Origin: a virus
Lineage: Duplodnaviria; Heunggongvirae; Uroviricota; Caudoviricetes
IMG/VR virus record: IMGVR_UViG_3300035498_000944
Length of the DNA stretch: 59,558 nt
Reading direction: 5' to 3' (one strand)
Shown here: piece after piece, positions 1 to 59,558 of the stretch
Numbering within the stretch: position 1 is the stretch's first letter
Layout of the letters: the number at the start of each line of letters is the position of its first letter
Notes under the pieces: generated by a model
Seen by the model: the letters and a program-made list of their open reading frames with translations, nothing else
Database searches by the model: none
What the model was told of the DNA's origin: nothing
Made by a program: the position numbers and the translations under genes

Positions 1-2532
1 AACACCATAACATTTGGAACAATACTTATCTTTACATGTTAATGGAGATCTTATTGTGATCTTCTTACTATGATCAGCTTCAAGTTCCTCTGATATTCTA
101 ACTGCCTCTTTAGCTGTGATGAGCCTATCAGTTCCAGCCTCATATCTACCAAGAATATATTCTTCAATCATATCCTTAACTTTTTCTTCAGCACCTCTTG
201 GTTCAGCAAAAGCATAAAGCATATCATAGGAAATATCAATACCTTCAGTAGTTCCACAATCATCACTTACGATTGTAGCATCTGCAGTAGTATGAACCAT
301 ACGTCTTGTAGCATCACCAGTATCAGCAGGCTTTCGTGTTTTATCAATAAGTGACTTACGTGTACCATAAGCTGTTACAAACTGTTCAAGGTCAGAAAGC
401 TGAGATATAAAGCAAGACGTAAGAACTGTATTGAAAGCTTCAGTAGCTGACTTAGCGATACGACCCTTATAAGAAAATATCTGCCTAAGGGAGTCATTAT
501 CGCCTCTTGCACCACAAAGCACAAGCTGTACAAAACCATTATCTGTACCTACTTCATTAACTATATTATCCTTAACAACTTTCTCAATTTTATCGAATTC
601 AGCCGTATAATTAGAGTTATATGTCTCCTTGTTATCAAAACCATTGTAGTAGTTTTCTCTGTAATGAGAAACCTTTTCATCAAAATTCTTGAAAGGATTC
701 ATAATATGTTCAGCTTTACTTTCGTCTAAGAAAATCTTCAATGTTGGAGGATACAATGTAGCAGCTGCATAGGCTAACTTAACGATTCTGTTCATAGATG
801 TACAAACAACCTCTCTAGGCTTAGCACAAAGAACTTGCATTATTTTCTCCATGTTGGATTTCTTGATGTCTACACACATATCTAACATATCTGCTGGAAA
901 ACAATATTCAATAAGCTGCCTGCCAAGAGTTTGTGTTTTATTGTTACATTTAACAGTATCCCAAATCTTAACCTTTTGATTAAGAAATGAATCCACCATC
1001 TCTTCTTCACTTCTGAAAGAATAACTATTTCCTTCTTTATCATAATCACTTCTACTTATAACCCACAAACCATAGAGAATCTCTTGCTTTGGTTTTATAG
1101 TAATACCACCTGAGGCAGGGACATACATATTTGCATAAAGTGTCATAAGCTGTTCTACTTCTGTGCAAGCAGCATCATGAAGTGGTACATGTACAGCCAT
1201 CTGGTCACCATCATGGTCAGCATTGAAACCATCGTTAGCAAGTGGATGCACACCAATAGCATTTGATTTAGATGGTACAGGTCTATAGCCTCTCCAACTC
1301 AGCTTGTGAAGTGTAGGTGCACGATTTATAGCTACATAAACATTTTCACAAGCTTCTTTAAGACTCTTATAATTATCTACCTTAATATCTGTATGATAAA
1401 ACATCATCTCTTTAAGCATATCCTCAGGTACGGAAACTTGATCAACTTCAAGTGTGGGATCAGCTATAATGACTGAACGACCAGAGAAGTCCTGAACCTT
1501 AGAGAGCATTTTACCTCTGATATGACCCTTCTTAGTAGCAATATATTCTGTAAGAGATTTACGTTTAGCAGCTTTCTCATCTGCACCAACCAGCTTACGC
1601 TTAGTAGTCTTATCTGCAGATAACAGAAGCATAATAGCTGTTTGAAGTTGTCTATACTTATCAGCAAATGTACGAGGAACAAGATTCCTGTTAATCTGAC
1701 TGAGAACTTTGTTAGCTCTAATGACATTGTTATATAACAATGTCATAGGATCATTTCGACCATCTATCTTAGGACGCATGCCTCTAGGTATTATACGAAT
1801 CTTATCTGTATATACAGCTCTTAAAGCATCAACATCTACCTTAAAGAGACAAGCCAGCGGATTATCTGGATTATGCATATACACTTTCTTTATATAGTCT
1901 GGTATATCTTCTGCAGGAGCAGTCTGTTTAGTAACCGGAAGTAATAATGTATAATTATAATTCCATAACAGATTGCCATTACCTGCAGGAACATACTCAA
2001 CTATCACTGCACTTCCATAATTAGATTTAGTGTAATAAGCTTCCTCTATGATCGTAGTTAGCTCCTCAATTATACGAGCATTTATATCAAGATTATCAAT
2101 CAAATGCTTAAGTATTTGACCACCAAATAAATAATCTTTACCTGACTCTGCATCACTCTTAAGAACGAACGTATTAGTGCTAGCATCGAATAACAAATTA
2201 CCTGAAAGTATATCACCCATATCTTTGCTAGATAAGTTTCTATATAGTCCATCACGATGTATTTTCAATACTTTATTTATAATAGGTGAATTACCACTGG
2301 TTAAGACAGTGTTTATAACTGGTATGCACAACTGAGTATAACTACGCATTTTATCTACCAGTATAGCTCTATCTTCAGCATTGGCTGCTGTACCAAATGC
2401 ATCATCACCCATAGTGCCTTTTGGATTATAAGCCTTATTACGTTCACCAGCCAAAGAAGATTCAGCCTCTGTTACCATAGCGGTACTATCTTCGTCAAAT
2501 CTGGTGAAACGTTTCATTTTTACATAGGCCAT
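1..2532 (-). CDS. rpoC: RNA polymerase beta-prime subunit, divergent (runs off the left edge; 844 codons visible; absent from the ORF track)
   Basis: Manual translation from ATG at 2532 (GGGAGG RBS at 2541-2546): SKVQDFSGRSVI, INRAPTLH, HPLANDGFNADHDGDQMAVHVP, GARGD, bridge-helix-like YGTRKSLIDKTRKPADTGDATRR, and RSPLTC..CSKCYG. Confidence 0.95.
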   Translation of the reverse strand, partial: MAYVKMKRFTRFDEDSTAMVTEAESSLAGERNKAYNPKGTMGDDAFGTAANAEDRAILVDKMRSYTQLCIPVINTVLTSGNSPIINKVLKIHRDGLYRNLSSKDMGDILSGNLLFDASTNTFVLKSDAESGKDYLFGGQILKHLIDNLDINARIIEELTTIIEEAYYTKSNYGSAVIVEYVPAGNGNLLWNYNYTLLLPVTKQTAPAEDIPDYIKKVYMHNPDNPLACLFKVDVDALRAVYTDKIRIIPRGMRPKIDGRNDPMTLLYNNVIRANKVLSQINRNLVPRTFADKYRQLQTAIMLLLSADKTTKRKLVGADEKAAKRKSLTEYIATKKGHIRGKMLSKVQDFSGRSVIIADPTLEVDQVSVPEDMLKEMMFYHTDIKVDNYKSLKEACENVYVAINRAPTLHKLSWRGYRPVPSKSNAIGVHPLANDGFNADHDGDQMAVHVPLHDAACTEVEQLMTLYANMYVPASGGITIKPKQEILYGLWVISRSDYDKEGNSYSFRSEEEMVDSFLNQKVKIWDTVKCNNKTQTLGRQLIEYCFPADMLDMCVDIKKSNMEKIMQVLCAKPREVVCTSMNRIVKLAYAAATLYPPTLKIFLDESKAEHIMNPFKNFDEKVSHYRENYYNGFDNKETYNSNYTAEFDKIEKVVKDNIVNEVGTDNGFVQLVLCGARGDNDSLRQIFSYKGRIAKSATEAFNTVLTSCFISQLSDLEQFVTAYGTRKSLIDKTRKPADTGDATRRMVHTTADATIVSDDCGTTEGIDISYDMLYAFAEPRGAEEKVKDMIEEYILGRYEAGTDRLITAKEAVRISEELEADHSKKITIRSPLTCKDKYCSKCYGV

Positions 2533-2546
2533 ATAGTATACCTCCC

Positions 2547-3518
2547 TTATACATATTCATGCAAAACTTGTGCTATAGCCTCTGAAGCTTTATCTGTAAA
2601 ACCATAATCAAAGTGTAAGTGATCGATAGTTTCTTTCTTGTTAGCAGATATGAACATATTTTTAAATAATATGTACTGCAGTCTAGAAAGACCCTTAGTA
2701 TCACCCTGTCTTCTGTACATATTGTATGGAGGCAAGGTTACCAACTTCTCTACAAAAGCCTTATGCATAGGCTCGACAGCTTTTGTTACAAACTTAGAGC
2801 ATCTATCGTATAACATGTCAAATATAGCATCAACTTCATAAATGACTTCATGCTTTGTTGACTCAGCTGACTTATAAAGATAGCTATCAAACAACTTCTT
2901 ATAGTTTTCGAATGATAAGCCATTATGTATCTTATGCCTAATTGTATGATCATCAACATACATTATGTTTACATATTTTACTAAACTATGATCAGACATA
3001 ACAGGTATTAATGACTGGTCTGTAAAAGCGTTATGATTATCCTTCGCAGATACAATACCCCTGCCAGTATGTATACGAAGTATCAACTGCGTACTTGCAG
3101 TCATGTGAAACAAGTAGTTGTGTGTCAATGGTTTTAATAAGTTATTAGGTAATGTATTACTAGTTAATGTGTCTGTTGTAACATCACCAAAAGAAAGTTC
3201 AGTCAGTGTATCTATATTATTCTCCAAAGGGAAAAATACAACATCCTGCAAATGATTTATTATTTCAAATAAACTTTCATGACATTTAAATATAACACCA
3301 GCACTCTGACGCTTTAAACCACTACCACTAACAATCCTAAATCCTGCAACCTTTGCTACTGGTAATTCACCATCTAGTATAAGTTTCCTGTAAATTTCAT
3401 AGATGGTTCTCACTTCTTCTTTAGAAAAAGTTGGATTTAGGTGCCACCCTGTTTCATCCATATAGCTATTTTGCAATAAATTCAAATCTATACCTTTAGA
3501 TTCAAATAAATTTTCCAT
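2547..3518 (-). CDS. rpoA: RNA polymerase alpha-like subunit, highly divergent
   Basis: Collinear similarity to the alpha NTD: IYRKLILDGELP ~ ALRRILLSSMP; ESLFEIINHLQDV ~ EDILEILLNLKGL; LRIHTGRGIVSA ~ IKVQRGRGYVPA; IPVMSDHSLVKYV ~ LLVDACYSPVERI. Length (323 aa) fits, and it lies between beta and beta-prime. Confidence 0.72.
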   Translation of the reverse strand: MENLFESKGIDLNLLQNSYMDETGWHLNPTFSKEEVRTIYEIYRKLILDGELPVAKVAGFRIVSGSGLKRQSAGVIFKCHESLFEIINHLQDVVFFPLENNIDTLTELSFGDVTTDTLTSNTLPNNLLKPLTHNYLFHMTASTQLILRIHTGRGIVSAKDNHNAFTDQSLIPVMSDHSLVKYVNIMYVDDHTIRHKIHNGLSFENYKKLFDSYLYKSAESTKHEVIYEVDAIFDMLYDRCSKFVTKAVEPMHKAFVEKLVTLPPYNMYRRQGDTKGLSRLQYILFKNMFISANKKETIDHLHFDYGFTDKASEAIAQVLHEYV

Positions 3519-3531
3519 AGGTCAATTCCTC

Positions 3532-4167
3532 CTACTTAATTACATTATAAACAATTAAGCCAAGTCCTACGACAATACTGCCATAGGCTACAATCTTTTC
3601 AACGAATCCATCATATTTGATATCTGCCACATTTATATGGCTAGAAGAAAAAGGCCAAAATAACATACATCCTTTACCATATAACAAATCTGCTATTATA
3701 TGCATAGAGTATCCTACAAACACTCCATACATGATAGCATCTACATATGCATTAAACATGTAACTAAAATGCTTCCATGTAAAGAACGCTGCTATAGGAA
3801 TAACAGCCGAATGTGTAGGACCTCTATGTGGAAGTCCTGCTAATACAATGCCTATTAACATAGCAATAATAGCTATTACTGTTATTAACAACATAGTATC
3901 AGACAGAGATCCCATAAAGTAATAATAGATTATATCAGCAATGATGGTAACTGCTGCGGCTACTTTAGCCCATTTTCCTCCGGTACGTACCTTTTTACCA
4001 GCTTTACTATTTACCTGATCTAAGTCAGGCAAATAGCTAGCTATTATAGCAGGAACAACTGATAGGCCAGCTGTTAAATACGGATTCAAACCTGCTATAG
4101 GTGATAACAATAAAGATGTGGTTACAGCCGTTGAAGCTCCAACCATTGCATGATAATTTCCTCTCAA
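3532..4167 (-). CDS. YdjM-family membrane-bound metal-dependent hydrolase
   Basis: Motifs N-terminal H, LPDLD, HRGPTHS, HIIAD, G..LFWPF; several transmembrane segments. Confidence 0.88.
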   Translation of the reverse strand: MRGNYHAMVGASTAVTTSLLLSPIAGLNPYLTAGLSVVPAIIASYLPDLDQVNSKAGKKVRTGGKWAKVAAAVTIIADIIYYYFMGSLSDTMLLITVIAIIAMLIGIVLAGLPHRGPTHSAVIPIAAFFTWKHFSYMFNAYVDAIMYGVFVGYSMHIIADLLYGKGCMLFWPFSSSHINVADIKYDGFVEKIVAYGSIVVGLGLIVYNVIK

Positions 4168-4181
4168 ATTTTTACCTCCAA

Positions 4182-7100
4182 TCAGTCATCAAAATCATCT
4201 GGTATATCATCAAAGAAATCCAAATCAACTCCTGAACTCTTTATCTGATTTGCTAATCGAAGTATGGATTCTTTATCTAAGCAAGTACCTACTCCTGACT
4301 TCTCAAGGTAACCACCCATAGCCTCCAGCAAATACTGGAATTGTTCAGTAGCAGTATTAGATGTTGTGTTATAGTCGACATCGTACAAATAATTACCGCT
4401 ACCATAACTTATTGCTTCTTTCATCTTCTTACGTATATCAACATTATCACTCTTATCGTTTAGACACTCCATAAGAACTTCTGAAGCCCCATGGGAAGCT
4501 AAAGCCCAAATCTCCATTTCACCAACAGTCTGACCACCCTTTACAGAGCCACCGCTTTTTGGTTGTTTGGAGATCTGTGTATAGGAGCTATCGATTATAC
4601 CTTTACGTTCATTACGCTTATGGTCAACTTCATGTTCAAGTTTCAGATAATACACACACCCTATCATAACAGGAGACTCTGTAAGCTCACCTGTTCTGTT
4701 GTTGATGAGATATGCAGTACCATCTGGTAAGAAACAATCTTTCCACTCCTGTAAGTAGTCAAATCTGTTTCTTGCAGCATCCTTGATGATATCTGGATAG
4801 TCATACTGAGATAAAATCCTTTCTGGATCTGCATCGTCAGTATTACAAATTTTCCAGCAAAATTCAACAAGGTCTTTGATCTCAGATGTAGCTGCACCAT
4901 TAAAGGAATTAGATCTGATCTCCAAATCCAAAAGATAGCAAACAAATCCAAGCTGAGCCTCAAGAAGCTGTCCAGGGTTCATACGAGAACCAATACCACA
5001 AGGATTCTGAAGAACGTCTATTATTTCACCATTCTTAAATGATGGCATAGTACTACTTGGTTCAATTCTTGAAACAACACCCTTATTACCATGGCGACCT
5101 GCCATCTTATCACCCTGATGAAGTTCCTCAATATCTAACAGTTTAACTGTTATAGTTAATTTATCGTCCTCTGAACTAGGAGTTTTGTAGACACTCTGTA
5201 CAATACCAGACTTACCAAGTTTTGCCTTTATGGACTTTGTTTCAGAAATCTTTCTTGAGGTTATCTGCAAAATCTCTGTACCTGCAGATGCATAAGATTC
5301 GTTATGAATCTTCTCTCTGTATTCCCAGTTATTAAATGTGTTATTAGGCAACACAGACTCCAATTTGTTAACAATAGGAGAACAGAAATCACAAGCTGCT
5401 TTCTGACTTAATACAATTGAATCATCATAGTTCCAACCATACCAAGGCATATATGCTATAAGTACATTTCTTCCTGGACTATACATGCCATTTCTTGATA
5501 ATATGCTGTCAGCTATAATATCACCCTTCTTAAATGTACCACCTTTTTTCAAACGAGTATCCATAACTATAAGAGATGAACCGAAGTTATGACTTCTTGT
5601 AAATCCTATTGTTTTCTCAGTACCATCATTGTACTGTACCCTAACATATTCTTCTGGGAGATCATCAATGACCTTACCACCTTCCTCGGCTTTTACAATG
5701 TAGTCCGCCTTATTTACAAGATCTTTATACATGTTAGTATAAACACGTGGTTTCTGAGATCTCAAAATAGGAACTGACTGTCTTAACATTGATGCTGCGA
5801 ATGTAAGTCTTGGACCATCATCTGAACCAACAAAAGGAATAAGTGCTACATTCAATGAAAGTAACTGATCTTCATAAACACTTACATAGTCAAGTTCTGA
5901 TAACATAATAGACTCTACTGACATAGCTTCTTCTGTTCTTGATCTTACTGCTGGAACTCTAGCCATAATCGGAGTTTCTACAATAGGAGAATCAAATACT
6001 GGAACCGTAGGATCTTCATGCTGTAAATCCAATATACATCCTATCTTAAACTTATGTTCTTCTTTAGGTGATAAATACTTTATTTCACGTGAAATATAAT
6101 ATTTACCACCCTTCTTTATTATCGGATGATATGGTGCTAATGGTATGCCATCCTCAAGCTTACAACGTAAGGCTAAAGAATTAACAAGACCAATCTTACT
6201 ACCCTGTGGCGTATCGAATGGACAAATCCTACCATAATGTGCCATAAGTATAGAACGCATTGTCATAGGAGCCTCTTGTGACTTTACTAATGAAGCAACA
6301 ACTCTACTACCATAAATAAGAGATGATGGGTTCTGATAATTAGGAAGAGCTGTTATAGAATCTGTAAATAAATCACTATACAAATTCTTATTAATCCACC
6401 AAAAATCTTTATCAGCATTGTTGTTGAGTAAAATCTTTTGTTTGAAGTTACTACCTGAGTTGTTAATATTAGAACACTTTCTATCAATCTTTTTTCTTAA
6501 GGATTCTGATATACTTGCTCCAAAAGTATTTATAACCTTCTGAAAATCTATATCTCTTTTATATGCTTTATAGACATCAGGCATTTCAAAAAGTCCTAAT
6601 AAATGAGATATTAGACAATGTAAGTCTTCCAGTGTCAATGTTTTAGAATTTACAGAAGATGAATTTCTAATTACTTCCTTATAAAATTTTACCTCTAATG
6701 GTGTACCCTTCTTAGAAGAAGAGATCTTTATAGAGGGTAAATGAAGTGAATAATAGAACTCTGTATCTTCAGATGTCAACTTAGTATCATCTGCAACCAA
6801 AGTAACACTAAAAGGTTCCTTCACGTATCCCATACCATACAAATCTGGATTAAGACTTAACAATTTAGGTGTGACTTTTGTACCTGCTGGAATTGTAACT
6901 TTCAACTTTGAATAAGCAGCATACAAGTTAGAAATATCCGGCTTGTAGCGAATATATAACTTGTCTGATGTAATAGTTGGAATGTTATCTTTGGTGAGTA
7001 CTGTTCCTGCAGTTAAACCATCAACATCTTTAGCTAACACACAACCATCCAATTTATCAAATGAGAAATACTCATTAAGTGATGCACGTGCCCTACCAAG

Positions 7101-7817
7101 TTGTAAAGATGTTAAATCCAAGTACTGAAACATAGGTTCTATTGGTCTAATGATTGTTTGCACCAAACGATTCTTTATATCTGATGATGCCATTCTGAGC
7201 ATTCTCAAACTTGGATAAGTTGTTGTAACATACTCAAAGGCACTGTCTGTTGACATATCATCCTTAGATAATTCACCAGATAAAACTCCTATGTATACAG
7301 CAAAAACTGCAAGAGAAACTGACTTACCAATTCCTTTAAAATTAATTGTAAAATTGTTAGATGTATTGACAAAGTTTAATGAATTGTCTTTAGTCTTTAA
7401 CTGATATTCAACAATTCCATTCTTCTTAGGTGTCTCAGACAAATCATCCATTTTTGTCAGTACATTACGAAAGACACGCTCTTGACCTTCAATTCTGAAG
7501 ATGCCTCTGTTGTCCTTTTTAGGTATAGTGAAAGCTGTATAACTTCTAGACACTTCACCCATATCTGAGTTGTAAGAAAAGTTTATTACCACGGAATAAT
7601 AATCCAATTCTACAGATGTTACTAAATCATAACTAAAGCTGGTAAATTGCTTACCTAACAATTCCTGAAGTTTATTTATAAAGTACTGAGCGTCATCTCT
7701 ATATCCATACCTTATATAGTCCTCATAGCTTGAATCCAAATGGCCCAATAAGTCAAGCTCATCTTCACGAATGTCTTGCTTCTTCATGATTACTTCGTTA
7801 CCTTTTACGACAATCAT
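4182..7817 (-). CDS. rpoB: RNA polymerase beta subunit, divergent, unsplit
   Basis: IEGQERV, HYGRICPFDTPQG, AYMPWYGWNYDDSI, GDKMAGRHGNKG, SRMNPGQLLE, YLKLEH, GGQTVGEMEIWAL, KSDNV. Confidence 0.96.
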   Translation of the reverse strand: MIVVKGNEVIMKKQDIREDELDLLGHLDSSYEDYIRYGYRDDAQYFINKLQELLGKQFTSFSYDLVTSVELDYYSVVINFSYNSDMGEVSRSYTAFTIPKKDNRGIFRIEGQERVFRNVLTKMDDLSETPKKNGIVEYQLKTKDNSLNFVNTSNNFTINFKGIGKSVSLAVFAVYIGVLSGELSKDDMSTDSAFEYVTTTYPSLRMLRMASSDIKNRLVQTIIRPIEPMFQYLDLTSLQLGRARASLNEYFSFDKLDGCVLAKDVDGLTAGTVLTKDNIPTITSDKLYIRYKPDISNLYAAYSKLKVTIPAGTKVTPKLLSLNPDLYGMGYVKEPFSVTLVADDTKLTSEDTEFYYSLHLPSIKISSSKKGTPLEVKFYKEVIRNSSSVNSKTLTLEDLHCLISHLLGLFEMPDVYKAYKRDIDFQKVINTFGASISESLRKKIDRKCSNINNSGSNFKQKILLNNNADKDFWWINKNLYSDLFTDSITALPNYQNPSSLIYGSRVVASLVKSQEAPMTMRSILMAHYGRICPFDTPQGSKIGLVNSLALRCKLEDGIPLAPYHPIIKKGGKYYISREIKYLSPKEEHKFKIGCILDLQHEDPTVPVFDSPIVETPIMARVPAVRSRTEEAMSVESIMLSELDYVSVYEDQLLSLNVALIPFVGSDDGPRLTFAASMLRQSVPILRSQKPRVYTNMYKDLVNKADYIVKAEEGGKVIDDLPEEYVRVQYNDGTEKTIGFTRSHNFGSSLIVMDTRLKKGGTFKKGDIIADSILSRNGMYSPGRNVLIAYMPWYGWNYDDSIVLSQKAACDFCSPIVNKLESVLPNNTFNNWEYREKIHNESYASAGTEILQITSRKISETKSIKAKLGKSGIVQSVYKTPSSEDDKLTITVKLLDIEELHQGDKMAGRHGNKGVVSRIEPSSTMPSFKNGEIIDVLQNPCGIGSRMNPGQLLEAQLGFVCYLLDLEIRSNSFNGAATSEIKDLVEFCWKICNTDDADPERILSQYDYPDIIKDAARNRFDYLQEWKDCFLPDGTAYLINNRTGELTESPVMIGCVYYLKLEHEVDHKRNERKGIIDSSYTQISKQPKSGGSVKGGQTVGEMEIWALASHGASEVLMECLNDKSDNVDIRKKMKEAISYGSGNYLYDVDYNTTSNTATEQFQYLLEAMGGYLEKSGVGTCLDKESILRLANQIKSSGVDLDFFDDIPDDFDD

Positions 7818-7836
7818 CGTGCTCCCTCCTAGGTGA

Positions 7837-7950
7837 TTATAATAAATTGTATTCCATTAAGTACATCAATGTGGATGTACTTAGAATGGAGAATATAGAA
7901 AGCGCTAAAATCCCAATATAAGCTATTGAAGAGAATATTGCTTTAATCAT
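7837..7950 (-). CDS. Small hydrophobic peptide (37 aa, MIKAIFSSIAYIGILALSIFSILSTSTLMYLMEYNLL) directly upstream of rpoB
   Basis: AAGGAGG RBS just upstream of ATG 7950, open frame to TAA 7837, one TM-like stretch; below the ORF-track length cutoff. Confidence 0.55.
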   Translation of the reverse strand: MIKAIFSSIAYIGILALSIFSILSTSTLMYLMEYNLL

Positions 7951-7977
7951 GCTTGCACCTCCTTATAACCTGAACAA

Positions 7978-8001
7978 AGGGGAACACTTAAGTATTCCCC
8001 T
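7978..8001 (-). terminator. GC-rich hairpin with TTAAGT at the apex (terminator-like, weak U-tract)
   Basis: Minus strand AGGGGAATAC-TTAA-GTGTTCCCCT then TTGTT, just after the stop of 8014..8391. Confidence 0.65.
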
Positions 8002-8013
8002 ATGTAGTAAATT

Positions 8014-8391
8014 TTAGTCATCTGCCAAGTAATTTTCAATAGAAAAGCTATTACCCACTGTAGCAAGTGCTGGAAATGTCAACTGATAGGCAGTATCTCT
8101 ATCCCCATTAATAGCCAATACAGTATTGTCGGAAAGCATGATAAAACCATAAAGTGAATCTGAGTACTCTGATGCAATAACTTTAGCAATAGCACCAAAG
8201 TAACTTTTACAAGATTCCCTAGACAGGGTAAGCTCCTCAAAGCTAGCACCTCTCAAGAACTCTGACATCATGACCCATTCTTCAACCTCACCAAGATCAT
8301 TCTCTGCTGTTACTGAAGTGTCAGTACACTGAAATATATCAGTAGCTGTACCACTCTCATCAATGCAAAAACCAACTATAAAATCATTCAT
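8014..8391 (-). CDS. Hypothetical acidic protein
   Basis: 125-aa ORF with AAGGAGG RBS, flanked by the promoter motif and a hairpin. Confidence 0.75.
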   Translation of the reverse strand: MNDFIVGFCIDESGTATDIFQCTDTSVTAENDLGEVEEWVMMSEFLRGASFEELTLSRESCKSYFGAIAKVIASEYSDSLYGFIMLSDNTVLAINGDRDTAYQLTFPALATVGNSFSIENYLADD

Positions 8392-8427
8392 TTCGTTTAC
8401 CTCCTTAGGTATATATTCTTTATTGTT

Positions 8428-8465
8428 TCATTATATATGGATATGGAACTTCTTATTTTTCTGAG
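8428..8465 (-). promoter_or_regulatory. Putative element-specific promoter, copy 1
   Basis: Minus strand CTCAG-AAAAATAAGAAGTTCCATA-TCCATATATAATGA; same geometry at 34091 and 54683. Confidence 0.75.
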
Positions 8466-8479
8466 ATTTAAAAACTTTT

Positions 8480-9841
8480 TTATTCTTCTGCTATGTTTCT
8501 AAATAATTTTATGTAAGGAACTGAAAAATAACTATCAGGTCGTTTATTCTTCAATTTTTTCTTTGTGTGTATCTCATTGATAGAAAAGTAATCATCTACA
8601 ACACAGGTAATAAATGTACTATTATAAATTGTTGAATCGTCAATAATACATTGAGTTAATTTAGAGTTACCAAATACTTTTGAATTACTGAGTAGAGTAG
8701 TTCTAACTAATTTAGCATCACCGAATACTTGACAACCTCTGCAAACTTTAGAATATACATCTACACGACAATCACCCTCTTGAGATAAGCATGAGTAGTC
8801 AAATATGTAACCACCTAGAGTTCCATCAATATATTTTATTCTATGTAATCTTTGACCATTGTAAACTAGAGTATCATTCCTACTCAACACATATTTGTTT
8901 CTAGGTTCTGATATAACAGACTGTCTACAATTTAAAATTACACCATCATAAATTTTATTAGTATATTCATTACCGTAAACATCAGCATTTAAAACCTTAT
9001 TAGTAAATCTATCCGATACACAGCATACTCTACTATCTTTAATACTAGCACACTCTATTCCAGGACAATCCTCAATTGTAGAATTAATTATTGTAGAACT
9101 ATCAATGGTAGAATTTCTTATAGTAGAATTTATAATAGTTGATACATAACTTATTTTAGCATTAGCATCTAGATGACTGTGTATGATGTAACCACCATTA
9201 ATAACACTAGGATTATGTCTATCCATACTGGAATCTTTAGTCATCACAGCACCTTTAAAGGGCTCTAGACTATCACTTATAGAAGCATACTTCTTATCTA
9301 ATAAAGTGTAGTGTATAGGATAGAGCACAGTGCCCATGTATGGAGTTCCTTCAAATAAATTGAGGAAGTATCCTTTAAAATTCTGATACGTGAAGTCAAG
9401 CATCTCAGCTGTAGGATCCTTTATATTTACTATATTATCTTTACTGCGCAATAAAGATAATTTACATAACTTCTCACTAGGATCATCTATCTCAGAAATT
9501 ATAAATGGGTGATTCACCAACAGTCTTTTTAACCTTACATCATCATCTGTTTTAAAATCTGATAAATCTACTTCAATATCTGCAGGATTTAAAGTGTTGT
9601 ATCTATTATAAATATCTATCAAATACTCTATACAATCATCATCTGACATATCTTCTTGAAAGTCGGTATTTAAATAATTGCACCACTGCTTAACCACTCT
9701 AGCATAATCGGGTTTTAAATTAACCATATTATGAGCTAACTTTCCGGCATACAGGTTTATGAAGGCCCTAGGGTATAGTGCTTCACAAACTACATATTGA
9801 CGTATTTCAGTTTTTAACATCTTCCCACTTTCCTTCTTCAT
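8480..9841 (-). CDS. Hypothetical protein with C-terminal phage-type beta-helix-like repeats (real start may be 9820)
   Basis: LHRIKY..GTLGGYI....LSQEGDCRV followed by VFGDAKL/VFGNSKL repeats resembles a common phage beta-helix module; STIINSTI repeats in the middle. Confidence 0.6.
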   Translation of the reverse strand: MKKESGKMLKTEIRQYVVCEALYPRAFINLYAGKLAHNMVNLKPDYARVVKQWCNYLNTDFQEDMSDDDCIEYLIDIYNRYNTLNPADIEVDLSDFKTDDDVRLKRLLVNHPFIISEIDDPSEKLCKLSLLRSKDNIVNIKDPTAEMLDFTYQNFKGYFLNLFEGTPYMGTVLYPIHYTLLDKKYASISDSLEPFKGAVMTKDSSMDRHNPSVINGGYIIHSHLDANAKISYVSTIINSTIRNSTIDSSTIINSTIEDCPGIECASIKDSRVCCVSDRFTNKVLNADVYGNEYTNKIYDGVILNCRQSVISEPRNKYVLSRNDTLVYNGQRLHRIKYIDGTLGGYIFDYSCLSQEGDCRVDVYSKVCRGCQVFGDAKLVRTTLLSNSKVFGNSKLTQCIIDDSTIYNSTFITCVVDDYFSINEIHTKKKLKNKRPDSYFSVPYIKLFRNIAEE

Positions 9842-11198
9842 GGTTCCACTTTTTGTTGCTGGTACGATTACCAGCTGTTACATTTAAGGCAGTTACACTT
9901 AACCATAATATGAAAATAAAAACATTTGGTTTGGAGTCTTTAATGTCTTTAGGAATATTTTTAAACTTCTCTGTATCACCAATGTTACCAACTACTTGAA
10001 CAAGTATATCTTTCATTTCGACATCATAAAGCATGAGAAGCTTTGAAAGTTTAGCCACAGCCTTATTATATTTACTGTCAGATTCACGTGCATAAATATC
10101 CAAAGAACACATTATTATTGAGCGTAAGGTTTCACGTGTCTTAAACTCATAATAATTCTGTTCCTGTTTTATAACTTCTGGTGCATGTTCACAAACATTA
10201 AATTTGTTAGAGACAGCAGCTCTCCACATGTTCAATATAGTCTTGTCAACATCGAAACTTAGAATAAGTTTATTATTCTTAGCACATTCTTCTAGTACAG
10301 CTGTAGCTCCTTTTGTACGCATAGGATATGCAGCAGCCATACGGATGAGTATATCATCATCAAGAAGTTCATAAGCTCTAAGTTTAGGATTAAGAACCTC
10401 TTTAAGATTCTCATCAGAAAGGAATACTGCAAGTTCTACCATTCTAATATCTCTAAACCTTGGAGGTACTTTCTCAAAAGTAATCTTCTTTAAGGAAAGT
10501 TCCCTTGCATAATAATCTCTATCGTGGTAAATACGAGATTTCTTAACTTTAGATTTCTTATATTTATATGGTGTCTTTTGAGTTTTACCCATCTGAAGCT
10601 TGAGATTAAAATAAACTTTACCCTCATAGTAGTAGTTATATTCTCTAGATGCTAAGATAATGTCTTTGAATATATTACGCACTCTATAAGATAATTGCTT
10701 ATAAGACATAAGCTCACGAATAGATGTAGGTACATCACCAAATGTGATACTCTCATTTGTCTTACCACCAAGCATTCTCACAACGATAGTATCACCATTG
10801 TATGGGTTTGTAATCTCAATATTATAATCATCAATGTCTTTTACTGATTCACGCAGAATATCAACAATATCACTAATAGGTGTATCTGGAGAATACCACC
10901 ATCCACGATAATTGTTTGGATCCCTCTGTGGTTTAGGCTTTTGTTTAGTAACTTTAATTCCTGCAGCACGACAGAATGATATAATATCTATATCAGACAT
11001 TACATCAAATTTCTCAGCGTCTCTGATCTTAACAGAACATTCCTCATATATTGTGTTGAGGAGCTTCATATTTTCTTCAGCTTCTACCAATTTTTCAGGA
11101 TTTTGCATATAGCTATCTGGATGCCACTGCTTACTGTAAGTCCTGTATTTGTCACGTAACTCTTTCATAGTCGTGCACAAATATAAATCGTCAAACAT
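9807..11198 (-). CDS. J-domain (DnaJ-type) protein
   Basis: N-terminal ELRDKYRTYSKQWHPD...AEENMKLLNTIYE with the HPD motif; remainder unrecognised. Confidence 0.8.
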   Translation of the reverse strand: MFDDLYLCTTMKELRDKYRTYSKQWHPDSYMQNPEKLVEAEENMKLLNTIYEECSVKIRDAEKFDVMSDIDIISFCRAAGIKVTKQKPKPQRDPNNYRGWWYSPDTPISDIVDILRESVKDIDDYNIEITNPYNGDTIVVRMLGGKTNESITFGDVPTSIRELMSYKQLSYRVRNIFKDIILASREYNYYYEGKVYFNLKLQMGKTQKTPYKYKKSKVKKSRIYHDRDYYARELSLKKITFEKVPPRFRDIRMVELAVFLSDENLKEVLNPKLRAYELLDDDILIRMAAAYPMRTKGATAVLEECAKNNKLILSFDVDKTILNMWRAAVSNKFNVCEHAPEVIKQEQNYYEFKTRETLRSIIMCSLDIYARESDSKYNKAVAKLSKLLMLYDVEMKDILVQVVGNIGDTEKFKNIPKDIKDSKPNVFIFILWLSVTALNVTAGNRTSNKKWNHEEGKWEDVKN

Positions 11199-11218
11199 TT
11201 TGTACTTCCTCCTTTTAT

Positions 11219-12286
11219 TTACTGATCTAAAGAATCTACCTTATATTGAATGCAATTCAGTAATATGGTTGCCATTTCAGCTCTAGAGAGATTTGACTTA
11301 GGATGAAAATTATTTTCTGTATCACCTGTCATCAAGCCTAGATCTTTTAAAGTATGAATCTCTGATTGATAATATGATGTATATGTGTCATAGAAATCTG
11401 ATGTGTTAAATGTAGGAGATGTTCGCTCAAATCCATACATTTGATATATGATATGAGCAACTTCTTCACGAGTAACTTTTTGAGTCACATCCACCATATT
11501 TACATCAAATCCTAATATATCGCCATATAACCAACTAACAGCATCAGCACACCATGCATTACTACCTTCATAATAGAAAACTGTTTGCACTTCTGGATTA
11601 TTGTTATACCTATACAAGATATACGCTAGCTCAGCTCGTGTTAATGACTTGTTTGGTCTAAATTCATATTTAGTCAAACCTATCATTAAATTTCTTGAAT
11701 ACACATCTAATATGTTATCAGTATACCAAGCGTTACTGATATCTACTAGAGGACATGATACTGTCTTAGGATAATAATCTAAATTGTAATTACCAAATAC
11801 TCTAAATCCGTAATCCTCTCTGGTAAATATAGAGGCTGCATACTCACGTCCGTCAGCACCTGTATATGCAGGAACAATTAAAGGATTGTTAGAATCAGCA
11901 TACTCAAATTTAATAATATCATTAGCAACAGTATTGTCATTAGATGTGATTATTAAGTTATATGGACCACCTCTAGAAGTTATGGTTCCATCAACATTCA
12001 TACCATCTGGCGGGTCAGTAACAAAGTTAACAGCAAATTCAAATAATTGATCTTTATATCTAACCTGTATTATTTGTCTACCAACCTTATCCTTATCATA
12101 AGCACCTACCATATCTTCTGTAACATAAACAATCTTACCTTCATCGCTTATGTACATATTGTCAAAATCTATTTCAGTTCCAACAGGAAACTCGTTAGAA
12201 TAATAAGTTGTAACTAATTCAGCTGCACTTACTGAAGCAGTGCTTATACTTAAGAATGCAAATATACTTATTAATAATTTTTTCAT
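11219..12286 (-). CDS. Secreted S-layer homology (SLH) protein with an Ig-like domain
   Basis: Signal peptide; Big_3-like YDKDKVGRQIIQVRY; three SLH repeats (FRPNKSLTRAELA, VTREEVA, FHPKSNLSRAEMA). Confidence 0.88.
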   Translation of the reverse strand: MKKLLISIFAFLSISTASVSAAELVTTYYSNEFPVGTEIDFDNMYISDEGKIVYVTEDMVGAYDKDKVGRQIIQVRYKDQLFEFAVNFVTDPPDGMNVDGTITSRGGPYNLIITSNDNTVANDIIKFEYADSNNPLIVPAYTGADGREYAASIFTREDYGFRVFGNYNLDYYPKTVSCPLVDISNAWYTDNILDVYSRNLMIGLTKYEFRPNKSLTRAELAYILYRYNNNPEVQTVFYYEGSNAWCADAVSWLYGDILGFDVNMVDVTQKVTREEVAHIIYQMYGFERTSPTFNTSDFYDTYTSYYQSEIHTLKDLGLMTGDTENNFHPKSNLSRAEMATILLNCIQYKVDSLDQ

Positions 12287-13164
12287 AATCTTTTTCCTAT
12301 AAGGTCAACACCAGGCAGACGCTCAAATATTTTATCACCTGCAGCATCGATATGCTCAATAACATAAACATTAGGTATAAGTTCATTTAATAAACCATTA
12401 AGTGATGAATACATATATTTTAAATCTACATAATATTTATTACTTATTGATTTATGTATAGTTATAATCTTAAAAATCTTTTCGCTCAGATCATATATCA
12501 AGAGAGTATCGCCAACCTGAGCACCAGTTAAAGTATACTTCTTAAAATTATTACATTTGAAATATTTTAGGTTTCCTTCAGATCCTTGTATATATAACAC
12601 CTTTCCTGCAGCAACTCTTTTAAGAACAGAATTTACTTCACTTATAGACATAATTGTCTGGGAATCATTTTTAGAATAATATACTGTATCCCCTACTCTA
12701 ACATTCTTTGGCTTACACCAATCTCTATCATTATTACGCTCAGTTGTCGAGAAACAGAACTTAGCAATCTTAGTAGGTGTGTTATACTCACAAGGTGATT
12801 TACTGGAAAGAACTTTATATTTATAAAGCATACCTGTTAAATCGACACAAATAAGAATATCATTTTCCTCTATTATGGAAGCTCTTGGAACATAAACATA
12901 TTCAGCTTGTCCGGAGAAATCATCCACAGCCTTAACAGCCATAAGATATGATGTACGCTTTATATCATTTGCAATATCGTCATTTAGATATGAGTAAACA
13001 ACCTCATTACCAATTAGATTAGGATACTGAGTATTAAGTTCCTGTGAAACACTTCCTATAAGAATATCATTATCAGAAGTTTTTACAGCCACCTGCTGAC
13101 CTATGTGCAAACGCTCAGAAGATAAAGCTGAAATTCTGCTATTACATTTTATTTCATAAAGCAT
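12283..13164 (-). CDS. Hypothetical protein
   Basis: 293-aa ORF abutting both neighbours. Confidence 0.7.
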   Translation of the reverse strand: MLYEIKCNSRISALSSERLHIGQQVAVKTSDNDILIGSVSQELNTQYPNLIGNEVVYSYLNDDIANDIKRTSYLMAVKAVDDFSGQAEYVYVPRASIIEENDILICVDLTGMLYKYKVLSSKSPCEYNTPTKIAKFCFSTTERNNDRDWCKPKNVRVGDTVYYSKNDSQTIMSISEVNSVLKRVAAGKVLYIQGSEGNLKYFKCNNFKKYTLTGAQVGDTLLIYDLSEKIFKIITIHKSISNKYYVDLKYMYSSLNGLLNELIPNVYVIEHIDAAGDKIFERLPGVDLIGKRL

Positions 13165-13620
13165 TTATTTGCCTCCCTTACTATAAGATATGTTTACAGT
13201 CTGTGTACTGTTATCATAAGAAAGAGAGTATAATTTATTTTCCTCATCACGCATAGATTCAACGAATGCTCTAAGCGGAATGTAAGGAACTGTATTATTT
13301 ATATAATCAGATCTAGCATCTGAAGCATAACAGAGCAAACCATCTTCATATACAGGAACTTCTTTTATCTTATTAGAGTATACATGGTAACCATTCTTAT
13401 AAATAACTTCGTGAGAAATTGCATTATAGGTAACTTCACCACCAGGTATCTTACCCAATGCAGAATAGTTTATTAGTAGTCGCCCATTTCTATTTACAAC
13501 ATCAGAACCTTGAGCGATAACTGTATTGCCAAACTTTATTGTATAGTTATAGGCATATGTTGGCAAGGACATACCTATAATTGTTGCAGTAGCAATTATT
13601 ATTGAAATGAGCTTTTTCAT
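13165..13620 (-). CDS. Secreted copper-amine-oxidase N-terminal (stalk)-like protein
   Basis: Signal peptide; GRLLINY..LG...GGEVTYN and PYIPLRAFVE....SYDNSTQTVNI. Confidence 0.7.
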   Translation of the reverse strand: MKKLISIIIATATIIGMSLPTYAYNYTIKFGNTVIAQGSDVVNRNGRLLINYSALGKIPGGEVTYNAISHEVIYKNGYHVYSNKIKEVPVYEDGLLCYASDARSDYINNTVPYIPLRAFVESMRDEENKLYSLSYDNSTQTVNISYSKGGK

Positions 13621-13649
13621 TATTAAACCTCCTTAATGAAAATTAATTA

Positions 13650-13713
13650 CAATATATTACGTATGAATCCGAAGGTAATATACTGTAAGAGATGGGATAA
13701 ACTTATCCCATCT
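13650..13713 (-). terminator. Twin hairpins closing the pilin cluster
   Basis: Plus strand AGATGGGATAA-AC-TTATCCCATCT (13690-13713, overlaps the stop of 13703) and CAATATATTAC-N14-GTAATATACTG (13650-13685). Confidence 0.55.
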
Positions 13714-15004
13714 GATATATCGTTGAATCTGGATGATAACCTTTTCTAGCAGCTTCCTGTCTACTAGCTAATGTTATACATTTTGTATATGTTCCAGTAG
13801 CAGGTTTTGTATAACCGTAATATTTGCTGTCATCATCTTTAGTGTAACAATAAATTGGTTTTGCTACAACTAATTCAGCACTAGATATAGAGTAGTTACT
13901 TAAAGGTCTGCTTGTATGATAAGGATCATAATCCTGTATTAATACAATCAACGTTAAACCTTTTAGTGATACTGCTGAATACTTAGTGTCTTCTTCAAAT
14001 TGTGTAGGAATGAAGAATTCCTTATTATCATAAACATCCTTGGCTTTATTAACAAGATGCTCTGTCGCATTACATATCTGCTCATTTATTTTCTGAGAAT
14101 TATGAATGTAACATCTAACCTTATCTGATGCAGATGTAGCACCTTCTGGATAGAAGTATAATGTACCATCTTCTACAAGTTCGAGACTAGGTATGTAGTT
14201 AAGTCTATCAGCACCTTTATCAATATTAGAGGTGTCTTTGTATTTTATGTAAGCTTCACTACCATTTGCTTTATAAGAATTGTAGTCCATTATGTAAAGA
14301 TTCTTTCCATTTATTTTATCCAATACAACAAATGGATAAGATTCTTTTAACAACTCTTTTCTATCAGGATCAGTCTCACCTTTTATAAGAGTTGTTAAAG
14401 CTTTTACTTTAACAGTAGAATTACCAACAGGTTTTAATTCTTCATCAACCAAATTACGAGCATATGGTATTTTCTGTGACCATGAGTATCCACTTTGACG
14501 TTCCGTATTCTTTATGAAATCTTTATAATAGGAACCTATGGTTGTACTGCCCTTTATATAAGGATCAGTTGTTGAACCTATAGGGAAATACTTAAACTGT
14601 AATTTGTCTTTATCAGAAGAGTCAAGATTATCATAACTTACAAATGTACCATAATAAGGTTCCTTTAAATACATACCATCATTTACTGCTAAGACGGCTG
14701 CAGGTGTAGCAAATTCAAATGCACTTTCTTCAAAGTCACCACCAGTGTTCATACCTGAAAGAAATACTTTCTTATAGATATCCCATACAGATGCTGCGTC
14801 TATTTCACTTTCACCCTCGGCATTAATCTGACCATTTGCTCTAGCTACTTGCATAGCAGCATCATTGGCATGGTTCATCATAGCAGACATACGAAGCTGA
14901 GCAAACTCATCATATGAATCTCTCTCATAATCAATTAAAAGAATAGAAAGAGATACAAGAATAATCAAAGGATATATAAGTACTAGAGAGAAGAATCTAT
15001 TCAT
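13703..15004 (-). CDS. TadG-like tip/minor pilin
   Basis: N-terminal TM followed by MMNHANDAAMQ helix; last and largest gene of the pilin run. Confidence 0.55.
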   Translation of the reverse strand: MNRFFSLVLIYPLIILVSLSILLIDYERDSYDEFAQLRMSAMMNHANDAAMQVARANGQINAEGESEIDAASVWDIYKKVFLSGMNTGGDFEESAFEFATPAAVLAVNDGMYLKEPYYGTFVSYDNLDSSDKDKLQFKYFPIGSTTDPYIKGSTTIGSYYKDFIKNTERQSGYSWSQKIPYARNLVDEELKPVGNSTVKVKALTTLIKGETDPDRKELLKESYPFVVLDKINGKNLYIMDYNSYKANGSEAYIKYKDTSNIDKGADRLNYIPSLELVEDGTLYFYPEGATSASDKVRCYIHNSQKINEQICNATEHLVNKAKDVYDNKEFFIPTQFEEDTKYSAVSLKGLTLIVLIQDYDPYHTSRPLSNYSISSAELVVAKPIYCYTKDDDSKYYGYTKPATGTYTKCITLASRQEAARKGYHPDSTIYQMG

Positions 15005-15006
15005 AC

Positions 15007-15540
15007 TTATTCACCTCCGTCATTACGCACCATACGAGATGTACAGATTACATGATTAGATGAATCAATACCTGTAACACTTTTAACAACACGTTGTCCT
15101 GAAGACACGTTCAAAGGTGTCATTTCAATCGTCACTATGTCACCAGCTTTGAGTTTTACTGATGTAGCATCTGCAGATATAGAACCAACGTTTCCTTTTG
15201 TGATAGCTGTATCTGTTTCACCATCCCATTTGTATACTACAACATAACCTGATGATGTAGTTGTAGATGAGTCACTTACAGGCTGATAGTCAAGTCTTTC
15301 TACAGTTATAACTGTATTATAGAGGACAGGAACCACAGACATGTTTGTTTGGAAATCATCGAAATCTTCCTGTGTTATGAGTCCTTTATCTGATACTATA
15401 TCTGTATATAATTCAAGATAATTCCAACTCATACGTTCACTTCTTAAATTACTTATAGATACCTCACTAACCAATGGGATACCTATTAACAGAGCAAGGG
15501 CTAAAACAACGCCTATAACTCTTGATATAAACGATACCAT
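15007..15540 (-). CDS. TadE-like minor pilin
   Basis: N-terminal hydrophobic helix; TDIVSDKGLITQEDFDDF segment resembles Clostridial Tad-locus proteins. Confidence 0.55.
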   Translation of the reverse strand: MVSFISRVIGVVLALALLIGIPLVSEVSISNLRSERMSWNYLELYTDIVSDKGLITQEDFDDFQTNMSVVPVLYNTVITVERLDYQPVSDSSTTTSSGYVVVYKWDGETDTAITKGNVGSISADATSVKLKAGDIVTIEMTPLNVSSGQRVVKSVTGIDSSNHVICTSRMVRNDGGE

Positions 15541-15552
15541 TTAAAGACCCCC

Positions 15553-16071
15553 TTAATCAGTTGTGGTATAAAATAATAGAGTACCATCTTCATCAACTAT
15601 ATCAGCACTATAAGAATCTGATACAGGAATATATGAACCATGACCACTATTATCATATCCTAAGTTCTCCCAAAGATCCTCAGAATAAGTAGATAACCAA
15701 GGTACTCTTCTAGAATTTAAATTTATGTTGCCAGTAGTTCCTACAGCTTTAGAATATCTGAAACTGAATTGCTTTAATTTAGCAGAGGAATCTACAACAC
15801 CATCATTCTGCGTTTCAGAATAAACATTTACTACTTTGTCTGCAGGATTCACTAAACCCATGCAAGCTATTTGATATCTGTTAAAGGATTCTATAACATC
15901 ACCTTCTGCATAGGCATCAGATTTTACACTAGACTTTTCAGTTAGTATTCCAAATCCTAAAGATGGATCATTCAGCAACTTAACATAAGTAGCATAGACA
16001 AATGATAAACAAGATACTATTACTATCAAAGTTATCATAACATCCAATACTGAATCAACTGTACTTCTCAT
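15553..16071 (-). CDS. Pilin-like protein
   Basis: Short leader plus TM helix; 172 aa; in tandem pilin run. Confidence 0.5.
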   Translation of the reverse strand: MRSTVDSVLDVMITLIVIVSCLSFVYATYVKLLNDPSLGFGILTEKSSVKSDAYAEGDVIESFNRYQIACMGLVNPADKVVNVYSETQNDGVVDSSAKLKQFSFRYSKAVGTTGNINLNSRRVPWLSTYSEDLWENLGYDNSGHGSYIPVSDSYSADIVDEDGTLLFYTTTD

Positions 16072-16505
16072 GAAACTTCCCCCTTATCAACCAATATCAA
16101 AACATCCTCAGCATTACCTGCAGTTTCGGCTGGTACATACATCAATGAGTAATTATGATTTGTATATAGACTATTAGGATCAGTTTTCTTATTTATAGGT
16201 ATACTTGTAGAAACAGTATAGTAAGTTGGATGAGCAGGTAAAGCGGCTGTTGTATTAACACATACAAAAACTTTGGAACAATATGTACGAGCAACATTAA
16301 TAGCCTGTACACCATAATAATTTTCTTTCTGTGTTAGCTCTTCCAATTCACTAGAATAATTTGGATAAGAAGCTTCTATCTTAGCATCCGCCTTATCTGC
16401 TATAAATTGTCCAGTCACCATCTGATATACACCTATGGAAATTACGACACATGTTATAAGTATAGAAATTGCTACGGCCATTCCTTCATACCATTCACCA
16501 TTCAT
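16068..16505 (-). CDS. Pilin-like protein
   Basis: MNGEWYEGMAVAISILITCVVISIG N-terminus resembles the paralogs; YYGVQAI aligns with VSGQKVI. Confidence 0.55.
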   Translation of the reverse strand: MNGEWYEGMAVAISILITCVVISIGVYQMVTGQFIADKADAKIEASYPNYSSELEELTQKENYYGVQAINVARTYCSKVFVCVNTTAALPAHPTYYTVSTSIPINKKTDPNSLYTNHNYSLMYVPAETAGNAEDVLILVDKGEVS

Positions 16506-16523
16506 TTACAGCACCTCCTATAC

Positions 16524-16955
16524 TTAACTATTCTTTACAACACTTACACCATTTATTTCACCATTCTCATCGACAATAAGAGACGCTGAATAAGTGGTGT
16601 TATAAGAGATGTTCAATTTAGAACGCACATTAGCTGCATTATCATAACCAGCTTTCAAACTCTTTATAACTGTAGGAGTTCCTGTACCAGTACTATAAGT
16701 TACATAGAAATAGTCTTCCTCATAGGGAACTTCTGATAAGACAAGCGATATAACTTCATAGTCAGATAATGTAGTGTTGTCATATTTATTATATTTTACA
16801 TACATTTCTTGTAGCTGTTGATTCTCCACCTCATCATTATGAACATTAACAACACCCTTATAAAGATTCAATTGTGTTATAAATATTGCAATAATGAGAC
16901 TAGCGGCAATTACTTCAATAGCTATCATAATAGCATCATTTACACTATTTTGCAT
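16524..16955 (-). CDS. Pilin-like protein
   Basis: TM helix plus YNKYDNTTLSDYEVI, paralogous to YAEYDGTKVSGQKVI. Confidence 0.6.
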   Translation of the reverse strand: MQNSVNDAIMIAIEVIAASLIIAIFITQLNLYKGVVNVHNDEVENQQLQEMYVKYNKYDNTTLSDYEVISLVLSEVPYEEDYFYVTYSTGTGTPTVIKSLKAGYDNAANVRSKLNISYNTTYSASLIVDENGEINGVSVVKNS

Positions 16956-16973
16956 AATATAAGCACTTCCTCA

Positions 16974-17510
16974 TTAACTTTGATTGTTAGGTATTTGTTT
17001 AAAATAAATAGCTATTATTGTTCCATTTGCATCATGGATAAGTTTAGCTTCAAATTTACCTGCAGGATTTACATAGGTTGCAGTATTCTTTATGTCCACA
17101 GTAAGGTCTTTGCTAGTAATCAAGTTTTCATTATTAGCAGGTGTTAAAACAAATCTAGCATCTGCAATTTCTGAATCTGCAATTATTTTATCAATATTAG
17201 CACCATAGGATCTCTGAATAGATCTTGTATAAATATGAGCTTCTGTAGTATCCAAAGGTGAAATAAGAACAGCCGTATCTGTTCTTGAAAACTGTTGTAT
17301 TGCACCTATAACTTTTTGCCCTGATACTGTTGTACCATCGTATGCTCTATAATAATCATTTTGTACTTTAGTCATGGTAGCATATAAACGTTCTTCTTCT
17401 TTTTCAGAGCTACTATTTACTATAAACACGATACCCATAACCATACTAATGACAATACAACATACTATTACAACGATACCATTTTTAGCAGCATCACTCC
17501 AATTAGTCAT
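16974..17510 (-). CDS. Pilin-like protein, closest paralog of 17694..18209
   Basis: MTNWSDAAKN vs MTDWSDGIKN; YDGTTVSGQKVIGAIQQF vs YDGTKVSGQKVIAAVQQY; FEAKLIHDANG vs FKATLIRDTNE. Confidence 0.65.
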   Translation of the reverse strand: MTNWSDAAKNGIVVIVCCIVISMVMGIVFIVNSSSEKEEERLYATMTKVQNDYYRAYDGTTVSGQKVIGAIQQFSRTDTAVLISPLDTTEAHIYTRSIQRSYGANIDKIIADSEIADARFVLTPANNENLITSKDLTVDIKNTATYVNPAGKFEAKLIHDANGTIIAIYFKQIPNNQS

Positions 17511-17625
17511 AAAACCACCATCTTAAAAATACTTGTAATAGATTAACCAAATATAGTTTCTGTAGATAAAGTAATCTTTTCTATATCACAAATTCAACTT
17601 CTCTTTATTACTTTATCGACAAATA

Positions 17626-17649
17626 GGAGGGTTCACTTAAGAACCCTCC
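17626..17649 (-). terminator. Perfect 9-bp hairpin with TTAAGT loop after the probable major pilin
   Basis: Minus strand GGAGGGTTC-TTAAGT-GAACCCTCC then TATTTGT. Confidence 0.7.
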
Positions 17650-17693
17650 ATTGAGTTTATTTACAACACGATATATAAATCAGTTATTTGTTA

Positions 17694-18209
17694 TCAGCTC
17701 TTACCTGAAGAAGCTACAAGTGTACCATCGTTGTTGTACTGAACAAAATCAATACCAACAACCTGCTCATTTGTATCACGGATAAGTGTAGCCTTGAATT
17801 GAGCATTAGGTCTTACATATGTTACCTTTGTCTTATCTGTAATGTCTGCCATTGTACCATCAGCAGATTTACCTGTAAGGTCATTCTTTGAATCTGTACC
17901 AGTTGTTGTAGTTGTAAGCTGTGCACAGTAGTTCTTGCCACCTGTGTCTCTAGCAGTAGCAATGATAACACCAGTTTCTGTACCCTGATACTGCTGTACA
18001 GCTGCGATTACCTTCTGACCTGAAACCTTTGTACCATCATATTCAGCATAGGACTTTTCGTCGAGTGAGGATACCTGAGCACTAAGCTTGTCCTGACCAT
18101 CCTGGTTAGCCTGCATAGCCATGTAGACGAAACCGAAAATAATACCTACGATAACAACAATAATAATAACTGTAATGGCGTTCTTGATACCATCTGACCA
18201 ATCTGTCAT
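17694..18209 (-). CDS. Probable major pilin of the Tad-like pilus
   Basis: First of the paralog run, with its own structured leader and 3-prime hairpin; N-terminal hydrophobic helix then small globular domain. Confidence 0.6.
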   Translation of the reverse strand: MTDWSDGIKNAITVIIIVVIVGIIFGFVYMAMQANQDGQDKLSAQVSSLDEKSYAEYDGTKVSGQKVIAAVQQYQGTETGVIIATARDTGGKNYCAQLTTTTTGTDSKNDLTGKSADGTMADITDKTKVTYVRPNAQFKATLIRDTNEQVVGIDFVQYNNDGTLVASSGKS

Positions 18210-18260
18210 AATACATCCACTCCTTAGAATTTTAATTTTGTTTTTGCAGTAAGTTTATGT

Positions 18261-18334
18261 TACTAAGATCTTGCGATAAGAACTACACATCCTAAGCTCA
18301 AATCTTAGTATTCTTTTCTCGAGTAAAGAATACT
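18261..18334 (-). promoter_or_regulatory. Structured leader: two overlapping inverted repeats
   Basis: Plus strand AGTATTCTTT(18307-18316)/AAAGAATACT(18325-18334) and TACTAAGAT(18261-18269)/ATCTTAGTA(18302-18310) share 4 nt. Confidence 0.5.
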
Positions 18335-18359
18335 TCTAAAGAGACATACTGTACTATAA

Positions 18360-18731
18360 TTACAGATTGTCTATATCATAGTCTGAAAGTTCTTCATAAC
18401 ACCAGTAGTTATACCAGTAGGCACCTCTTGCCTGACGTCTAACCTTACCAGAACTATAAAGATAATATGAAGCATCTTTTCCTTTAACAATACCCACTAT
18501 TCTGTCGGAGAGAGCATTGGTACCATTTCCAGAAAAATATGCATCGTTTGCTTTATCACGTAGATGTTGTTTATCCACATCTATATAGCCAATATCAGGT
18601 AATATCCAATCTGTACCTTCAGAATCATTAGCTATGTATATTCTAGCAAATCCTGTATATTCAGAATTGCTTATATAACCAATTAATCCAACTTCATTTG
18701 GATCTACCCATTTACAAGATGTTCGTGACAT
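18360..18731 (-). CDS. Hypothetical protein
   Basis: 123-aa ORF abutting the SSB gene. Confidence 0.7.
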   Translation of the reverse strand: MSRTSCKWVDPNEVGLIGYISNSEYTGFARIYIANDSEGTDWILPDIGYIDVDKQHLRDKANDAYFSGNGTNALSDRIVGIVKGKDASYYLYSSGKVRRQARGAYWYNYWCYEELSDYDIDNL

Positions 18732-19295
18732 TTAGACCTCTCCTTGAACATAACATGTACTAACAATAAATTCTGTAGTTTCACGTCTGTCATTATTCTT
18801 ATGTTTAAAATATCTTGTAACAAGTCTGCCTTGCAAAGTGATATTAGAACCAACTTCTATAGCAGCTGTAGCTTCTGCCACTGAATCTTGGCTTACACAG
18901 TATACAGGAATTCTGTTACCTGCAGTTGTTGGAGGTAGCACCGTGAACCTATGGATAAGTTTACCAGATGGCTTGTGTGCCAACTCTTCTTTCTTTCTCA
19001 TTATTCCATGTATCTTAATGAGATTGTCTTCAGGTTTAATCTCATCTGTATACTTGTAAAGCATAACTACAGATACAAATAGACGTACTCCATCAACACA
19101 TCCCAAATCATAAGATACAAGATTACCCTCGAATCTGATGACATCATCGATATTAGGAATAAAATCATAATCTTTTCTTACAAGAACATTTACAACATTC
19201 TTCTTTCTATTAGGATGAGGGAGTCTCAGCTTAAAGGTGTAGTATCTGTCATCCACCTTAAACTCTTTTGGTTCTTCAATAACTATACCAATCAT
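18732..19295 (-). CDS. ssb: Single-stranded DNA-binding protein (tandem OB-fold, Clostridial type)
   Basis: YYTFKLRLP..., VIRFEGNLVSY, NLIKIHG..., IPVYC, VGSNITLQGRLVTRYF...RETTEFIVS pattern of double-OB SSBs. Confidence 0.68.
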   Translation of the reverse strand: MIGIVIEEPKEFKVDDRYYTFKLRLPHPNRKKNVVNVLVRKDYDFIPNIDDVIRFEGNLVSYDLGCVDGVRLFVSVVMLYKYTDEIKPEDNLIKIHGIMRKKEELAHKPSGKLIHRFTVLPPTTAGNRIPVYCVSQDSVAEATAAIEVGSNITLQGRLVTRYFKHKNNDRRETTEFIVSTCYVQGEV

Positions 19296-19304
19296 TATTT
19301 ACCT

Positions 19305-21320
19305 CTATGTGATATTGCCTAAGTTGTTTATTAGGCTTACAACTTCCTTAGCACCAAGTATACCTATAGGTGCAATAAAGTACAGACCGATGGAACATAA
19401 CATTGGAGACATTGCTACGATTGACATCTGCTGTCTTTTCTTTAAAATAGATTCCTGCTGAGCGATTTCTCTCATACGTAACAAATGGTCACGTTCCATA
19501 AGTAAATCACTAAAAGCTTCAGCTATTGATATTTGAGAAACTGTTAACATAAGTTTATCAACAATTCTCTTAAAATCAGGTAATCCTGCTCGGTTCTTTA
19601 ACTCACGTAAAGCCCTGTAGTCATCTGAAGGATAGTTGTGATAGGCTTCAATTAGCAAGTGTTTGAAAACTCGGCTATGTCTTGATAACCAATCCAACAA
19701 ATCTAATGTATCGATAGTTGTGTTCATCATGATACCTATAACTGTTTGTAATTGCAAACAGTCTTCTTCGGCTTCATTCTGAATCATCTTAGTTCTAATC
19801 TTTAGTATGAGATTAGGTACTATCCATCCTAGACCTCCAACAGCTAAGGCTATCCACAACATCCACCATTTCCATTTTACTTTGTCAAGATCTTCTTCTT
19901 TCTGACGAATACGCTCAACCTGTTCCTCACGACGAGCAGACTTCAAACCTGGTGTATTTTGTTTTACAAAGTCTTCAAGTTCTTCATCTGTCATATCTCT
20001 CTTTTGTGAGAAATACATTTCATCTAAAGCTTTTAGCTGTTCAGTCTCTTTATCAGTCAAAGTAGATCCTGACATAATGCCAGATGTTACTACGGAATTA
20101 TAAGTATTATTGTAGCCGATTATTAATGATGCTATAAGAATAATAAGAGTTGCGCTGAAGGCACCAACTGAGAAGTAAAACTTTCTCCAATACAGATATT
20201 TAATATCCAATCTTGATTGAGCACCTTTAAGAAGTTTCAAGTCTCTAGCAAGACTTTTATCGTCTCTGGGCTGTAAAGCAGTTGCAACTGTTTGAACCCA
20301 TTTCTTCTTTATCATCTTTTTATCGAAATCTTCTCTATCATCATATTTAATTGCTACAGGTCTTGTGATGTTCACGATTGTTTTATAAGCAACCATAGAC
20401 ACAACTAGGCATATAATAAGGAATATATAGCCTAATGTACCATCATAGATAGCAGCTGTTCCGGGTATCCTACTAACAAAGAATGCCTTTATGGGTTTAA
20501 GGAATGCCAAAGGAGCTAATGGTAACCACTCAAGTGCACCAAACTGACTCTTTATAAGTCTTATCCTTCGAATCTCCAGATTTACTTCGTTGGTAATCAT
20601 ACCTAAGGCAGTTACGAAAATTGAGTTAGTTCCTGCCTGGGCTGGATCTTCACCTGATTCATTAACAGTATAACACACACCAGCTAAGGTCTGAACTGTC
20701 TTTAAAGGACAAGCATTGTAAAACTCATCCAAGTTCTCTTGGACATTTTCTGATGTTATAACTGTATAGATCTCATCTATAGATCTCTTTATCAGCTTGC
20801 CAGGATTTATAGATTGCAATGCTTCTGGAATTGATCTCAGACGCAAATATTCCTGACGTAACTCTGATAAGGCATCAGCTTCCTCAAACAACATTTTGTA
20901 GTGAAGCTTATCAATATGCTTATTCAAAACGATTTCTTTGAATACGTTAGCATATCCAAGACCTATCAATGTTATAATAAAATCTTTAAACAAGAAAGCT
21001 ATAACAATTGCTGAGCCCAGATAGACTATGGTCGAGTATATCCATATTTGAACTGTAACTATCTTGGCATCAATCTCAGAATATGTAGCCAGTTCACAAA
21101 TACCTTTGTATGTATGTGATAAACTTTGTCTTGTAATTGGATTGGTATCAAGTGCATGATACCACTCCAAATACCTAGTTATACGTATCGCTCTTCGCCT
21201 ACGCATCTGATTATGATAATCGTGTGCGTGATGTCTAGTCCTAGTGTTTAGCAAAGCTAAAGCTAAGACCAAACTTGCTAAAAGTATTATAGCGAATATT
21301 AGCAATAACTTAATATTCAT
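19305..21320 (-). CDS. Fused TadB/TadC-like inner-membrane pilus platform
   Basis: 671 aa multi-TM with two T2SSF-like helical regions; downstream of the CpaF-like ATPase. Confidence 0.7.
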   Translation of the reverse strand: MNIKLLLIFAIILLASLVLALALLNTRTRHHAHDYHNQMRRRRAIRITRYLEWYHALDTNPITRQSLSHTYKGICELATYSEIDAKIVTVQIWIYSTIVYLGSAIVIAFLFKDFIITLIGLGYANVFKEIVLNKHIDKLHYKMLFEEADALSELRQEYLRLRSIPEALQSINPGKLIKRSIDEIYTVITSENVQENLDEFYNACPLKTVQTLAGVCYTVNESGEDPAQAGTNSIFVTALGMITNEVNLEIRRIRLIKSQFGALEWLPLAPLAFLKPIKAFFVSRIPGTAAIYDGTLGYIFLIICLVVSMVAYKTIVNITRPVAIKYDDREDFDKKMIKKKWVQTVATALQPRDDKSLARDLKLLKGAQSRLDIKYLYWRKFYFSVGAFSATLIILIASLIIGYNNTYNSVVTSGIMSGSTLTDKETEQLKALDEMYFSQKRDMTDEELEDFVKQNTPGLKSARREEQVERIRQKEEDLDKVKWKWWMLWIALAVGGLGWIVPNLILKIRTKMIQNEAEEDCLQLQTVIGIMMNTTIDTLDLLDWLSRHSRVFKHLLIEAYHNYPSDDYRALRELKNRAGLPDFKRIVDKLMLTVSQISIAEAFSDLLMERDHLLRMREIAQQESILKKRQQMSIVAMSPMLCSIGLYFIAPIGILGAKEVVSLINNLGNIT

Positions 21321-21326
21321 AAGGAG

Positions 21327-22304
21327 TTATAACCTCCTTTTAATTAGATTTACTAAGTAACTGTTCTGTTGTTTAGTATACTTATTAAAAAACTCCTGTA
21401 ATTTACCTCTATATACCATACCAGAATTAGACACACTTATGGTGACTTCTGGTGTGCTTATCTCAAGGATTTTTCCACCTCTTGTTAATATCTTGACATC
21501 AACATTGAAATCTTCAGGTTTATATTTGCCAACGTATCTGATAGTATCTTTTACAGGTATGCTAGCTTTATTATATTTACCTAATATAGGTACAATAACA
21601 TTACCTTCCTGAATATTTTCTCCTGTTAAGTAACCTTTCATAAACATGTCTGTAGCAAAGCTTACATCATCTGATAATAAAACATTTCTATCAGACTTAC
21701 TTAGAGGGTAAACAAAATCCACTGGGGTCATATTCTTCAAATAAGTCTTCACTAAAGATTTTACTGAAGAATCGTCTACAGGATTAAATGCTACTGAAAT
21801 GGCTGCCTTTGCGAAGAAAGACAATAAAAGTGTTTCGATAGGGCCATTTGCTATCCTACTAACTTCACAGTAATTAGCCATCTTTTTATTGATAACATAT
21901 GGTACTGTTGAATTTAATTTAGCAAGTTTTTGTACCAACTTCTTTGGAACATTATCCTCTGTAATAACATAACGCCCACACTTTATTGTATCATCAGATG
22001 AGTTATATACAACATCGAATACACTTAAGTCTGTAGGAGATGTAGTGTCTATACATATATTTATGGTAGCACGAGAATACTTATTGAATTTTGCTGTACC
22101 AATCACATAAGCACCGACTTCAAATTTAGATCTCTTCTCATTCTGTATATATGTACTTGCAGAATATGCAGGATCTACTATAGCAGGCTTAGCTCTATAA
22201 AGCTTGGATGATACAATTCTAAGGTAATCATTAACCTCATCTTCTTTAACTATAAAAGCAACTGATGCTTTATTAGCAACTAAGAATGAAATTAAACTAT
22301 TCAT
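21327..22304 (-). CDS. Hypothetical protein
   Basis: 325-aa ORF between the ATPase and platform genes. Confidence 0.7.
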   Translation of the reverse strand: MNSLISFLVANKASVAFIVKEDEVNDYLRIVSSKLYRAKPAIVDPAYSASTYIQNEKRSKFEVGAYVIGTAKFNKYSRATINICIDTTSPTDLSVFDVVYNSSDDTIKCGRYVITEDNVPKKLVQKLAKLNSTVPYVINKKMANYCEVSRIANGPIETLLLSFFAKAAISVAFNPVDDSSVKSLVKTYLKNMTPVDFVYPLSKSDRNVLLSDDVSFATDMFMKGYLTGENIQEGNVIVPILGKYNKASIPVKDTIRYVGKYKPEDFNVDVKILTRGGKILEISTPEVTISVSNSGMVYRGKLQEFFNKYTKQQNSYLVNLIKRRL

Positions 22305-22335
22305 CTGTTTAACATCCTCTCTATTGGTTTAAAGT

Positions 22336-24195
22336 CTATTTGTATATGCCTTTCTTTCTAAGAGCTATAAGTTCTGGTGTCATAAACCACTTCTTTAAGA
22401 ACTCTTTGAATTCAGGGGCAGTCTCTGTAGGCATACAATTGAACATATGCTTGAGTATACCACTTGAAGGCATATTTATAGCCTCATAAGTATCAGTAGC
22501 TTTATTATATCTTATGAGGTCATATGTATCAAAAGTCTTTCTATCGGTAGAACGTGTATAATACTCTCTATCAATAATAGCTTTTGAATACTCAAGATTA
22601 TTTGGATCAATCTCTGGGTAAGGTGCTGCTTCATTAAGCTTTACAATTTCTGTAAATCTTTCAATGTAACGTTTACCTGTAGGATCATAATCCAAGTGAA
22701 TATTTAATTTAAGTACATCAACAACCTGGTCCTCGGCTGTTTTAATATTGGTAATATTACCAACGTTAGCAACTGAGTTACGGATAGCATATACCAAGTC
22801 AGGAGCTGTGTTAGCATGGTGAGAGAAAATAGTGAACAGAGAAGCAACCTGTGCTGTCTGAATCATACGCATAGCAACTTCATCTGTTGCAACCTCACCG
22901 AATAGGGATACAGCACCATCAGACTTCTTCAAGGCATCCTGTGCCTGAGCAGCCGTAACGAATTCAGTTTCCTGCAATGACAAGATATTACGCTCAGGAT
23001 ACATTTCACGAAGATAAAGCTCGGGTGCCATTTCTATAACTCTTATGGTGTATCTAGCATCGATATGTTCGATAGCACCAGCCATCATAGTTGTCTTACC
23101 AGAACCCTGTCTACCAGTGAATGCTGTTGTTATCTGACCACACATTAAGTATTTAATCATAAACTCAGCAAGTTCCCAATTTGTAATATAATCTTTCCAA
23201 ACCAACTTATGCAATGATAATGGATTCAATTCAAACTTACGAATGAATACAGCCCAATATTCAGAAAGTGGAGGTCTAACTGCAAGCACACGGGATTTGT
23301 CATACATTGTGTTTACAAGATAACCACGTTTCTCTGTAAGTGGACCAGGGCTATTCCATCTAGCAATAAGCTGTACAATACGTCTGGTTTCTTCCTCATT
23401 TCTCATATCGAGGAATCTAAGGTGAACATATTTACCACCAAAGTTTATCCAAACAGAGTTTTCGGCAAGATGTTCTTTCTTACCAAAATATGAGATAATA
23501 GAACCAGATGTACCTATATTAACACCGTTTATATTCATAGCACGAATCGTATCTATAACACCAAAGCCTTTGTATCTTTGGAACAATAAGATAGCAATTA
23601 TACGAACCATGTCATGGCGTTCTAGAGCTAAATTCTCCAATTTGTAAATATCTCTGATTTCCTCAGCTGTAATAACGTAAGAGTCATGAGTTTCATCTTC
23701 AATGATTCTCTTAGGTCTAGCTAAATCATATTTGTTTATAAATATTTTTAAAGCATCTCTACCATAACCTAAACGCTCACGATAGTGATACATTAAAACT
23801 TCGAACATATAATGAATAGGAAGATATTCAGATGTGAAATCTACAACAGATAAAATATCTTTATCTTCTGGACAATTCTTGTTAACAATATTTACAATAA
23901 GGTCAAGTACAATCTCTTTATCAGAGTCGATACCATAAACACAATTTTTCAATGCATTTACTATGTTGGTTTTGACCTTCAAGGTAGAATACAAATCGGC
24001 ATCGGATATTCCTGAGAATGTATCTTCCTTAACCAATTCTACCATTTCGTCTTTGACAATTGATAAGAGTTTATCCATTGTCATATTGGTTATATTGTAA
24101 TAGTGTTCAGAAGCTTTGCTAGCTCGTCTCACTATAAAAATAACAATAGCTACAATTATCGCAATGGTGCCAAAAGTCATTATAGTGTTTAACAT
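22336..24195 (-). CDS. cpaF: CpaF/TadA-family pilus assembly ATPase
   Basis: Walker A FTGRQGSGKTT, Asp-box IRVIEMAPEL, SLFGEV Walker B, SHHAN His-box. Confidence 0.88.
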   Translation of the reverse strand: MLNTIMTFGTIAIIVAIVIFIVRRASKASEHYYNITNMTMDKLLSIVKDEMVELVKEDTFSGISDADLYSTLKVKTNIVNALKNCVYGIDSDKEIVLDLIVNIVNKNCPEDKDILSVVDFTSEYLPIHYMFEVLMYHYRERLGYGRDALKIFINKYDLARPKRIIEDETHDSYVITAEEIRDIYKLENLALERHDMVRIIAILLFQRYKGFGVIDTIRAMNINGVNIGTSGSIISYFGKKEHLAENSVWINFGGKYVHLRFLDMRNEEETRRIVQLIARWNSPGPLTEKRGYLVNTMYDKSRVLAVRPPLSEYWAVFIRKFELNPLSLHKLVWKDYITNWELAEFMIKYLMCGQITTAFTGRQGSGKTTMMAGAIEHIDARYTIRVIEMAPELYLREMYPERNILSLQETEFVTAAQAQDALKKSDGAVSLFGEVATDEVAMRMIQTAQVASLFTIFSHHANTAPDLVYAIRNSVANVGNITNIKTAEDQVVDVLKLNIHLDYDPTGKRYIERFTEIVKLNEAAPYPEIDPNNLEYSKAIIDREYYTRSTDRKTFDTYDLIRYNKATDTYEAINMPSSGILKHMFNCMPTETAPEFKEFLKKWFMTPELIALRKKGIYK

Positions 24196-24199
24196 ATGA

Positions 24200-24997
24200 T
24201 CACCTCTTTACTCTGTCTCTCTCGAGAATTGAGCAAATTCTCTTCATATCTTCTTTCAGGAAAGGTATTCGAGGGTCATCATTTAATGCAAAGTTAAACA
24301 CATCCTCAATGGAACCACGATTTTGACATTTAGGGATAAAGTAAGAAGATCTTATAGTTATAAGGTCCTTAGGGTTTACACCTAATCGTCTAGCAACATT
24401 CTTAAATGATTCTATCTTAGAATTATACTGATTAAGACAGAATAACACAAGTTTATCTGGATCTTTATTAGATCTTTTTCCTTGATTAGCAGATTCAATT
24501 TGTTGCTTCATTTCTATGGCTTTCTCTATGCAATCCAAGTTGTGATTGATTGCAATAACGACTATTTCTGATTCTCTTAAAACTTCTCTTGAAATCATAG
24601 CATCTTCACTAGAATCAGAATCGATTATTACATGAGCAAAACACTTTTTGAATTGGTTTAACAGATAAGTAAAATACTGAACAGTTTCGCTTTCTGTTAA
24701 GTTCTGAATAGGAGTTGTGTAGTAGTGGAAAGTTTCTGTTATAGCCTCAGTGTAGCAAGGTAAGTCATTCACATTAACACTGTTTGTTTGCAACAATGTT
24801 ACCACTTGTGAAAGTGACTTAGCTATATCAGATTCTTTTGGCAACCTAAACATTGCATTTATGTTATAGGACGTAAAATCTGTATGGGTTAAACATACAT
24901 TTCTACGCTGAGCCATTGCTAATGCAGCAGTTATGAAAACTGCTGCAGTCGTCACACCACATTGTCCTCGCATAGGGGATGTTACACAAATTTTCAT
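24200..24997 (-). CDS. CpaE/TadZ (MinD-like) protein
   Basis: VTSPMRGQCGVTT deviant Walker A; HVIIDSD; adjacent to CpaF. Confidence 0.75.
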   Translation of the reverse strand: MKICVTSPMRGQCGVTTAAVFITAALAMAQRRNVCLTHTDFTSYNINAMFRLPKESDIAKSLSQVVTLLQTNSVNVNDLPCYTEAITETFHYYTTPIQNLTESETVQYFTYLLNQFKKCFAHVIIDSDSSEDAMISREVLRESEIVVIAINHNLDCIEKAIEMKQQIESANQGKRSNKDPDKLVLFCLNQYNSKIESFKNVARRLGVNPKDLITIRSSYFIPKCQNRGSIEDVFNFALNDDPRIPFLKEDMKRICSILERDRVKR

Positions 24998-25579
24998 TTA
25001 CACAAGTTCCCCCTTCTGTTTTAATGTCGTTAATAGTTTAGCTTTAGGAATATGAGTTGCTTTCTCAAGTATAGCCGACATATATCTATTATGTGCACTA
25101 TTATTTATGGGTAACAGTTTTAATTCAGATTCTATTAATTTGAGATCTTTCTCCATAACAGAAGCTGGAACAAATTGTACACCTTGCGTTTTATTCATAA
25201 AGCTAGTTTCGCCTTTTGGAATAAAGGTAGGTATATCAGGTATATCATTTATATCCAACTGCTCCTCATAAAATGGAACATGGTCCATTATGATGGCCAA
25301 GTCTATTGTAGATGGCATAGAAAGGAGACAATCGCAGACTACAAAGTCATAAGATGTTAAATCATGTTCTGATTCGACATAGCTTATATCTTCATCATAG
25401 ATTACGTGAATATCTCCAAATTCAAATTCATCATCAAAATCTGGTGATAATTGTCTATAGCAAGGGTTGCTTGTTATAAAGCAAACCCTTCCCATAAACT
25501 GTAACATACGTAACATTGTATAGATGATATGACGTTTATCACTATGTCCAAAAACACATAAAATCATAAACGTTATCAC
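24998..25579 (-). CDS. Tad-locus protein, possibly a degenerate P-loop fold
   Basis: LCVFGHSDKR...GRVCFIT...FVVCD topology resembles MinD-like proteins without an intact Walker A. Confidence 0.45.
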   Translation of the reverse strand: MITFMILCVFGHSDKRHIIYTMLRMLQFMGRVCFITSNPCYRQLSPDFDDEFEFGDIHVIYDEDISYVESEHDLTSYDFVVCDCLLSMPSTIDLAIIMDHVPFYEEQLDINDIPDIPTFIPKGETSFMNKTQGVQFVPASVMEKDLKLIESELKLLPINNSAHNRYMSAILEKATHIPKAKLLTTLKQKGELV

Positions 25580-25584
25580 CCTTT

Positions 25585-26646
25585 CTATGGATTTAATATT
25601 TCTGCAGAATTGGCAATTTCACCAACTGCATCTTGGTTTGAATCTCCACTTGATGTAGAATCTTCTACATTACTTTCATAAGTTCCTCTAGCATCATCGC
25701 TATCTCCATCACCTTCACCATCTCCGGATGAAGTTGAATTAGCATCCTCCAACTGTTCTTGTTCTTTCTCGAAATTATCAGCAGCAGATTGTACAGCAGC
25801 AGCGAATTTATTCATACCAGACTGTATATTACTGTATCTGTTTTCCAAGCTAGACGCAGGATCAGGATCATATTTTCTGAATGTAGATTCGAATGCCTGT
25901 CTGCTATTCTTAAGTTCATTATAAGCAACAACAGAAAGGTTAGGATCGATTTTCATTAATGTTAAGATATCTGTATTTACAGGATAGAATACAGATGCTT
26001 CTTTTTGCATAGATGGTTCAACATAGATGTTGCTGTAGAGATAGGAAGCACCATCCAAATAATGGTCAATAAGACAAGATTGATATCTATGTATTTCTTC
26101 TTCATCCAAACGCAATCTTAATGTATCTCCATCATTTCTAACGAGTCGTTTCTTAGCAAGTACAACATAATCACAACCCTCAGCTGTTACAAATCTAATG
26201 TCAATATAATCGCCTGCTTTTACACCAACAGGATAGGAATCCAATACAACATCATAGTAACGTAAGGTTGAGGTAATATCTTCGTTTATAAAGATATCGT
26301 TTACCAATGGAGTATTAGCATGAACATCTAACTTATAAATCATATTCTCAACTGTTGTTAGATCTGTTACATAGGACTCATTGATTCCATTGGCAGGTAC
26401 TTCTATCGATGTTACTTTTTCAGCATCAAATACAGAACCATGTCTTATATCTTCACTAGCTACATATATATTAACATAACCACCGAAGGCATCAATCTTA
26501 GACTGGAGTTCCTCATTGGTACTGGTCAAATCTTCAATAGTTTCACGTTGTGTCTTTATCTTATGTACAACCAAGAATATGGTTACACCCAAAGCTACTA
26601 TAAGTAAAACAACGCCAACTATTAGGCCTATACGTTTATTACTCAC
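25585..26646 (-). CDS. CpaB/RcpC-like SAF-domain protein
   Basis: N-terminal TM and coiled coil; SAF-like YVASEDIRHGSVF; PVGVKAGDYIDIRF; acidic tail. Confidence 0.75.
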   Translation of the reverse strand: MSNKRIGLIVGVVLLIVALGVTIFLVVHKIKTQRETIEDLTSTNEELQSKIDAFGGYVNIYVASEDIRHGSVFDAEKVTSIEVPANGINESYVTDLTTVENMIYKLDVHANTPLVNDIFINEDITSTLRYYDVVLDSYPVGVKAGDYIDIRFVTAEGCDYVVLAKKRLVRNDGDTLRLRLDEEEIHRYQSCLIDHYLDGASYLYSNIYVEPSMQKEASVFYPVNTDILTLMKIDPNLSVVAYNELKNSRQAFESTFRKYDPDPASSLENRYSNIQSGMNKFAAAVQSAADNFEKEQEQLEDANSTSSGDGEGDGDSDDARGTYESNVEDSTSSGDSNQDAVGEIANSAEILNP

Positions 26647-26659
26647 GTAAAGTTCCTCC

Positions 26660-27517
26660 TTAATAGACAGCTAGGTAGAAGTTATCCGGTTGCTCCTCTA
26701 AATCTGCCTTTAATTTGTACACAACTGCTATAGGCAAGCAGTTGCTTATTTCTGCAATAGCTACGCCAGTACAACGATTCTTAACATAGCTTATATTGCC
26801 TATAAAAGATAAATCCGAATTATATGTGAACTTAGTATATTCTTTGGGAAGTGTTTTACTTGATAATAAAGCTAAGCTTACATGTGGATTAATCTCTTCT
26901 TTTGCAGGAAATATATTCTCTGGTTTAGGAATAAAAATCTGCAGTGTATAAAATGCTATACATATTGCATCTGTCATATTATCATTCAGACCAATCCAAT
27001 CTGGACGTATAGACATTATATAATTGTAACTACCTTTTACATTTTTCTTATTAAATTCCTTTGGTATCATCTTGGCTTTCCAAGCCCAGTTATTAATGCC
27101 AATACATTTCTTATGACTACCAAATCTCTTTACGCACATATCTTTTATGTGAGCCTGAATTTCATTCAAGACTACCATAGAGATATAACTTCCCTTACTG
27201 TCATCACGCTTTATAACTTGTTCATAAGATAAAAGCTGAATCTGTGTTGCACGTAAATAACTTAATAAAAATTCTTTGAACTCATAGCAGAAGTCTGTAG
27301 TATCCATTCCCGTTCCGGATAACTCTACAACTTTTACTATTTCACCTGATAGCTTCATGATACACACAGCAAAATCCTTCTTGCTGGGATCAATAGAAAC
27401 AATGACAGGACAGTCAATCACTAAAGGATCATCGATTCCATTTCCTAAAGTATAATGACTCTGGGTTTTTCTAAGGCTAGGAAAATCTGTAATTGTTACT
27501 AGCATAAGAACCTCCAC
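26660..27517 (-). CDS. RuvC-like Holliday junction resolvase (phage/plasmid type)
   Basis: RNase H-fold acidic triad VSIDPS, SYEQV, NMTDAICIA; WKAK segment. Confidence 0.75.
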   Translation of the reverse strand: MEVLMLVTITDFPSLRKTQSHYTLGNGIDDPLVIDCPVIVSIDPSKKDFAVCIMKLSGEIVKVVELSGTGMDTTDFCYEFKEFLLSYLRATQIQLLSYEQVIKRDDSKGSYISMVVLNEIQAHIKDMCVKRFGSHKKCIGINNWAWKAKMIPKEFNKKNVKGSYNYIMSIRPDWIGLNDNMTDAICIAFYTLQIFIPKPENIFPAKEEINPHVSLALLSSKTLPKEYTKFTYNSDLSFIGNISYVKNRCTGVAIAEISNCLPIAVVYKLKADLEEQPDNFYLAVY

Positions 27518-27541
27518 CTATGTTATTAATAGAATTAATAT

Positions 27542-27630
27542 GAAAAATGCATAGGCGTATAAATACTTAATATCCTGCTTAGCTTTTATGCATGTAGCAA
27601 TGATCATAAGTGTTACGCCTGCATCTTTTA
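27542..27630 (-). ncRNA. Long irregular stem-loop (candidate structured RNA or terminator)
   Basis: Minus strand ATGCAGGCGTA pairs with TACGCCT(AT)GCAT; inner arms ACTTA/TAAGT, ATC/GAT, TTGCT/AGCAG; followed by TTTTT. Confidence 0.45.
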
Positions 27631-27668
27631 ATATACTACAAATACTGAAGAGATAATCATACATTAAA

Positions 27669-28160
27669 TTACCCCCTTGTATATTTGTCAATAAAATCCT
27701 TTAACATTATGCTCTTATCATAAGGTACTACAGAATGTGACATTATATCATCAAGTTCACAATATATCTTTGGATCTCTTTTAATCTTGGCTATTGTTGT
27801 AGCCTTATACTGTAAAAGAGAATAATCCAAAGACTCTCTAGTTGCCTCAATCTCTCTATCTATAGAAGCTTTTGATACTGTTACAGCTTGAACCTTATAG
27901 AGCCTACCTAAATCTTCTACAGCTTCCTGATAATTCTTTATACCTCTATTCTTCATGTGTATCTGAATAACATTTCCACCAGCTCCACATGAGAAACATT
28001 TACAAAGTTTCTTCTCAGGTGTGTATTTCATAGAAGGATGTCTATCAGGATGGAATGGACAGATAACCCAAGGATTATCATTTAGATCCTCATCCTTACG
28101 AATACAATCCTTCCAATATTTAGGAATCGGCACAGCATTTATTACGTCTGCGGCTCGCAT
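27669..28160 (-). CDS. Stand-alone CHC2 zinc-finger (primase ZBD) protein
   Basis: CPFHPDRHPSM...CKCFSCGAGGNVI; no TOPRIM domain in 163 aa. Confidence 0.85.
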   Translation of the reverse strand: MRAADVINAVPIPKYWKDCIRKDEDLNDNPWVICPFHPDRHPSMKYTPEKKLCKCFSCGAGGNVIQIHMKNRGIKNYQEAVEDLGRLYKVQAVTVSKASIDREIEATRESLDYSLLQYKATTIAKIKRDPKIYCELDDIMSHSVVPYDKSIMLKDFIDKYTRG

Positions 28161-28576
28161 ACTATTAGCATCTTGTCCTTAATTAGTGCCAAACATTCTG
28201 TGGTTGGCTTAATTGATTCAAGGAATTTTATAAGGTCTGTATCAGTCTTCAAGTTATTAATGTTTTTAAGGATTTGTAATTGCATATAGCATAACGCTTC
28301 CATCTCGTCTGGAAGTCTACCTATTGTTCTATAAAGAGCAGTAAGTAATCTATAAGTATTTACACTTATAGGAGTGGTTACAATACGTCCCTGATTATTA
28401 AGAGAAAATGAGGCTGCTGCATCTTCAGTTACAACAGCTTTATAATTGTACTCTAATATAGTTGCTATATCTATAACCTTTCTTTCAGAAACCAAACGAG
28501 GAAGCGTAGGCTTTGCTGATGTAGGTATAGTATACTCCACCAGTTTATGCACATCAAAACGAGTATTTGTGCTCAT
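28142..28576 (-). CDS. Hypothetical protein
   Basis: 144-aa ORF between helicase and CHC2 genes. Confidence 0.7.
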   Translation of the reverse strand: MSTNTRFDVHKLVEYTIPTSAKPTLPRLVSERKVIDIATILEYNYKAVVTEDAAASFSLNNQGRIVTTPISVNTYRLLTALYRTIGRLPDEMEALCYMQLQILKNINNLKTDTDLIKFLESIKPTTECLALIKDKMLIVCEPQT

Positions 28577-28594
28577 AAATTTTCACCTCTACCT

Positions 28595-30028
28595 TTATAT
28601 TGTTGCTTGCACTGCAGTCTTGAACACACAGTTCCACTTATATACATCTAATAGTGGCGTTATCTCACCAGATGATGAACGCACTTTAGGAATAAAGATA
28701 CGCATCTTCTTTTGAGCAGACATAGCATCTGTCTGTGCCAAGACTATATTATAATCTGTATTACGATAAACTTCGATACCACCAGCAGCACCATCCTGTG
28801 GTGGACATTTATCTTTAGAGACATATTCCATACCTGTTTTGTTTAACTGATTTATAGCAAGTACAGCATATCTCTTGTTCTTAACAAATCTCTTTAATTT
28901 ACGGTAGCCATTAGCAATTATGGTATGTCTATCTGAATAGGGTTCAAACTTTGTTGCTTTATGTTCGAGAAGATACATATGATCAATTATAAATAATTGA
29001 AATGGACCCTTAAAGGAGTTTAAAGTAGATAATACTTTGTCCAAATCATTATCATAGAGCAGATCTTCATAAACATACAACTTACCATATTTACCTGACT
29101 TTAGTAAATCATATTCAACTGTAGCTACTTCTTCCTGTAACTCAGGCGGAACTAGATTACGATAAATTAATTTATCCTCAATATGATGACCGTAAACTTC
29201 GTATAAGTGTCTAGCTATTAGCATAGATTCGATTTCTCTCGTTTGCTGTTCCATAGCACAATAACATACGTTTATACCTGCCAATAAAGCATTGTATGTA
29301 AATATGCCAAGAGCAAATCTCGTTTTACCTACACCAGATGCAGCTTCAAGACCCCACAACTGACCCTCATATAAACCAAGTGTATCAGAGTCAAGTGCCT
29401 CAATCCCAGTCTTAACCAACATACGTGGTATGAAATCTGTGGATGCTCCACTAGCTAATACCTCAATTTTTACAGGGTCATAGATATAGTGTATTCTTTC
29501 TATCTCCGAACTAACAAAGTCTATAGAAGCACGAGGACCTTGCATCTTTTGATAACCAAGGGAAATAATTTGCATACCTTTTGAGTATAAATCATTTGCA
29601 TGTTCTTCTATTTGTTGTTCAAAGAATTGGGAAGCTGCTTCTGGGAAGCTACTAGCTGATACCTGTTCCATAGAATATAGGAGATCAATCTCCACATTCA
29701 AAGCTTCCGTAACAAATATGAATGCTTTTTCCAAATCTACCGGATCTGAGAGATTGAGTGTTTCCATTCCCGGCATTCGCATATTGCTTGATGCAATCTC
29801 TTCTTTTATATACAACTTAGCAAAACTTGGTAAATTTGATTTACTTAATACTAAACCTAATAAAGAAGTTTTAGTAAGTAAAGCAACCATATAATAATTT
29901 ATATCTTTAAATTCTGTTAAAGGAATATTTGATACAAACCATTGGGTGTTAGCAAGATAAGTAGCTCTTTCATCTTTAGAACAGATTTCAGGTGCAATCA
30001 TGTATTTGAATATAGTATGTAATGCCAA
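28595..30028 (-). CDS. dnaB: DnaB-like replicative helicase (SF4)
   Basis: AASGVGKT Walker A, AMEQ, FIIDHMYLL, AINQLN, KVRS arginine finger. Confidence 0.88.
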   Translation of the reverse strand: MALHTIFKYMIAPEICSKDERATYLANTQWFVSNIPLTEFKDINYYMVALLTKTSLLGLVLSKSNLPSFAKLYIKEEIASSNMRMPGMETLNLSDPVDLEKAFIFVTEALNVEIDLLYSMEQVSASSFPEAASQFFEQQIEEHANDLYSKGMQIISLGYQKMQGPRASIDFVSSEIERIHYIYDPVKIEVLASGASTDFIPRMLVKTGIEALDSDTLGLYEGQLWGLEAASGVGKTRFALGIFTYNALLAGINVCYCAMEQQTREIESMLIARHLYEVYGHHIEDKLIYRNLVPPELQEEVATVEYDLLKSGKYGKLYVYEDLLYDNDLDKVLSTLNSFKGPFQLFIIDHMYLLEHKATKFEPYSDRHTIIANGYRKLKRFVKNKRYAVLAINQLNKTGMEYVSKDKCPPQDGAAGGIEVYRNTDYNIVLAQTDAMSAQKKMRIFIPKVRSSSGEITPLLDVYKWNCVFKTAVQATI

Positions 30029-30031
30029 CTC

Positions 30032-30694
30032 TTACACCTCTTTTCTGCAATACTCTCTAACAGAAATAGATGTATAAGTACCATCACCTTTCATCCATTT
30101 AACATGACCCACTTTATCTCTTGCGGTAAAATATTCCCAAGGATAATCCGAAATTATGATTGTTCCTTTACCTCTTCGACCACGTCTATCGATTAATGTT
30201 GCCAAAGTTTCAAAAGTAAGATAGGATGGTCGAACAGGAACCTTAGTGATTAGTACAGGAACGTCATATAAAGAATATGGATTTATCTCATACTTGTCAA
30301 ATCCCGGAATATCTGTAGAGCCCATATCAAGATTTCGTATAATGATTTTGAGCTCATCTATATCCAAATAAGGATATATAGGAATATCTACTGCATGCAA
30401 TTGTTGCAGTATAGAAAAGGTAAAAATAGTTTTACTAGATCCATGTGGAGCATAAAGATAAAAGTTCCTAGTTAATGCCCCAGCATTTAAGATACTATCA
30501 TGAAAACGTGTTAATTCTTTTGGATAATTAAGGGTAACAGGCTTTATTAAAGTACTATCTAAAGTAACTCCTTTAAATGCTTTAGGTACAAAAAGAAGTG
30601 GCTTTTGATCAGCAGTCTGTACTGTTAATCGCTTACAAGAACAAACTAAGCCATCCTTCGTAAATCCAGTATTACCACATTTAGGACATATCAT
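30032..30694 (-). CDS. DnaC/IstB-like helicase loader, degenerate ATPase motifs
   Basis: CPKCGNTG...CSC zinc site; APHGSSKT in place of Walker A; LIDRR and TIIISD motifs; directly upstream of dnaB. Confidence 0.72.
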   Translation of the reverse strand: MICPKCGNTGFTKDGLVCSCKRLTVQTADQKPLLFVPKAFKGVTLDSTLIKPVTLNYPKELTRFHDSILNAGALTRNFYLYAPHGSSKTIFTFSILQQLHAVDIPIYPYLDIDELKIIIRNLDMGSTDIPGFDKYEINPYSLYDVPVLITKVPVRPSYLTFETLATLIDRRGRRGKGTIIISDYPWEYFTARDKVGHVKWMKGDGTYTSISVREYCRKEV

Positions 30695-31025
30695 TCATCT
30701 CCACCACCTTTGCCACAGTATAATTTTTAAGTGAGTACATACGTATTGCTGCATCAGAAATAACATTCTTATACAAAGCTTTTACGCGTTTGAACAACAC
30801 ATTGGATTTGTTAGCTCCTAAGATTTTACAATCATATGTATCAACCATATAATACACATCTGGACAAAGATCTGGTATAATATCATCTGTTGGAAGAGAT
30901 ATAAATATAATAGCTGGATTAATTGCTCTAACATGAAGATGAGCAACTGGATTATTTAAATCAGCAAAATTAATATTATATTTCTTATAATCTGTAGGAT
31001 TCGTACTTATTGTAACGATTGACAT
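30681..31025 (-). CDS. Hypothetical protein
   Basis: 114-aa ORF overlapping its neighbours. Confidence 0.65.
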   Translation of the reverse strand: MSIVTISTNPTDYKKYNINFADLNNPVAHLHVRAINPAIIFISLPTDDIIPDLCPDVYYMVDTYDCKILGANKSNVLFKRVKALYKNVISDAAIRMYSLKNYTVAKVVEMNDMS

Positions 31026-31546
31026 TAAGCTCTACCTCCAAGTACAATATGTTCGGCTAATATAGCTACGCCATCGGAAATTCCGAGGTTATCAAGTACT
31101 GCAATCACGCATACCAAGCGTCTAAGCTCACAGGGCTTAACACTTGAGAAAGCTTTTATTATATCGTCCATAAACTGAACCTTTTGAGATTGCAAAGACT
31201 GCTTAGCAAGAATACGAAAGGAATTCATAATCTCTATTGCAGGTGCTCCCAAATAGTTCAAGGACTTTAAGCTTTGACCAAAGTTAAGGTCATAAGATTC
31301 AATACATACAAGAAGAGCAAAGTTCTTCAAACACTCTATACAAGAACCTAAAAAGTCATCAACTTTGTTATGACCAGTCAAGCTGTATATAGAGGCTCCT
31401 TCTGGTATTGTCTCATATATTTCAGTTTCTATAGCACGTCTAGATAATTTCACTTGCTCCTCTATAGAGGGACAGTTTGAATTAATTTTAAGTAAGGCTT
31501 CAATCTGTGATAAAGAATGATCCATACTAATTGTCTGTCGTATCAT
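31025..31546 (-). CDS. Hypothetical protein
   Basis: 173-aa ORF with GGAGG RBS. Confidence 0.7.
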   Translation of the reverse strand: MIRQTISMDHSLSQIEALLKINSNCPSIEEQVKLSRRAIETEIYETIPEGASIYSLTGHNKVDDFLGSCIECLKNFALLVCIESYDLNFGQSLKSLNYLGAPAIEIMNSFRILAKQSLQSQKVQFMDDIIKAFSSVKPCELRRLVCVIAVLDNLGISDGVAILAEHIVLGGRA

Positions 31547-31563
31547 GATAAAAATACCTCCTT

Positions 31564-31977
31564 CTATTTTACATCATGAGTTCCTGAATAAGCATCGGCT
31601 ACAATACCTCTGAGATAGATAGTTCCATCTGGAATATCTAAAATCTCATCTACATCATCATTATAATAGGTATTGACAAAATAACAAGCAAGACTTATCT
31701 GTAAATTACGTAAACCATCACATATAGCTGTCTTAATACGTTCATCTACAATGCCATTTGGTACTTCCTGTAATGCTGGTATAGCAAACTCCAAAAACTT
31801 GTAATTAAGTTCTACATCCGTTGAATTAAGAGAGTGGATGTAGTCTTTGTGAGACAGTAAAATACTAACGGCTGATTGTATAGAATCCTTAGTAGTTTGA
31901 ACTCTTGAATTATAGTTTATAGATAATAGGCATAGATTTATAGAATCCCAGAGTTCCGCTAATCTCAACATATTCAT
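31564..31977 (-). CDS. Hypothetical protein
   Basis: 137-aa ORF with GGAGG RBS. Confidence 0.7.
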   Translation of the reverse strand: MNMLRLAELWDSINLCLLSINYNSRVQTTKDSIQSAVSILLSHKDYIHSLNSTDVELNYKFLEFAIPALQEVPNGIVDERIKTAICDGLRNLQISLACYFVNTYYNDDVDEILDIPDGTIYLRGIVADAYSGTHDVK

Positions 31978-31995
31978 TCCTCCTATTGAATGTCT

Positions 31996-32520
31996 TTATT
32001 GTATAATACCACATGACTGTGGATCAACAACCAAACCTACTGTGCATATACTTCCATGGAATGACTTTCCAAGAATACTACACTCCCTGGCAATATCCTC
32101 AAGGGATACATTAGCAGGAGATTCTGTGCACAGCAACTTAATATTAGAGCCCTCTTTATAAAATCTGAACACATTGGAATCAGAAGTTTTAAAATTTAAG
32201 GGCACAATACGAACATAAGGCTCGCCCTTTGGATTGTAGCCAAAGAAACCTTTAAGATAAAAGTCATAACTTTGTATCTGATCTTTATTCGTATACAATT
32301 CTGTTTTGTTCTGAATATTAGACAAAACCTTTGAACCATCACTTCTGAGAGTAAATGGCTTCTTTATAAATTGAAGTTTATTTGCGGAGTTGACAAATCC
32401 TATAATGTTTTTATAACGATTATCAGCTGATAATGTTTTGATTACAGCATCGTCATTCCTAGCAACAGAATCAATAGAAATATCTTCCACATACAAACCA
32501 TCACTTCTTAACAGCTTCAT
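31996..32520 (-). CDS. Hypothetical protein
   Basis: 174-aa ORF with ATGA overlap to the upstream gene. Confidence 0.7.
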   Translation of the reverse strand: MKLLRSDGLYVEDISIDSVARNDDAVIKTLSADNRYKNIIGFVNSANKLQFIKKPFTLRSDGSKVLSNIQNKTELYTNKDQIQSYDFYLKGFFGYNPKGEPYVRIVPLNFKTSDSNVFRFYKEGSNIKLLCTESPANVSLEDIARECSILGKSFHGSICTVGLVVDPQSCGIIQ

Positions 32521-33275
32521 GTCGTTGACAACTCCTTTCTTACAGTACCTGACAACTGAATGATAACTGTTACTGATTTAGGATTAATCATAGTAGCCAA
32601 TCTTGTTACAGTTGTTACATACTTATTTAATGGTAATCTTTTTAGACTAGGTGTGATGTAAATAGTCTGTTCATCCTCTTTATAAATTAGCTGATAAACT
32701 GAACCATTAGCACCAAACACAACCTTAGCTTCTGCTGTAGTTATCCTTTCGACTTGACCGCCTTTAATTACAAAACCAAAGATGCCTTGTATATTTACAT
32801 AAGCTGGTGCTTCATCAACTATTCTACCAGTAATAATAGAATCATCATTTTCCTGAATAAAGCACAACTTAGTACCATCTTTAAGGACAAGTCTGTTTTG
32901 TGGGTGAGCTATTGATTTGACAGCATAAACAATTGTATTATCTGGCAATCTTATAGCGATCATAGCAGGCTGGTAAATCAAAGTACCATCAACATAAGCA
33001 AAACCTGAATTGGGTGCAATTAAATGTTGCACTTTTGATCTACTCACATCTAGGAGAGCCACTATTAAATTAGTCTCAAAGAAGTTCCTAGCGGCTTCTA
33101 TAGTTTCTATGTCTTTAGAAGTTATAGTTACATTTACAGCTGTATTATCAACCTCAGTACTCTTATTAATACTATTGTTAATTACTACGGCGGTATCTGT
33201 TAATAACTCTTTACATACAGGTACTAGTCTTACAGCTGTATTGTCTGTCTGCTTGTCAACTTTGTTATTTAACAT
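32517..33275 (-). CDS. Hypothetical protein
   Basis: 252-aa ORF with AAGGAGG RBS; first gene after the long intergenic region. Confidence 0.72.
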   Translation of the reverse strand: MLNNKVDKQTDNTAVRLVPVCKELLTDTAVVINNSINKSTEVDNTAVNVTITSKDIETIEAARNFFETNLIVALLDVSRSKVQHLIAPNSGFAYVDGTLIYQPAMIAIRLPDNTIVYAVKSIAHPQNRLVLKDGTKLCFIQENDDSIITGRIVDEAPAYVNIQGIFGFVIKGGQVERITTAEAKVVFGANGSVYQLIYKEDEQTIYITPSLKRLPLNKYVTTVTRLATMINPKSVTVIIQLSGTVRKELSTT

Positions 33276-33374
33276 TGAGCATACCTCCTTGTATTATTTT
33301 ATTATATAGGTTAGTCTGTAGATTTAGACCATAATTAGTGTTTCGTTGCAATATACGAAAAACGAAGTCACTAA

Positions 33375-33402
33375 GAGAAGATACAACTTAATGTATCTCC
33401 CC
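33375..33402 (-). terminator. 11-bp hairpin (with G-U pairs) with TTAAGT loop
   Basis: Minus strand GGGGAGATACA-TTAAGT-TGTATCTTCTC; the wobble pairs work only on the minus-strand RNA. Confidence 0.65.
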
Positions 33403-33821
33403 AAAAAGTTTTGATTGTGTGTTTCGATTACAAACAATTAAGTTGTAAAATAACACGAAAAATATATAAAATAAGAAATGATTAGATGTAGTAATATGTG
33501 ACATATAAATCTTAGCAATAAATATGCATCACCTTAGCATCTAATTTGAAATCTGGTTTTGCTAAACTTGTATACATATCTGGAAATAAAACCCCATATT
33601 TTATTAGTAATTCTCAGCAACGCCATAACAAATCCAATTGCATAGAAGCAATACTACAAAGCAAAATTGTTTCACGTAAAACTCTAATAAGTAATCTTAC
33701 ACTCTGTCTATAACGTTGTTTTTAAGATCAATAAAATAGCTTCACACAACTCGTCAGCACTACAGCTTATGTACACAACCGAACAAGCAAAACGAAGAAA
33801 AGACTTAACTTAGAAATATGG

Positions 33822-34094
33822 TTAGTTCTCATAATCCGATGGCTTACACAGAAATTTTATTATGACTAAAATAATTGTGGCAAGTAAAGCACCACGCCAG
33901 TCTAATAAGGATTGTACGCCAAGTAAATACATACACAATGAAGCACCTGTCAAAGCAACAGATAATACCAACATTTCGTTTAGATTATTCAAAGGAATTA
34001 AATACATATCTCTTACACTGATTTTTATTATGTAAAAGATAAACTTAATTATCTTTTGAGCGTCAACTTTCACTACCTCTTTCTCCTTTCTCAT
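33822..34094 (-). CDS. Small membrane protein (real start probably GTG at 34073)
   Basis: Two TM-like segments. The ATG at 34094 lies inside the promoter motif, while AAGGAG sits 9 nt before GTG 34073. Confidence 0.62.
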   Translation of the reverse strand: MRKEKEVVKVDAQKIIKFIFYIIKISVRDMYLIPLNNLNEMLVLSVALTGASLCMYLLGVQSLLDWRGALLATIILVIIKFLCKPSDYEN

Positions 34095-34128
34095 TATATA
34101 TGGACCGCTAGTTATTTATTTCTCTGAG
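34091..34128 (-). promoter_or_regulatory. Putative element-specific promoter, copy 2
   Basis: Minus strand CTCAG-AGAAATAAATAACTAGCGG-TCCATATATAATGA. Confidence 0.75.
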
Positions 34129-34136
34129 TTTTCTGA

Positions 34137-34712
34137 CTAACCTTCAACTTTTTTGAAAATATGCTTCTCAACTAGTTTATAGGAGGATAAGACTTGTGTT
34201 ATACTATCTCCGTGAAGAACTGTTCCTTTAGTCTTCAGTTTCCATTTATTGCTCTTTTTATCTCTTATAAAGTATGCAGGAACAACTGCATTGTATTTAG
34301 CATATCTAGATGTTATATTACAGCTATAAATCTGCCATCCATTCTTTGAAATAGAGATGCTTGTATTTGGTACTTTTCCAAAATAGGTGGAACGAATCTC
34401 TCCTTTATGGACATTTACCAAAATTGCAATCTTGTTAAAAGTATCCGGTATTCTAGATAAATCTATATCCATCATTTCATCGTCATCACCAAAACCAGTA
34501 ACATTATCACGATGTATTCGTATAACATTTTGATTAAAATTAGACTTAGATAATTTTATAGCCACAGCATCCATTTCACCTGTATCTGTATTTTCTAGAA
34601 TACAAGATAAATCTAAATCGAAATCGTAAGCATCAGTTTGCTTATTATTTATATTAAAATCCCAAGACAATACAACACGTATCGGGTCTACGGTTTTCTT
34701 ATGAAAAAACAT
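34137..34712 (-). CDS. TerD-family stress protein
   Basis: LSWD...FDLDLSCIL, DNVTGFGDDDE, IDLSRIP, YFGKV, WK. Confidence 0.85.
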   Translation of the reverse strand: MFFHKKTVDPIRVVLSWDFNINNKQTDAYDFDLDLSCILENTDTGEMDAVAIKLSKSNFNQNVIRIHRDNVTGFGDDDEMMDIDLSRIPDTFNKIAILVNVHKGEIRSTYFGKVPNTSISISKNGWQIYSCNITSRYAKYNAVVPAYFIRDKKSNKWKLKTKGTVLHGDSITQVLSSYKLVEKHIFKKVEG

Positions 34713-35140
34713 TAAGTTAAAACTCCCTTCATTTGAGTTATTACACTTATCCTTTTATATAATGAGTTCCTATTAAAAACCCATTCATTCATGACCTCAT
34801 CAAAATAGATTACACCCATCCTAATACAATTGTATCTATTTATATTAATTGGAAAATTGTATTTGGAAATGAATTCCTTTACTTCTAAATCATTAAGTTC
34901 TAAAGTTACATTGTTGTCTGTAGCATATATAGGACTTAAACAACCAAGAACATGAATAACGTCGTTTTGGTCAAGCAAAGGAATATTCACTTGTAAGGAA
35001 TTATCCGTGGTATATATGACAGCCTGATCCACAGAGATGGGATTATTACAGTAATATATTTGTTTCCTTAATTTACTATAAATAGCTAATTGACTATTGC
35101 TTGTCAATTTTATCTTACTCAAACTATTCAATATAACCAT
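34712..35140 (-). CDS. Hypothetical protein, possibly a degenerate TerD-like domain
   Basis: QVNIPLL...MGVIYF...EWVF loosely matches the TerD C-terminal half; adjacent to TerD. Confidence 0.4.
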   Translation of the reverse strand: MVILNSLSKIKLTSNSQLAIYSKLRKQIYYCNNPISVDQAVIYTTDNSLQVNIPLLDQNDVIHVLGCLSPIYATDNNVTLELNDLEVKEFISKYNFPININRYNCIRMGVIYFDEVMNEWVFNRNSLYKRISVITQMKGVLT

Positions 35141-35175
35141 AGGTTGTCACCTCAATATTTAAATTTAAAAAATCT

Positions 35176-35361
35176 TTATCTACGTACATTTGGAGGATTA
35201 CCTCCACCATTACTGCCATTCTTACCATTCTTGTCTAACAACTTCGGTACAAATATAATAGCTATTGCACCTATACCATACACAAGCTTAGAGAAATGGA
35301 AGAATATAAAACATACAGTCCAGATAACAATCAGTATACCTATTGTTCTAGTTCTATGCAT
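35176..35361 (-). CDS. Small two-TM protein
   Basis: 61 aa, AAGGAGG RBS. Confidence 0.6.
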   Translation of the reverse strand: MHRTRTIGILIVIWTVCFIFFHFSKLVYGIGAIAIIFVPKLLDKNGKNGSNGGGNPPNVRR

Positions 35362-35373
35362 TTTGATACCTCC

Positions 35374-35673
35374 TTAATATAACTTCTGCTGATCTTTTGT
35401 CAAGAACCAACATATACCTATAAAACTTGCTATGTCTAACAACCAAGAGTGATTAGAACCACATACAATTCTTAATACAACTATAGCAATCATAGATATA
35501 ATCATATACTTAAGAATAGGAACTTTCTTGTGCACAAAGAAGGTCCAAAATAAGTTTGCAAAAAAGGCAGCCACTAATCTACCCACTATTACTATAATAA
35601 GACCTGCGCCTATTGTGCCAAGGCTCAATGATGAAAGATTAAAAGAAGATCTCAACAACGCCATCATATACAT
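35374..35673 (-). CDS. Small membrane protein
   Basis: 99 aa, three TM-like segments. Confidence 0.65.
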   Translation of the reverse strand: MYMMALLRSSFNLSSLSLGTIGAGLIIVIVGRLVAAFFANLFWTFFVHKKVPILKYMIISMIAIVVLRIVCGSNHSWLLDIASFIGICWFLTKDQQKLY

Positions 35674-35689
35674 ATAATCAACCCCTCTA

Positions 35690-36631
35690 TTAAATAGTTG
35701 ATATTATGCAGTCAAAGACTATAATCTCATCATAATCCTCAGGTGATATAAGTAGTCTAGCATTGGTTACGAGTTTACCACTTGCTACTATTCTTCCATC
35801 TTTATAGAACTGATATTCACTAGGATTGTCTTTGTCTGCCATGCTATTATAAAGATAGTAAAAGTCCCTTGTCAACTCAGAAGTTTTGAATAACTGTTTG
35901 ATCTTACCATTTAACTCAAGAGAGATTTCTGCTGGTTCAGCATATTCGAGTTTAGAAGGCTCCCAATTAACAGGAGCTTTGTACTCAAAATTCTTGTATG
36001 TAATCTTAGAAACAGACAAGTCTGTAGTGTCAAAATCTGATGAATATGTTACGTTATGAATATCTGCTGCTTTGAAGTTAATCTTGCCAGTAAATCTATC
36101 ACGCTTAAGAAGAACACCATTTATCTTTATATCAGAATCTTCTTCAAAATATAATAATGTTTTCTCACTTATAGAGTATACTGTTTCTCCACAACGAACA
36201 TAAGATTTTGCAACTATATCTGGAATAGGTTCAGCTACAATATAACCTTTGGTTACATGAAGTTCAGCATCAGGATAACCAGAGATATCTTTTTCGTCTC
36301 CAATTACAGGTCTTACTGCATAGATATCATCTGATGTATCTTGATTAGTCATCAGATAATATCCACCTGAGAAAAAGGTATATTTACATAGTGTATTAGA
36401 TACATAAATATCCTCAAGTAACTTTTGCTGTTCTTCAGTGTATTCATGCTTTGCACTGACGGGAGCTTCTGTTGTTTCTTCAACCTTTGTAGTTTCTTCA
36501 ACAATATCAGTAGTTACTTCTGTGGATTCTTCTGTAGCTGATCCCGGAAGGTGAATCTTATTTTTAAGATCATCTGCACTACAACCTGTCAAAACAGATA
36601 ATAGCAGTAGACCTACTAAAAATCGTTTCAT
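35690..36631 (-). CDS. Lipoprotein
   Basis: Lipobox LTG-C; Thr/Glu-rich linker. Confidence 0.75.
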   Translation of the reverse strand: MKRFLVGLLLLSVLTGCSADDLKNKIHLPGSATEESTEVTTDIVEETTKVEETTEAPVSAKHEYTEEQQKLLEDIYVSNTLCKYTFFSGGYYLMTNQDTSDDIYAVRPVIGDEKDISGYPDAELHVTKGYIVAEPIPDIVAKSYVRCGETVYSISEKTLLYFEEDSDIKINGVLLKRDRFTGKINFKAADIHNVTYSSDFDTTDLSVSKITYKNFEYKAPVNWEPSKLEYAEPAEISLELNGKIKQLFKTSELTRDFYYLYNSMADKDNPSEYQFYKDGRIVASGKLVTNARLLISPEDYDEIIVFDCIISTI

Positions 36632-37167
36632 TCTGTAGCCTCCTTATTTAAATCTGTTTTACAGTAGAGCTTTAATGTCTGTGGTAATATATACATTCTA
36701 GCCTGTATTCCGTTTCTTAACAGTCTAGCTTTTATCATTTGAGAATTTGATTCTAAAGAATCTATTTGCCAACCAGAGTTTATCATAGAGTATAAAACTG
36801 CTGATGATTCTTCTGGATTAGCATTGTAGTTAAAAACATAATCTTCTGTAATTGACTTTATATCAGTTGGTTTAGCAATATCAGAATTTAAATAATTATC
36901 CGATATTTCTAGTACAGCTTTTGTTGATGTATATGGAACAAACTTTTTAGTATATCCATTATATCGTTCATGAGAGAATCCATTATAGTATGCACTATCA
37001 CACATACCATTGTGATAACTCTCATAAACCAATACATCATCTGACAAATCATTAGTTTTATATAAATACTTACAATCCTGAAAACCAGTTTTATTATAAG
37101 TATATATAAGGAGCACTGAACATGCTACAATAGAAAGTACTAATTGAATATAATGTCTTAACCGCAT
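36628..37167 (-). CDS. Membrane-anchored/secreted hypothetical protein
   Basis: N-terminal hydrophobic helix; overlaps with both neighbours. Confidence 0.65.
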   Translation of the reverse strand: MRLRHYIQLVLSIVACSVLLIYTYNKTGFQDCKYLYKTNDLSDDVLVYESYHNGMCDSAYYNGFSHERYNGYTKKFVPYTSTKAVLEISDNYLNSDIAKPTDIKSITEDYVFNYNANPEESSAVLYSMINSGWQIDSLESNSQMIKARLLRNGIQARMYILPQTLKLYCKTDLNKEATE

Positions 37168-37871
37168 TCTGTCAACTCCCCATCTTTTAAAATATATAAA
37201 CGATTGTTTGGAGTGAAGTAAGCAAAATCAACATCTGTATTATAGAAGTTTCTTACATAAGTATTAAATCGTATTTTGTTTTCTGTAGCATTACGAATAT
37301 AATCAAAATAATCAAGTCTTTCTATATCAATTGTTCTATCTATAGAACCTACCATGTTATTGTCAGTCATATAGTATATAGAAGATTCTGTGAATATAAA
37401 AGGTTTTCCATTTATATCTACAGAGTAGTCATAATCTGATTTGCCAAAGGCATCTGTTAAAGTCTGCAGGTTGGCTCTGAAGTCAGACCATTGAGGGCAT
37501 GGTAAAACTGATTGCTCATAAATCTCTGCTTCCAGAGTGTTATCTTTATCAATTACAGAAATAACTTTATCATTGTCATAATTAAATATAAGATTTCCAA
37601 ATGAGCAACCTAATTGCTGATAGAGTTGTTCTTCTATAGGCAGTAAAGCTATAGTGCCCTCAACTCTGTACTCTTTATAGACATTATCATCAACTACTTC
37701 AAGTTTATGTTCTGAATCTGTATAACGAACATACAAACCATCATCAACATAAAACTTATCTATAGATTCCATAACATCATGCATTTCAACGTCACGATCT
37801 CGTTTAGCACAACCTATTGTAAATATCAAACTTAACAAGATAATACTACCAAATAGTTTCTTTATAACCAC
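37158..37871 (-). CDS. Lipoprotein (start re-set to GTG 37871)
   Basis: AGAGGGG RBS before GTG; KKLFGSIILLSLIFTIG-C lipobox. Confidence 0.65.
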   Translation of the reverse strand: MVIKKLFGSIILLSLIFTIGCAKRDRDVEMHDVMESIDKFYVDDGLYVRYTDSEHKLEVVDDNVYKEYRVEGTIALLPIEEQLYQQLGCSFGNLIFNYDNDKVISVIDKDNTLEAEIYEQSVLPCPQWSDFRANLQTLTDAFGKSDYDYSVDINGKPFIFTESSIYYMTDNNMVGSIDRTIDIERLDYFDYIRNATENKIRFNTYVRNFYNTDVDFAYFTPNNRLYILKDGELTECG

Positions 37872-38262
37872 TGAATTTACCCCTCTTTCTGTAGAGTAAT
37901 TTGTAATCCAAATTACCTTCGTCGTTATAGAATGGAATGCCAACATAATCTTTTGTAGAGATATAATCAGCATTTACAGAATATGCTATATCTGCATATA
38001 ACTCTTCATTAGGAGTCAAATCTGAATTGTATCCAAACCACTCTAATACTTTGAGATTTGTATCCTCATCTGCAAACAATTTATCGTTTAATTTTGCATT
38101 AGAAGGATAATCAATCCAGTTCCAGTATAAATCATTATCAATATATTCTTTAAGATCATCTGCACTATCATTACTCAGTACAAACATAAACACTATTGCT
38201 AATACGAGAACAATAGCGATTACTGATATAATTTCAAATGCATGTTCTTTTAGAATCTTCAT
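37846..38262 (-). CDS. Membrane-anchored hypothetical protein
   Basis: N-terminal TM; 138 aa. Confidence 0.65.
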   Translation of the reverse strand: MKILKEHAFEIISVIAIVLVLAIVFMFVLSNDSADDLKEYIDNDLYWNWIDYPSNAKLNDKLFADEDTNLKVLEWFGYNSDLTPNEELYADIAYSVNADYISTKDYVGIPFYNDEGNLDYKLLYRKRGKFSGYKETIW

Positions 38263-38642
38263 TAGCTAACCCAACTCCTTTCAATGCTTATAATTTTATT
38301 ATCATTTACAATCATTGTGTAAGAATATACATAAGGTTCATCATCAAATGTAACATAGATAGTGGTTGTATTTTGCTCTTCAACAATATCACCTATAGAG
38401 AACGTTCTATCTGCTAAAGCTTCCCATGTCATAAATTCACCACTTGTATTAACGTATGGAAGATACTTTGTTTCTATATCATTGATGACATTATCAGAAA
38501 AATACTCACTCAATCTTTCTCTATCATACTGAGTATAATCTGATGAAATGTACATACTTAGAGCTGCTTTAGTATCTAAAGTTTCCTTTTTAGCACATCC
38601 TGTAAACATAAATAAAATTAAAATAAACATTATAGGTTTCAT
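38262..38642 (-). CDS. Lipoprotein, paralog family L (copy 4)
   Basis: FTG-C lipobox; LSEYFSDNVINDIETKYLP. Confidence 0.78.
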   Translation of the reverse strand: MKPIMFILILFMFTGCAKKETLDTKAALSMYISSDYTQYDRERLSEYFSDNVINDIETKYLPYVNTSGEFMTWEALADRTFSIGDIVEEQNTTTIYVTFDDEPYVYSYTMIVNDNKIISIERSWVS

Positions 38643-38657
38643 TAATTTACTCCCTTC

Positions 38658-39050
38658 TTATTCACATGTATAATTGCATACCTTTCCATCACCATCGAGT
38701 TCAGCTTCAATTGTATACTTTATCTCTGGATCAAAATCATAACTAAATACTGTTGTGAAGGTAGAATCAGTTGCAACTATACTGTCAACAGTGTATGGAA
38801 GATACTCAAGATCTTCAGAGTAACCCACATAATCACCTTGAAAAGAAGGCATATAATATGATAAGATATAACTTGATGTAGTTAAATCAAAATATGTCTG
38901 CACTTCTTCTCTAGGTATTTTATCATAAGTATAAGTTATTATTATTTTAGAAGCTTCAGAGGCAGTGTTCTTTATGTCATTCTCCTTAGGGGTAGAACAA
39001 CCAGTAAGGAGGCTCAACACCACCAAAAATAAAAATGTAATTCTTAACAT
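38658..39050 (-). CDS. Lipoprotein, paralog family L (copy 3)
   Basis: LTG-C lipobox; VQTYFDLTTSSYILSYYMP. Confidence 0.78.
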   Translation of the reverse strand: MLRITFLFLVVLSLLTGCSTPKENDIKNTASEASKIIITYTYDKIPREEVQTYFDLTTSSYILSYYMPSFQGDYVGYSEDLEYLPYTVDSIVATDSTFTTVFSYDFDPEIKYTIEAELDGDGKVCNYTCE

Positions 39051-39061
39051 ATTAAGCCTCC

Positions 39062-40618
39062 CTAATTTTTCTTCAAAGCTACTGCCATCTTTCCTCTTGC
39101 ATCATAGCCTTCTTGGAATTTAGACCATGTGTAAGTTTTCTGTGCACCCTTATCTGGGTCATTAACAATTATATGAGTATCATCATATCCAACAACAAGC
39201 ATACAGTGTTCACTACTTATCCAAGATACAGATTTACCGTTATAAGTATAAGCTTTACCAGTAGATCTGCTTGGACTCTCAGGACTAATATCACCCCATA
39301 CAAGCACTGGAATGTTCTTGTCTGTATAGTTCTTAACAACATCTTTTAAAGATGTACCAGTTATATCAGTTACTGAATACTCTGACTTCTTGCCTTGAGT
39401 ATCCAGATAATTATTAATAGCCTTAACAACTACTGGTGGGAAACATCCATATTTATCTGTAGGATCTCCCCAGAATTTTTCATAAGGGTTTGATGAATCT
39501 AATCCTGATATGCCAGATTGTGGCAGTATACTTGATGACATTATAGTATCAAGATTAGGAGAGAATCCATAATAGTACAAAGCCATAGCTGCTGATGTCA
39601 TTTCACAACCTGACTTATAATCCTTAGATCCAGACGAATGCTGATTGAGAACCTTTGTAGACTTAAGCCCCCCAGAACTTGAACTTGAATCTGAATCAGA
39701 ACTATCATCTGAAGATGTTGGTATATTTACGGGTGTTATTACATTGCAAATCCATTTTACATCCTTAGATATAAATGTATCAGCTGAGGTGGCTATTACA
39801 GTATTATGTATCCATTTAGAGGTCTTATAAGCTTTTATCCATGATAATACTGTAGATCCTAGATTAGGATCTGATACTAAAAAGTATTTTACCTTTCCAT
39901 CTTGTTTTATATAACCATGAGCTATTTCTATATGTCCAGTAATTTGTGATACACCACTAGAAGCTAATACACTAAATACTACAACTCCACCTTTATCAAA
40001 AACTTCTACTAATTGATCAACTGTCATATTCTTTGTACCTTGCATATTCTTATCTTCTAGTTGACCTGAATAATGATTCTGAATATACTTATGACCATAG
40101 TCACCTGTATATAATCCACCATTACTCTCAAATCTAACTTCTTTACAATAAGCATACATATCTGATATTGTCCAAGCTTTGTTGTCCCATGCAGAGAAAA
40201 GGTTACCTGTAGATGTCATACCACATATACCCCAGCCATTATTAGACTTAGGATATGTTATACCTCTAAATCCAGTAGGCTCTCCTTGTAAGCCTTGATA
40301 ATATCTTGATATCTGAGTAAGAGTCATGGTACATCCTTCGAAACCTTCAATATCAGATATGTCTTTATCTTTAACAAAAGCATAAGGATGATATCCTACC
40401 TCCCACCAATTATCATCTAGCTTACCGTAACTAGAACCAGAGGATCCATTTACAGTACCATCACTATCGGATTCCTCGGCTGTCTTCATGTCTCTAACTT
40501 TCGTACTGCTTAAATATATAACATCTGAATTAATTTTCTTATCATATGCATTTGGCATAAATATCAGAGCGAAGACGGTTGCTACTAATATAATAGTTAT
40601 TGTTATGATCTTATTCAA
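39062..40618 (-). CDS. YLSSTKV-anchored protein with two C39-like (papain-fold) peptidase domains
   Basis: Domain 1 ICGMTS...GHI...VSDPN; domain 2 GCEMTSAAMAL...EHCMLVVGYD...VNDP. Confidence 0.82.
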   Translation of the reverse strand: MNKIITITIILVATVFALIFMPNAYDKKINSDVIYLSSTKVRDMKTAEESDSDGTVNGSSGSSYGKLDDNWWEVGYHPYAFVKDKDISDIEGFEGCTMTLTQISRYYQGLQGEPTGFRGITYPKSNNGWGICGMTSTGNLFSAWDNKAWTISDMYAYCKEVRFESNGGLYTGDYGHKYIQNHYSGQLEDKNMQGTKNMTVDQLVEVFDKGGVVVFSVLASSGVSQITGHIEIAHGYIKQDGKVKYFLVSDPNLGSTVLSWIKAYKTSKWIHNTVIATSADTFISKDVKWICNVITPVNIPTSSDDSSDSDSSSSSGGLKSTKVLNQHSSGSKDYKSGCEMTSAAMALYYYGFSPNLDTIMSSSILPQSGISGLDSSNPYEKFWGDPTDKYGCFPPVVVKAINNYLDTQGKKSEYSVTDITGTSLKDVVKNYTDKNIPVLVWGDISPESPSRSTGKAYTYNGKSVSWISSEHCMLVVGYDDTHIIVNDPDKGAQKTYTWSKFQEGYDARGKMAVALKKN

Positions 40619-40648
40619 ATAGCAATCACTCTCCAGATGTATAAACTT

Positions 40649-41044
40649 TTAATAAGTATATATTTTAGAATAGCTTGCAATTTTATTATTATGCAGGGTA
40701 AAAGCTACTGTACATTGTGTTTCTCCAAACATAACATTAGCCTCACCTTTAGAGCCATCAATTGTAATATCTTGAATATCTATTTCTGGAATAGATTCTT
40801 CTGAAAACTCTGGTAAATACAGACCCTTATCACTATAGCCTATATAAGGCATATAAGATTTTAATTGGTCATTAAGAGCTGAACCATCAAAATATGTTGA
40901 TAAAGTCTCCTTAGTATATTTTGTATAAGGAGATGTCATTATCATATTTATAGGAGTTTCTAAGTCTTTCGAGTCAATAGTTTTGTCACATGCACATAAA
41001 CAGAACATTGATAAAACTACTAACAAATATTTAAGTCGTTTCAT
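40649..41044 (-). CDS. Lipoprotein, paralog family L (copy 2; start re-set to ATG 41044)
   Basis: LCA-C lipobox; LSTYFDGSALNDQLKSYMP; start 1 nt after the M23 gene stop. Confidence 0.78.
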   Translation of the reverse strand: MKRLKYLLVVLSMFCLCACDKTIDSKDLETPINMIMTSPYTKYTKETLSTYFDGSALNDQLKSYMPYIGYSDKGLYLPEFSEESIPEIDIQDITIDGSKGEANVMFGETQCTVAFTLHNNKIASYSKIYTY

Positions 41045-41045
41045 A

Positions 41046-41843
41046 TTATTTCCACCACGTTTCACCATTTACAGAATCCACTTTTGATGTATTAGCATAA
41101 TCAGTACCTTTCTTTATGCAGGTATCATAATTAAACATAGAAAGATCATCCAAAGTATTCACCCAACCTTTGTATATAGCTGCAGGATTTACTAAGTGTG
41201 ATGTAAAAGTATTAAAATCGTAATCAGTATCGAATATTGACATTTGCAAGTCAAGATGTATACCATATTTATTAGGTTGAGTAGCACTGGCAGAACCTCC
41301 TTGTATACCTATCTGTTGACCGGCTTTGACAGTATCTCCAACTTTCACATACTTAGAAGTACTTCCAATTACCATATGATTGTATCTACTGTATATAGTT
41401 ACACCATCTATCTTATGCTGTATTATGCATGATTCTCCATAGTCGGTATTTAGGCAACCATTGGCTACAACAACACCATCCCACACAGCAGCGATACCTG
41501 CAGTAGTACTATTGACAGCAAGGTCTATAGCTCTATGAGTAGGCTGTCCTTGTGCTATATGATAAGCACTATAGTATGATGATGTTACACTTGCTAACTT
41601 TGCATCAGCGTCTACATATGGAGCATGAATATTTTTTAAAGTAGATGTTGAACTATCATTACTATCTGCATTTTCATTTACATCAAGTGAATCATTTCCA
41701 GTTACATCTTTACTTATTGAACTAACTTTAGTGCTAGATAGATATAAAGTATTGTCTGGACTCAAATCCTCTGGGAGGAAGATTACAAATTCAAACACCA
41801 GAATAGCTATAAGTACAATAACAACTATATGTGATGCACGCAT
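41046..41843 (-). CDS. YLSSTKV-anchored M23-family peptidase
   Basis: HRAID, AAVWDGVV, SRYNHM, VKVGDTVKAGQQIG, HLD (variant of HxH). Confidence 0.85.
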   Translation of the reverse strand: MRASHIVVIVLIAILVFEFVIFLPEDLSPDNTLYLSSTKVSSISKDVTGNDSLDVNENADSNDSSTSTLKNIHAPYVDADAKLASVTSSYYSAYHIAQGQPTHRAIDLAVNSTTAGIAAVWDGVVVANGCLNTDYGESCIIQHKIDGVTIYSRYNHMVIGSTSKYVKVGDTVKAGQQIGIQGGSASATQPNKYGIHLDLQMSIFDTDYDFNTFTSHLVNPAAIYKGWVNTLDDLSMFNYDTCIKKGTDYANTSKVDSVNGETWWK

Positions 41844-41872
41844 TTCTATGTACTCCCTCCAAAAGTCTATTA

Positions 41873-42202
41873 CTAGAACTTAACAAATACTTTGTAATCT
41901 TTATTAAAATAAAACTCGGCTTTTGCATGAGCCTGCTTAAATTTCTGTAGATCCTCTAACACAGGACTTATTATCTGATATGTACCAGATTCTTTTAAAT
42001 CATTCAAATCTTCATCATCTACAGATTTATCTGCATATAATTCTTCATTGAATGTACACATATTTAAAACATTTTTATCTACTGCTACAGCAACACCTTT
42101 AGTAGGTCGATCATAACTCATAGGTATAAATTTATCAGAAGATTTACTGCATCCTGATGCAATAGACATTAACAAAATCAAACCAATAATTCTTAATTTC
42201 AT
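41873..42202 (-). CDS. Small lipoprotein (not family L)
   Basis: ASG-C lipobox. Confidence 0.7.
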   Translation of the reverse strand: MKLRIIGLILLMSIASGCSKSSDKFIPMSYDRPTKGVAVAVDKNVLNMCTFNEELYADKSVDDEDLNDLKESGTYQIISPVLEDLQKFKQAHAKAEFYFNKDYKVFVKF

Positions 42203-43575
42203 TATGTACCTCCTATAGTTATATTTCTACTATCTACCCAAACACGACACATATATCTAATTTCATTAGGATGTGCCTGAAGTATTGCTCTATCAACTTT
42301 AGGTATTTCAGTCGTTACATCTAGCCAACCAAGTAAAGTCTTTAACATAGCTTCATCCCATTTAGCATCATTCTTGTAATTGTGATCAAGTTGATCCATA
42401 AATTTATCTTGATACTTTTGTACAAGTTCCATGTACGCTTTCTCTGGCTTCTCATCTTCAACACCTAGAGCAGTTATGTAATCATATGTTAAATTAGCTA
42501 TTTCAATATCATCTGTAAGCATTGTTAGAGAGTGATTTGAATCATTATTGATATTATGCTCATCAACAAATCCTCTATCACTTGAACCGAAGTTAATGTC
42601 TAATTCACCAACTATACAATTAAAGTGATCAGATATTACCCATTTATCCATTTCACCTGCATAATCCCAAGAAGGAGTATTCTCATAAGTATAGTCTTTT
42701 CTTTTAGAATACTCTACAAAAGATATAGGATTCATACGAGCATTGGGAACAGGATGATCGGCAAATAGCAAAATATTATCTGTCAAACATCTCCTGAGAA
42801 TATAATCCATTGTGACCTTTTCTGTTGGTGTTGGATTATAATCTCTTGGATCCTCTGTTTCTTCTGATGTATGATCTTCATTAGCGACTGCTAATAGTCT
42901 CAAGGCTTGATAGTCGTCTTGAATGTTTTTAAAAATCTTACATATTTTTACAGAGGAAGAACTGTTTCTTAATGCTGTAGCTAATTGTTGATTCAATCTG
43001 TTTATTTCAGAAGAATATCTAGCTTCCTTTGAACTTATGTCTGAATCTGCTATAGGAGCAGAACCTCTCCATTCCATATAATCTGGAAAACAGATCATCC
43101 ATCTCTTTTGCAAATCGGAATCTAGTTCTTCAGGATCTATATTATACCAACCGCATTCACGAATATAAACTGGATAGTTTAATTTCATATACTTGTCATT
43201 ATGTGGATTATCCATAACTTTATTATAGGCAGATATAAAAGCAATAGGGCTCCATGTATCTACATTAGTCATTTGCTCTGCATAATGACACATAGTATTT
43301 AAAATGTATTCATTGTACTCTTTATAAGGAATATAAATTTTATCCAAATCAGTTTCATCATCCTCATCTATGCCCCAAATTATCTTTTCAATATTGTTAG
43401 GCATAAAGTACATATCTTTACATTTATATGTGATTTTAGTTTGTTGAGTGTAGGGTGTAACACCTAAGCTAGGGTTGGATTTTAAGTTATTAACATAAGC
43501 ATAGCAAGGTATGCAATTTGAAGACAGCACACCAATTAATAGTAGCATCATTAGGTGCTTTTTCATACAGCACAC
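42202..43575 (-). CDS. Secreted hypothetical protein
   Basis: Signal peptide; 457 aa; no recognised domain. Confidence 0.7.
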   Translation of the reverse strand: MCCMKKHLMMLLLIGVLSSNCIPCYAYVNNLKSNPSLGVTPYTQQTKITYKCKDMYFMPNNIEKIIWGIDEDDETDLDKIYIPYKEYNEYILNTMCHYAEQMTNVDTWSPIAFISAYNKVMDNPHNDKYMKLNYPVYIRECGWYNIDPEELDSDLQKRWMICFPDYMEWRGSAPIADSDISSKEARYSSEINRLNQQLATALRNSSSSVKICKIFKNIQDDYQALRLLAVANEDHTSEETEDPRDYNPTPTEKVTMDYILRRCLTDNILLFADHPVPNARMNPISFVEYSKRKDYTYENTPSWDYAGEMDKWVISDHFNCIVGELDINFGSSDRGFVDEHNINNDSNHSLTMLTDDIEIANLTYDYITALGVEDEKPEKAYMELVQKYQDKFMDQLDHNYKNDAKWDEAMLKTLLGWLDVTTEIPKVDRAILQAHPNEIRYMCRVWVDSRNITIGGT

Positions 43576-43597
43576 CCTCCTTTATGTTTTATATATT

Positions 43598-43999
43598 TTA
43601 CTTGTTAGGAGTATATATTATACCCATAACGTGATCATTAACATCTTCAATATCTGGAACCAAACTACCTCTACAAACAAGCTTGCTATCTTTTTCTTCT
43701 ACGACTAAGCCCTTGAGAAGAAGACAGTAATTCATAAGATCTGTAATCTTTTCTTCCCATTTTTCAATAGGGTAATCTCCATTATCAGCCACCATGTCAT
43801 AGAGAGATGTGACATGTTTTGTCATCATTCCTAGTAAAGCTTGCTTTGGTGTGTTCTTCTGTAAAGAAGCTGCAGTCTTAAACTGAATAAGTCTATCCTG
43901 TGAACCTATTACATAATCACTTTCACCTTTTGCAGTGATGAGATTAGAACAGGTATTCAGCTGCTCTTCTACCACTTTGTTAAATCTGTCAAATGTCAT
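43598..43999 (-). CDS. All-alpha NTP-pyrophosphohydrolase-like / nucleotide-modification-associated protein (start re-set to 43999)
   Basis: AKG..Y....DRL..FK.AA...TP..AL.GM..KH..S..D...W.EKI.D..NY..LL pattern seen in phage proteins; AAGGAGG RBS before ATG 43999. Confidence 0.6.
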   Translation of the reverse strand: MTFDRFNKVVEEQLNTCSNLITAKGESDYVIGSQDRLIQFKTAASLQKNTPKQALLGMMTKHVTSLYDMVADNGDYPIEKWEEKITDLMNYCLLLKGLVVEEKDSKLVCRGSLVPDIEDVNDHVMGIIYTPNK

Positions 44000-44031
44000 T
44001 TTGTTAACCTCCTTAAGTCTGTTGATTTTTA

Positions 44032-44531
44032 TTATAACCAACCATCCTCATCTGTATCCCAATCTGGAATGTCATAAGGATAATGTGGGTCATTTACATC
44101 AATTATTTTATCAGGTGTCCTAGACACATAATACTGATCATTACCACAAACTGCATGAGTCCTACACATTACTTCAAATAGATCGTTGTATTTTAAACCA
44201 ACTTCTTCGAGCAATGGATATAAGTCTGCACGTCCCTCTGGGATAGTTCTTTGTGTCACAAACATAGGAACATAATGTCTGATATATTCATCTTTATGTA
44301 GTGTTTCGTCTACACCAGCTATACTGATATAGTGTCCTTTGATTCAAGGTATTTACAATTGTCCCATATGAATCGTATGACCCAATCAGAATCACCAGAT
44401 AGACTACTATATTCCTCAGTTATTGTTGCAACAGGAATTGACTTGTACATAATATATGCAGTTCTAATTCTATCAATATGTTCAATGCGTCTATTTACAT
44501 CATAATCTCTAGGAAGTTTATATTTAGTCAT
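44032..44531 (-). pseudogene. HipA-partner (antitoxin-like) gene split by a 1-nt deletion
   Basis: ORFs 44319..44531 and 44032..44265 join into ...LESKGHYISIAG...MFVTQRTIPEGR if one A is added to the AAA at plus 44338-44340. RTIP..R...L...GL...DLFE..C.T...D.YY resembles partners of HipA-like kinases. Confidence 0.65.
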
Positions 44532-45436
44532 TAATTAACCTCCTAACTTCTTTATAAGAATCTTCTATTGATAATCTTTCAATAATATGAAGGTATCTCA
44601 TACAAACTATTTCAATATAAAATCGTTTATAAATTTCAGGTATAAAATCAGATATGTCATTTACAACAAGAACTATGTTTTTATATATAGTTTCTATACC
44701 TAAATTATTTCTAAAATAATCTAGTCTACTATTTAATAATGAACTTATATTTCTATCACCAATAATTTCATAATAGTTCGTTTTACGTGTACCTTTATTA
44801 ATATCGTCAACTCTAAACATAGAGGCTGGAAATCTTTCAGATCTATCAGATAAAAATTTAAATTCATCAACCTCAAATTGATTTATACTTCTGCATACAT
44901 CTGGAAATAATGAATATCTGTTATCATAAATAGGTGCTATAAGATATGTAGAACCGATCGTTAGGTATCCCCAGTTTCCATGATGACGGTCTCTATTTCC
45001 AAGTATAGCGTCACAGATATACATGTCCCAAAAAATGTTTTAGCATCTTAACTTTCATGTCTTTGGATAACTTAAGATGTTTATTAATTAGATATATAAC
45101 ATCATCGTATGTATATGTTTTATTAGAGATATCTGTATCTTCACTTGACTGCCTTGTATCCTTAAAAGATCTTAACGATATATTAGGAGATGTAAAGTCT
45201 CTCAATATAGTTACAAGTTCTTTCTTATAAAATCCAAGCCATGTTTCATGACATGGTATTTTTAAGGATCTTATAAATCTTGAAGCGATATGTTCACTGT
45301 ATAAAGCCGATATAGAAGATTCTTTGTGTTTTACAATATAGTTATACTTATCAACAGTTATACCAAATTTTAAAGAGTTGCCATCATATAATTTACGATT
45401 ACGCATTTCATCAGTTACGATAAATCCATTATTCAT
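44524..45436 (-). pseudogene. HipA/CtkA-like Ser/Thr kinase split by a 1-nt insertion
   Basis: YDGNSLK..YIVK..SEHIAS (N-lobe) and DAILGNRDRHHGNWG, APIYDN (C-lobe); removing one T from the T6 run (plus A6 at 45030-45035) gives KHFWDMYICD in one frame. Confidence 0.82.
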
Positions 45437-45465
45437 ATTAGACCTCTCCTTAAAGTTTTATTTGA

Positions 45466-45990
45466 TTAGATACTATCTGTTGCCTTAGTTATAGAGTCTA
45501 CACTAAGTATTAGACCAAGGTCTGTTAAGAGAGATATTTTACCCTTATTATTTATAACATGAGTTATGGTCTGACCCTTTAAGCTAACAGAATTTATATC
45601 ATAAATTGTTATGGTTGCACTGTGTAATTCAACAACAGGCTTACCTTTGATTTGTTTATTTTTAGTATACATATTACTTTGAATTTTAGCATTATTTATA
45701 ACTGAAAGTTTACCTTGTGCTTCATGATAACATATGCTGTCGTTAAGAACTTTAAAGCCATCAAAGTCATCTCTAAAAACAAATGGACGGACATCCTTCT
45801 TAGGCTCACAACATAAGAGCTTTACACCATTTATGAAACATACAACAGGCATGAATGAATCATAGTAGATGATATCGACGGTATCTCCTTCTTCTATATT
45901 ACTTGTATTGGAAAAGCTATATAAAACTTCTCCATTATCAAATATTAGACAATTTCCACTTTTATGTAATATCTTCACATTTTTATTCAT
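45466..45990 (-). CDS. Hypothetical protein
   Basis: 174-aa ORF with GGAGG RBS. Confidence 0.7.
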   Translation of the reverse strand: MNKNVKILHKSGNCLIFDNGEVLYSFSNTSNIEEGDTVDIIYYDSFMPVVCFINGVKLLCCEPKKDVRPFVFRDDFDGFKVLNDSICYHEAQGKLSVINNAKIQSNMYTKNKQIKGKPVVELHSATITIYDINSVSLKGQTITHVINNKGKISLLTDLGLILSVDSITKATDSI

Positions 45991-46008
45991 ATGGTAGTTT
46001 CCTCCTTA

Positions 46009-47175
46009 TTACCATTCCCCATTATACCTAGCTTCTGTAATCATATAGGATATTAGTGACATAACTGGATAGTTATCTGATCCTGCAGCATTTGCGATTT
46101 TAGAAACTAGTCTCATTGTCTCTGCATCTCTTACAAATCTTGAAGGCTTTTTAGCATCTATATATTCTTTTATTTCTGGTACATATGTAGCAATAATAGC
46201 AGCACGTCTGGCATAATTTTCCTGACCAAGAATACCTGTACCTCTATTATGTCCCCACATTAATAATGTAACCTGAGCATATCTATCACTTAGATTTGTT
46301 AGGGCACATTTACCATTTACTTTCCTTAATGTTGTGTCATAGACAGCAAGACACAAATTAGCGGAATCTGCTATAGACCATCTATCAGCTTTTGTACCTA
46401 ATTTCCACAGTATAGAAGTTCCACCTGCTGGATTAGCACCAAGATCAATCCAACAATCTGTTCTATGTGTGCCATCTGTTCCAATTAATCCAAACTCTTC
46501 AGGTATGACAGGCGTTACACCTTGACCGTAAAAAGACTCTTGCTGAAATGGACCTATAGCACCACCAGATCTTCTTGTTACTGCAGAAGTTCCAAATGTA
46601 CTATTTACATATTTCCAATTATACTTAAGCATGAAATCTTCAGTATAATCCTCTGTTCTCACAGGCCACGAAAATACAAGACCTGGATCATTATAAGCAT
46701 AGCCATATTCAACTGCACCCAAGGCTATAAACCATTTAGGATCTTTTACAGGAATATAACTGGTTTTAGACATATATCGGTCTACAATATTATACACATC
46801 CGAATTTAATTTATTACAAACTTCAGGATTAGCTGAACTGTATTTAATATTACGTGATGAAGCGACATATGTCTCTGATCCTATACTACTAGAATTTTCA
46901 ACTAACACTTCGTAAGGTGTTAAGTCTAAGTCATCAACAAGTGATGCTTTTGAGTAAGGATCATTGGAAGGTGCATTCTTGATATAATCTGTAACATCTT
47001 TTGTTATAGGATCAACCTTAGTTTTATCTGTATCTTCGTTCAATATATGTCCATATCTTGCATATTCAAGTGAAGATAATGGATCTACGATTTCAGCATC
47101 TTCAGCCATTGTAAGTAAACTATTACCTAAGATAGCCACAATTGTTAGCATAGCTATAACAGTAGTATACTTCAT
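46009..47175 (-). CDS. Secreted SLT-like lytic transglycosylase
   Basis: Signal peptide; FIALGAVEYG (catalytic Glu), GAIGPFQ, LMWGHNRGTG (YNAG-like) in the expected order. Confidence 0.62.
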   Translation of the reverse strand: MKYTTVIAMLTIVAILGNSLLTMAEDAEIVDPLSSLEYARYGHILNEDTDKTKVDPITKDVTDYIKNAPSNDPYSKASLVDDLDLTPYEVLVENSSSIGSETYVASSRNIKYSSANPEVCNKLNSDVYNIVDRYMSKTSYIPVKDPKWFIALGAVEYGYAYNDPGLVFSWPVRTEDYTEDFMLKYNWKYVNSTFGTSAVTRRSGGAIGPFQQESFYGQGVTPVIPEEFGLIGTDGTHRTDCWIDLGANPAGGTSILWKLGTKADRWSIADSANLCLAVYDTTLRKVNGKCALTNLSDRYAQVTLLMWGHNRGTGILGQENYARRAAIIATYVPEIKEYIDAKKPSRFVRDAETMRLVSKIANAAGSDNYPVMSLISYMITEARYNGEW

Positions 47176-47220
47176 ATATCAATCTCCTCCTAAAATATTT
47201 TATGTACCTAAAATAGGTTC

Positions 47221-48036
47221 TTACTTTAATATATTTGGTCCTTTCTGAAAAGATTCTATTTTCTTGTTATAACGAGGATTTGTTGGATCACTAACAGCCA
47301 TATTACCCTGTAGCTGCTGTTTGGTTGCATGTGTACAATCTATATAAAACTCAAGTGCACAAGTTTGAGATCCACTAGTCTGCCCCCAATAATTACGGTT
47401 TTTTGTATGCTCAGCAGCCTTAGCATCGACCATTATAACGCCAAACTCTGTACCATCTTCACAATTTACTTTAAACAAAGTACCTATACCAGAAAGCAAA
47501 GCTTTATTTGCTGCTGCATCACTATTTATAGTACTTCGTTGACTATCAGGCGTTACATCTTGAGCAGATAGTGCTACTGTATAATATCTATAACCATTAT
47601 ACTCAAAGTAGCAATAACCACCCTCACATATTACTTCTTCTTGCTTGGCTAATTTTGATTGATATGTACCAGAACCATTTCTCCATCTATAATAAAAATT
47701 ACCTTTAACGGTGGCTGTACCACCAACATAATAGGTAAAAGTGGAAAGAATACTAGAGTACTGTTCGGGAATTGTTGATTTTTCTCCCCATTCTATAGAT
47801 GGATCTATACCCTCTGCAGTTGATTTACCCCCTGATGAGGGATTGATCTCACCATCATTATTGTCATCTGAGCTAACTATAGTTTCATTGACATCCTTAA
47901 CTTTTGTAGAACTCAAATATATGTTACTACTTAAGATATCTTTCTCATCTTTGTAGGTTGCTGGTAGGAACATGATTACCATAATCATTCCTATGACACC
48001 AGCAACTACAACTGCTATACTTACAGGTTTATCCAT
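47221..48036 (-). CDS. YLSSTKV-anchored protein with a DPBB/RlpA-3D-like C-terminal domain
   Basis: RYYTVAL...GIGTLFKV..EDG....VIMVD topology; the family call is tentative. Confidence 0.5.
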   Translation of the reverse strand: MDKPVSIAVVVAGVIGMIMVIMFLPATYKDEKDILSSNIYLSSTKVKDVNETIVSSDDNNDGEINPSSGGKSTAEGIDPSIEWGEKSTIPEQYSSILSTFTYYVGGTATVKGNFYYRWRNGSGTYQSKLAKQEEVICEGGYCYFEYNGYRYYTVALSAQDVTPDSQRSTINSDAAANKALLSGIGTLFKVNCEDGTEFGVIMVDAKAAEHTKNRNYWGQTSGSQTCALEFYIDCTHATKQQLQGNMAVSDPTNPRYNKKIESFQKGPNILK

Positions 48037-48113
48037 TTACAAAAGGACCTCCTTTAGAGGTAGATTCTTTCGAAAGAAGGCAACATAGCTATAACAGTGA
48101 TGTACTTCATATA

Positions 48114-48548
48114 TCAATCTCCTCCTACATAATACTTACCTCCCACCTCACTGTTTGGGAAGGTTCTTTTAAAATAATTTATTTTACCTGAACTATCAAT
48201 TGTAAATTCAATATTAACAGGATTGTCGATTAGAGTAGCTGTAGCTGTGTATGTATGTTTATCTATTTGTGTTATTTCATTTATAACTACTGGATTTGGA
48301 TTTTTCTCATAATCAGAATAGACATATAAAGTGTCTTCATAAGCATCACATCTTGGCAAATATTCAGTCAGAATTTCAGTTAATGCATCACCTGAGAATT
48401 CCTCTCTTATTGTATTTGGAGATACTTCTGGATTTGGGTATATAATCATTAGATTAACTAAATCAGTGTAATCTTTCTGATTATCTTTACATCCTGTAAA
48501 AAATGGTAATACTGCGAATAAAATAATTAATAACTTCTTCATAATCAT
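48114..48548 (-). CDS. Lipoprotein, paralog family L (copy 1)
   Basis: FTG-C lipobox; IREEFSGDALTEILTEYLP; ATGA overlap with the lysozyme gene. Confidence 0.78.
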   Translation of the reverse strand: MIMKKLLIILFAVLPFFTGCKDNQKDYTDLVNLMIIYPNPEVSPNTIREEFSGDALTEILTEYLPRCDAYEDTLYVYSDYEKNPNPVVINEITQIDKHTYTATATLIDNPVNIEFTIDSSGKINYFKRTFPNSEVGGKYYVGGD

Positions 48549-49276
48549 TTACCTGCATATTCTTTCTGTAGATCTTGAGCATAACCATAACGTGTATTTG
48601 TATTATCTACTTTAGGTTTTTCATACTCTGTACATATAAAATGTGTAATCTCATATAGAGTATGATCTGCTTCTAGATACGACTTGAATTTAGGTGCACT
48701 CATAAGCTCCCACATAGTTTCAAGCTGAGGTTCTGGGTCACCTATAGATTTACCCATTTTCTTTGCATTATCAACCAATTGTTTTGCAATAGACCAATAT
48801 GTAAAACCTATTAAGCCAAAGCCAGTACTTGATCCTGGCTTTGAATACCACCAAGTATTACCACCATTATCTACTGTAGATATAAAGTCTAGAGTCTTTT
48901 GACTAGGAGTACTACCATAGTCACCTTCTAATCGTTTAAATGTTAAATTAGATTCAGCCTTAAAATTGCCCATCAATCCGAATATTGCATTATCTGATAG
49001 ACCTTTGCCTTTTAGAAAGTAATATACCTTATCAGCATCAGTATCTCCTTTCAAAGTAGTACTATCTGATGTGTCATCAGAAGATTCTACAGCACTACCT
49101 GACTCGGTGGAATCCACAACAGTAGACGTAACATCCACTACTTTAGTAGAGCTCAAATATAGACTTTTATTTAATAAATCCGTTTCATCCTCAAATAGTG
49201 CTGGTATAAAGTTAACTACTAAAATAACACATGATATAAATGTAATTGCTACAACTATCCTTAGGGGATTACGCAT
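48545..49276 (-). CDS. YLSSTKV-anchored phage-tail-lysozyme-family muramidase
   Basis: KGLSDNAIFGLMGNFKAESNL, GFGLIGFT, QLETMWEL, EYEKP, RYGYAQ. Confidence 0.85.
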   Translation of the reverse strand: MRNPLRIVVAITFISCVILVVNFIPALFEDETDLLNKSLYLSSTKVVDVTSTVVDSTESGSAVESSDDTSDSTTLKGDTDADKVYYFLKGKGLSDNAIFGLMGNFKAESNLTFKRLEGDYGSTPSQKTLDFISTVDNGGNTWWYSKPGSSTGFGLIGFTYWSIAKQLVDNAKKMGKSIGDPEPQLETMWELMSAPKFKSYLEADHTLYEITHFICTEYEKPKVDNTNTRYGYAQDLQKEYAGK

Positions 49277-49294
49277 TTATGGAATAACCTCCTT

Positions 49295-50176
49295 TTAGAG
49301 ATAATCCTTCTTCAAAGCTACTTGCTTGGTAGAACCTGAGGATGCAGCTGTCTTACTTGTGGTCTTTGCATTAGTAAACATTGCCTTGAAGAAATCCTTC
49401 ATAGTGACTTTCTGTCCTTTGCATGCTGCACCAATAAGACTCTTAAATGTTATAAATGCTATACCGCCAGATACAGGTATAGTCAAAAGAAGACCTGCAC
49501 CTGAGAAGTCTAACAAGTGAACGAAGCTACCTGCAATGTTACTAATAAGAGCTGTTATCATTGATCTACCCTTGACCATCTCAGCCATTGTAAGATCTAA
49601 TCCAGTAAGTTCCTTGTACTTCTTCTTAAAGGACATTTGGAATATGAGCATAGCAACACCCATATCATCCAACATACCGACACCGGGTATCTCATCCACT
49701 ACAAGATCTATAGGGGATAGATAATAAATAAGTGCAAGGATTAATGGAACTCTCATAGCTCTAAGAAGTTCTAATATATCAACTTGTGGAATATCACGAT
49801 CATCTCTATCATGCATCATATTTACGAAAGTACCTGCACCTTTGTTAGCAGCATCATGTGCACTACTCTTTACCTTGTCCATAGTTGAAGGCTCCTGACT
49901 AGATGCAACCATTTGCTTCTCAGGTACCTTATGCTGCTGACAAGTTGATTTAGCTGGAGTACTCTCTGTTTGTACTGGCTTTGGTGTAGATTTATCAGAT
50001 GTCTCAACATCTGAATTTAAAGCATAAGCATTAGAAGAATCTATACCACCAGAGTTGCTAGAAGTAACATTTTGTGTTGTAACAGTCTGAACTGTATGGA
50101 CAGTATTACAAGAACTATTGCTTGTGTTGTTTGTGTTACTACTATTTGTTGTTTCATTTTGAGTAGTATCAGGCAT
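49295..50176 (-). CDS. YkvA/DUF1232 membrane protein with a low-complexity N-terminus
   Basis: ALIYYLSPIDLVVDEIPGVGMLDD. Confidence 0.8.
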   Translation of the reverse strand: MPDTTQNETTNSSNTNNTSNSSCNTVHTVQTVTTQNVTSSNSGGIDSSNAYALNSDVETSDKSTPKPVQTESTPAKSTCQQHKVPEKQMVASSQEPSTMDKVKSSAHDAANKGAGTFVNMMHDRDDRDIPQVDILELLRAMRVPLILALIYYLSPIDLVVDEIPGVGMLDDMGVAMLIFQMSFKKKYKELTGLDLTMAEMVKGRSMITALISNIAGSFVHLLDFSGAGLLLTIPVSGGIAFITFKSLIGAACKGQKVTMKDFFKAMFTNAKTTSKTAASSGSTKQVALKKDYL

Positions 50177-50260
50177 ATTATCAACTCCTTCTACTTTATA
50201 ATCAGAACTTGTATTTATCTATATCTGTTGCTAATTTAATCACTACTATTATCATTCTGA

Positions 50261-52744
50261 TTAAATTTTATTCTTTCTCTGTTGACGTTGATTTTGTTTA
50301 TCTATCCAGTTTCTTTGATAGGAACCAGCTAGTTGTTTACCATATTTAAACACACCTAAGAATTGCATATAAACTACTGTACCTATTATGAAGGTTAGTA
50401 AGTAAGGAATAAGCTGTAATAGTATAAGTGTGAGATAACCAACTGCAAAAGTTATAGCTGAAGTTATATATAGCTTTGGTTTAGGTATACCTGCAAGTTT
50501 AAAGAACTTCAAAGCTGGAGTTTGAGCAACAGCATCGTTAGAGATTTTATCGTCAAGCAAATCTGTAAACGGACCATTACTAAACACAATATTAAAGGTT
50601 GCTTTAACTAACACAGGGTATCCCCATAATGCAAGGACTAAGCCTACAAAGAAACCAAGACCTTGTTTAATAAATGTTATTATATAAGCACCCATTGTTG
50701 CTAAAAGGAAAGTTAAGAATAACCTTGGTAAAAACTTAAGCAGTATCTTTAGAGCATTATCAGCTTGAGTAGGATCAATGTATTTTTCCTGACTCTCTGT
50801 AGCTGGTTGTTTTTGTTGTACTGGCTGAGTTTGCTTAGGAGTACTTAACTGATTTGTCTGAGTTGACTGTTCTTTAGGTTTCTGAGCTGGTTGTGTAGTC
50901 TGAGGTTTTGTATTCTGTGAAGGCGTATTTGTAGATGTTGGATTTTTATCAGCACCTTTAACCATGTTCACAGATTTATCACCATACTTGTCAATATGCT
51001 CCTGTGTAATAGTAGTACCACTAGGTACATGAGCTTGAGCAGCAGTGACTGCTGTTATACTTGATTTATATTGATCAATCATAGACTTCATCTCAGCATT
51101 TTGAATCTGAAGATCTTTAACAACTTTAGACATTTCCGTAAGTTGTTTTTTAAGTTCATCAACTTCATTCTTAGCGTAAGGGTTAGAGGAATCTATACAA
51201 GTCTTTGTAGTTGCAGTAGCTGTTCCTGTCTTAGAAGCATGGCTGCTGGTTGACTTGGAAGCTTCTTTAATACTTGTATAATAATCACGTATTTTACTAA
51301 GCATAGATGGGGTGTGAAAACCATACATCTGCGATATTAACAATATCGTAAAAGACCATCTTATAGCAGTTTCATCAAGTTTACAACCGTAATCTTGTAC
51401 AGCCTTCATATCAGATTCAGCACACCTTAGTAACTCTTTAGAGTCTTTGATGTTCTTATACTCGGCTGTTGCAGAAGCTACTTTGTAATAGTTTAGGAAT
51501 ATGTTGTCTACAGCATCAGATAACTGACCATCTTTATACTTTACAGATAAGGCTATTAGCTTCTTTACACACTCATCTGTATCTGAAGCATAATGTTCTC
51601 TTAGATATGTATGAACAGCTTTTACTTCTTCTTTGGCAGACATACCGGATGAAGATGTAGGAGGTGTAATTGTTGTAAATTGAGCTGATGGTTTAGATGT
51701 ATTTGTAGAAGATGCCTGAGTATTTGTAGAAGATGGTTTAGTATTTGCAGAAGATGACTTAGAGGTATTTGTAGAAGATACTTGTGTATTTGAACTCTTA
51801 CCTATATTGTCCTCTGTAGCTGTTTTAACAATACACTTCTTGACTATTTTAGCATCACCATGTATGTTGTAAATAGTTATAATACCAGGTTCTATATTTA
51901 CAACTTTATTCCCTTCACCTTCAAATACAGCGTAATTAAAATCCTTTCCACTTTTATAATAATTTTTAACGAATTTAAGATCTTTAGCATCATAAAGTGG
52001 AGCTATAAACTCTGCATCTTTTATTACGTTAGTATCAGTCTTTATCCATAAATGAACTGCACCATCAGAACCGGATGGGCTAACATTGATGTATGAAGAA
52101 GCAACGCAAGCTTCGTAAGCTTTCCATCCATTTGGAGGATTCTTCCTATCCTTAAACTTCATTTGGTCTAATCTTAAAGATGACTTAGAGGATGAAGATG
52201 TTTGAGATGATGAACCTTGTGGTTTAGTAGTTGATTGTGAACTTCTAGCTTGAGAAGCTGAAGTTTGAGGCTTAGTATCTTGAGGCTTGTGAACTGTAAG
52301 TTCTGTAGGTTTAGAACTTTGTGCATTTGAAGATGACTCGGTCTTATTGCTTGGACCATCTTCTACAGTTACAATACATTTACGTTCAACTTTTATATCG
52401 CCTAAAGCATTTGCCCACCCAATCTTACCAGGGGTTATAGAGGTTACTGTATTACCAGTACCCTTTATCTCAACTATTGCTGAAGGACCCCGACCTGCTA
52501 AGTATCCTTTAATGTCTTTTACTTTGCCATTATAAAGTGGAAATACATACTCAGAGTTTGATGGTGGAAAGCTTGTAGTATTTACCCAAATTGGTATAGT
52601 TAAACTATCAGGATCACTTCTCATATATACGCATGGTGAAGCAGCAGCTAATCCTATATCTAATGCCATATATCCTGGTGGTGGCGTTTTTCTTTGTTTC
52701 CATTGCATTTGTTCCAATGATAAAGCCATATATGATTCCCCCAT
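50261..52744 (-). CDS. Large membrane protein with a duplicated N-terminal domain, S/T/Q linkers, coiled coil and C-terminal TMs
   Basis: LSLEQMQWKQRKTPPPGY and LRLDQMKFKDRKNPPNGW begin two similar ~125-aa units. Confidence 0.75.
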   Translation of the reverse strand: MGESYMALSLEQMQWKQRKTPPPGYMALDIGLAAASPCVYMRSDPDSLTIPIWVNTTSFPPSNSEYVFPLYNGKVKDIKGYLAGRGPSAIVEIKGTGNTVTSITPGKIGWANALGDIKVERKCIVTVEDGPSNKTESSSNAQSSKPTELTVHKPQDTKPQTSASQARSSQSTTKPQGSSSQTSSSSKSSLRLDQMKFKDRKNPPNGWKAYEACVASSYINVSPSGSDGAVHLWIKTDTNVIKDAEFIAPLYDAKDLKFVKNYYKSGKDFNYAVFEGEGNKVVNIEPGIITIYNIHGDAKIVKKCIVKTATEDNIGKSSNTQVSSTNTSKSSSANTKPSSTNTQASSTNTSKPSAQFTTITPPTSSSGMSAKEEVKAVHTYLREHYASDTDECVKKLIALSVKYKDGQLSDAVDNIFLNYYKVASATAEYKNIKDSKELLRCAESDMKAVQDYGCKLDETAIRWSFTILLISQMYGFHTPSMLSKIRDYYTSIKEASKSTSSHASKTGTATATTKTCIDSSNPYAKNEVDELKKQLTEMSKVVKDLQIQNAEMKSMIDQYKSSITAVTAAQAHVPSGTTITQEHIDKYGDKSVNMVKGADKNPTSTNTPSQNTKPQTTQPAQKPKEQSTQTNQLSTPKQTQPVQQKQPATESQEKYIDPTQADNALKILLKFLPRLFLTFLLATMGAYIITFIKQGLGFFVGLVLALWGYPVLVKATFNIVFSNGPFTDLLDDKISNDAVAQTPALKFFKLAGIPKPKLYITSAITFAVGYLTLILLQLIPYLLTFIIGTVVYMQFLGVFKYGKQLAGSYQRNWIDKQNQRQQRKNKI
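51699..51792. repeat. Coding tandem repeat GTATTTG(T/C)AGAAGAT, period 21-24 nt
   Basis: Copies at 51699, 51720, 51741, 51765 and a partial one at 51786; encode SSTNT/SSANT repeats. Confidence 0.8.
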
Positions 52745-52756
52745 TTAAAATTTTAC

Positions 52757-53524
52757 TTATTGTGTAACTTCATATTGGCTGTAGGAAGAATCAATAGTAA
52801 ATCCTATATTCATTGCAAAACTCCATACAGTTTCCAATTCTGTATGATCTCCCACATAAATATAAATATAGCTAATACTCTTAGGAGAAGTATATTCAAA
52901 TAATATTGCACGAAGCAACCAATCTAAAGCTTCCTTGCTCGTGTAATCTATATTCTCAATTATGCAATTATTGTTTTCTGCTAGATTATATTCATTAGAA
53001 TGAAGTGACACTCCAGTTACAACTTCATCATGAATACTTAATGTATCTACGACTGCCTTAGCTAATATATGAAAATCCTTAGTAATTGATATGTTACACA
53101 GATTATCATTCTTCAACTTAGAGACCTCTATACCAGCAGGTGTATCATAATCAATAATCATTCTGTTAGTACTTTTAAATTTTATAGTATAACTTGTCGT
53201 TATGTATTTTAATGTTATAGGTTCTATAAGCATTACTATCTTTTCAAATAATGGTGCAATCTTTTCTGATATAATAATTTTATCTAATGCATTTAATGGA
53301 ATCTCTGATGTATACCCGGCTAATACAGACACCTGCTTGCTAGGAGCTACAGAGTCATTTGCAATAACCAGTAATGTTCTTTTTATTCTAACACATACAA
53401 TATCGTATTGTAAAAGAGTTAAAGAAATGTCTTTCAACTTATGCCCTGTTACAAATCTTGTAAAAGCTAAAAGATCTGATACAGATAATATAGATCGTAT
53501 GTGCTCTAAATCACATGATCTCAT
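52757..53524 (-). CDS. Hypothetical protein
   Basis: 255-aa ORF with AAGGAGG RBS. Confidence 0.7.
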   Translation of the reverse strand: MRSCDLEHIRSILSVSDLLAFTRFVTGHKLKDISLTLLQYDIVCVRIKRTLLVIANDSVAPSKQVSVLAGYTSEIPLNALDKIIISEKIAPLFEKIVMLIEPITLKYITTSYTIKFKSTNRMIIDYDTPAGIEVSKLKNDNLCNISITKDFHILAKAVVDTLSIHDEVVTGVSLHSNEYNLAENNNCIIENIDYTSKEALDWLLRAILFEYTSPKSISYIYIYVGDHTELETVWSFAMNIGFTIDSSYSQYEVTQ

Positions 53525-53581
53525 ATGGACCTCCTTTTATAACTGTTATTAGTGATTTAATTGGAAATAATAACAATCATA

Positions 53582-53603
53582 GAGAGGTGACTTAACACCT
53601 CTC
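53582..53603 (-). terminator. Perfect 8-bp hairpin with TTAAGT loop
   Basis: Minus strand GAGAGGTG-TTAAGT-CACCTCTC, just after the stop of 53612..54577. Confidence 0.7.
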
Positions 53604-53611
53604 ATTTTATC

Positions 53612-54577
53612 TTAAGAAATAGGCAATGTTAATCTTACATGGGTAGCACTAATCTTTTCAAATGTTACCTGACCATTATAATCTGATATTGCCATCCATC
53701 CATCAGTAGTATGAATGGTATTGTTGTTGAGAATCTTAATGTAATATTTATCATCTTCAAACTTTACTTTAATAGGTACTTTTATACCATCTGGTCTATA
53801 CCACGCACCAGACGTACACAAACCTTCTGAGTTAACTTCTTTAGGCTTTACAAATATTTCAAGATAAGCATGTGTGTCGTTAGATGGTTTCTGTCCCCAA
53901 GCTGTACTTAAAGTCCAAGGTGCTGTATCTGCAGTATATGAGAGTAAACCTCTATACATATATGTTGCTGGGACTTTGAATGCATCTAAACCAAGAACAG
54001 CTTCTTCAAAACTATCCAAGTCATTCTCGTCCTCATCGAGCTTTAGTTGAGATGTGTTTACTACACGCTTACCTGACATAGCAGTTACACTATAGCCAGA
54101 AGTATCTGTTTTATAAAAGCTTGCTGAGATATTAGCTGTAGATATATCATCACTAAGCAGATCACTATATTCAGACATATACATTAAAGGCTTACTCAGT
54201 GAAGATTGTATGTAGTCAAAGTAGTCATATTCATCTGAAGATGATCCATTGTTGAGTCTTACCATCTCAGTTGTTGGATAATATACATTCTTACCAGAAA
54301 TAAGAATATTATTGAAATATGATGAACGACCCTTAGCATCAGAATATCTTATGGAAGCAACCTGATAATTATTTGTGATGTTAGTGATTGTTATAGTAAC
54401 AGTTCTTGCTAATGAACTCGTTTCATTTATAGGAGTATTCTCCTTATAAGTGAGAGTACATGTGTTATAATCCGCAGTACCTGCTAACATTTTATGGAAC
54501 TTGTTTGTATCAGATACACTACATCCAGTACAAAGAAGTGTGACTAAAAATGTTAGCATTAAAAATATCTTTCTCAT
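53612..54577 (-). CDS. Lipoprotein
   Basis: CTG-C lipobox; 321 aa. Confidence 0.75.
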   Translation of the reverse strand: MRKIFLMLTFLVTLLCTGCSVSDTNKFHKMLAGTADYNTCTLTYKENTPINETSSLARTVTITITNITNNYQVASIRYSDAKGRSSYFNNILISGKNVYYPTTEMVRLNNGSSSDEYDYFDYIQSSLSKPLMYMSEYSDLLSDDISTANISASFYKTDTSGYSVTAMSGKRVVNTSQLKLDEDENDLDSFEEAVLGLDAFKVPATYMYRGLLSYTADTAPWTLSTAWGQKPSNDTHAYLEIFVKPKEVNSEGLCTSGAWYRPDGIKVPIKVKFEDDKYYIKILNNNTIHTTDGWMAISDYNGQVTFEKISATHVRLTLPIS

Positions 54578-54682
54578 AATCTAGTCCTTTCTATATCATA
54601 AATGTATTTAATGATATACTTTTAAAGTTCTGTAGGATCTTAGATTACAAGATACAAACACTAAGATCATTTTATCTTCTTC

Positions 54683-54720
54683 TCATTATATATGGATCAC
54701 CAGATAAAAATTTTCCTCAG
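54683..54720 (-). promoter_or_regulatory. Putative element-specific promoter, copy 3
   Basis: Minus strand CTGAG-GAAAATTTTTATCTGGTGA-TCCATATATAATGA. Confidence 0.75.
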
Positions 54721-54725
54721 ATTTC

Positions 54726-56753
54726 TTATACACCTTCAGATTTTGTTGCATCAACAACTCTGAAGACACTACTGTTAACAACATCCTTAGGTACAAATGC
54801 TTTAATAGCAGCTGAAGTTGTATTTCTATTTAAGCGATTTACAACAAGAAAAGTTCTATCATAATCACTATTGACATTTATATCATCCATAATAGGTTCA
54901 AACTCTTCCATGGAGTATTCATTAACAAGGTAATCTTTGTTAGCTTTTGTTAATCTACCAAGAACCCATATGTTTATATTTTCTAGAATAATTTCAGCAC
55001 TCTTGTCACCTTTAAGACCAGAGATAGAGTTACCTAACATTATGTTAATCTGATTCTGTGCTCTACGTAAAGACATAGCTTCTGCATACATTTCACGAAG
55101 AACAGCATTAGCAAGCTGGGATTCTTCCATTACATAAATTGTATGTAGACCTTGTTTCTTGTTGTTAGCAACATAAGCATCTGTTACTAATTTGGAGAAG
55201 AAATACTTAAGACTTGTAGTAACCTCATCAGCTACACGAGTATCTGAAAGCATACCAAAATCAAATGTAACAACACGAGAATTGAGGACAGAAGAAATAT
55301 CAAATTCTCTTCTAAACAAATCTGATCCAGTACCTGTAGGTGACATGTAAGTTTTAAAGTTAAGTATAACATCTTCTATAACATCAGAATATATGTTTCT
55401 GATAGATGGCGATACAAATGTCATAAAATACTCAAATACTTTGAATGGGGTAAGCTGACTTGAACGTTCCCATGTATTTGGGTTCTCTGCCACAACACCA
55501 ACCTGTAAGTAAAGTGTTTGTAAAAACTCTTCCATTAGAGATGCAACTTTTACTCTATTATGCTCTGTGGGATTACATATGAGCATAAGAACAGTTTTGG
55601 TTATACGCATATTCTCATTATAGTATTCCATTACTGGTTTACCATTAATAGCATTTTTATCTAATTTAAAAGTATTAATATAGAATGTTGCACCAGGCTT
55701 CATAGATATTACGGAACCATTACAAGACTCTGTAAATGATGTGAATTCATTACCCTTAACATCAGTGATTGAAATTCTGTAATCCTGAGTAAATGCATCA
55801 AGAAGCCATGTAAGAACTAAGAATGTCTTACCTTCACCAGATGGTCCTAGTACATAAAAATTCTTAGCACGAGCAGTACCTTTCAAATCAATAAGATAAG
55901 GGTTCTCACTCATTCTATCAATACCTAACAGCAAGCCTATCTCATCATTTAGACCCTGTGTTGTAGGCAATAACTCTGCAATAGAGTTGCCTGTTCCAAC
56001 AACATACGGAATGTCTTTAGATGCTGAGTTTGCTCTATTTATTATAGGGGACATAAAGTCAAAATAATGAGTCAAATTTGACTTTATGATTTTAGCTTCA
56101 ATGTTGTATTCACCTAAATATCCCATAGCGGCTTTTAAAGCTTTCTGAAGGATAGAGTTCTGTTTTGCTCGAATAGTTACAAATACACGAGCAATATATG
56201 TTGTCTTTCCAGACTTCATGGTTTCATAGGAGAATACCATCCAAGCATTTCGTTCCTTGACATGATCAGCTATCTTATCTGAATCCAAAGAATCTTTTAA
56301 TGCTTGCATACGATTCTTTAAGGCTAAGTCACCAAAGTCTAATTCGTACTTCGAAGCCTTCATTGTAACATCCACAATAACAGATGGCTGTATAGTTTTT
56401 ATATGATGTAATAGCTCAGAGCAAACACCAAGAACCGTATCCAAAGAAAACTCCTCAATAAGAATAACAGAACTTATGTAGTCCTTTGTTACATACACAT
56501 TATCACCTATAAAGATTTCGTCGCCAATATCAGGAGGAATTGTTCCCATATCAGATCTAAAGTGTGCTAACAATGTATTAATCCACATAGATGCTGTGGG
56601 CATGAAATTAACTTTTCGATTTTTCTTCCTGACCTTAGCAATATTGCCTTTAGCAGGTACAGCTGGCTGTTTTTGCTGAGCTTTCTTTAAATTAGGTTTT
56701 TGACTCTTCTTAGAAGAAAGGCTCTTCTTTCTTTTCTTTGTAGGTTTAGCCAT
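54726..56753 (-). CDS. VirB4/TraE-like conjugation ATPase
   Basis: YVLGPSGEGKT, ITDVKGNEF, YINTF, VVTFDFG, YVMEESQ, ILENINIWVLG. Confidence 0.82.
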   Translation of the reverse strand: MAKPTKKRKKSLSSKKSQKPNLKKAQQKQPAVPAKGNIAKVRKKNRKVNFMPTASMWINTLLAHFRSDMGTIPPDIGDEIFIGDNVYVTKDYISSVILIEEFSLDTVLGVCSELLHHIKTIQPSVIVDVTMKASKYELDFGDLALKNRMQALKDSLDSDKIADHVKERNAWMVFSYETMKSGKTTYIARVFVTIRAKQNSILQKALKAAMGYLGEYNIEAKIIKSNLTHYFDFMSPIINRANSASKDIPYVVGTGNSIAELLPTTQGLNDEIGLLLGIDRMSENPYLIDLKGTARAKNFYVLGPSGEGKTFLVLTWLLDAFTQDYRISITDVKGNEFTSFTESCNGSVISMKPGATFYINTFKLDKNAINGKPVMEYYNENMRITKTVLMLICNPTEHNRVKVASLMEEFLQTLYLQVGVVAENPNTWERSSQLTPFKVFEYFMTFVSPSIRNIYSDVIEDVILNFKTYMSPTGTGSDLFRREFDISSVLNSRVVTFDFGMLSDTRVADEVTTSLKYFFSKLVTDAYVANNKKQGLHTIYVMEESQLANAVLREMYAEAMSLRRAQNQINIMLGNSISGLKGDKSAEIILENINIWVLGRLTKANKDYLVNEYSMEEFEPIMDDINVNSDYDRTFLVVNRLNRNTTSAAIKAFVPKDVVNSSVFRVVDATKSEGV

Positions 56754-56757
56754 ACAA

Positions 56758-58005
56758 CTACACCTCCAAAGTATGAATAAGTTTCTTTACTGTATCCATT
56801 TCAGAATAATATCTTATCTTATCTTGCGCAGACATATTATCAAAATCATCAATGTAATTAATATGTAAACTTTGACTTGAATAGGATAATATGTTGGACA
56901 ATGGATATTGATAATTGAAATTGTCCTGCAAGTCAGACATAGTATAGACTGGCTTTACTTTATCATTTCTTAAATAGATATTATCGGAACCTGTTCTATC
57001 CCAAATAATTAAGTACTCATGCTGAGCAGTATTAAGAATTATAGATGACATAATATCTTTTTGATAGCCAACCATTATAATATCTGAATACTTTAAGTCA
57101 CCATGTGTCAATCTGTTATGTGGAACAAAGTTACTAAACAAGTTATTAGCCATCTGAAAAGCACCAGGTCTTTCAATAACCAAACATCTTGTATGTGATG
57201 AGTTCAAAGTATTCATTATCTGCTGAATATAATATATTAAACTCTGAGTATATTTTACAGGAGATATCTCTTTTATATAAAGAACCTTTCTGTAAGATAT
57301 GACTTCTGGTGCAAATCCAGAGTTACCAATATCTTCATATGGAATTGAGTACTGATAATTTATTTTAGCAATAAGTTCATTATATCTATCAATAAGAACT
57401 TGATTTCTATCTATAGCAAGATTTAATTGTTTTTCATAAGCAACAACCTTCTCATTTAGAGATTGGTTCTCAAGCTGCAATGATGACATCTTATTACTCA
57501 AAGACCACTTATCCAAAGTTGATTTGTGATACTGATCTAATAATGTATTCATAAACTCCATTGAGTTTTTAGGATTAGAGAGTATATAAGATACCATATC
57601 TTCAGAGTTTACAGAGTTAAGTCTGAAGTCTCTATAGAGTACATCATTATGATTTGTTGAGAGTGTTCTTTCTCTATTATGCAATGTCATAAGCACGGAA
57701 GAAACTCTTGTAGGTGATACCCAGTCTTCACGAATTGTAAAAGTATTTGCTATATCGAACTCAACTTGTTTGCCTATAAGGACTATATCCAAGTCATTAC
57801 GAACAGCTAAGATGTCACTGACACATCCTTCTACATTTTCAGAACCAAGAATGTTGTTTATAAAATCATCTGTAAGTGCAAGGATTGTAGTTGTCTCTTC
57901 ATAAGCTCGTTGATAAAATTCTTCGACTGTTACAAAGACAAAGAACATACCATCGTACATTGGAACCTTATTAAGAGAGTCCTTTGACATACCTATGCAA
58001 ATCAT
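56758..58005 (-). CDS. Coiled-coil protein next to VirB4 (start re-set to 58005)
   Basis: GGAGG RBS before ATG 58005; central coiled coil. Confidence 0.68.
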   Translation of the reverse strand: MICIGMSKDSLNKVPMYDGMFFVFVTVEEFYQRAYEETTTILALTDDFINNILGSENVEGCVSDILAVRNDLDIVLIGKQVEFDIANTFTIREDWVSPTRVSSVLMTLHNRERTLSTNHNDVLYRDFRLNSVNSEDMVSYILSNPKNSMEFMNTLLDQYHKSTLDKWSLSNKMSSLQLENQSLNEKVVAYEKQLNLAIDRNQVLIDRYNELIAKINYQYSIPYEDIGNSGFAPEVISYRKVLYIKEISPVKYTQSLIYYIQQIMNTLNSSHTRCLVIERPGAFQMANNLFSNFVPHNRLTHGDLKYSDIIMVGYQKDIMSSIILNTAQHEYLIIWDRTGSDNIYLRNDKVKPVYTMSDLQDNFNYQYPLSNILSYSSQSLHINYIDDFDNMSAQDKIRYYSEMDTVKKLIHTLEV

Positions 58006-59188
58006 ACATGTCACCTCCATCAAGTCTTAAAGAGTTAATCTCATATATGGGAACATTCACTGGAGTGTTTGTTATTTCACTGATTATAGATGAGACAACC
58101 TGAGAATCTTTTATGGCAATAGCATCATATTTACAATGTATGCCAACAAACTGCATCCTGTCAATTGAAGTAGAAGGAATATTATATGCAGTTTTAATAA
58201 TAGATAAAATATCATTGTTAGTTACAACTATAGAACGCATACTAGCAAGCAAATCATCAATAGTCGTTGGAATAATGAAATATTTTATGTATTTCTTAGC
58301 TAAGTGATATAACGTGTGTATAATGTTATAAGGTCTGTAGCCTTTACCTTTATCTGCAGATGTACCCACAATGCAAATTAATTTGTGATCAGTTTCCTTT
58401 ATAAGATTTACAACCTCAACAGGACTTTGATAAAATCTTTCTATAGGAATACTAAGAGCCTTAATTTCCGAACTAGCTACAAGTGTTGATATTGTGAAAT
58501 AATCAAGATCTGTCTCAAATAAAATAGCTCTACCATAACCAGCTAAATATTGAGAAAGTACAACAGCAAACATGCCAATAGTTGTTTGGTCTATGCCTGT
58601 TATCTGAACCATTTCACCATTGTCAACAAGCTCTGCAATATGGGTCTCTTCTCTGGGAATTTCTTCTTGTGTGTTTATAGCAGATAATCTATCTGTTTCT
58701 GTTTCAACTGTATCTGTTTCTGCAAACTGAGATTCTATACGCTTCTGTTGAACATATTCACCACGCCTATGACGTACAACCTCCTTACGCTTTACTGCTG
58801 TTTTGCCAGCACTAGCAGATCCACGTAATACAGACAGAACAAACTCTTTAGTTATCTCACCTTTTATGATAGACACATTACCAAGTTTGTCACGTTGCTG
58901 TAAGAACTCAATTCTTTTAAGTTCTTGTGAATTAGCAGGTACTATGAAGATAGTCTGGTCAACCTGAAAGAATGGAGATTTGTACAATTCAACCAATTCA
59001 GCAAATACTGAGTTTGGATTGTATCTGATTATGTCCTCTGTTATATAGAGAGTATCTGCAACCACAGGACCCTTATCAACCTCGGCTTTTAGTTTAGAGA
59101 CAGTATCATACGGGATTAAACCAAGCTTAGGATATGCTACAGCAACATTACTGTCTATAATACCACTAATAACTATTTTTGCATCCAT
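57971..59188 (-). CDS. Hypothetical protein with a degenerate MinD/CpaE-like C-terminal half
   Basis: VQITG......FAVVLSQYLA.YGRAILFETD resembles the ParA/MinD beta1-helix-beta2 arrangement without the GKT. Confidence 0.5.
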   Translation of the reverse strand: MDAKIVISGIIDSNVAVAYPKLGLIPYDTVSKLKAEVDKGPVVADTLYITEDIIRYNPNSVFAELVELYKSPFFQVDQTIFIVPANSQELKRIEFLQQRDKLGNVSIIKGEITKEFVLSVLRGSASAGKTAVKRKEVVRHRRGEYVQQKRIESQFAETDTVETETDRLSAINTQEEIPREETHIAELVDNGEMVQITGIDQTTIGMFAVVLSQYLAGYGRAILFETDLDYFTISTLVASSEIKALSIPIERFYQSPVEVVNLIKETDHKLICIVGTSADKGKGYRPYNIIHTLYHLAKKYIKYFIIPTTIDDLLASMRSIVVTNNDILSIIKTAYNIPSTSIDRMQFVGIHCKYDAIAIKDSQVVSSIISEITNTPVNVPIYEINSLRLDGGDMYDLHRYVKGLS

Positions 59189-59556
59189 GGATAATCAATC
59201 TTCTCCTTTTCTGTTTGATTTTTAAGTTTGTCTTCTTCTAAGTCATATCCTAACACTTTGTTCTTATAGTATACATTTCTAGCATACTTTTCCATGAACA
59301 AAGCACTATAGTCAACATTAGATGTTACACAACGATTAAGAATATAGTTAGCCATAACATCATCAGCAAAAGTTACTTCTCTATAAGTAGGGGGACCTAA
59401 AAGCTGAATAGAATTGTTTATAGCATTCTTAATAAGCTGTCTATCGCTAACCCTTCCAGTAATCTGAAAAACTGTAACTGTTACAAGAGAATTATCTTCA
59501 ACATATTTCTTGTTATAGTTAATAATATCAAGAACATGTTTAGCAAGCTCTTTATT
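59173..59556 (-). CDS. 3-prime end of a gene starting beyond the right edge
   Basis: Frame open from 59556 (NKELAKHVLDII...) through the 60-aa ORF called in the track. Confidence 0.7.
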   Translation of the reverse strand, partial: NKELAKHVLDIINYNKKYVEDNSLVTVTVFQITGRVSDRQLIKNAINNSIQLLGPPTYREVTFADDVMANYILNRCVTSNVDYSALFMEKYARNVYYKNKVLGYDLEEDKLKNQTEKEKIDYPWMQK

Positions 59557-59558
59557 TG

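Follow-up and report, generated by a model that had tools for sequence, protein, structure and literature searches.

The window, i.e. the whole 59.5-kb stretch of DNA analysed here, covers only about half of a giant mobile element that has its own RNA polymerase and also encodes a DnaB-like helicase, a DnaG-type zinc-ribbon protein (DnaG zinc ribbon) and an SSB-like protein. The minus strand of the window carries all genes; it is the coding strand of every large ORF and, throughout, the G-rich strand. Five hairpins on this strand carry the hexamer TTAAGT at their apex (Table 1). A sequence-only reading of this DNA had described four of them, with TTAAGT on the transcribed strand, and all four are confirmed on the minus (coding) strand; the hairpin at 34034-34057 is an added member. 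The hexaloop is exact, on perfect stems, in hairpins A, 34048, 33391 and B. Hairpin C had been given the same apex as the others, and the hexamer is indeed located there, but in the minimum-energy fold (10-bp stem, -18.2 kcal/mol) it is partly paired and leaves a UUAA tetraloop instead of a free hexaloop, because ACUUAAGU is self-complementary.

Table 1. Hairpins and promoter-like motifs of the window, in order of decreasing position; the numbers in brackets are site labels.
Feature	Position	Strand	Description
Promoter-like bipartite motif	54683..54720	-	CTGAGGAAAAT-N14-CCATATATAATGA, upstream of the 321-aa gene that ends at hairpin A
Hairpin A (53595)	53582..53603	-	GAGAGGTG-TTAAGT-CACCTCTC, 8 bp
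Promoter-like bipartite motif	34091..34128	-	CTCAGAGAAAT-N14-CCATATATAATGA, just upstream of hairpin 34048
Hairpin 34048	34034..34057	-	AAAAGATAA-TTAAGT-TTATCTTTT, 9 bp, AT-rich
Possible degenerate member	33413..33456	-	Small hairpin, apex C-UUAAUU-G
Hairpin 33391	33375..33402	-	GGGGAGATACA-TTAAGT-TGTATCTTCTC
Hairpin B (17640)	17626..17649	-	GGAGGGTTC-TTAAGT-GAACCCTCC, 9 bp
Possible variant	13690..13713	-	AGATGGGATA-AGTT-TATCCCATCT, strong intergenic hairpin, exact hexamer absent
Promoter-like bipartite motif	8428..8465	-	CTCAGAAAAAT-N14-CCATATATAATGA, upstream of the 125-aa gene that ends at hairpin C
Hairpin C (7991)	7978..8001	-	AGGGGAATAC-TTAAGT-GTTCCCCT

Hairpins A, B and C are found in intergenic gaps and start 8, 44 and 12 nt past the stop codons of a 321-aa lipoprotein gene, a 171-aa gene and a 125-aa gene, respectively. 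Hairpin A is followed by the 255-aa and 827-aa genes and by the wall-hydrolase block. Eleven nt beyond hairpin C begins the ribosome-binding site of the first ORF (38 aa) in the RNA polymerase operon, and the RNAP beta gene comes next. Hairpin 33391 is housed in a conserved, AT-rich non-coding gap of 546 nt (33276-33821), 104 nt upstream of a 252-aa gene at the head of the replication block; it has 7 Watson-Crick pairs adjoining the loop and 11 pairs in total, two of them G·U. Hairpin 34048 is placed about 35-55 nt downstream of a promoter-like motif and falls within a small membrane-protein ORF (33822-34094, or starting at an in-frame GTG), at its 5' end.

The overall stability of the hairpins is high, with z-scores of -3.4 to -4.3 against shuffled sequences and energies of -14.7 to -18.2 kcal/mol for four of the five (A: -14.7 kcal/mol, z -4.1; 33391: -15.6 kcal/mol, z -4.3; B: -17.8 kcal/mol), 34048 being the exception (-6.6 kcal/mol, z -2.2). 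The stems, previously described as unrelated, are otherwise different, but 33391 and 34048 are near-copies that have AGATA(C)A-TTAAGT-T(G)TATCTT in common, and the 5' arms are purine-rich and GGAG-like in 4 of the 5 hairpins. The closing pairs vary (G-C, A-U, C-G). The G·U pairs of hairpins 33391 and C are possible on the sense (minus) strand only, meaning that the structures fit a sense-strand RNA. Sites A, B and C are 100% identical in contigs from independent assemblies and several samples and are therefore no assembly artefacts; hairpin A is identical in L009 and hairpin B in six other contigs. All in all, there are only five copies of the UUAAGU hairpin, in one strain-level lineage.

TTAAGT forms the loop of 4 out of the 17 hexaloop hairpins in the window that have a stem of at least 7 bp, as compared to 0.01 expected. 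When hairpins of the same kind (hexaloop, stem of at least 7 bp) were counted in 200 dinucleotide-preserving shuffles, no hexaloop was ever common to 3 or more of them; the maximum was 1 in 196 cases and 2 in 3 cases. The hexamer as such is not over-represented in the window (66 occurrences observed, 73.6 expected), and none of its 31 plus-strand copies is closed by a stem longer than 4 bp. The enrichment holds for hairpin apices, not for the raw hexamer, and it is specific to one strand. No Rfam 15 family matched the window at gathering thresholds, and a permissive scan of 33200-34200 gave one 13.5-bit chance match only.

A covariance model (CM), a check that the sequence-only reading had suggested, scored hairpin A at 33 bits, 34048 at 30.6 bits and hairpin C at 17 bits only, and it found the 33-34 kb orthologues in relatives, but no further strong copies in the window beyond the UUAAGU hairpins. 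Two further candidates are listed in Table 1. The hairpin at 13690-13713 (-14.1 kcal/mol, CM 11 bits only) overlaps the stop of a 433-aa gene and its apex reads AUAAGUUU; the loops at the orthologous sites in L001 and L011 are ACT and TTTCAAG. The hairpin at 33413-33456 (-8.1 kcal/mol, alone not significant) lies directly upstream of 33391, within a 37-nt segment that appears as an alignment gap in the relative described below.

The promoter-like motif occurs in three exact copies on the minus strand, with no others within two mismatches. The copy at 54683-54720 is kept in the relative (L008 9969), and the relative's counterpart of the other two is CCATATATAGTGA. Each of the three motifs is followed by a short unit containing a UUAAGU hairpin and then by a long operon without a copy of the motif, namely the wall hydrolases, the replication and pilus genes, and the element's RNA polymerase. 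Hairpin B has no motif promoter upstream.

In many respects the hairpins resemble intrinsic terminators, which have no loop-sequence requirement and whose loops normally vary freely. They are stable, GC-containing stem-loops on the sense strand, even though 34048 is weak. A terminator scan of bases 1-20000 (rule: 5 T in 8 bases), a part that includes hairpins B and C, passed only B, and the tails of all the others, read by eye, are interrupted (TATGATTGTTATT, TTGTTCAGG, TTAGTGAC) or, for 34048, A-rich; this agrees with the short or interrupted U-tracts noted before. A class of terminators with weak U-tracts that are stimulated by NusA/NusG exists in Bacillus subtilis. Hairpin 34048, within a coding region close to the transcript 5' end, is not in a terminator position.

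The searched collections contain one close relative of the element (59-77% protein identity, 73-78% for the polymerase, 74-81% for the helicase and primase-domain proteins), and it uses the same promoter motif. Its three orthologous hairpins have kept or compensated stems, and their loops are TCACAAG, CCCCTAA and TGTGAG at A, B and C, respectively. The orthologue of A is AGAGAGGT-TCACAAG-ACCTCTCT, that of B has GGAGGGTT/AACCCTCC intact with diverged flanks, and that of C is AGGGAGGTA-TGTGAG-TATCTCCCT with compensatory stem changes (GGGG/CCCC here, GGGA/TCCC in the relative). TTAAGT or TTAGGT is kept in the 33-34 kb module only: the orthologue of 34048 has an identical stem and the loop TTAGGT (CM 25.6 bits), and the orthologue of 33391 retains TTAAGT, its stem having one unpaired C·U and an A-U in place of one G·U. 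These module orthologues are all that the CM search of relatives detected, L013 scoring 26.6 bits for its orthologue of 33391. In four other lineages the gene orthologous to the 171-aa gene is followed by a hairpin, with the loops CCCCTAA, AAAT, TGGTAATCG (then TTTTTT) and TTA; the T6-tailed one, from L010, is a canonical terminator. Up to five diverged lineages have stems at equivalent gene junctions. Judging from these comparisons, the hairpins are old and ordinary and the stem is their ancient functional part, and the UUAAGU loops appear not to be old, the loops being subject to turnover between lineages (one close relative compared). A loop conserved throughout the element family, or tied to this particular RNA polymerase, is not supported: the relative, whose polymerase is 73-78% identical and which shares the promoter motif, keeps three of the hairpins with unrelated, non-uniform loops.

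In our preferred reading, to which we give a probability of roughly 45%, the hairpins would be leaky terminators or 3'-end hairpins whose apex is read by a lineage-specific trans-acting factor. The stems are most likely leaky terminators (attenuators) and/or 3'-end barriers that protect the upstream transcript. One promoter motif would drive the lipoprotein gene, in a unit ending at hairpin A, and a second one the 125-aa gene, in a unit ending at hairpin C; the third unit would consist of the small membrane-protein gene and a long untranslated stretch, with one hairpin within the gene's 5' end and a second one ahead of the operon that follows. As the long operons are without a motif copy, the polymerase would have to read through the hairpins in order to transcribe them. 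In this lineage the apex of every such hairpin seems to have been fixed to UUAAGU, and the loop is probably read by something specific to the lineage. We infer a trans-acting reader because an identical, asymmetric hexamer on different stems needs selection for a sequence-specific partner; such a factor (a protein, possibly an RNA) could bind the apex and tune read-through, processing or stability at all sites together. The earlier suggestion of a protein-read RNA element is in line with the strand specificity, the sense-strand G·U pairs and the terminator-type positions, but a reader was not found: Pfam and PHROG searches with 68 ORFs of the window revealed no RNA-binding or antitermination domain. 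More speculative, and in our opinion rather doubtful, is an extended version of this scheme, in which the hairpins would be the cis sites of a new lineage-specific, loop-reading regulator. It would act as a gate for the read-through that leads from three single-gene promoter cassettes into the operons for RNA polymerase, replication/pilus and wall hydrolases of this self-transcribing element, the loop having spread from the ancestral 33-34 kb module onto pre-existing, unrelated terminators (convergent recruitment into one regulon).

An unlikely alternative is that the hairpins are not terminators at all but loading sites of the nut/boxB type, where an element-specific protein binds UUAAGU on the nascent RNA after the first gene and rides the polymerase through the long operon. 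The layout promoter, one gene, hairpin, long operon occurs three times and mirrors pR-cro-nutR of lambda, one copy is at a leader position about 35-55 nt past a promoter motif, and, like the boxB/N pairs of lambdoid phages, the identity of the loop is specific to the lineage. However, no common boxA-like linear motif is visible by eye in the 70 nt on the 5' side of the five copies, most stems are 8-11 bp long as opposed to 5 bp in boxB, and hairpin B lacks an upstream motif promoter. In addition, relatives keep the hairpins without a common loop, one of them as a canonical terminator, so the core role is independent of the loop. N-like, NusG-like or N-type (arginine-rich motif) proteins had no Pfam or PHROG match among the ORFs of the window, which is about half of the element; N-type antiterminators are small, poorly modelled proteins. 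About as improbable is the absence of any reader, i.e. a purely structural convergence on UUAAGU as a self-structured, stable or nuclease-resistant hexaloop. The independence of the core function from the loop in relatives is compatible with this, and GGGTTAAGTCCC, present in every E. coli 16S gene, places the same hexaloop on a GGG/CCC stem, a conserved hairpin (GGG-UUAAGU-CCC) of the 3' major domain of 16S rRNA, so that UUAAGU is a naturally used loop. Yet relatives under the same constraints use many loops, from 3 to 9 nt or more, the closing pairs differ, and as many loops would be equally stable, an exact convergence on one asymmetric hexamer would be unexpected; no support for a special stability of UUAAGU was found in the literature.

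The hexamer might also act in DNA, although we consider this still less probable: hairpins on the G-rich lagging-strand template or on the transferred strand would offer TTAAGT to the replication machinery (the DnaB-like helicase and the DnaG-type zinc-ribbon protein) for priming or loading. The element does encode these two proteins and the SSB-like protein, one copy lies in the conserved non-coding gap that immediately precedes the replication genes, and all copies are on one strand, which is G-rich; since all genes share that strand, RNA and single-stranded DNA are inseparable by orientation. On the other hand, the extended stems need G·T pairs, and these are weak in DNA, the placement follows stop codons and promoter units and has no replication spacing, five sites per 59.5 kb are too sparse for general priming, and the loop is not shared by the relative at three sites in spite of its 74-81% identical helicase and primase-domain proteins. 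That the pattern is due to chance, or to a single duplicated hairpin without function, is very improbable. Duplication explains part of the count, as 33391 and 34048 are near-copies, but A, B and C have orthologues in the relative with the same stems and other loops and were not made by copying one hairpin; chance is opposed by the shuffle test and by the expectation of 0.01.

The orthologous hairpins, with their kept stems and, in this lineage, one uniform apex, amount to a clean experiment done by nature, and its outcome points to a partner acting in trans. Such a partner could act on several operon boundaries together, including the one directly before the genes of the element's own RNA polymerase, and so coordinate read-through or the fate of the RNA. 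Should a reader exist, an uncultivated family of giant gut elements would have a new regulator of transcription or RNA fate, which could be searched for with the five sites as a ready set of cis elements. If there is none, the loop sequence on terminator hairpins would be selectable for structural reasons.

It is useful to compare the hairpins to known systems. The sequence-only reading had drawn an analogy to the processive antitermination system ConAn of plasmid pLS20, and at first sight there are similarities, such as long one-strand operons on a Gram-positive-type mobile element and internal terminators that have to be read through. ConAn consists of one leader RNA of 260-600 nt (conAn2, with a GC-rich region and SL1) and the ConAn1 protein at the operon start, the RNA being placed after the conAn1 gene, and it bypasses terminators whatever their sequence (PMC8191782). 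Here, as opposed to a single leader RNA, the repeated signal belongs to the terminator-like hairpins, which are 22-28 nt long and dispersed over five sites; no ConAn-type leader RNA was evident after the three promoter motifs and a ConAn1-like gene was not found. Membership in this system is therefore not supported, and the analogy with it fails. The hairpin GGG-UUAAGU-CCC of 16S rRNA has the identical hexaloop on a short Watson-Crick stem, but the closing pairs, the stems and the mRNA context differ here, and with no evidence linking the two it is a lead only. The nut sites of lambda (boxA and boxB, with the N protein) are similar in as much as there are several hairpin copies per genome whose loop is the part that is recognised and is conserved among copies (here TTAAGT at all five apices), they are located behind a promoter or behind an operon's first gene, and the loop specificity varies among related elements. 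They differ in that neither a boxA-like motif nor an N-like protein was found here, most stems are longer and are not the same in all copies, relatives have the same hairpins with unrelated loops, and the polymerase may be the element's own. Intrinsic terminators and attenuators differ from the present hairpins: here one hexamer forms all five apices, and the U-tracts are poor, with one copy within a coding region near the transcript 5' end. The overall architecture is nevertheless terminator-like. A few nt past the stop codon there is a stem of 7-11 bp that contains GC pairs, flanked by A-rich sequence on the 5' side and by U-rich, if interrupted, sequence on the 3' side, and several lineages keep the hairpin behind the same gene, one of them with a clean T6 tract. 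As in attenuators, a strongly promoted first gene precedes the hairpins and a longer operon comes after them.

The sequence-only reading had listed four hairpins with different stems and the same TTAAGT (UUAAGU in RNA) at the apex; their coordinates are correct, and the hexamer lies on the sense (minus) strand in each. An exhaustive scan of this strand for perfect stems of at least 7 bp with loops of 3-10 nt yielded 71 hairpins, five of which carry TTAAGT at the apex, and the fifth (34048) was missing from the earlier list. TTAAGT forms the loop of 4 of the 17 hexaloop hairpins with stems of at least 7 bp (0.01 expected from the hexamer frequency), the remaining hexaloops occur once each, and a hexaloop common to at least three hairpins of such stem length was never obtained in 200 dinucleotide-preserving shuffles. 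The hexamer itself is not generally enriched in the window, as 66 copies were observed versus 73.6 expected, and on the plus strand it occurs 31 times, with a closing stem of 4 bp at most. The hairpins are otherwise ordinary and of terminator type, but the apex that they share is unusual, and this regularity is real and statistically robust. A restriction-site explanation was rejected because just two of the five copies contain CTTAAG.

Coordinates and sequences of the hairpins and neighbouring features (window positions unless a stretch is named)
Feature	Position (strand)	Sequence in window	Closest relative	Location or content
Hairpin A (53595)	53582-53603 (-)	GAGAGGTG-TTAAGT-CACCTCTC	AGAGAGGT-TCACAAG-ACCTCTCT	begins 8 nt past stop codon of 321-aa lipoprotein gene
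Hairpin B (17640)	17626-17649 (-)	GGAGGGTTC-TTAAGT-GAACCCTCC	GGAGGGTT-CCCCTAA-AACCCTCC	begins 44 nt past stop codon of 171-aa gene
Hairpin C (7991)	7978-8001 (-)	AGGGGAATAC-TTAAGT-GTTCCCCT	AGGGAGGTA-TGTGAG-TATCTCCCT	begins 12 nt past stop codon of 125-aa gene
Hairpin 34048	34034-34057 (-)	AAAAGATAA-TTAAGT-TTATCTTTT	stem unchanged, loop TTAGGT	within start of small membrane-protein ORF
Hairpin 33391	33375-33402 (-)	GGGGAGATACA-TTAAGT-TGTATCTTCTC	TTAAGT retained; one C·U mismatch; one G·U to A-U	in 546-nt non-coding stretch
Motif copy	54683-54695 (-)	CCATATATAATGA		motif, lipoprotein gene, hairpin A
Motif copy	34091-34103 (-)	CCATATATAATGA		motif, hairpin 34048, 546-nt non-coding stretch with hairpin 33391
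Motif copy	8428-8440 (-)	CCATATATAATGA		motif, 125-aa gene, hairpin C
Small hairpin	33413-33456 (-)	apex C-UUAAUU-G	37-nt segment missing	adjoins hairpin 33391
Non-coding gap	33276-33821 (-)		~82% identity	upstream of replication block
38-aa ORF	7833-7949 (-)	MIKAIFSS...MYLMEYNLL	conserved	between hairpin C and RNAP beta gene
10-bp hairpin	7858-7883			inside 38-aa ORF
171-aa and 178-aa genes	16974-17510 and 17694-18209 (-)			flank hairpin B
453-aa ORF	8480-9841 (-)		no counterpart in syntenic region	hexapeptide-like repeats
HipA-like kinase	44524-45436 (-)	two ORFs (141 aa + 166 aa)	single 305-aa gene, L008 15954-16871, PF07804	apparently split
Tex-like protein	L012 20019-21755			Tex_N, YqgF, HHH and S1 domains; directly after RNAP genes

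The four hairpins listed earlier have fold energies of -14.7 to -18.2 kcal/mol (z -3.4 to -4.3), and hairpin 34048 is AT-rich and folds weakly (-6.6 kcal/mol). The best fold of hairpin C is a UUAA tetraloop on a 10-bp stem, since ACUUAAGU is self-complementary. Hairpins 33391 and 34048 have nearly the same sequence around the loop. The sequence scanned for this element comprised the 59.5 kb window and, from short contigs identical to it, about 4 kb more, and sites A, B and C are 100% identical among contigs of several independent assemblies. Samples that contain the strain are JGI 3300035495/97/99 and SRR11792166, SRR11792607 and SRR11792608. With a covariance model derived from four copies, no additional convincing member turned up in the window, and Rfam gave no match. 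At the hairpin sites of the window and in L001, L008 and L011, many 5' arms are rich in purines and resemble Shine-Dalgarno sequences (GGAGGG, GAGAGG, GGGAGG), with matching CCUCC-like 3' arms, which may reflect no more than the G-5'/C-3' bias that terminator stems usually show on a purine-rich strand.

All large ORFs of the window lie on the minus strand, which is G-rich throughout at a GC content of ~33%, and they include divergent RNA polymerase beta and beta' subunits, a DnaB-like helicase, a DnaG-type zinc ribbon, secretion-type ATPases and wall hydrolases. A promoter-like bipartite motif occurs here three times, each time as an exact copy of CCATATATAATGA preceded 14 nt upstream by CTSAGRRAAAT. 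The sense strand of the window holds no fourth CCATATATAATGA copy even with two mismatches allowed, and the motif is kept in the closest relative. A short unit begins with each copy and has a UUAAGU hairpin inside it or at its end. The motif does not recur in what follows the three units, namely the wall-hydrolase block, the RNA polymerase operon and the replication/pilus block, and the ribosome-binding site of the polymerase operon's first ORF starts 11 nt past hairpin C; we therefore infer that polymerase reads through the hairpins, which cannot be complete stops. The 38-aa ORF that follows hairpin C is hydrophobic and is also conserved in the distant lineage L011. Several blocks of the 546-nt gap are near-invariant, and part of it is an AT-rich run. 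The gap has no Rfam match and a fold z-score of only -1.9, and it could host a non-coding RNA, a long leader or an origin.

The closest relative is a 202-kb Logan contig, the sole close relative in the collections searched. Word-indexed searches with two hairpin-flanking proteins returned this lineage and one relative and nothing else, and a similar search with beta returned one close relative plus bacterial RpoB. The comparison was made on three stretches of the relative (L001, L008 and L013) that are equivalent to almost the whole window, and its proteins are mostly 55-92% identical to those of the window. At site B the stem is intact within flanks of near-random divergence, and at site C the stem shows compensatory changes. 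Run on the relatives, the covariance model matched the two 33-34 kb orthologues only.

More distant lineages were found by an exhaustive beta search, and in the three examined (L011, L010 and L012) beta is 36-43% identical. A five-sequence beta alignment brought up only relatives of at most 29% identity, which are jumbo phages and giant viruses. Megablast of 24 kb of the window against phage and plasmid collections gave no match, and a search for related loci in viral contigs with the lipoprotein or beta found nothing. In all three lineages a strong hairpin again follows the orthologue of the 171-aa gene, with the loops AAAT in L011, TGGTAATCG in L010 (where TTTTTT comes next, as in a textbook terminator) and TTA in L012, and L010 and L012 also have hairpins upstream of beta. 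These lineages are informative on hairpin positions and too divergent to polarise the history of the loop. The 171-aa and 178-aa genes look like paralogues, because both match the same gene in the three lineages; a hairpin follows the upstream copy in five of five lineages, which suggests that its product is highly expressed.

Because the stems are kept across lineages while the loops differ, the stems are ancient and have been selected, and the loops drift as a rule. Among the lineages compared, the uniform apex belongs to the window lineage only. The common ancestor of the window and its relative already had the UUAAGU loop at the 33-34 kb module and, on parsimony, three pre-existing hairpins would have acquired it later in the window lineage. 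With one relative compared, the loop may instead have been lost there.

Pfam and PHROG searches with 68 ORFs of the window detected neither an RNA-binding nor an antiterminator domain. Of the large ORFs, only the 453-aa ORF is clearly lineage-specific, and it looks like an insertion specific to the window lineage just upstream of the 8428-8465 motif. As a reader of the apex it is no obvious RNA binder, since it has hexapeptide-like repeats and matches the putative transferase PDB 2f9c only weakly. A kissing partner was likewise rejected, as sense-strand ACTTAA copies are not loop-presented except in the UUAAUU hairpin, whose apex is one base off the shared loop. The window has no tRNA genes, and a literature search on UUAAGU produced nothing relevant. 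The Tex-like protein of L012 is transcription-associated and RNA-binding; none was seen in the window.

RNA is favoured over DNA as the acting form, because the G·U pairs of the extended stems form only on the sense strand, and two further indications are the replacement of G·U by A-U from one lineage to the other and the placement after stop codons and in promoter units. A single-stranded-DNA signal has some room, since all genes share the strand of the hairpins, and we consider it improbable. The simplest reading is a loop-independent, family-wide role, in which the hairpins would act as leaky terminators or protect 3' ends. The same apex on different stems would in addition require a putative sequence-specific partner, acting on UUAAGU in the window lineage. 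It is rather unlikely that the hexamer is purely structural, even though a conserved hairpin of 16S rRNA, GGGTTAAGTCCC, which is found in every E. coli 16S gene, has UUAAGU as its loop.

The analogy to ConAn, the processive antitermination of pLS20 suggested earlier, fails on its defining features, as ConAn employs a single leader RNA and one protein and bypasses terminators whatever their sequence (PMC8191782). Sites resembling lambda nut are also an unlikely reading, which would leave unexplained why the same hairpins function elsewhere without a common loop. Although no boxA-like motif, as in nut sites, was seen by eye in the 70-nt 5' flanks of the window hairpins, the layout and the lineage-specific loop are alike in the two systems.

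Follow-up and report, generated by a model that had tools for sequence, protein, structure and literature searches.

A repeated -10-type motif probably marks the main promoters of an element that carries its own bacterial-type RNA polymerase

The window, meaning the whole stretch of DNA that we analysed, comprises 59,558 nt (59.5 kb) of a 123.5-kb contig, in which 64 kb precede it, and copy counts given here cover this window. Its genes form one uninterrupted co-directional array, and its minus (coding) strand holds the 14-mer TCCATATATAATGA exactly three times, at 8428-8441, 34091-34104 and 54683-54696, with every copy in a gap between minus-strand genes (8392-8479, 34074-34136 and 54578-54725). 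A preliminary description of this DNA had reported these three exact intergenic coding-strand copies and proposed a motif scan; our scan of the window, with up to one mismatch allowed, returned the same three sites, no further match and nothing on the opposite strand. At each site a leader gene is followed by a stable hairpin and then by a long co-directional gene block, with the start codon, itself preceded by a ribosome-binding site, 16-105 nt 3' of the motif. The blocks span 14-26 kb and carry wall hydrolases, replication and pilus genes, or the polymerase operon. The features belonging to each site are as follows.

8428-8441, minus strand: site 1 core, TCCATATATAATGA, with TATAAT at 8430-8435 and a predicted start near 8423 (+/-2)
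8455-8465, minus strand: site 1 upstream box, CTCAG-AAAAAT (CTCAG at 8461-8465), about -42 to -32
8014-8391, minus strand: site 1 leader gene, encoding an acidic 125-aa protein; first gene of the polymerase-bearing block
7979-8000, minus strand: hairpin after the site 1 leader, UUAAGU in the loop region, -17.7 kcal/mol, z -4.5
1-7817, minus strand: polymerase block 3' of site 1, running off the window
4182-7817, minus strand: beta, in the polymerase block
3532-4167, minus strand: YdjM-like gene, in the polymerase block
2547-3518, minus strand: alpha-like gene, in the polymerase block
1-2532, minus strand: beta-prime, in the polymerase block; the gene runs off the window
34091-34104, minus strand: site 2 core, TCCATATATAATGA, predicted start near 34086
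34118-34128, minus strand: site 2 upstream box, CTCAG-AGAAAT (CTCAG at 34124-34128)
33822-34073, minus strand: site 2 leader gene, encoding a small membrane-type protein, probable GTG start at 34073; kept in the relative described below
33375-33402, minus strand: hairpin 3' of the site 2 leader, UUAAGU loop, -15.6 kcal/mol, ending a 546-nt ORF-free stretch
54683-54696, minus strand: site 3 core, TCCATATATAATGA, predicted start near 54678
54710-54720, minus strand: site 3 upstream box, CTGAG-GAAAAT (CTGAG at 54716-54720)
53612-54577, minus strand: site 3 leader gene, encoding a 321-aa lipoprotein with a signal peptide and an LLCTGC lipobox
53582-53603, minus strand: hairpin after the site 3 leader, UUAAGU loop, -14.7 kcal/mol

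No family was assigned to the 125-aa leader protein of site 1, for which the Atlas model was poor. The sequence GAAGGT, common to the regions upstream of sites 2 and 3, was rejected as a part of the motif, because the two genes upstream end with it.

At all three window sites CTSAG stands exactly 19 nt 5' of the core, preceded by AAAW and followed by RRAAAT, just as the preliminary description had it. Taking TATAAT as -12 to -7, CTSAG occupies -42 to -38. The TATAAT hexamer places the sites with the sigma70/SigA class as far as the -10 region is concerned, being present in all three window sites and as TATAAT or TATAGT in the four sites of the relative. The hexamers 17 nt 5' of TATAAT read AAATAA, AAATAA and AAATTT at sites 1 to 3, from which we conclude that there is no -35 box; a TTGACA-like hexamer is absent at 16-18 nt from TATAAT at all three sites, in agreement with the earlier observation of A/T-rich sequence there. 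Also absent is the TG at -15/-14 of an extended -10 promoter, whose consensus, adjoining the hexamer, is TGn in E. coli or TRTGn in Bacillus; every window site reads TCCATA instead. Scans of the window with sigma70-type consensus sequences did not recover the three sites, and the matches that they did return were no more frequent than in shuffled sequence, the sole perfect one being unconserved and inside a gene.

Three exact intergenic copies on the coding strand far exceed chance. Only TCCATATATAATGA and one repeat inside genes occur at least three times among the 14-mers of this strand, and 100 second-order Markov simulations gave a mean of 0.02 such 14-mers per simulated sequence. With 97 occurrences of CTSAG in 59,558 positions (1.6e-3 per position), three at one fixed offset are not attributable to chance.

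We found a single close relative, a 202-kb contig from run SRR26717865 that encodes a beta subunit 73% identical to that of the window. In the roughly 85 kb of it that were covered, the motif stands at four places, compared with three in the 59.5 kb of the window. All three positions matching the window sites bear it, reading TCCATATATAGTGA for site 1 (L002:9360-9373), GCCATATATAGTGA for site 2 (L008:9214-9227) and ACCATATATAATGA for site 3 (L003:12053-12066), and there is one fourth site. In the window's own contig a further copy is predicted ahead of an MreB/Hsp70-like gene, some 5.4 kb before the window begins. Taken over both elements, the 13-bp core CCATATATARTGA is found in seven of seven sites, and the sole variation within it between the elements is A to G at -8, among the least constrained positions of the sigma70 -10 hexamer. 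Core bases are identical at 12-13 of 13 positions at the three matching sites, with a probability of about 3e-4 at 70% identity, against a background of 65-77% identity in neighbouring coding DNA and 67% in non-coding DNA, and the 13-nt spacers differ. Conservation at matching intergenic positions thus exceeds background, as expected of functional promoters.

The upstream box fared less well in this comparison. In the relative, the box of site 1 is degraded to TCTAG-AAAAAT with a spacer one base shorter (18 nt), site 2 has CTCAG-AAAAAT with the 19-nt distance kept, and site 3 has CTGAG-AAAAGT with a spacer one base longer (20 nt). CTSAG is therefore a part of three of three sites in the window, but of five of seven once the relative is counted, with a spacing in those five of 19-20 nt, and it is absent or degraded in the other two; likewise, the exact spacing claimed in the preliminary description stands at 19 nt within the window element and relaxes to 18, 19 and 20 nt in its sister.

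Copies beyond these two elements were not found. The motif is absent at the matching position in more distant relatives, whose neighbouring ATPase is 45-61% identical, and it was seen in the two polymerase-bearing elements only, so that only two genomes, themselves related, connect it with the polymerase. The full two-box pattern matched once in viral contigs, at an ordinary TTGACT-17-TATAAT promoter, and a looser pattern gave 40 matches in metagenome contigs, a count equal to chance expectation, with none showing protein similarity to the element. A phage collection gave no DNA match to 50000-55000, contigs from other samples are short and end before the expected fourth site, and literature matches to the core sequence were unrelated primers and genes, with nothing relevant on such elements. 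Across 39600-59558, four gut metatranscriptome runs yielded scattered contigs of about 150 nt at a depth of about 2, too thin to define starts, strand or gene ranking; one RNA contig, 54540-54689, reaches 11 nt past the predicted start of site 3, too little for bridging, and could represent read-through RNA or DNA carry-over.

Features of the polymerase encoded behind site 1 bear on how these promoter-like sites may be read. Alignment confirmed the earlier remark that its flap tip is missing, as about 34 residues including the EERLLRAIFGEKA flap-tip helix are gone from the beta subunits of both elements. The flap-tip helix positions sigma region 4, and its loss in both betas is in keeping with promoters that have no -35 box; when the flap was deleted from E. 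coli polymerase, the enzyme reportedly used extended -10 promoters only. The beta-prime clamp helices carry A and K in place of the R and E of Thermus, in columns that we take to be E. coli R275 and E295, positions reported to be important for sigma70 binding. Species genomes searched with the beta alignment contained just ordinary bacterial rpoB, with the flap tip and NADFDGD present.

Searches for a sigma factor of the element's own were negative. Within the window, Pfam, NCBIfam and PHROGs revealed no sigma-like protein beyond one weak, unsupported NCBIfam match, and the existing Pfam annotation of about 85 kb of the relative contained no sigma family. The weak match, an ECF sigma candidate at 31564-31977 on the minus strand, scored 17.5 bits (E 0.0032) against a cut-off of 217 and drew nothing from Pfam; its product has eight homologues and a model (pLDDT 88) that is a plain four-helix bundle with generic helical matches only, and we rejected it. 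Nor did the core and spacing consistently fit the consensus sequences for SigE, SigK, SigF/G, SigH, Sig28, Sig54, ECF, SPO1 gp28/gp34 or TcdR, and the SpoIIID site (GGACAAG-like) resembles neither box.

These observations suggest that the three sites are most likely the element's main promoters. The promoter reading offered in the preliminary description is well supported by a core kept at matching intergenic positions while spacers diverge, by orientation, by distance to the ribosome-binding site and by placement at the heads of gene blocks, while the CTSAG box and its spacing are less firm parts of it. Start signals other than the motif are also in use, since the relative's gene block upstream of site 3 starts without it. 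We tentatively favour a reading in which the sites form a -35-less promoter class read by the element's own bacterial-type polymerase, although we hold this reading, initiation and enzyme taken together, with less than even confidence. In this scheme the core CCATATATARTGA would serve as both melting and recognition element, with TATAAT at -12 to -7, CCAT upstream and GA downstream, a span of the kind that a sigma70-type factor covers by its regions 3.0, 2 and 1.2, and the semi-conserved CTSAG-RAAAAT at about -42 to -32 may provide an auxiliary upstream contact. A beta subunit without its flap-tip helix could not bring sigma region 4 to a -35 hexamer at a distance of 17 bp, and the polymerase would thus rely on an over-specified -10 region. 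The reader of that region might be host SigA on the element's core enzyme or an unrecognised element factor. Each promoter would drive its leader gene, after which transcription would pass the hairpin, probably a partial terminator, into the 14-26 kb block. The invariant 13-bp core exceeds the usual demand of a sigma factor, and a second protein may therefore also bind it.

A stronger version of this reading, which we consider rather unlikely, takes the core as the cognate promoter of a new system, namely an unsplit alpha, beta and beta-prime polymerase on a plasmid-like giant element, with its flap tip lost and its clamp helices changed, that would read the core through its own factor or core enzyme without host sigma and touch CTSAG as a second contact at an unusual distance. 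A reading by the element's polymerase, in either version, is weakened by TATAAT being a perfect host SigA -10 sequence, by the negative searches for a sigma factor, by a core larger than a sigma factor usually demands, by the motif-free block start in the relative and by the occurrence of the motif in two elements only. Site 1 heads the polymerase operon, and an enzyme confined to the motif could not begin work in a newly entered cell, which means that either this promoter or another one must be served by the host enzyme; this placement argues against transcription of the motif by the element's polymerase only.

The start-up of that operon is solved if host SigA holoenzyme reads TATAAT and an element-encoded activator on CTSAG-RAAAAT near -40 replaces the -35 contact and turns on the leaders and the polymerase operon, after the model of class II activation or the MotA/AsiA middle promoters of phage T4. 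We regard this as possible, if somewhat improbable. A perfect SigA -10 consensus with neither -35 nor TG would need an activator, and the upstream box is kept at the relative's sites 2 and 3 while the spacer diverges, but the box is absent or degraded in two of seven sites, its distance ranges from 18 to 20 nt, and no activator was identified. SigA would also leave the invariant CCAT and GA beside the hexamer (seven of seven) unexplained, and the pairing of a -35-less promoter with a flap-tip-less polymerase would be a coincidence. The favoured reading by the element's own polymerase and this activator model are each compatible with a combined promoter and operator, in which the site of a global element regulator overlaps the -10 and the near-palindrome TC..TATATA..GA binds a dimer that coordinates the blocks. 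The information in the core is far above what a promoter needs, five of seven symmetric position pairs are complementary, and one and the same site precedes blocks of different function, the polymerase operon among them, much as KorA and KorB operators stand at many RK2 promoters. The symmetry is nonetheless imperfect and AT-rich, all copies share one orientation to the genes, whereas orientation should not matter to a symmetric operator, and no regulator was identified, leaving this combination distinctly unlikely in our estimation.

We find it very unlikely that the sites are not promoters at all, but a processing or binding site in read-through RNA, or a DNA site with a role in recombination, partition or replication and with TATAAT in it by accident. 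Read-through across the sites is likely given the uninterrupted co-directional array, and the thin RNA data revealed no transcript start, but their place just 5' of ribosome-binding sites, single orientation, perfect -10 and two-block conservation are promoter-like, no RNA structure involves the core, and partition or replication sites are usually clustered rather than spread 14-26 kb apart ahead of genes.

Elements with a complete bacterial-type polymerase are, to our knowledge, rare and essentially unstudied, and establishing what such a polymerase reads is a first step to understanding them. The sites provide templates of about 45 bp in three natural variants per element, with the sister variants as ready-made mutants, and they open the questions of whether a flap-tip-less polymerase uses host sigma, how promoters are found without a -35, and how transcription is split between the host's enzyme and the element's own. 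Should the core prove to be the promoter of the element's own system, it would represent the first promoter consensus for an unsplit, element-borne alpha/beta/beta-prime enzyme; should the sites be ordinary activator-dependent SigA promoters, they would still mark control points of the replication, cell-wall and polymerase blocks.

Among known systems, the sites resemble extended -10 promoters in their consensus -10, the lack of a usable -35 and the extra conserved bases directly 5', with an enzyme encoded alongside that lacks the flap-tip helix, but they have CCAT rather than TGn or TRTG, a fixed GA downstream and an added box near -40. Like the late promoters of phage T4, which carry TATAAATA at -10 and are recognised by gp55 while gp33 occupies the flap, they have one over-specified -10 element and no -35, with the contact between sigma region 4 and the flap unused for DNA recognition. 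In contrast to the T4 late TATAAATA, the core reads ATATATAATGA, and the element brings its own core enzyme where T4 redirects the host's; the window yielded nothing resembling gp55 or gp33. A host-type -10 with a conserved box replacing the -35 is shared with T4 middle promoters (MotA box and sigma70 -10, with AsiA) and class II promoters, although the element's box is centred near -40 and not -30, its CTSAG-RAAAAT is unrelated and missing or degraded in two of seven sites, and no MotA- or AsiA-like gene was seen. In placing a near-identical, element-specific signal ahead of gene blocks and encoding the polymerase itself, the element is like phages whose promoters are read by T7-type, phiKZ and AR9 non-virion polymerases, but in its enzyme beta and beta-prime are unsplit and of bacterial type and are joined by an alpha-like subunit, and the element's motif holds a cellular -10 and occurs in 3-4 copies per 60-85 kb. 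Finally, the KorA and KorB operators of the IncP plasmid RK2 likewise set an identical, part-symmetric site of 12-14 bp over the -10 of several operons, yet those are true palindromes beside ordinary -35/-10 promoters, whereas the sites of this element have no -35 and weak symmetry.

The minus strand of the window carries exactly three copies of the 14-mer TCCATATATAATGA, at 8428-8441, 34091-34104 and 54683-54696 (sites 1, 2 and 3), with no one-mismatch copy in the window and a sole two-mismatch match on the opposite strand. Upstream of it, on the minus strand, all three sites carry AAAW-CTSAG-RRAAAT followed by 13 unrelated bases, so that exactly 19 nt separate CTSAG from the 14-mer in each. 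If TATAAT is set to -12 to -7, the 14-mer spans -18 to -5, RRAAAT -37 to -32 and CTSAG -42 to -38; the normal -35 position holds AAATAA, AAATAA or AAATTT, and the window sites lack a TG at -15/-14. Each of the three falls between genes, and the preliminary description of three intergenic coding-strand copies with an identical 14-mer, a 19-nt distance and no -35 box was accurate. The motif is real and highly non-random: 100 second-order Markov simulations yielded a mean of 0.02 14-mers occurring at least three times, and the window contains two with at least three coding-strand copies, TCCATATATAATGA and one repeat within paralogous genes. In the window CTSAG is found at a rate of 1.6e-3 per position, so chance does not account for its recurrence at the same offset in all three sites, and since the three spacers have nothing in common, the sites did not arise by recent duplication of one segment.

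The protein collection yielded a single close relative, a 202-kb contig (beta subunit 73% and VirB4-like ATPase 86% identical), which we examined over about 85 kb (loci L023, L002, L008, L003 and L064) and which shares the window's gene order there. It carries the motif at all three positions matching the window sites (R1 to R3), together with a further copy (RX) ahead of an MreB/Hsp70-like gene, the equivalent of which in the window's genome would fall just before the window start.

Motif copies in the relative, with distance given as the count of bases separating the upstream box from the 14-mer
R1: box TCTAG-AAAAAT; distance 18 nt; 14-mer TCCATATATAGTGA
R2: box CTCAG-AAAAAT; distance 19 nt; 14-mer GCCATATATAGTGA
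R3: box CTGAG-AAAAGT; distance 20 nt; 14-mer ACCATATATAATGA
RX: box TTGTG-AAAAAAT; distance 19 nt; 14-mer TCCATATATAATGA

The 13-base core of the 14-mer, CCATATATARTGA, is invariant in all seven sites (three in the window, four in the relative), its sole variable position being -8 (A or G), one of those where a sigma70-type -10 hexamer is least constrained. In the region of site 2, coding DNA of the two elements shows 65-77% identity and non-coding DNA 67%, and the motif spacers have diverged; assuming 70% identity, at least 12 of 13 core matches at three sites would have P ~3e-4. As judged from this conservation, strong purifying selection acts on the motif at corresponding intergenic positions of the two related elements. 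CTSAG is kept in five of the seven sites and its distance varies by one base in the relative, which marks the upstream box as real, yet softer than the core. Neither the window nor the examined sequence of the relative contains a degenerate family of the motif or any copy on the non-coding strand, and relatives with ATPases 61%, 53%, 51% and 45% identical lack the motif at the position that corresponds to site 3. At site 1, a second TCCATA (8442-8447, minus strand) directly precedes that of the core, giving the tandem TCCATATCCATA where the relative has TTCCTTATCCATA.

The window is the final 59.5 kb of a 123.5-kb contig, and its genes of at least 100 aa all lie on the minus strand, except for a few overlapping frames, which probably do not represent genes. 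Those related to RNA polymerase are as follows.

4182-7817, minus strand: RNA polymerase beta subunit
1-2532, minus strand, continuing beyond the window edge: beta-prime subunit
323-aa protein: weak alpha-subunit match

The window also encodes a DnaB-like helicase, a primase, SSB, VirB4/TraG-like and TadA/VirB11-like ATPases and numerous cell-wall hydrolases; no window gene matched a capsid, portal or terminase protein, and no tRNA or Rfam family was found in the window. An apparent 151-nt gap (27518-27668, minus strand) is a small, conserved ORF encoding a hydrophobic protein of about 45 aa, its DNA about 85% identical to the relative.

Each site lies 16-105 nt upstream of a start codon that has a good ribosome-binding site, and one leader gene follows, encoding an acidic 125-aa protein (site 1), a small membrane protein (site 2) or a 321-aa lipoprotein (site 3). 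A stable hairpin lies 3' of each leader gene (-14.7 to -17.7 kcal/mol, z -3.8 to -4.5), with UUAAGU in the loop region and an imperfect U-rich tail.

7979-8000, minus strand: GC-rich UUAAGU hairpin
17626-17649, minus strand: GC-rich UUAAGU hairpin
33375-33402, minus strand: GC-rich UUAAGU hairpin
53582-53603, minus strand: GC-rich UUAAGU hairpin

Three of the four follow motif-site leader genes, and the fourth follows a gene (17694-18209) with no motif upstream. Hairpins stand at matching places in the relative with mostly different loops (L002:9808-9832, L003:13072-13094, L002:1507-1529); because their tails in the window are merely partly U-rich, the UUAAGU hairpins may be attenuators or protein-binding sites. 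Beyond them lie the polymerase genes (site 1), replication and pilus-type genes (site 2) and wall hydrolases with unknown genes (site 3), the sites being 14-26 kb apart.

Several smaller features accompany these blocks. Immediately upstream of site 1 is a 453-aa gene (8480-9841, minus strand) with no counterpart there in the relative, where a DnaJ-like gene abuts the site 1 gap instead. Past the hairpin and ahead of the beta gene lies a hydrophobic mini-ORF of 37 aa (7837-7950, minus strand), which has a strong ribosome-binding site and a conserved equivalent in the relative (L002, about 9860-9975). The site 2 leader gene is separated from the next gene by 546 nt without a convincing ORF (33276-33821, minus strand). 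This stretch shares 67% identity with the relative, rising to 84-86% in some blocks, and ends in the UUAAGU hairpin; it has no Rfam match and could be a non-coding RNA or long leader. An AT-rich inverted repeat, ACAGTATATTAC...GTAATATATTGT (13621-13702, minus strand; 12-nt arms, 11 of 12 pairing in the window), occupies the gap ahead of gene 13165-13620, is conserved at L002:5420-5503 and may be an operator or RNA structure.

In the relative, the block upstream of site 3 begins without the motif, after a 2.9-kb repeat-dense non-coding region; the motif is thus not the element's only start signal. This region (L064:5214-8112), just past the end of the window's contig, is dense in recurring inverted repeats (GCCTAGAG..CTCTAGG, GGTGGATAAGGTTTCC..CCTTATCCACC, TGTATGTAAAGAGCTTACATACA) and could be an origin, iteron field or RNA array; it probably accounts for the break of the window's contig at this point. 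Sigma70-type consensus matches are no commoner in the window than in shuffled sequence, and its sole perfect TTGACA-18-TATAAT match falls within a gene and lacks conservation.

We consider the motif best read as a class of promoter without a -35 box, a function that we infer from sequence and placement; that the sites are not promoters at all strikes us as quite improbable. Fragments matching the element at 99% identity or higher occur in four gut metatranscriptome runs, as short contigs of depth about 2, too short and shallow for starts or strand. Two points stand against reading by the element's enzyme alone: the polymerase operon itself sits behind site 1, so that expression in a naive cell has to be initiated by another enzyme or from another promoter, and TATAAT matches the host SigA consensus exactly. 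Unrelated viral and metagenome contigs (L001:2100-2150; L033, L042, L044) carry GCGCTGAGACTTGACTTCT.AGCGCTTTCCATATATAATGA, an ordinary TTGACT-17-TATAAT promoter that by chance holds the same 14-mer and a CTGAG, and the 14-mer is therefore compatible with a host-type -10 region. Host holoenzyme might read the sites with an element-encoded activator at the CTSAG box, a possible if somewhat doubtful arrangement. We think it unlikely that the motif is a regulator's operator overlapping a promoter, an arrangement compatible with either polymerase.

We tentatively prefer, at rather less than even likelihood, that the element's own polymerase would read the sites, with -10 recognition supplied by host SigA or some unrecognised factor. 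No sigma-like protein appeared among the 63 window ORFs (Pfam, NCBIfam, PHROGs), nor any sigma family in precomputed Pfam lists for about 85 kb of the relative. A weak ECF-sigma match, to a 137-aa protein (31564-31977, minus strand; eight homologues, 27-70% identity, among 1.8 billion representatives), was rejected, the confident model of this protein being a generic four-helix bundle. The first 350 residues of beta-prime alone matched no solved structure; its clamp helices are recognisable in the full alignment, with A and K in place of Thermus R and E, in columns that we take to be the E. coli positions reported important for sigma70 binding. The beta subunits of both elements lack about 34 residues, including the EERLLRAIFGEKA flap-tip helix conserved in bacterial beta (beta-subunit alignment A3), a stretch that HMMER likewise left unaligned and shortened. 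The interest of the motif lies in this unusual polymerase alongside it, the promoter specificity of which is made directly testable. The flap tip places sigma region 4 for recognition of -35, and flap-deleted E. coli polymerase reportedly uses only extended -10 promoters; an over-specified -10 promoter without a -35 box is what a flap-tip-less enzyme would need.

Follow-up and report, generated by a model that had tools for sequence, protein, structure and literature searches.

A shared promoter-like motif, a single gene and a hairpin at three operon boundaries of a mobile element with its own RNA polymerase

How does a genetic element that encodes its own RNA polymerase (RNAP), and whose genes all point in the same direction, divide these genes into transcription units? 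The question arises from the window that we analysed, which is the whole of a 59,558-nucleotide stretch of DNA that encodes an RNAP and probably comes from a giant mobile element that has not been cultivated. The window contains about 70 genes, all of which are on the minus strand and are tightly packed with few gaps, and its G+C content is 34%. An earlier note on this DNA had described a recurrent module: each copy of a promoter motif is followed by exactly one gene and then by a hairpin with a UUAAGU loop, and an operon of key genes (for RNAP, for replication and pili, or for wall hydrolases) lies downstream. The note suggested that these modules are either insulated single-gene cassettes or attenuation checkpoints, at which read-through would switch on a whole programme of genes. 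Here we consider which parts of this description hold and which reading accounts for them best.

The RNAP beta subunit is encoded in the window by an unsplit gene (it has the Pfam Rpb2 domains), and in the relative described below, the beta gene is followed by an alpha-sized gene and the gene for beta-prime. Other recognisable genes of the window or the relative encode a TraG-like P-loop ATPase, TerD, DnaB, a primase zinc ribbon, and several wall hydrolases. In two places the gene structure differs between the two elements: a HipA_C-like gene (44524-45436; 305 aa in the relative) and the next gene (44032-44531; 167 aa) are each represented by two ORFs in the window. These splits are frameshifts, pseudogenes, or assembly errors.

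We found one close relative of the window, a 202-kb Logan contig. We examined 82 kb of it, and all of our statements about conservation rest on these two genomes. Gene order is kept between the window and the relative, and the proteins are 55-90% identical. Among IMG/VR and JGI metagenome contigs there was no close relative, as the matches were to rpoB genes only (about 28% identity). A phage collection gave no DNA match, and its protein-level matches to RNAP beta were only 23-33% identical. Via the TraG-like ATPase, we reached some more distant elements (61%, 45%, and 40% identity for this protein); neither the motif nor the promoter-gene-hairpin unit is present in them.

The putative promoter is built around an exact 14-mer, TCCATATATAATGA, which has TATAAT inside it and occurs three times in the window, always in intergenic DNA and on the minus (coding) strand (Table 1). 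On the coding strand, no other sequence of the window comes within two mismatches of the 14-mer. Each copy is preceded by a CTSAG/A-rich box, the start of which lies exactly 24 nt away, and the distance from the motif to the ribosome-binding site and start codon is about 15, 40, or 110 nt. Of the features expected for recognition by sigma-70 or sigma-A, the -10 element is present: TATAAT is perfect in all three copies, and the relative has TATAAT or TATAGT (the latter in two copies). A -35 element near TTGACA, 16-18 nt upstream, is absent (17 nt upstream, the sequence reads AAATAA or AAATTT), and so is an extended -10, as no TG precedes the -10 in the three window copies. Instead, the conserved upstream box consists of an A-tract at a distance of 17-20 nt from the -10; in the relative, the spacing of the A-rich box is shifted by one or two bases. 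When we scanned 596 Gb of reference genomes (GTDB) for the bipartite pattern, we obtained only 11 matches, single ones at unrelated places. No protein of the window has a relative encoded at any of these 11 loci, and we consider them to be chance matches.

Table 1. Positions of the motif, the single genes, the hairpins, and nearby features in the window
Feature	Position	Strand	Description
14-mer copies	8441-8428, 34104-34091, 54696-54683	minus	Exact match
Promoter copy 1	8428..8465	minus	Conserved in relative (L018)
Promoter copy 2	34091..34128	minus	A-rich/CTCAG box and 14-mer; kept in relative (L017) with TATAAT changed to TATAGT
Promoter copy 3	54683..54720	minus	Conserved in relative (L019)
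Unit 1 gene	8014..8391	minus	125 aa, no recognisable family; 61% identical to the relative's 124-aa gene
Unit 2 gene	33822..34073	minus	83-aa small membrane protein, GTG start; 77% identical to the relative's ORF
Unit 3 gene	53612..54577	minus	321-aa predicted lipoprotein, lipobox seen; 59% identical to the relative's 323-aa gene
H1	7978..8001	minus	10 bp, -18 kcal/mol, apex CUUAAG; follows unit 1 gene
H2	33375..33402	minus	11 bp, -15.6 kcal/mol, hexaloop UUAAGU
H3	53582..53603	minus	8 bp, -14 kcal/mol, hexaloop UUAAGU; terminator-like score
H4	17626..17649	minus	9 bp, UUAAGU loop; follows a single 171-aa gene; terminator-like score
H5	13690..13713	minus	10 bp, apex UAAGUU, stop codon in loop; ends a six-gene operon
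Hairpin in unit 2 gene	34034..34057	minus	9 bp, AT-rich, UUAAGU loop, at 5' end of gene
Mini-ORF before RNAP beta gene	7837..7950	minus	37 aa, hydrophobic, 76% identity in relative
Two stem-loops between H2 and next operon	33314..33372	minus	Stems identical in relative, one loop differs

Each of the three motif copies is followed by one gene. For the unit 2 gene, the listed start codon (ATG at 34094) falls within the -10 box, and we took an in-frame GTG as the start instead. Searches of Pfam, PHROG, and the Atlas with the three proteins found no function. The G+C contents of these genes (0.38, 0.31, and 0.34) do not deviate from that of the window (0.336). The earlier note had proposed to check whether the single genes are swapped between related elements, and we saw no such swapping: each gene has its orthologue at the matching site of the relative. 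We also rejected the idea that the single genes are morons, given that they occupy the same sites in both elements (one relative was compared) and have ordinary G+C content. Separately, the 5' end of the unit 2 gene contains a hairpin of its own with a UUAAGU loop (34034..34057). The corresponding loop in the relative (L017) is UUAGGU, which amounts to a Lys-to-Arg codon change, and this hairpin may be a by-product of the coding sequence.

Past these genes lie three of the five hairpins that we refer to as H1-H5. No other intergenic hairpin of the window is as strong as these five, all of which have UAAG at the apex. For H1, H2, and H3, none of 200 shuffled sequences folded as well, and shuffles did not match H4 or H5 either. 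The loop is shared to an extent that is not expected by chance: TTAAGT closed by at least eight pairs was observed four times, as compared to 0.02 times in shuffles, and no other loop recurs in the set of 54 hairpins of the coding strand that have eight or more pairs when read in hexaloop register. The best fold of H1 is a UUAA tetraloop within CUUAAG, which is a different register from the other hairpins. To our knowledge, UUAAGU is not a known stable loop, and the ViennaRNA parameters give it no bonus.

Like intrinsic terminators, the hairpins are stable, G+C-containing stem-loops past the stop codon (-14 to -18 kcal/mol). In a simple U-tract test (5 T in 8), H3 and H4 pass and H1, H2, and H5 do not. 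The distance from the hairpin to the next start codon is 27 nt for H1, 57 nt for H3, 69 nt for H5, 99 nt for H2, and 115 nt for H4. In a k-mer census of all intergenic gaps, no shared motif emerged besides the ribosome-binding site and the promoter motif described above. Three nearby features should be mentioned. The mini-ORF that starts 27 nt past H1 (7837-7950) has its own strong ribosome-binding site. A second stem-loop of 11 bp, which is AT-rich, directly follows H5 (13640-13690); the relative has the identical stem with another loop. And the gene before H4 (17694-18209), which has gaps on both sides, is the richest in G+C (0.41) among the genes that we checked. Together with H4, it is a fourth case of one gene and then a hairpin, with a different, unrecognised upstream signal.

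The central part of the earlier description, that each promoter copy is followed by one gene and then a hairpin, holds at all three places. Given that 5 of the 67 gene junctions have a hairpin, a hairpin would follow all three promoters at the next junction by chance with a probability of 2e-4. Furthermore, all three units are found at orthologous places in the relative, with the promoter core, an orthologous single gene, and a hairpin. Other parts of the description need to be changed. The hairpin lies immediately after the gene in units 1 and 3 only; in unit 2, about 420 nt of non-coding DNA comes in between. As to what lies beyond the hairpins, the RNAP genes (beta, alpha, and beta-prime) follow unit 1, the genes for DnaB and primase follow unit 2, and a set of hydrolases (lysozyme, amidase, NlpC/P60, and M23) follows unit 3, as had been proposed; no search result supports the "pilus" label that had been attached to the block after unit 2.

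The relative is also informative about the hairpins themselves. All five are kept at orthologous positions, and the stems show compensatory double changes (three pairs in H5 and several in H1), which speaks for selection on an RNA stem. H2 of the relative has one internal mismatch (-13.8 kcal/mol) and is the only one of the five with an unchanged loop. The other four have the loops GUGA, CACAA, CCCCUAA, and ACU, so the loop is dispensable within the family. Thus, the hairpin is part of the unit and the UUAAGU loop is not, which is a narrower statement than the one in the earlier note. In the examined part of the relative (82 kb), no strong intergenic hairpin besides these five occurs among complete genes (one more strong-hairpin match is inside a gene that is cut by the end of the locus).

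The pairing of promoter and hairpin is not strict, which counts against the reading in the earlier note. H4 and H5 have no motif promoter ahead of them. The relative has two additional promoter cores (L020 10490-10525 and L036 12440-12475), which have the A-rich box without its CTSAG part. One precedes a gene for an actin-like (MreB/Hsp70-fold) ATPase and a second gene, and the other precedes a 123-aa gene and then a 290-aa ORF, and no significant hairpin follows either promoter. Because two of the relative's five promoter copies lack a hairpin, the unit cannot be ascribed to the promoter as such. As judged from the two sequences, the arrangement is conserved at three particular loci in a two-member lineage, and it does not accompany the promoter everywhere.

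Some variable DNA coincides with the borders of the units. The 453-aa gene directly upstream of promoter 1 (8480-9841) has no counterpart in the relative. Of the two genes right after H3 (50261-53524), one encodes a 255-aa protein that is 23% identical to its counterpart, and the other encodes an 827-aa protein without a counterpart (a 439-aa gene is called there instead). The flanks of these two regions are 59-86% identical.

The non-coding spacer of unit 2 (33403..33821, minus strand), between the 83-aa gene and H2, is as well conserved in the relative (L017) as the neighbouring coding DNA, with 82% column identity when the entire intergenic region is counted, but its conservation is patchy. 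When we considered it as coding DNA, there was no ORF common to both elements. Folded alone, the spacer adopts a similar predicted topology in both elements, with a long-range helix of conserved blocks and a central hairpin; the complementary blocks near 33815 and 33600 close this fold in each. The folding energy is no better than that of shuffled sequences (for the two sequences, the z-scores were not significant), and two sequences are too few to establish covariation. No Rfam family matched at its gathering threshold, and weaker matches in the spacer were noise. It is possible that the spacer is a structured 3' UTR or a leader RNA. We rejected a replication origin, as the spacer has no DnaA boxes and no iterons.

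The spacer also contains 11 nt that could pair perfectly with H2, along its loop and 3' arm (33437-33447, minus strand), 45 nt upstream of H2. They form the loop region of another hairpin, which is weak and AT-rich and bears CUUAAU. This 11-nt stretch could compete with the folding of H2. It lies within a 37-nt insertion that the relative (L017) lacks. For H1, H3, H4, and H5, we found no complementary partner of at least 7 nt within 150 nt that could form an antiterminator. The conserved competing fold that is expected of a cis-acting attenuator or riboswitch is thus missing: the partner of H2 is absent from the relative, and there were no Rfam matches. This also counts against the suggestion that the hairpins are switch-like checkpoints.

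What, then, might the units do? From their layout we infer promoter activity, partial termination, and read-through. In our preferred reading, which we hold tentatively and to which we give a little less than an even chance, the hairpins terminate transcription in part or stabilise 3' ends; the first gene is made in excess, and the downstream operon is reached by read-through. The three near-identical motifs would act as promoters, for the host's holoenzyme or the element's own, each driving its promoter-proximal gene, and the stem-loop past this gene would be a partial terminator, a structure that protects the 3' end, or both. Because the motif starts just 5-12 nt past the stop codon of the preceding gene in all three copies, there is no terminator between the upstream operon and each promoter, and so the hairpin would mark the end both of the long unit that arrives from upstream and of the short transcript that starts at the promoter. 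The single gene would be over-made, and some polymerases would continue into the RNAP, replication, and envelope/wall-hydrolase operons. These downstream operons have no recognisable promoter of their own. For the element's RNAP genes, promoter 1 would offer a possible route to their first transcription.

The distances between the hairpins and the next start codons, the lack of a shared motif, and the presence of a U-tract in H3 and H4 only favour leaky termination and/or 3'-end stabilisation. Between the two options of the earlier note, attenuation and insulation, read-through is the better fit, with gaps of just 27 and 57 nt after H1 and H3 and no shared promoter motif following any hairpin. 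Some observations count against our preferred reading. Hexamers that match sigma-70 promoters at 10 of 12 positions end at the bases of H1 and H3, and the downstream operons could start there. Also, two of the five promoter copies in the relative have no hairpin, and H4 and H5 have no motif. And simple termination leaves the recurrence of one loop sequence in the window's element unexplained.

These sigma-70-like sites are the starting point for the first alternative, which we consider unlikely: that the units are insulated single-gene cassettes, with efficient terminators and with a separate promoter for each downstream operon, either of an unrecognised type or a sigma-A-like one that overlaps the end of the single gene. 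As a corollary, the hairpin would double as the 5'-terminal stem-loop of the next mRNA. The candidate sites are TTGAAA-17-TAAAAT, which ends 10 nt before H1, and TTAACA-17-TAAAAT, which ends at the base of H3 (each 10/12). However, 10/12 sites are to be expected roughly every 2 kb on each strand, and their number does not exceed that in shuffles; those at H1 and H3 are only partly kept in the relative. The element's own RNAP may read promoters of an unrecognised type, which would help this explanation; against it, no common motif precedes or follows the hairpins. Similarly, H3 and H4 pass a terminator scan, as expected if termination is efficient, but the U-tract is missing from the other three.

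A somewhat less probable alternative is that the hairpins act in RNA processing or stability and have little effect on transcription. After cleavage of a polycistronic RNA, they would block 3'-to-5' (or 5'-to-3') decay, and neighbouring segments would thereby reach different steady-state levels. This would suit stems that are stable, conserved, covarying, and mostly without U-tracts, in a genome of co-directional genes with few gaps, and it would also suit the tandem hairpins at H2 and H5. Sequence alone cannot separate this alternative from partial termination, and the alternative leaves unexplained why three of the five hairpins lie exactly one gene after the motif.

We view it as improbable that the hairpins are regulated checkpoints at which a protein or RNA factor of the element reads the UUAAGU apex and controls read-through, in the manner of N and boxB. 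The attraction of this idea is that four unrelated stems have the same hexaloop, as against an expectation of 0.02, and a fifth has UAAGUU. The shared loop cannot have arisen simply by duplication of one hairpin, given that the stems are different. The 11-nt complement to H2 could also be part of such a mechanism. But the relative keeps the hairpins and has different loops in four of the five, the hairpins share no boxA-like flank, and H1, H3, H4, and H5 have no competing fold. Nor is there a candidate for the reader: the proteins that are specific to the window have no family matches in Pfam or PHROG, and a literature search found no known system with a UUAAGU loop. We are equally sceptical of the strongest version, in which a dedicated trans-acting reader of the UUAAGU apex gates the polymerase at five boundaries and switches the RNAP, replication, and envelope programmes together. 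If it were true, the UUAAGU reader would be a new antitermination or termination-factor system that is tied to an element-encoded multisubunit RNAP. Antitermination of the N/nut type in particular is not supported, as the loop is common within the window and is not kept in the relative, and there is no boxA-like flank.

It is very improbable that the motif serves chiefly as the operator of some global regulator and not as a promoter core, with the adjacent hairpins being incidental: the 14-mer is near-palindromic around the -10 box, its exact identity exceeds what a promoter normally needs, and CCATAT-type words recur in intergenic DNA, but the motif has a perfect TATAAT at a sensible distance from each start codon, is always co-oriented with the genes, and has an adjacency to hairpins that is both significant (p ~2e-4) and conserved.

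The three units are concrete candidates for the promoters and operon boundaries of giant elements that carry a bacterial-type RNAP, and they point to read-through from a shared type of promoter as the way in which the genes for the polymerase and for replication are expressed. The layout itself is a familiar way of setting expression ratios. The feature that our preferred reading does not account for is the recurrence of the UUAAGU apex on unrelated stems, in this element only.

Two known systems resemble the units in having a fixed loop. The intercistronic regions of phage T4 have recurrent CUUCGG hairpins, in which UUCG is an extra-stable tetraloop. As in T4, stems that are unrelated to each other bear one and the same loop sequence in the intergenic DNA of a single genome; unlike UUCG, UUAAGU is not a known stable loop, and our literature search gave no precedent for it. 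In the nut sites of lambda-type phages, the boxB hairpin comes after the first gene of the PR operon, so that a promoter, one gene, and a hairpin with a fixed loop precede a large operon, much as in the window, where the loop is shared and the stems vary. The differences are that the loop in the window is not kept in the relative, that there is no boxA-like element or N-like protein, and that the stems are longer than that of boxB.

The morons of temperate phages are likewise single genes that lie between their own promoter and a terminator-like hairpin, among co-directional blocks of genes (PMC3594210). They are defined by their variable presence among related genomes and by a base composition that is unlike that of their neighbours (PMC3594210). 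In contrast, the single genes of the window are at the same sites in both elements, their G+C content is not deviant, and the upstream operon is not insulated from them.

A precedent for our preferred reading is the attenuator between rplL and rpoB in the proteobacterial rplKAJL-rpoBC region, where a partial terminator right after rplL sets the level of rpoBC via read-through (PMC4324240). The order is the same: a strong promoter, a proximal gene, and a hairpin directly before RNAP or replication genes. In the window, the gaps of 27-115 nt past the hairpins have no motif in common, but sigma-70-like sites (10/12) abut H1 and H3. In contrast to the rplL-rpoB case, the first genes in the window belong to no recognisable family and are not ribosomal proteins, and the unit occurs three times, with one identical promoter, in a mobile element. 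Also, most of the hairpins in the window lack a U-tract, and partial termination is proposed here from the sequence. The rpsU-T1-dnaG-rpoD operon has a layout similar to that of the rplL-rpoB attenuator. Overall, the units look like an ordinary arrangement of a leader gene plus an attenuator, built from signals that we found only in this lineage. What is new here is a lineage-specific variant of a known regulatory layout, and its novelty is modest.

Follow-up and report, generated by a model that had tools for sequence, protein, structure and literature searches.

A Common Membrane-Anchor Module with an Invariant YLSSTKV Heptad on Different Wall-Enzyme Domains in a Giant Uncultivated Gut Element

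The Module Genes

The window analyzed here, a stretch of 59,558 nucleotides from a giant uncultivated gut element, encodes on its minus strand four proteins in which a common N-terminal module is joined to different C-terminal domains. A 243-aa lysozyme protein (48545..49276) consists of a subtype A module, an acidic linker, and a Phage_lysozyme2 domain (PF18013, E 6e-20), and a 271-aa protein (47221..48036) has a module of the same subtype, a linker, and a C-terminal domain with a 3D/DPBB-like lead only. The 265-aa protein (41046..41843) joins a subtype B module and linker to an M23 domain (PF01551, E 3e-12), and the 518-aa protein (39062..40618) joins a subtype C module to two Peptidase_C39_2 domains (PF13529, E 4e-30, in two stretches). 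A GGAG/GGAGG ribosome-binding site lies at the usual spacing in three of these four genes. The 518-aa gene has a TTG start with GGAG ~13 nt upstream, and this start is supported by a conserved in-frame hydrophobic helix, which is common to its TTG-start counterpart in the related contig L005.

The N-Terminal Module and the YLSSTKV Heptad

Each module begins with a short basic N-terminus and a hydrophobic helix rich in I/V/L/F (mean Kyte-Doolittle 2.65-3.16 in a 19-residue window), followed by F-x-P, an acidic spacer of 6-14 residues, the heptad, and the linker. A six-frame regex scan of the window found exactly four copies of YLSSTKV, all on the minus strand, in the genes of the lysozyme protein (49139..49159; TATTTGAGCTCTACTAAAGTA), the 271-aa protein (47899..47919; TATTTGAGTTCTACAAAAGTT), the M23 protein (41724..41744; TATCTATCTAGCACTAAAGTT), and the C39 protein (40496..40516; TATTTAAGCAGTACGAAAGTT), and no looser match of this type elsewhere in the window. 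The scan and the hydropathy agree with the first-pass annotation, which had placed these copies behind a transmembrane helix with F-x-P. Subtype A (lysozyme protein) shows the helix, F-I-P, and YLSSTKV, subtype B (M23 protein) V-F-E-F within the helix, F-L-P, and YLSSTKV, and subtype C (2x C39_2 protein) F-M-P and YLSSTKV-RDMKT.

In the N-terminal alignment, M1, one Ile, F-x-P, and all seven heptad residues are invariant; outside these positions, module identity is 26-51% among paralogs, and it is 39-60% among orthologs. That the heptad and F-x-P are invariant in an otherwise drifting module argues that the motif is under selection. The codons of the heptad vary among the four copies, both Ser positions alternating between TCN and AGY, so that conservation acts at the protein level, as had been claimed. 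The acidic, Ser-rich linker described earlier was likewise recovered: the 40 residues past the heptad contain 8-10 D/E versus 2-3 K/R and 15-17 S/T/G/N, and this Ser/Thr-rich stretch makes a flexible tether of ~30-50 residues. The c-regions of the helices are without consistent small residues at -1/-3 (none in the M23 module, -1 Ala only in the others), and the four proteins are predicted to be type II membrane proteins (N-in/C-out).

The location of the heptad between anchor and flexible linker, together with its invariant Ser, Thr, and Lys, would suit a processing or modification site, at which a dedicated protease or transferase, host- or element-encoded, acts on S-S-T-K and thereby releases or activates the enzymes; the set includes a papain-like C39_2 protein. 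We give this idea little credence, because L005 has retained the heptad without having a C39_2 protein and because the window shows no recognizable sortase, LPXTG substrate, or signal/prepilin peptidase.

Catalytic Parts and the Relation to Phage Lysins

The four wall-hydrolase chemistries of the first-pass annotation were an overstatement. Pfam confirmed two C39_2 domains, M23, and Phage_lysozyme2, while the DPBB-like domain has ESM-Atlas leads only; the established peptidoglycan-hydrolase families here are M23 and Phage_lysozyme2, and the papain-like peptidase C39_2 and the C-terminal domain of the 271-aa protein are candidate wall enzymes only. The 271-aa protein had no sequence match in Pfam, NCBIfam, PHROG, or PDB; its ESM-Atlas leads are a 3D-domain cluster (score 0.88) and structural neighbors that are accessory domains in CHAP, NlpC/P60, Hydrolase_2, and lysozyme proteins. 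The C39 protein matches PDB 3erv, a putative C39-like peptidase. The M23 domain has kept HxxxD, but H-L-D replaces the HxH of the family, and the domain may be non-catalytic. The Phage_lysozyme2 domain has a weak direct match to phi29 gp13 (PDB 3csr, E 0.0097), and from residue 81 on the lysozyme protein shares 31-36% identity with its nearest relatives, endolysins from Faecalibacterium and Acutalibacter phages, which align only from that residue; no match was found for its N-terminal module.

Both the M23 and the lysozyme protein match PHROG endolysin families, and two membrane proteins are encoded directly upstream of the array, namely a 293-aa DUF1232 protein (49295..50176, minus strand), whose position directly upstream of the first module gene is kept in L005 and L004, and an 827-aa protein. 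These observations, with the endolysin relatives of the lysozyme domain, would be expected of the lysis module of a virus-like element, in which membrane-held endolysins of several bond specificities stay inactive until a holin-like trigger acts. We consider such a lysis module unlikely, and equally so the roles it would assign, that of trigger to the DUF1232 or the 827-aa protein and that of holding or release to the heptad. The anchors are strongly hydrophobic, in contrast to the weakly hydrophobic Gly/Ala-rich helices of signal-anchor-release endolysins, and the tethers are flexible and long. Moreover, conserved lipoproteins and secreted proteins are encoded in between the four or five enzymes, near a VirB4-like ATPase, and a PHROG scan of 20 window proteins turned up no capsid, portal, terminase, or tail family.

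Relatives and Domain Exchange

When 1.84 billion representative proteins were searched exhaustively by HMM, the module turned up in six clusters only, all from one element lineage. On this count the module is lineage-specific, confined to one small lineage and no widespread signal, contrary to the generality implied earlier, and with six protein clusters from one lineage the comparative power is small. The only non-family matches of the module profile were LRR proteins (P0005, P0009, P0010, P0013, and P0014), whose alignments to the heptad region comprise 4-9 separate stretches or span ~12 residues. Membership of the module proteins in the LRR class was rejected, as they have a single heptad copy and no tandem L-x-x-L-x-L-x-x-T/N-x-V units; the resemblance suggests that the heptad is a strand-forming segment, nothing more.

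With the related contigs included, the heptad consensus is Y-[LI]-[SE]-S-T-K-[VI], with which 53 of the 56 residues in eight sequences agree. Relatives at 43-67% identity retain the heptad, as does P0003, a 62%-identical ortholog of the 271-aa protein. The catalytic parts are exchanged on this background. Subtype C bears two C39_2 domains in the window and Amidase_3+NlpC/P60 (PF01520+PF00877), a fifth architecture, in L005, and the similarity ends directly after RDMKT. Subtype A bears either Phage_lysozyme2 or the DPBB-like domain, and the lysozyme modules are 39% identical to each other versus 43-51% to the DPBB-like modules. In the slot behind the DUF1232 gene, L005 carries the lysozyme gene, L004 carries the DPBB-like one, and the window carries the two together. 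Because module subtypes are shared by different enzymes (C39_2 and Amidase_3+NlpC/P60; lysozyme and DPBB-like), these alignments imply that the domain on a conserved module was replaced at least twice. The earlier picture of one module on unrelated catalytic parts has thus gained a further architecture, and it does not reflect a recent duplication, given paralog modules of 26-51% identity, relatives that keep the motif, and varied domains.

Confinement to one lineage would be explained by common descent if the module were an inherited membrane anchor without any partner, its heptad being kept for insertion, for topology, or as a rigid stalk at the membrane surface. We hold this to be decidedly improbable: descent leaves unexplained why seven residues and F-x-P are fixed against the drift of helix, spacer, and linker, and the catalytic parts were swapped while the heptad stayed fixed.

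Neighboring Lipoproteins, Secreted Protein, and ATPase

Four paralogous lipoproteins (20-40% mutual identity) are encoded on the minus strand within and beyond the array: a 144-aa protein (48114..48548) whose gene has a 4-nt overlap with the stop of the lysozyme gene, a 139-aa protein (40649..41068) with a 42.5%-identical ortholog behind the M23 gene of L005, a 130-aa protein (38658..39050), and a 126-aa protein (38262..38642) with a weak Tim44-like match (E 0.0012). They have an NTF2 fold, and their top structural matches are VirB8 proteins, which lie at most 1 Z unit from unrelated NTF2 proteins, the fold being generic. No VirB8/TcpC-type match was found for them in Pfam or NCBIfam, and the NTF2 fold by itself cannot tell VirB8 from SnoaL-type or Tai3-type immunity proteins.

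A miniature polymorphic-toxin system, in which a trafficking module carries exchangeable wall-degrading toxins and the lipoproteins are the cognate immunity proteins, would account for a constant N-terminus with a variable C-terminus, for a slot that turns over between lineages, and for small lipoprotein genes directly downstream, some of them overlapping. The lipoprotein linked to M23 is co-inherited with it, and Tai3 of the Tae3-Tai3 pair, a precedent for NTF2-like immunity, is among the weak fold matches (rank 24). We nevertheless regard an effector-immunity array as quite improbable. Uncleaved, strongly hydrophobic anchors would hold the enzymes on the producer, no LXG, PAAR, Rhs, or CdiA-type trafficking domain was found in the module proteins by Pfam/NCBIfam, and lipoproteins of a single family would need to block catalytic folds that are unrelated to one another. 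The pairing is also not one-to-one, with no lipoprotein gene behind the DPBB-like gene of the window or the lysozyme gene of L005 and two behind the C39 gene. The contact-dependent weapons proposed in the first-pass annotation are less likely in view of the strongly hydrophobic anchors without a consistent signal-peptidase site, which would retain the enzymes on the producer membrane.

The array also includes a 388-aa secreted protein (46009..47175, minus strand) with an ordinary signal peptide and without the module, which is 73% identical to its L005 ortholog and has an SLT/muramidase-like lead (Atlas feature score 0.93 to SLT clusters, a lead only). A gene in the same orientation (54726..56753, minus strand), located 5.4 kb upstream of the hydrolase array, encodes a 675-aa distant VirB4-superfamily ATPase, whose matches to CD1110-family VirB4-like (8e-12), CedB (3e-8), VirB4_CagE (2e-6), and TraC (6e-6) are all far below the curated cut-offs; it also matches the TraG P-loop (4e-5) and the VirB4 structure 4ag5 (PDB, E 0.068). 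A Tad-like block (TadA/CpaB-like) follows downstream on the same strand, again with matches far below the curated cut-offs.

A Split Conjugation Wall Hydrolase?

How conjugative and pilus machines cross the thick wall of Gram-positive cells is little understood; the known systems rely on a single multi-domain hydrolase, and the way this enzyme is targeted and controlled is just beginning to be worked out. The shared anchor with an invariant tag on several unrelated wall-cutting enzymes of this element is real and undescribed. Our leading explanation, which we put forward tentatively and at slightly less than an even chance, is a split conjugation wall hydrolase of the PrgK/TraG/CwlT type, made of separate tethered enzymes with the heptad as their shared docking handle. 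The multi-domain hydrolase of Gram-positive T4SS (PrgK, TraG, CwlT, TcpG) would here be divided into exchangeable single-enzyme proteins, each wall-active enzyme sitting at the cytoplasmic membrane on its flexible acidic tether, anchored by the common N-terminal module with an uncleaved helix. Together with the SLT-like secreted protein and the NTF2/VirB8-like lipoproteins, these enzymes would form the wall-opening part of an envelope-spanning apparatus comprising the VirB4-like ATPase upstream and the Tad-like block downstream. The heptad, near the membrane surface, would be a short linear handle for one common conserved partner, through which several bond specificities act at one spot; because it is invariant while the lipoproteins are only 20-40% identical, such a partner is more plausible than the diverged lipoproteins themselves.

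The docking role that we infer for the heptad, and with it the tie to a VirB4-like or Tad-like machine, fits the context of the ATPase, the Tad-like block, the lipoproteins of VirB8-like fold, and the domain repertoire of PrgK. Against this explanation stand the VirB4-like and Tad-like matches far below cut-offs, the failure to recognize a relaxase, coupling protein, or VirB6 in the window, the phage endolysins as closest relatives of the lysozyme domain, the generic NTF2 fold, H-L-D in M23, and the candidate status of C39_2 and the fourth domain. It is possible, though we lean against it, that Y-[LI]-[SE]-S-T-K-[VI] at a short fixed distance outside the F-x-P helix serves as an extracytoplasmic docking signal of a new kind, a short linear motif by which any wall enzyme can be attached to a single receptor of the VirB4/Tad-type envelope machine of the giant element; the element could then swap wall-cutting specificities like cassettes across hosts with different wall chemistries. 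With the module restricted to one small lineage, the wider significance is limited. Should the tag prove to be a docking peptide, it would provide a simple handle on the receptor, help to map the architecture of a machine that is otherwise unreadable in this family of giant uncultivated gut elements, and explain how they adjust to the walls of different hosts.

Comparison with Known Systems

In the SpoIID-SpoIIP-SpoIIM engulfment complex of sporulating Firmicutes, a membrane scaffold gathers several single-pass tethered wall hydrolases of differing specificity at one site; the complex has no known sequence relation to the array, is not known to have a common N-terminal motif, and belongs to a host developmental machine, not to a mobile element. 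Phi29 gp13, phage tail and virion-associated lysins, and endolysins of gut Clostridia phages use the same Phage_lysozyme2 and M23 chemistries but are without the N-terminal transmembrane module, the homology beginning only at residue 81. Identity as SAR endolysins was rejected on composition, since the helices are I/V/L/F-rich and not weakly hydrophobic and Gly/Ala/Ser-rich. Polymorphic toxin systems (T6SS Tae-Tai) likewise combine a conserved N-terminal part with exchangeable wall-degrading C-termini and small downstream genes; the array differs in being without known trafficking domains and in its uncleaved membrane helices as anchors.

PrgK (pCF10), TraG (pIP501), CwlT (ICEBs1), and TcpG (pCW3) likewise consist of a transmembrane helix and extracytoplasmic wall-enzyme domains, and the array matches their repertoire of LytM/M23, phage-tail-lysozyme-like muramidase, and CHAP or NlpC/P60 papain-like peptidase. 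PrgK itself combines a transmembrane helix with LytM, MUR, and CHAP, and it is bound and targeted by the VirB8-like NTF2-fold protein PrgL, as TraG is bound by TraM (PMC11323569). In parallel, NTF2-fold lipoproteins with VirB8 as best structural match adjoin the module enzymes, and a VirB4-like ATPase, with a match far below family cut-offs, lies upstream. Unlike the single polypeptide of PrgK-class hydrolases, the domains here are divided among four proteins (three in L005), and the repeated N-terminal module with its invariant heptad is without counterpart in PrgK, TraG, CwlT, or TcpG. The NTF2-fold proteins also differ from those systems in being small lipoproteins in four paralogs, and the element in its genome size of >120 kb and in encoding an RNA polymerase of its own. 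The array would then be the same enzyme repertoire as that of the known hydrolase, dismantled into exchangeable units with one anchor and one tag.

The N-terminal module

A six-frame regular-expression scan found exactly four copies of YLSSTKV in the window (40496-40516, 41724-41744, 47899-47919, and 49139-49159), just where the first-pass annotation had placed them, and no looser variants elsewhere in the window. All long ORFs of the window, which has a GC content of 30-37%, lie on the minus strand, including the four that carry the motif: a 518-aa gene (39062-40618) with a TTG start and two Peptidase_C39_2 stretches (Pfam E 4e-30), a 265-aa M23 gene (41046-41843; Pfam E 3e-12), a 271-aa gene matching no Pfam family (47221-48036), and a 243-aa Phage_lysozyme2 gene (48545-49276; Pfam E 6e-20). 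A GGAG/GGAGG site at normal spacing precedes three of the four genes, and GGAG is located ~13 nt upstream of the TTG start of the 518-aa gene; this start is further supported by the conserved in-frame helix, which is also found in the TTG-start counterpart on the related locus L005.

In the module, a hydrophobic helix ending in F-x-P is followed by a spacer and the heptad. M1, one Ile, F-x-P, and the seven motif residues are invariant across the four aligned N-termini. The motif codons vary among the copies and both Ser residues alternate between the TCN and AGY families, indicating that selection acts on the protein, as had been claimed from the first reading. A sortase/pilin-motif role for the invariant Lys was considered and rejected, because neither a sortase motif nor an LPXTG substrate was seen in real ORFs. 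With a mean hydropathy of 2.65-3.16 over 19 residues, the helices are strongly hydrophobic, and the 40 residues past the motif contain 8-10 acidic versus 2-3 basic residues and 15-17 S/T/G/N. No consistent signal peptidase site was recognized past the helix, in that small -1/-3 residues vary across the copies and are lacking in the M23 module. The heptad, invariant as it is, could be read as a site of processing or modification, which we consider very unlikely.

No Pfam or NCBIfam model spans the module, the motif string occurs in no paper, and our literature search found no paper on the element family, in agreement with the earlier impression that the motif is undescribed. A local hmmsearch of the window and related loci gave eight matches at E <= 1e-17 and a next best at 0.016, and across this gap no further diverged copies were seen.

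Relatives and distribution

The identical element is present on a few Logan and JGI contigs. The motif is intact in P0003, a 62% ortholog of the 271-aa protein on contig L004, and in P0006 and P0008, 86% and 55% orthologs of the M23 protein, the latter on L005 (20.8 kb taken from a 202-kb contig). L005 shares synteny with the window and has three module genes, encoding a Phage_lysozyme2 protein (YISSTKV), an M23 protein (YLSSTKV), and a 406-aa Amidase_3+NlpC/P60 protein (F-M-P, YLESTKI-RDMKT). Judging from the variants in the window and its relatives, the consensus is Y-[LI]-[SE]-S-T-K-[VI] after F-x-P.

Eight modules were combined into a profile of 53 positions, which was searched against 1.84 billion representative proteins. 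At E <= 0.001 it gave eight matches, namely six module clusters and two leucine-rich-repeat proteins that matched in the heptad region only, in 4-9 stretches; a word-index profile search of 5.8 billion clusters agreed with this result. The first-pass annotation had proposed listing C-terminal domains with such a profile, and several architectures were indeed recovered, but within six module clusters of one lineage only. Together with its flanks (I/L-Y-L-S-S-T-K-V-x-D), the heptad looks like a single repeat unit from bacterial leucine-rich-repeat proteins, and proteins of this kind (P0005, P0009, P0010, P0013, and P0014) are the sole cross-matches of the module profile in the 1.84 billion proteins.

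When the 60 N-terminal residues of the 243-aa protein were used as a word-index query, only the query itself was returned, from a database so large that short matches are insignificant. In IMG/VR, the module alignment and the 388-aa secreted protein of the array gave pattern matches and zero confirmed relatives; JGI metagenome contigs and GTDB genome contigs were both searched with the M23 and 388-aa alignments and likewise gave zero confirmed relatives, and megablast of the region against phage records gave no match. One gut metatranscriptome contained a few near-identical contigs of 150-200 nt scattered over the region, too little for a claim on transcription or habitat. Judging from the sequences, the module is real, old enough for divergence, and restricted to one small element lineage.

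Exchange of catalytic parts

Three subtypes of the module were recognized. Subtype A (F-L/I-P-A, acidic spacer, IYLSSTKV-x-D/V-V) carries a Phage_lysozyme2 or a DPBB-like domain, the latter being the C-terminal part of the 271-aa protein; subtype B (V-F-E-F within the helix) carries M23; and subtype C (F-M-P, RDMKT past the motif) carries two C39_2 domains in the window or Amidase_3+NlpC/P60 in L005. Within subtype A, identity is 39% between the two lysozyme modules and 43-51% between these and the DPBB-like modules. The slot after the DUF1232 gene is occupied by the Phage_lysozyme2 gene in L005 and by the DPBB-like gene in L004, and the window has both genes there. Within subtype C, similarity stops no further than about five residues past the motif. 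Taken together, these observations indicate at least two replacements of linker plus enzyme on a retained module. A single recent duplication with no domain variety, which the first-pass annotation had raised against itself, does not agree with the divergence and variety seen here.

Between orthologs, identity is 39-60% in the module versus 43-67% in the remainder, so that, apart from F-x-P and the heptad, the module changes at much the same rate as the remaining sequence. A bare anchor without a partner, most of which changes at this pace while F-x-P and the heptad persist, seems to us about as improbable as a processing site.

Catalytic domains

Four different wall-hydrolase chemistries had been proposed for these genes. 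The established peptidoglycan-hydrolase families in the module genes of the window are M23 and Phage_lysozyme2 only; C39_2 is a papain-like peptidase family without an established substrate, the fourth domain has no family, and clear amidase and NlpC/P60 domains are found in L005, not in the window. The M23 domain (41046-41843, residues 196-198) has H-L-D at the zinc-binding HxH of the family and keeps HxxxD. H-L-D is invariant in three M23 orthologs (window, P0006, and P0008); the domain could be active through an Asp ligand, or could have a regulatory role, as the degenerate LytM of PrgK does.

For the C-terminal domain of the 271-aa protein, nothing useful was obtained from Pfam (E up to 10), NCBIfam, PHROGs, or a PDB profile search, and a single-sequence AlphaFold model (pLDDT 34) was unusable. 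The ESM Atlas provided leads only: a 3D-domain cluster scoring 0.88, with structural neighbors among the accessory domains of CHAP, NlpC/P60, Hydrolase_2, and lysozyme proteins from phages and Bacillota. The DPBB label of the first reading was not confirmed.

Lipoproteins and other array genes

Situated between the array members, the 388-aa secreted protein (46009-47175) has an ordinary signal peptide and no module; its Atlas lead is SLT/muramidase-like (0.93), and its L005 counterpart is 73% identical. Four small lipoproteins on the minus strand (48114-48548, 40649-41068, 38658-39050, and 38262-38642) form a paralogous family with 20-40% identity. They come after three of the four module genes, with some stop and start codons overlapping, and the window and L005 orthologs of the M23-linked lipoprotein are 42.5% identical (E 4e-29). 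Their fold is NTF2-like, as indicated by a weak Tim44 match, SnoaL neighbors in the Atlas, and an AlphaFold model (pLDDT 71) with NTF2 matches in Foldseek. Complex prediction for the M23 ectodomain and its downstream lipoprotein scored 0.00, a result that speaks neither for nor against a complex.

The weak structural matches of the lipoprotein also include Tai3, which has an NTF2-like fold and confers immunity to a wall amidase effector. The array might be one of effectors and immunity proteins. The anchors are strongly hydrophobic and apparently uncleaved, which argues against released weapons as well as against endolysins of the signal-anchor-release type; we regard an effector-immunity array as quite unlikely, and a lysis module of a virus-like element, to which the hydrolase domains could also belong, as unlikely though less so.

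A 138-aa single-pass membrane protein (37846-38262; L005:11210-11638) is encoded directly after the lipoproteins and is, by eye, one of the proteins of this block that are best conserved between the two elements, which makes it a candidate for a common machine component. A 147-aa ORF (43598-44041), located between a split 167-aa-type gene and a 457-aa secreted protein, has no L005 counterpart there and therefore appears to be a small insertion inside the array. A HipA_C-type kinase gene (44524-45436) is broken into ORFs of 141 aa and 166 aa, and the gene next to it (44032-44531) into ORFs of 70 aa and 77 aa; both are intact at L005:5224-6631 (305 aa with PF07804, and 167 aa). Because L001, an independent assembly of the same element, has identical split calls, the frameshifts are probably real and not assembly errors.

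Surroundings of the array

Upstream of the array, a 675-aa ATPase (54726-56753, minus strand) matches four VirB4-family models at E about 8e-12 to 6e-6, all far below the cut-offs; the best is the CD1110 family, and the archaeal DNA-import protein CedB also matches. This ATPase is, by these profile matches, a putative and very distant member of the VirB4 superfamily. Downstream, at 13.7-26.6 kb, a Tad-like block includes pilin-like genes and genes for a TadA/CpaF-like ATPase, a CpaB-like SAF protein, and a ParA-like protein. The window also encodes RNA polymerase beta and beta-prime and a DnaB-like helicase, and a PHROGs scan of 20 window proteins found no phage structural families.

An 827-aa membrane protein (50261-52744), also upstream, includes a long N-terminal part in which two repeated domains occur along with linkers rich in Ser/Thr/Gln. 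Its L005 ortholog (L005:1077-2462, 461 aa; 439 aa as called) is without this part, and the two have in common only a coiled-coil and a C-terminal multi-helix membrane part. A 355-aa secreted protein (11219-12286) has two S-layer-homology (SLH) stretches (E 1.4e-19), a hint of SLH-binding polymers in the host wall.

Putative function and comparison with conjugation hydrolases

We tentatively favor, at somewhat less than an even chance, the reading that the module proteins are membrane-tethered enzymes that would open the wall locally for an envelope machine of the element, with the heptad, near the membrane surface, as their shared docking handle. Because the motif is invariant while the lipoproteins have strongly diverged, one conserved component is a likelier partner for it than the lipoproteins, which would more likely be paired with individual enzymes as scaffolds or regulators. 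The first-pass annotation had likewise read the motif as a signal loading interchangeable hydrolases onto a transfer or pilus apparatus. Its observation was confirmed and extended and its interpretation borne out in part, while docking, topology, and the link to a VirB4-like or Tad-like machine are what we infer. The module is found in six protein clusters only and its function is putative, which limits the weight of the finding; the architecture nevertheless gives a concrete starting point for finding the receptor and the machine of this undescribed giant element.

Of the systems described so far, the wall hydrolase of conjugative type IV secretion in Gram-positive bacteria is the closest to the array. 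In PrgK of pCF10, a transmembrane helix precedes LytM, a muramidase domain resembling phage tail lysozymes, and CHAP. PrgK is bound by PrgL, a VirB8-like protein presumed to recruit it to the channel; TraG and TraM of pIP501 behave like PrgK and PrgL (PMC11323569). The array resembles PrgK in its repertoire (M23, Phage_lysozyme2, papain-like peptidases, and an SLT-like protein) and in the NTF2/VirB8-like neighbors provided by its lipoproteins. Unlike PrgK, it consists of separate single-pass proteins, each repeating one anchor module. The new feature among membrane-anchored hydrolases of Gram-positive secretion and conjugation is a lineage-specific common handle with cassette-like exchange of enzymes.
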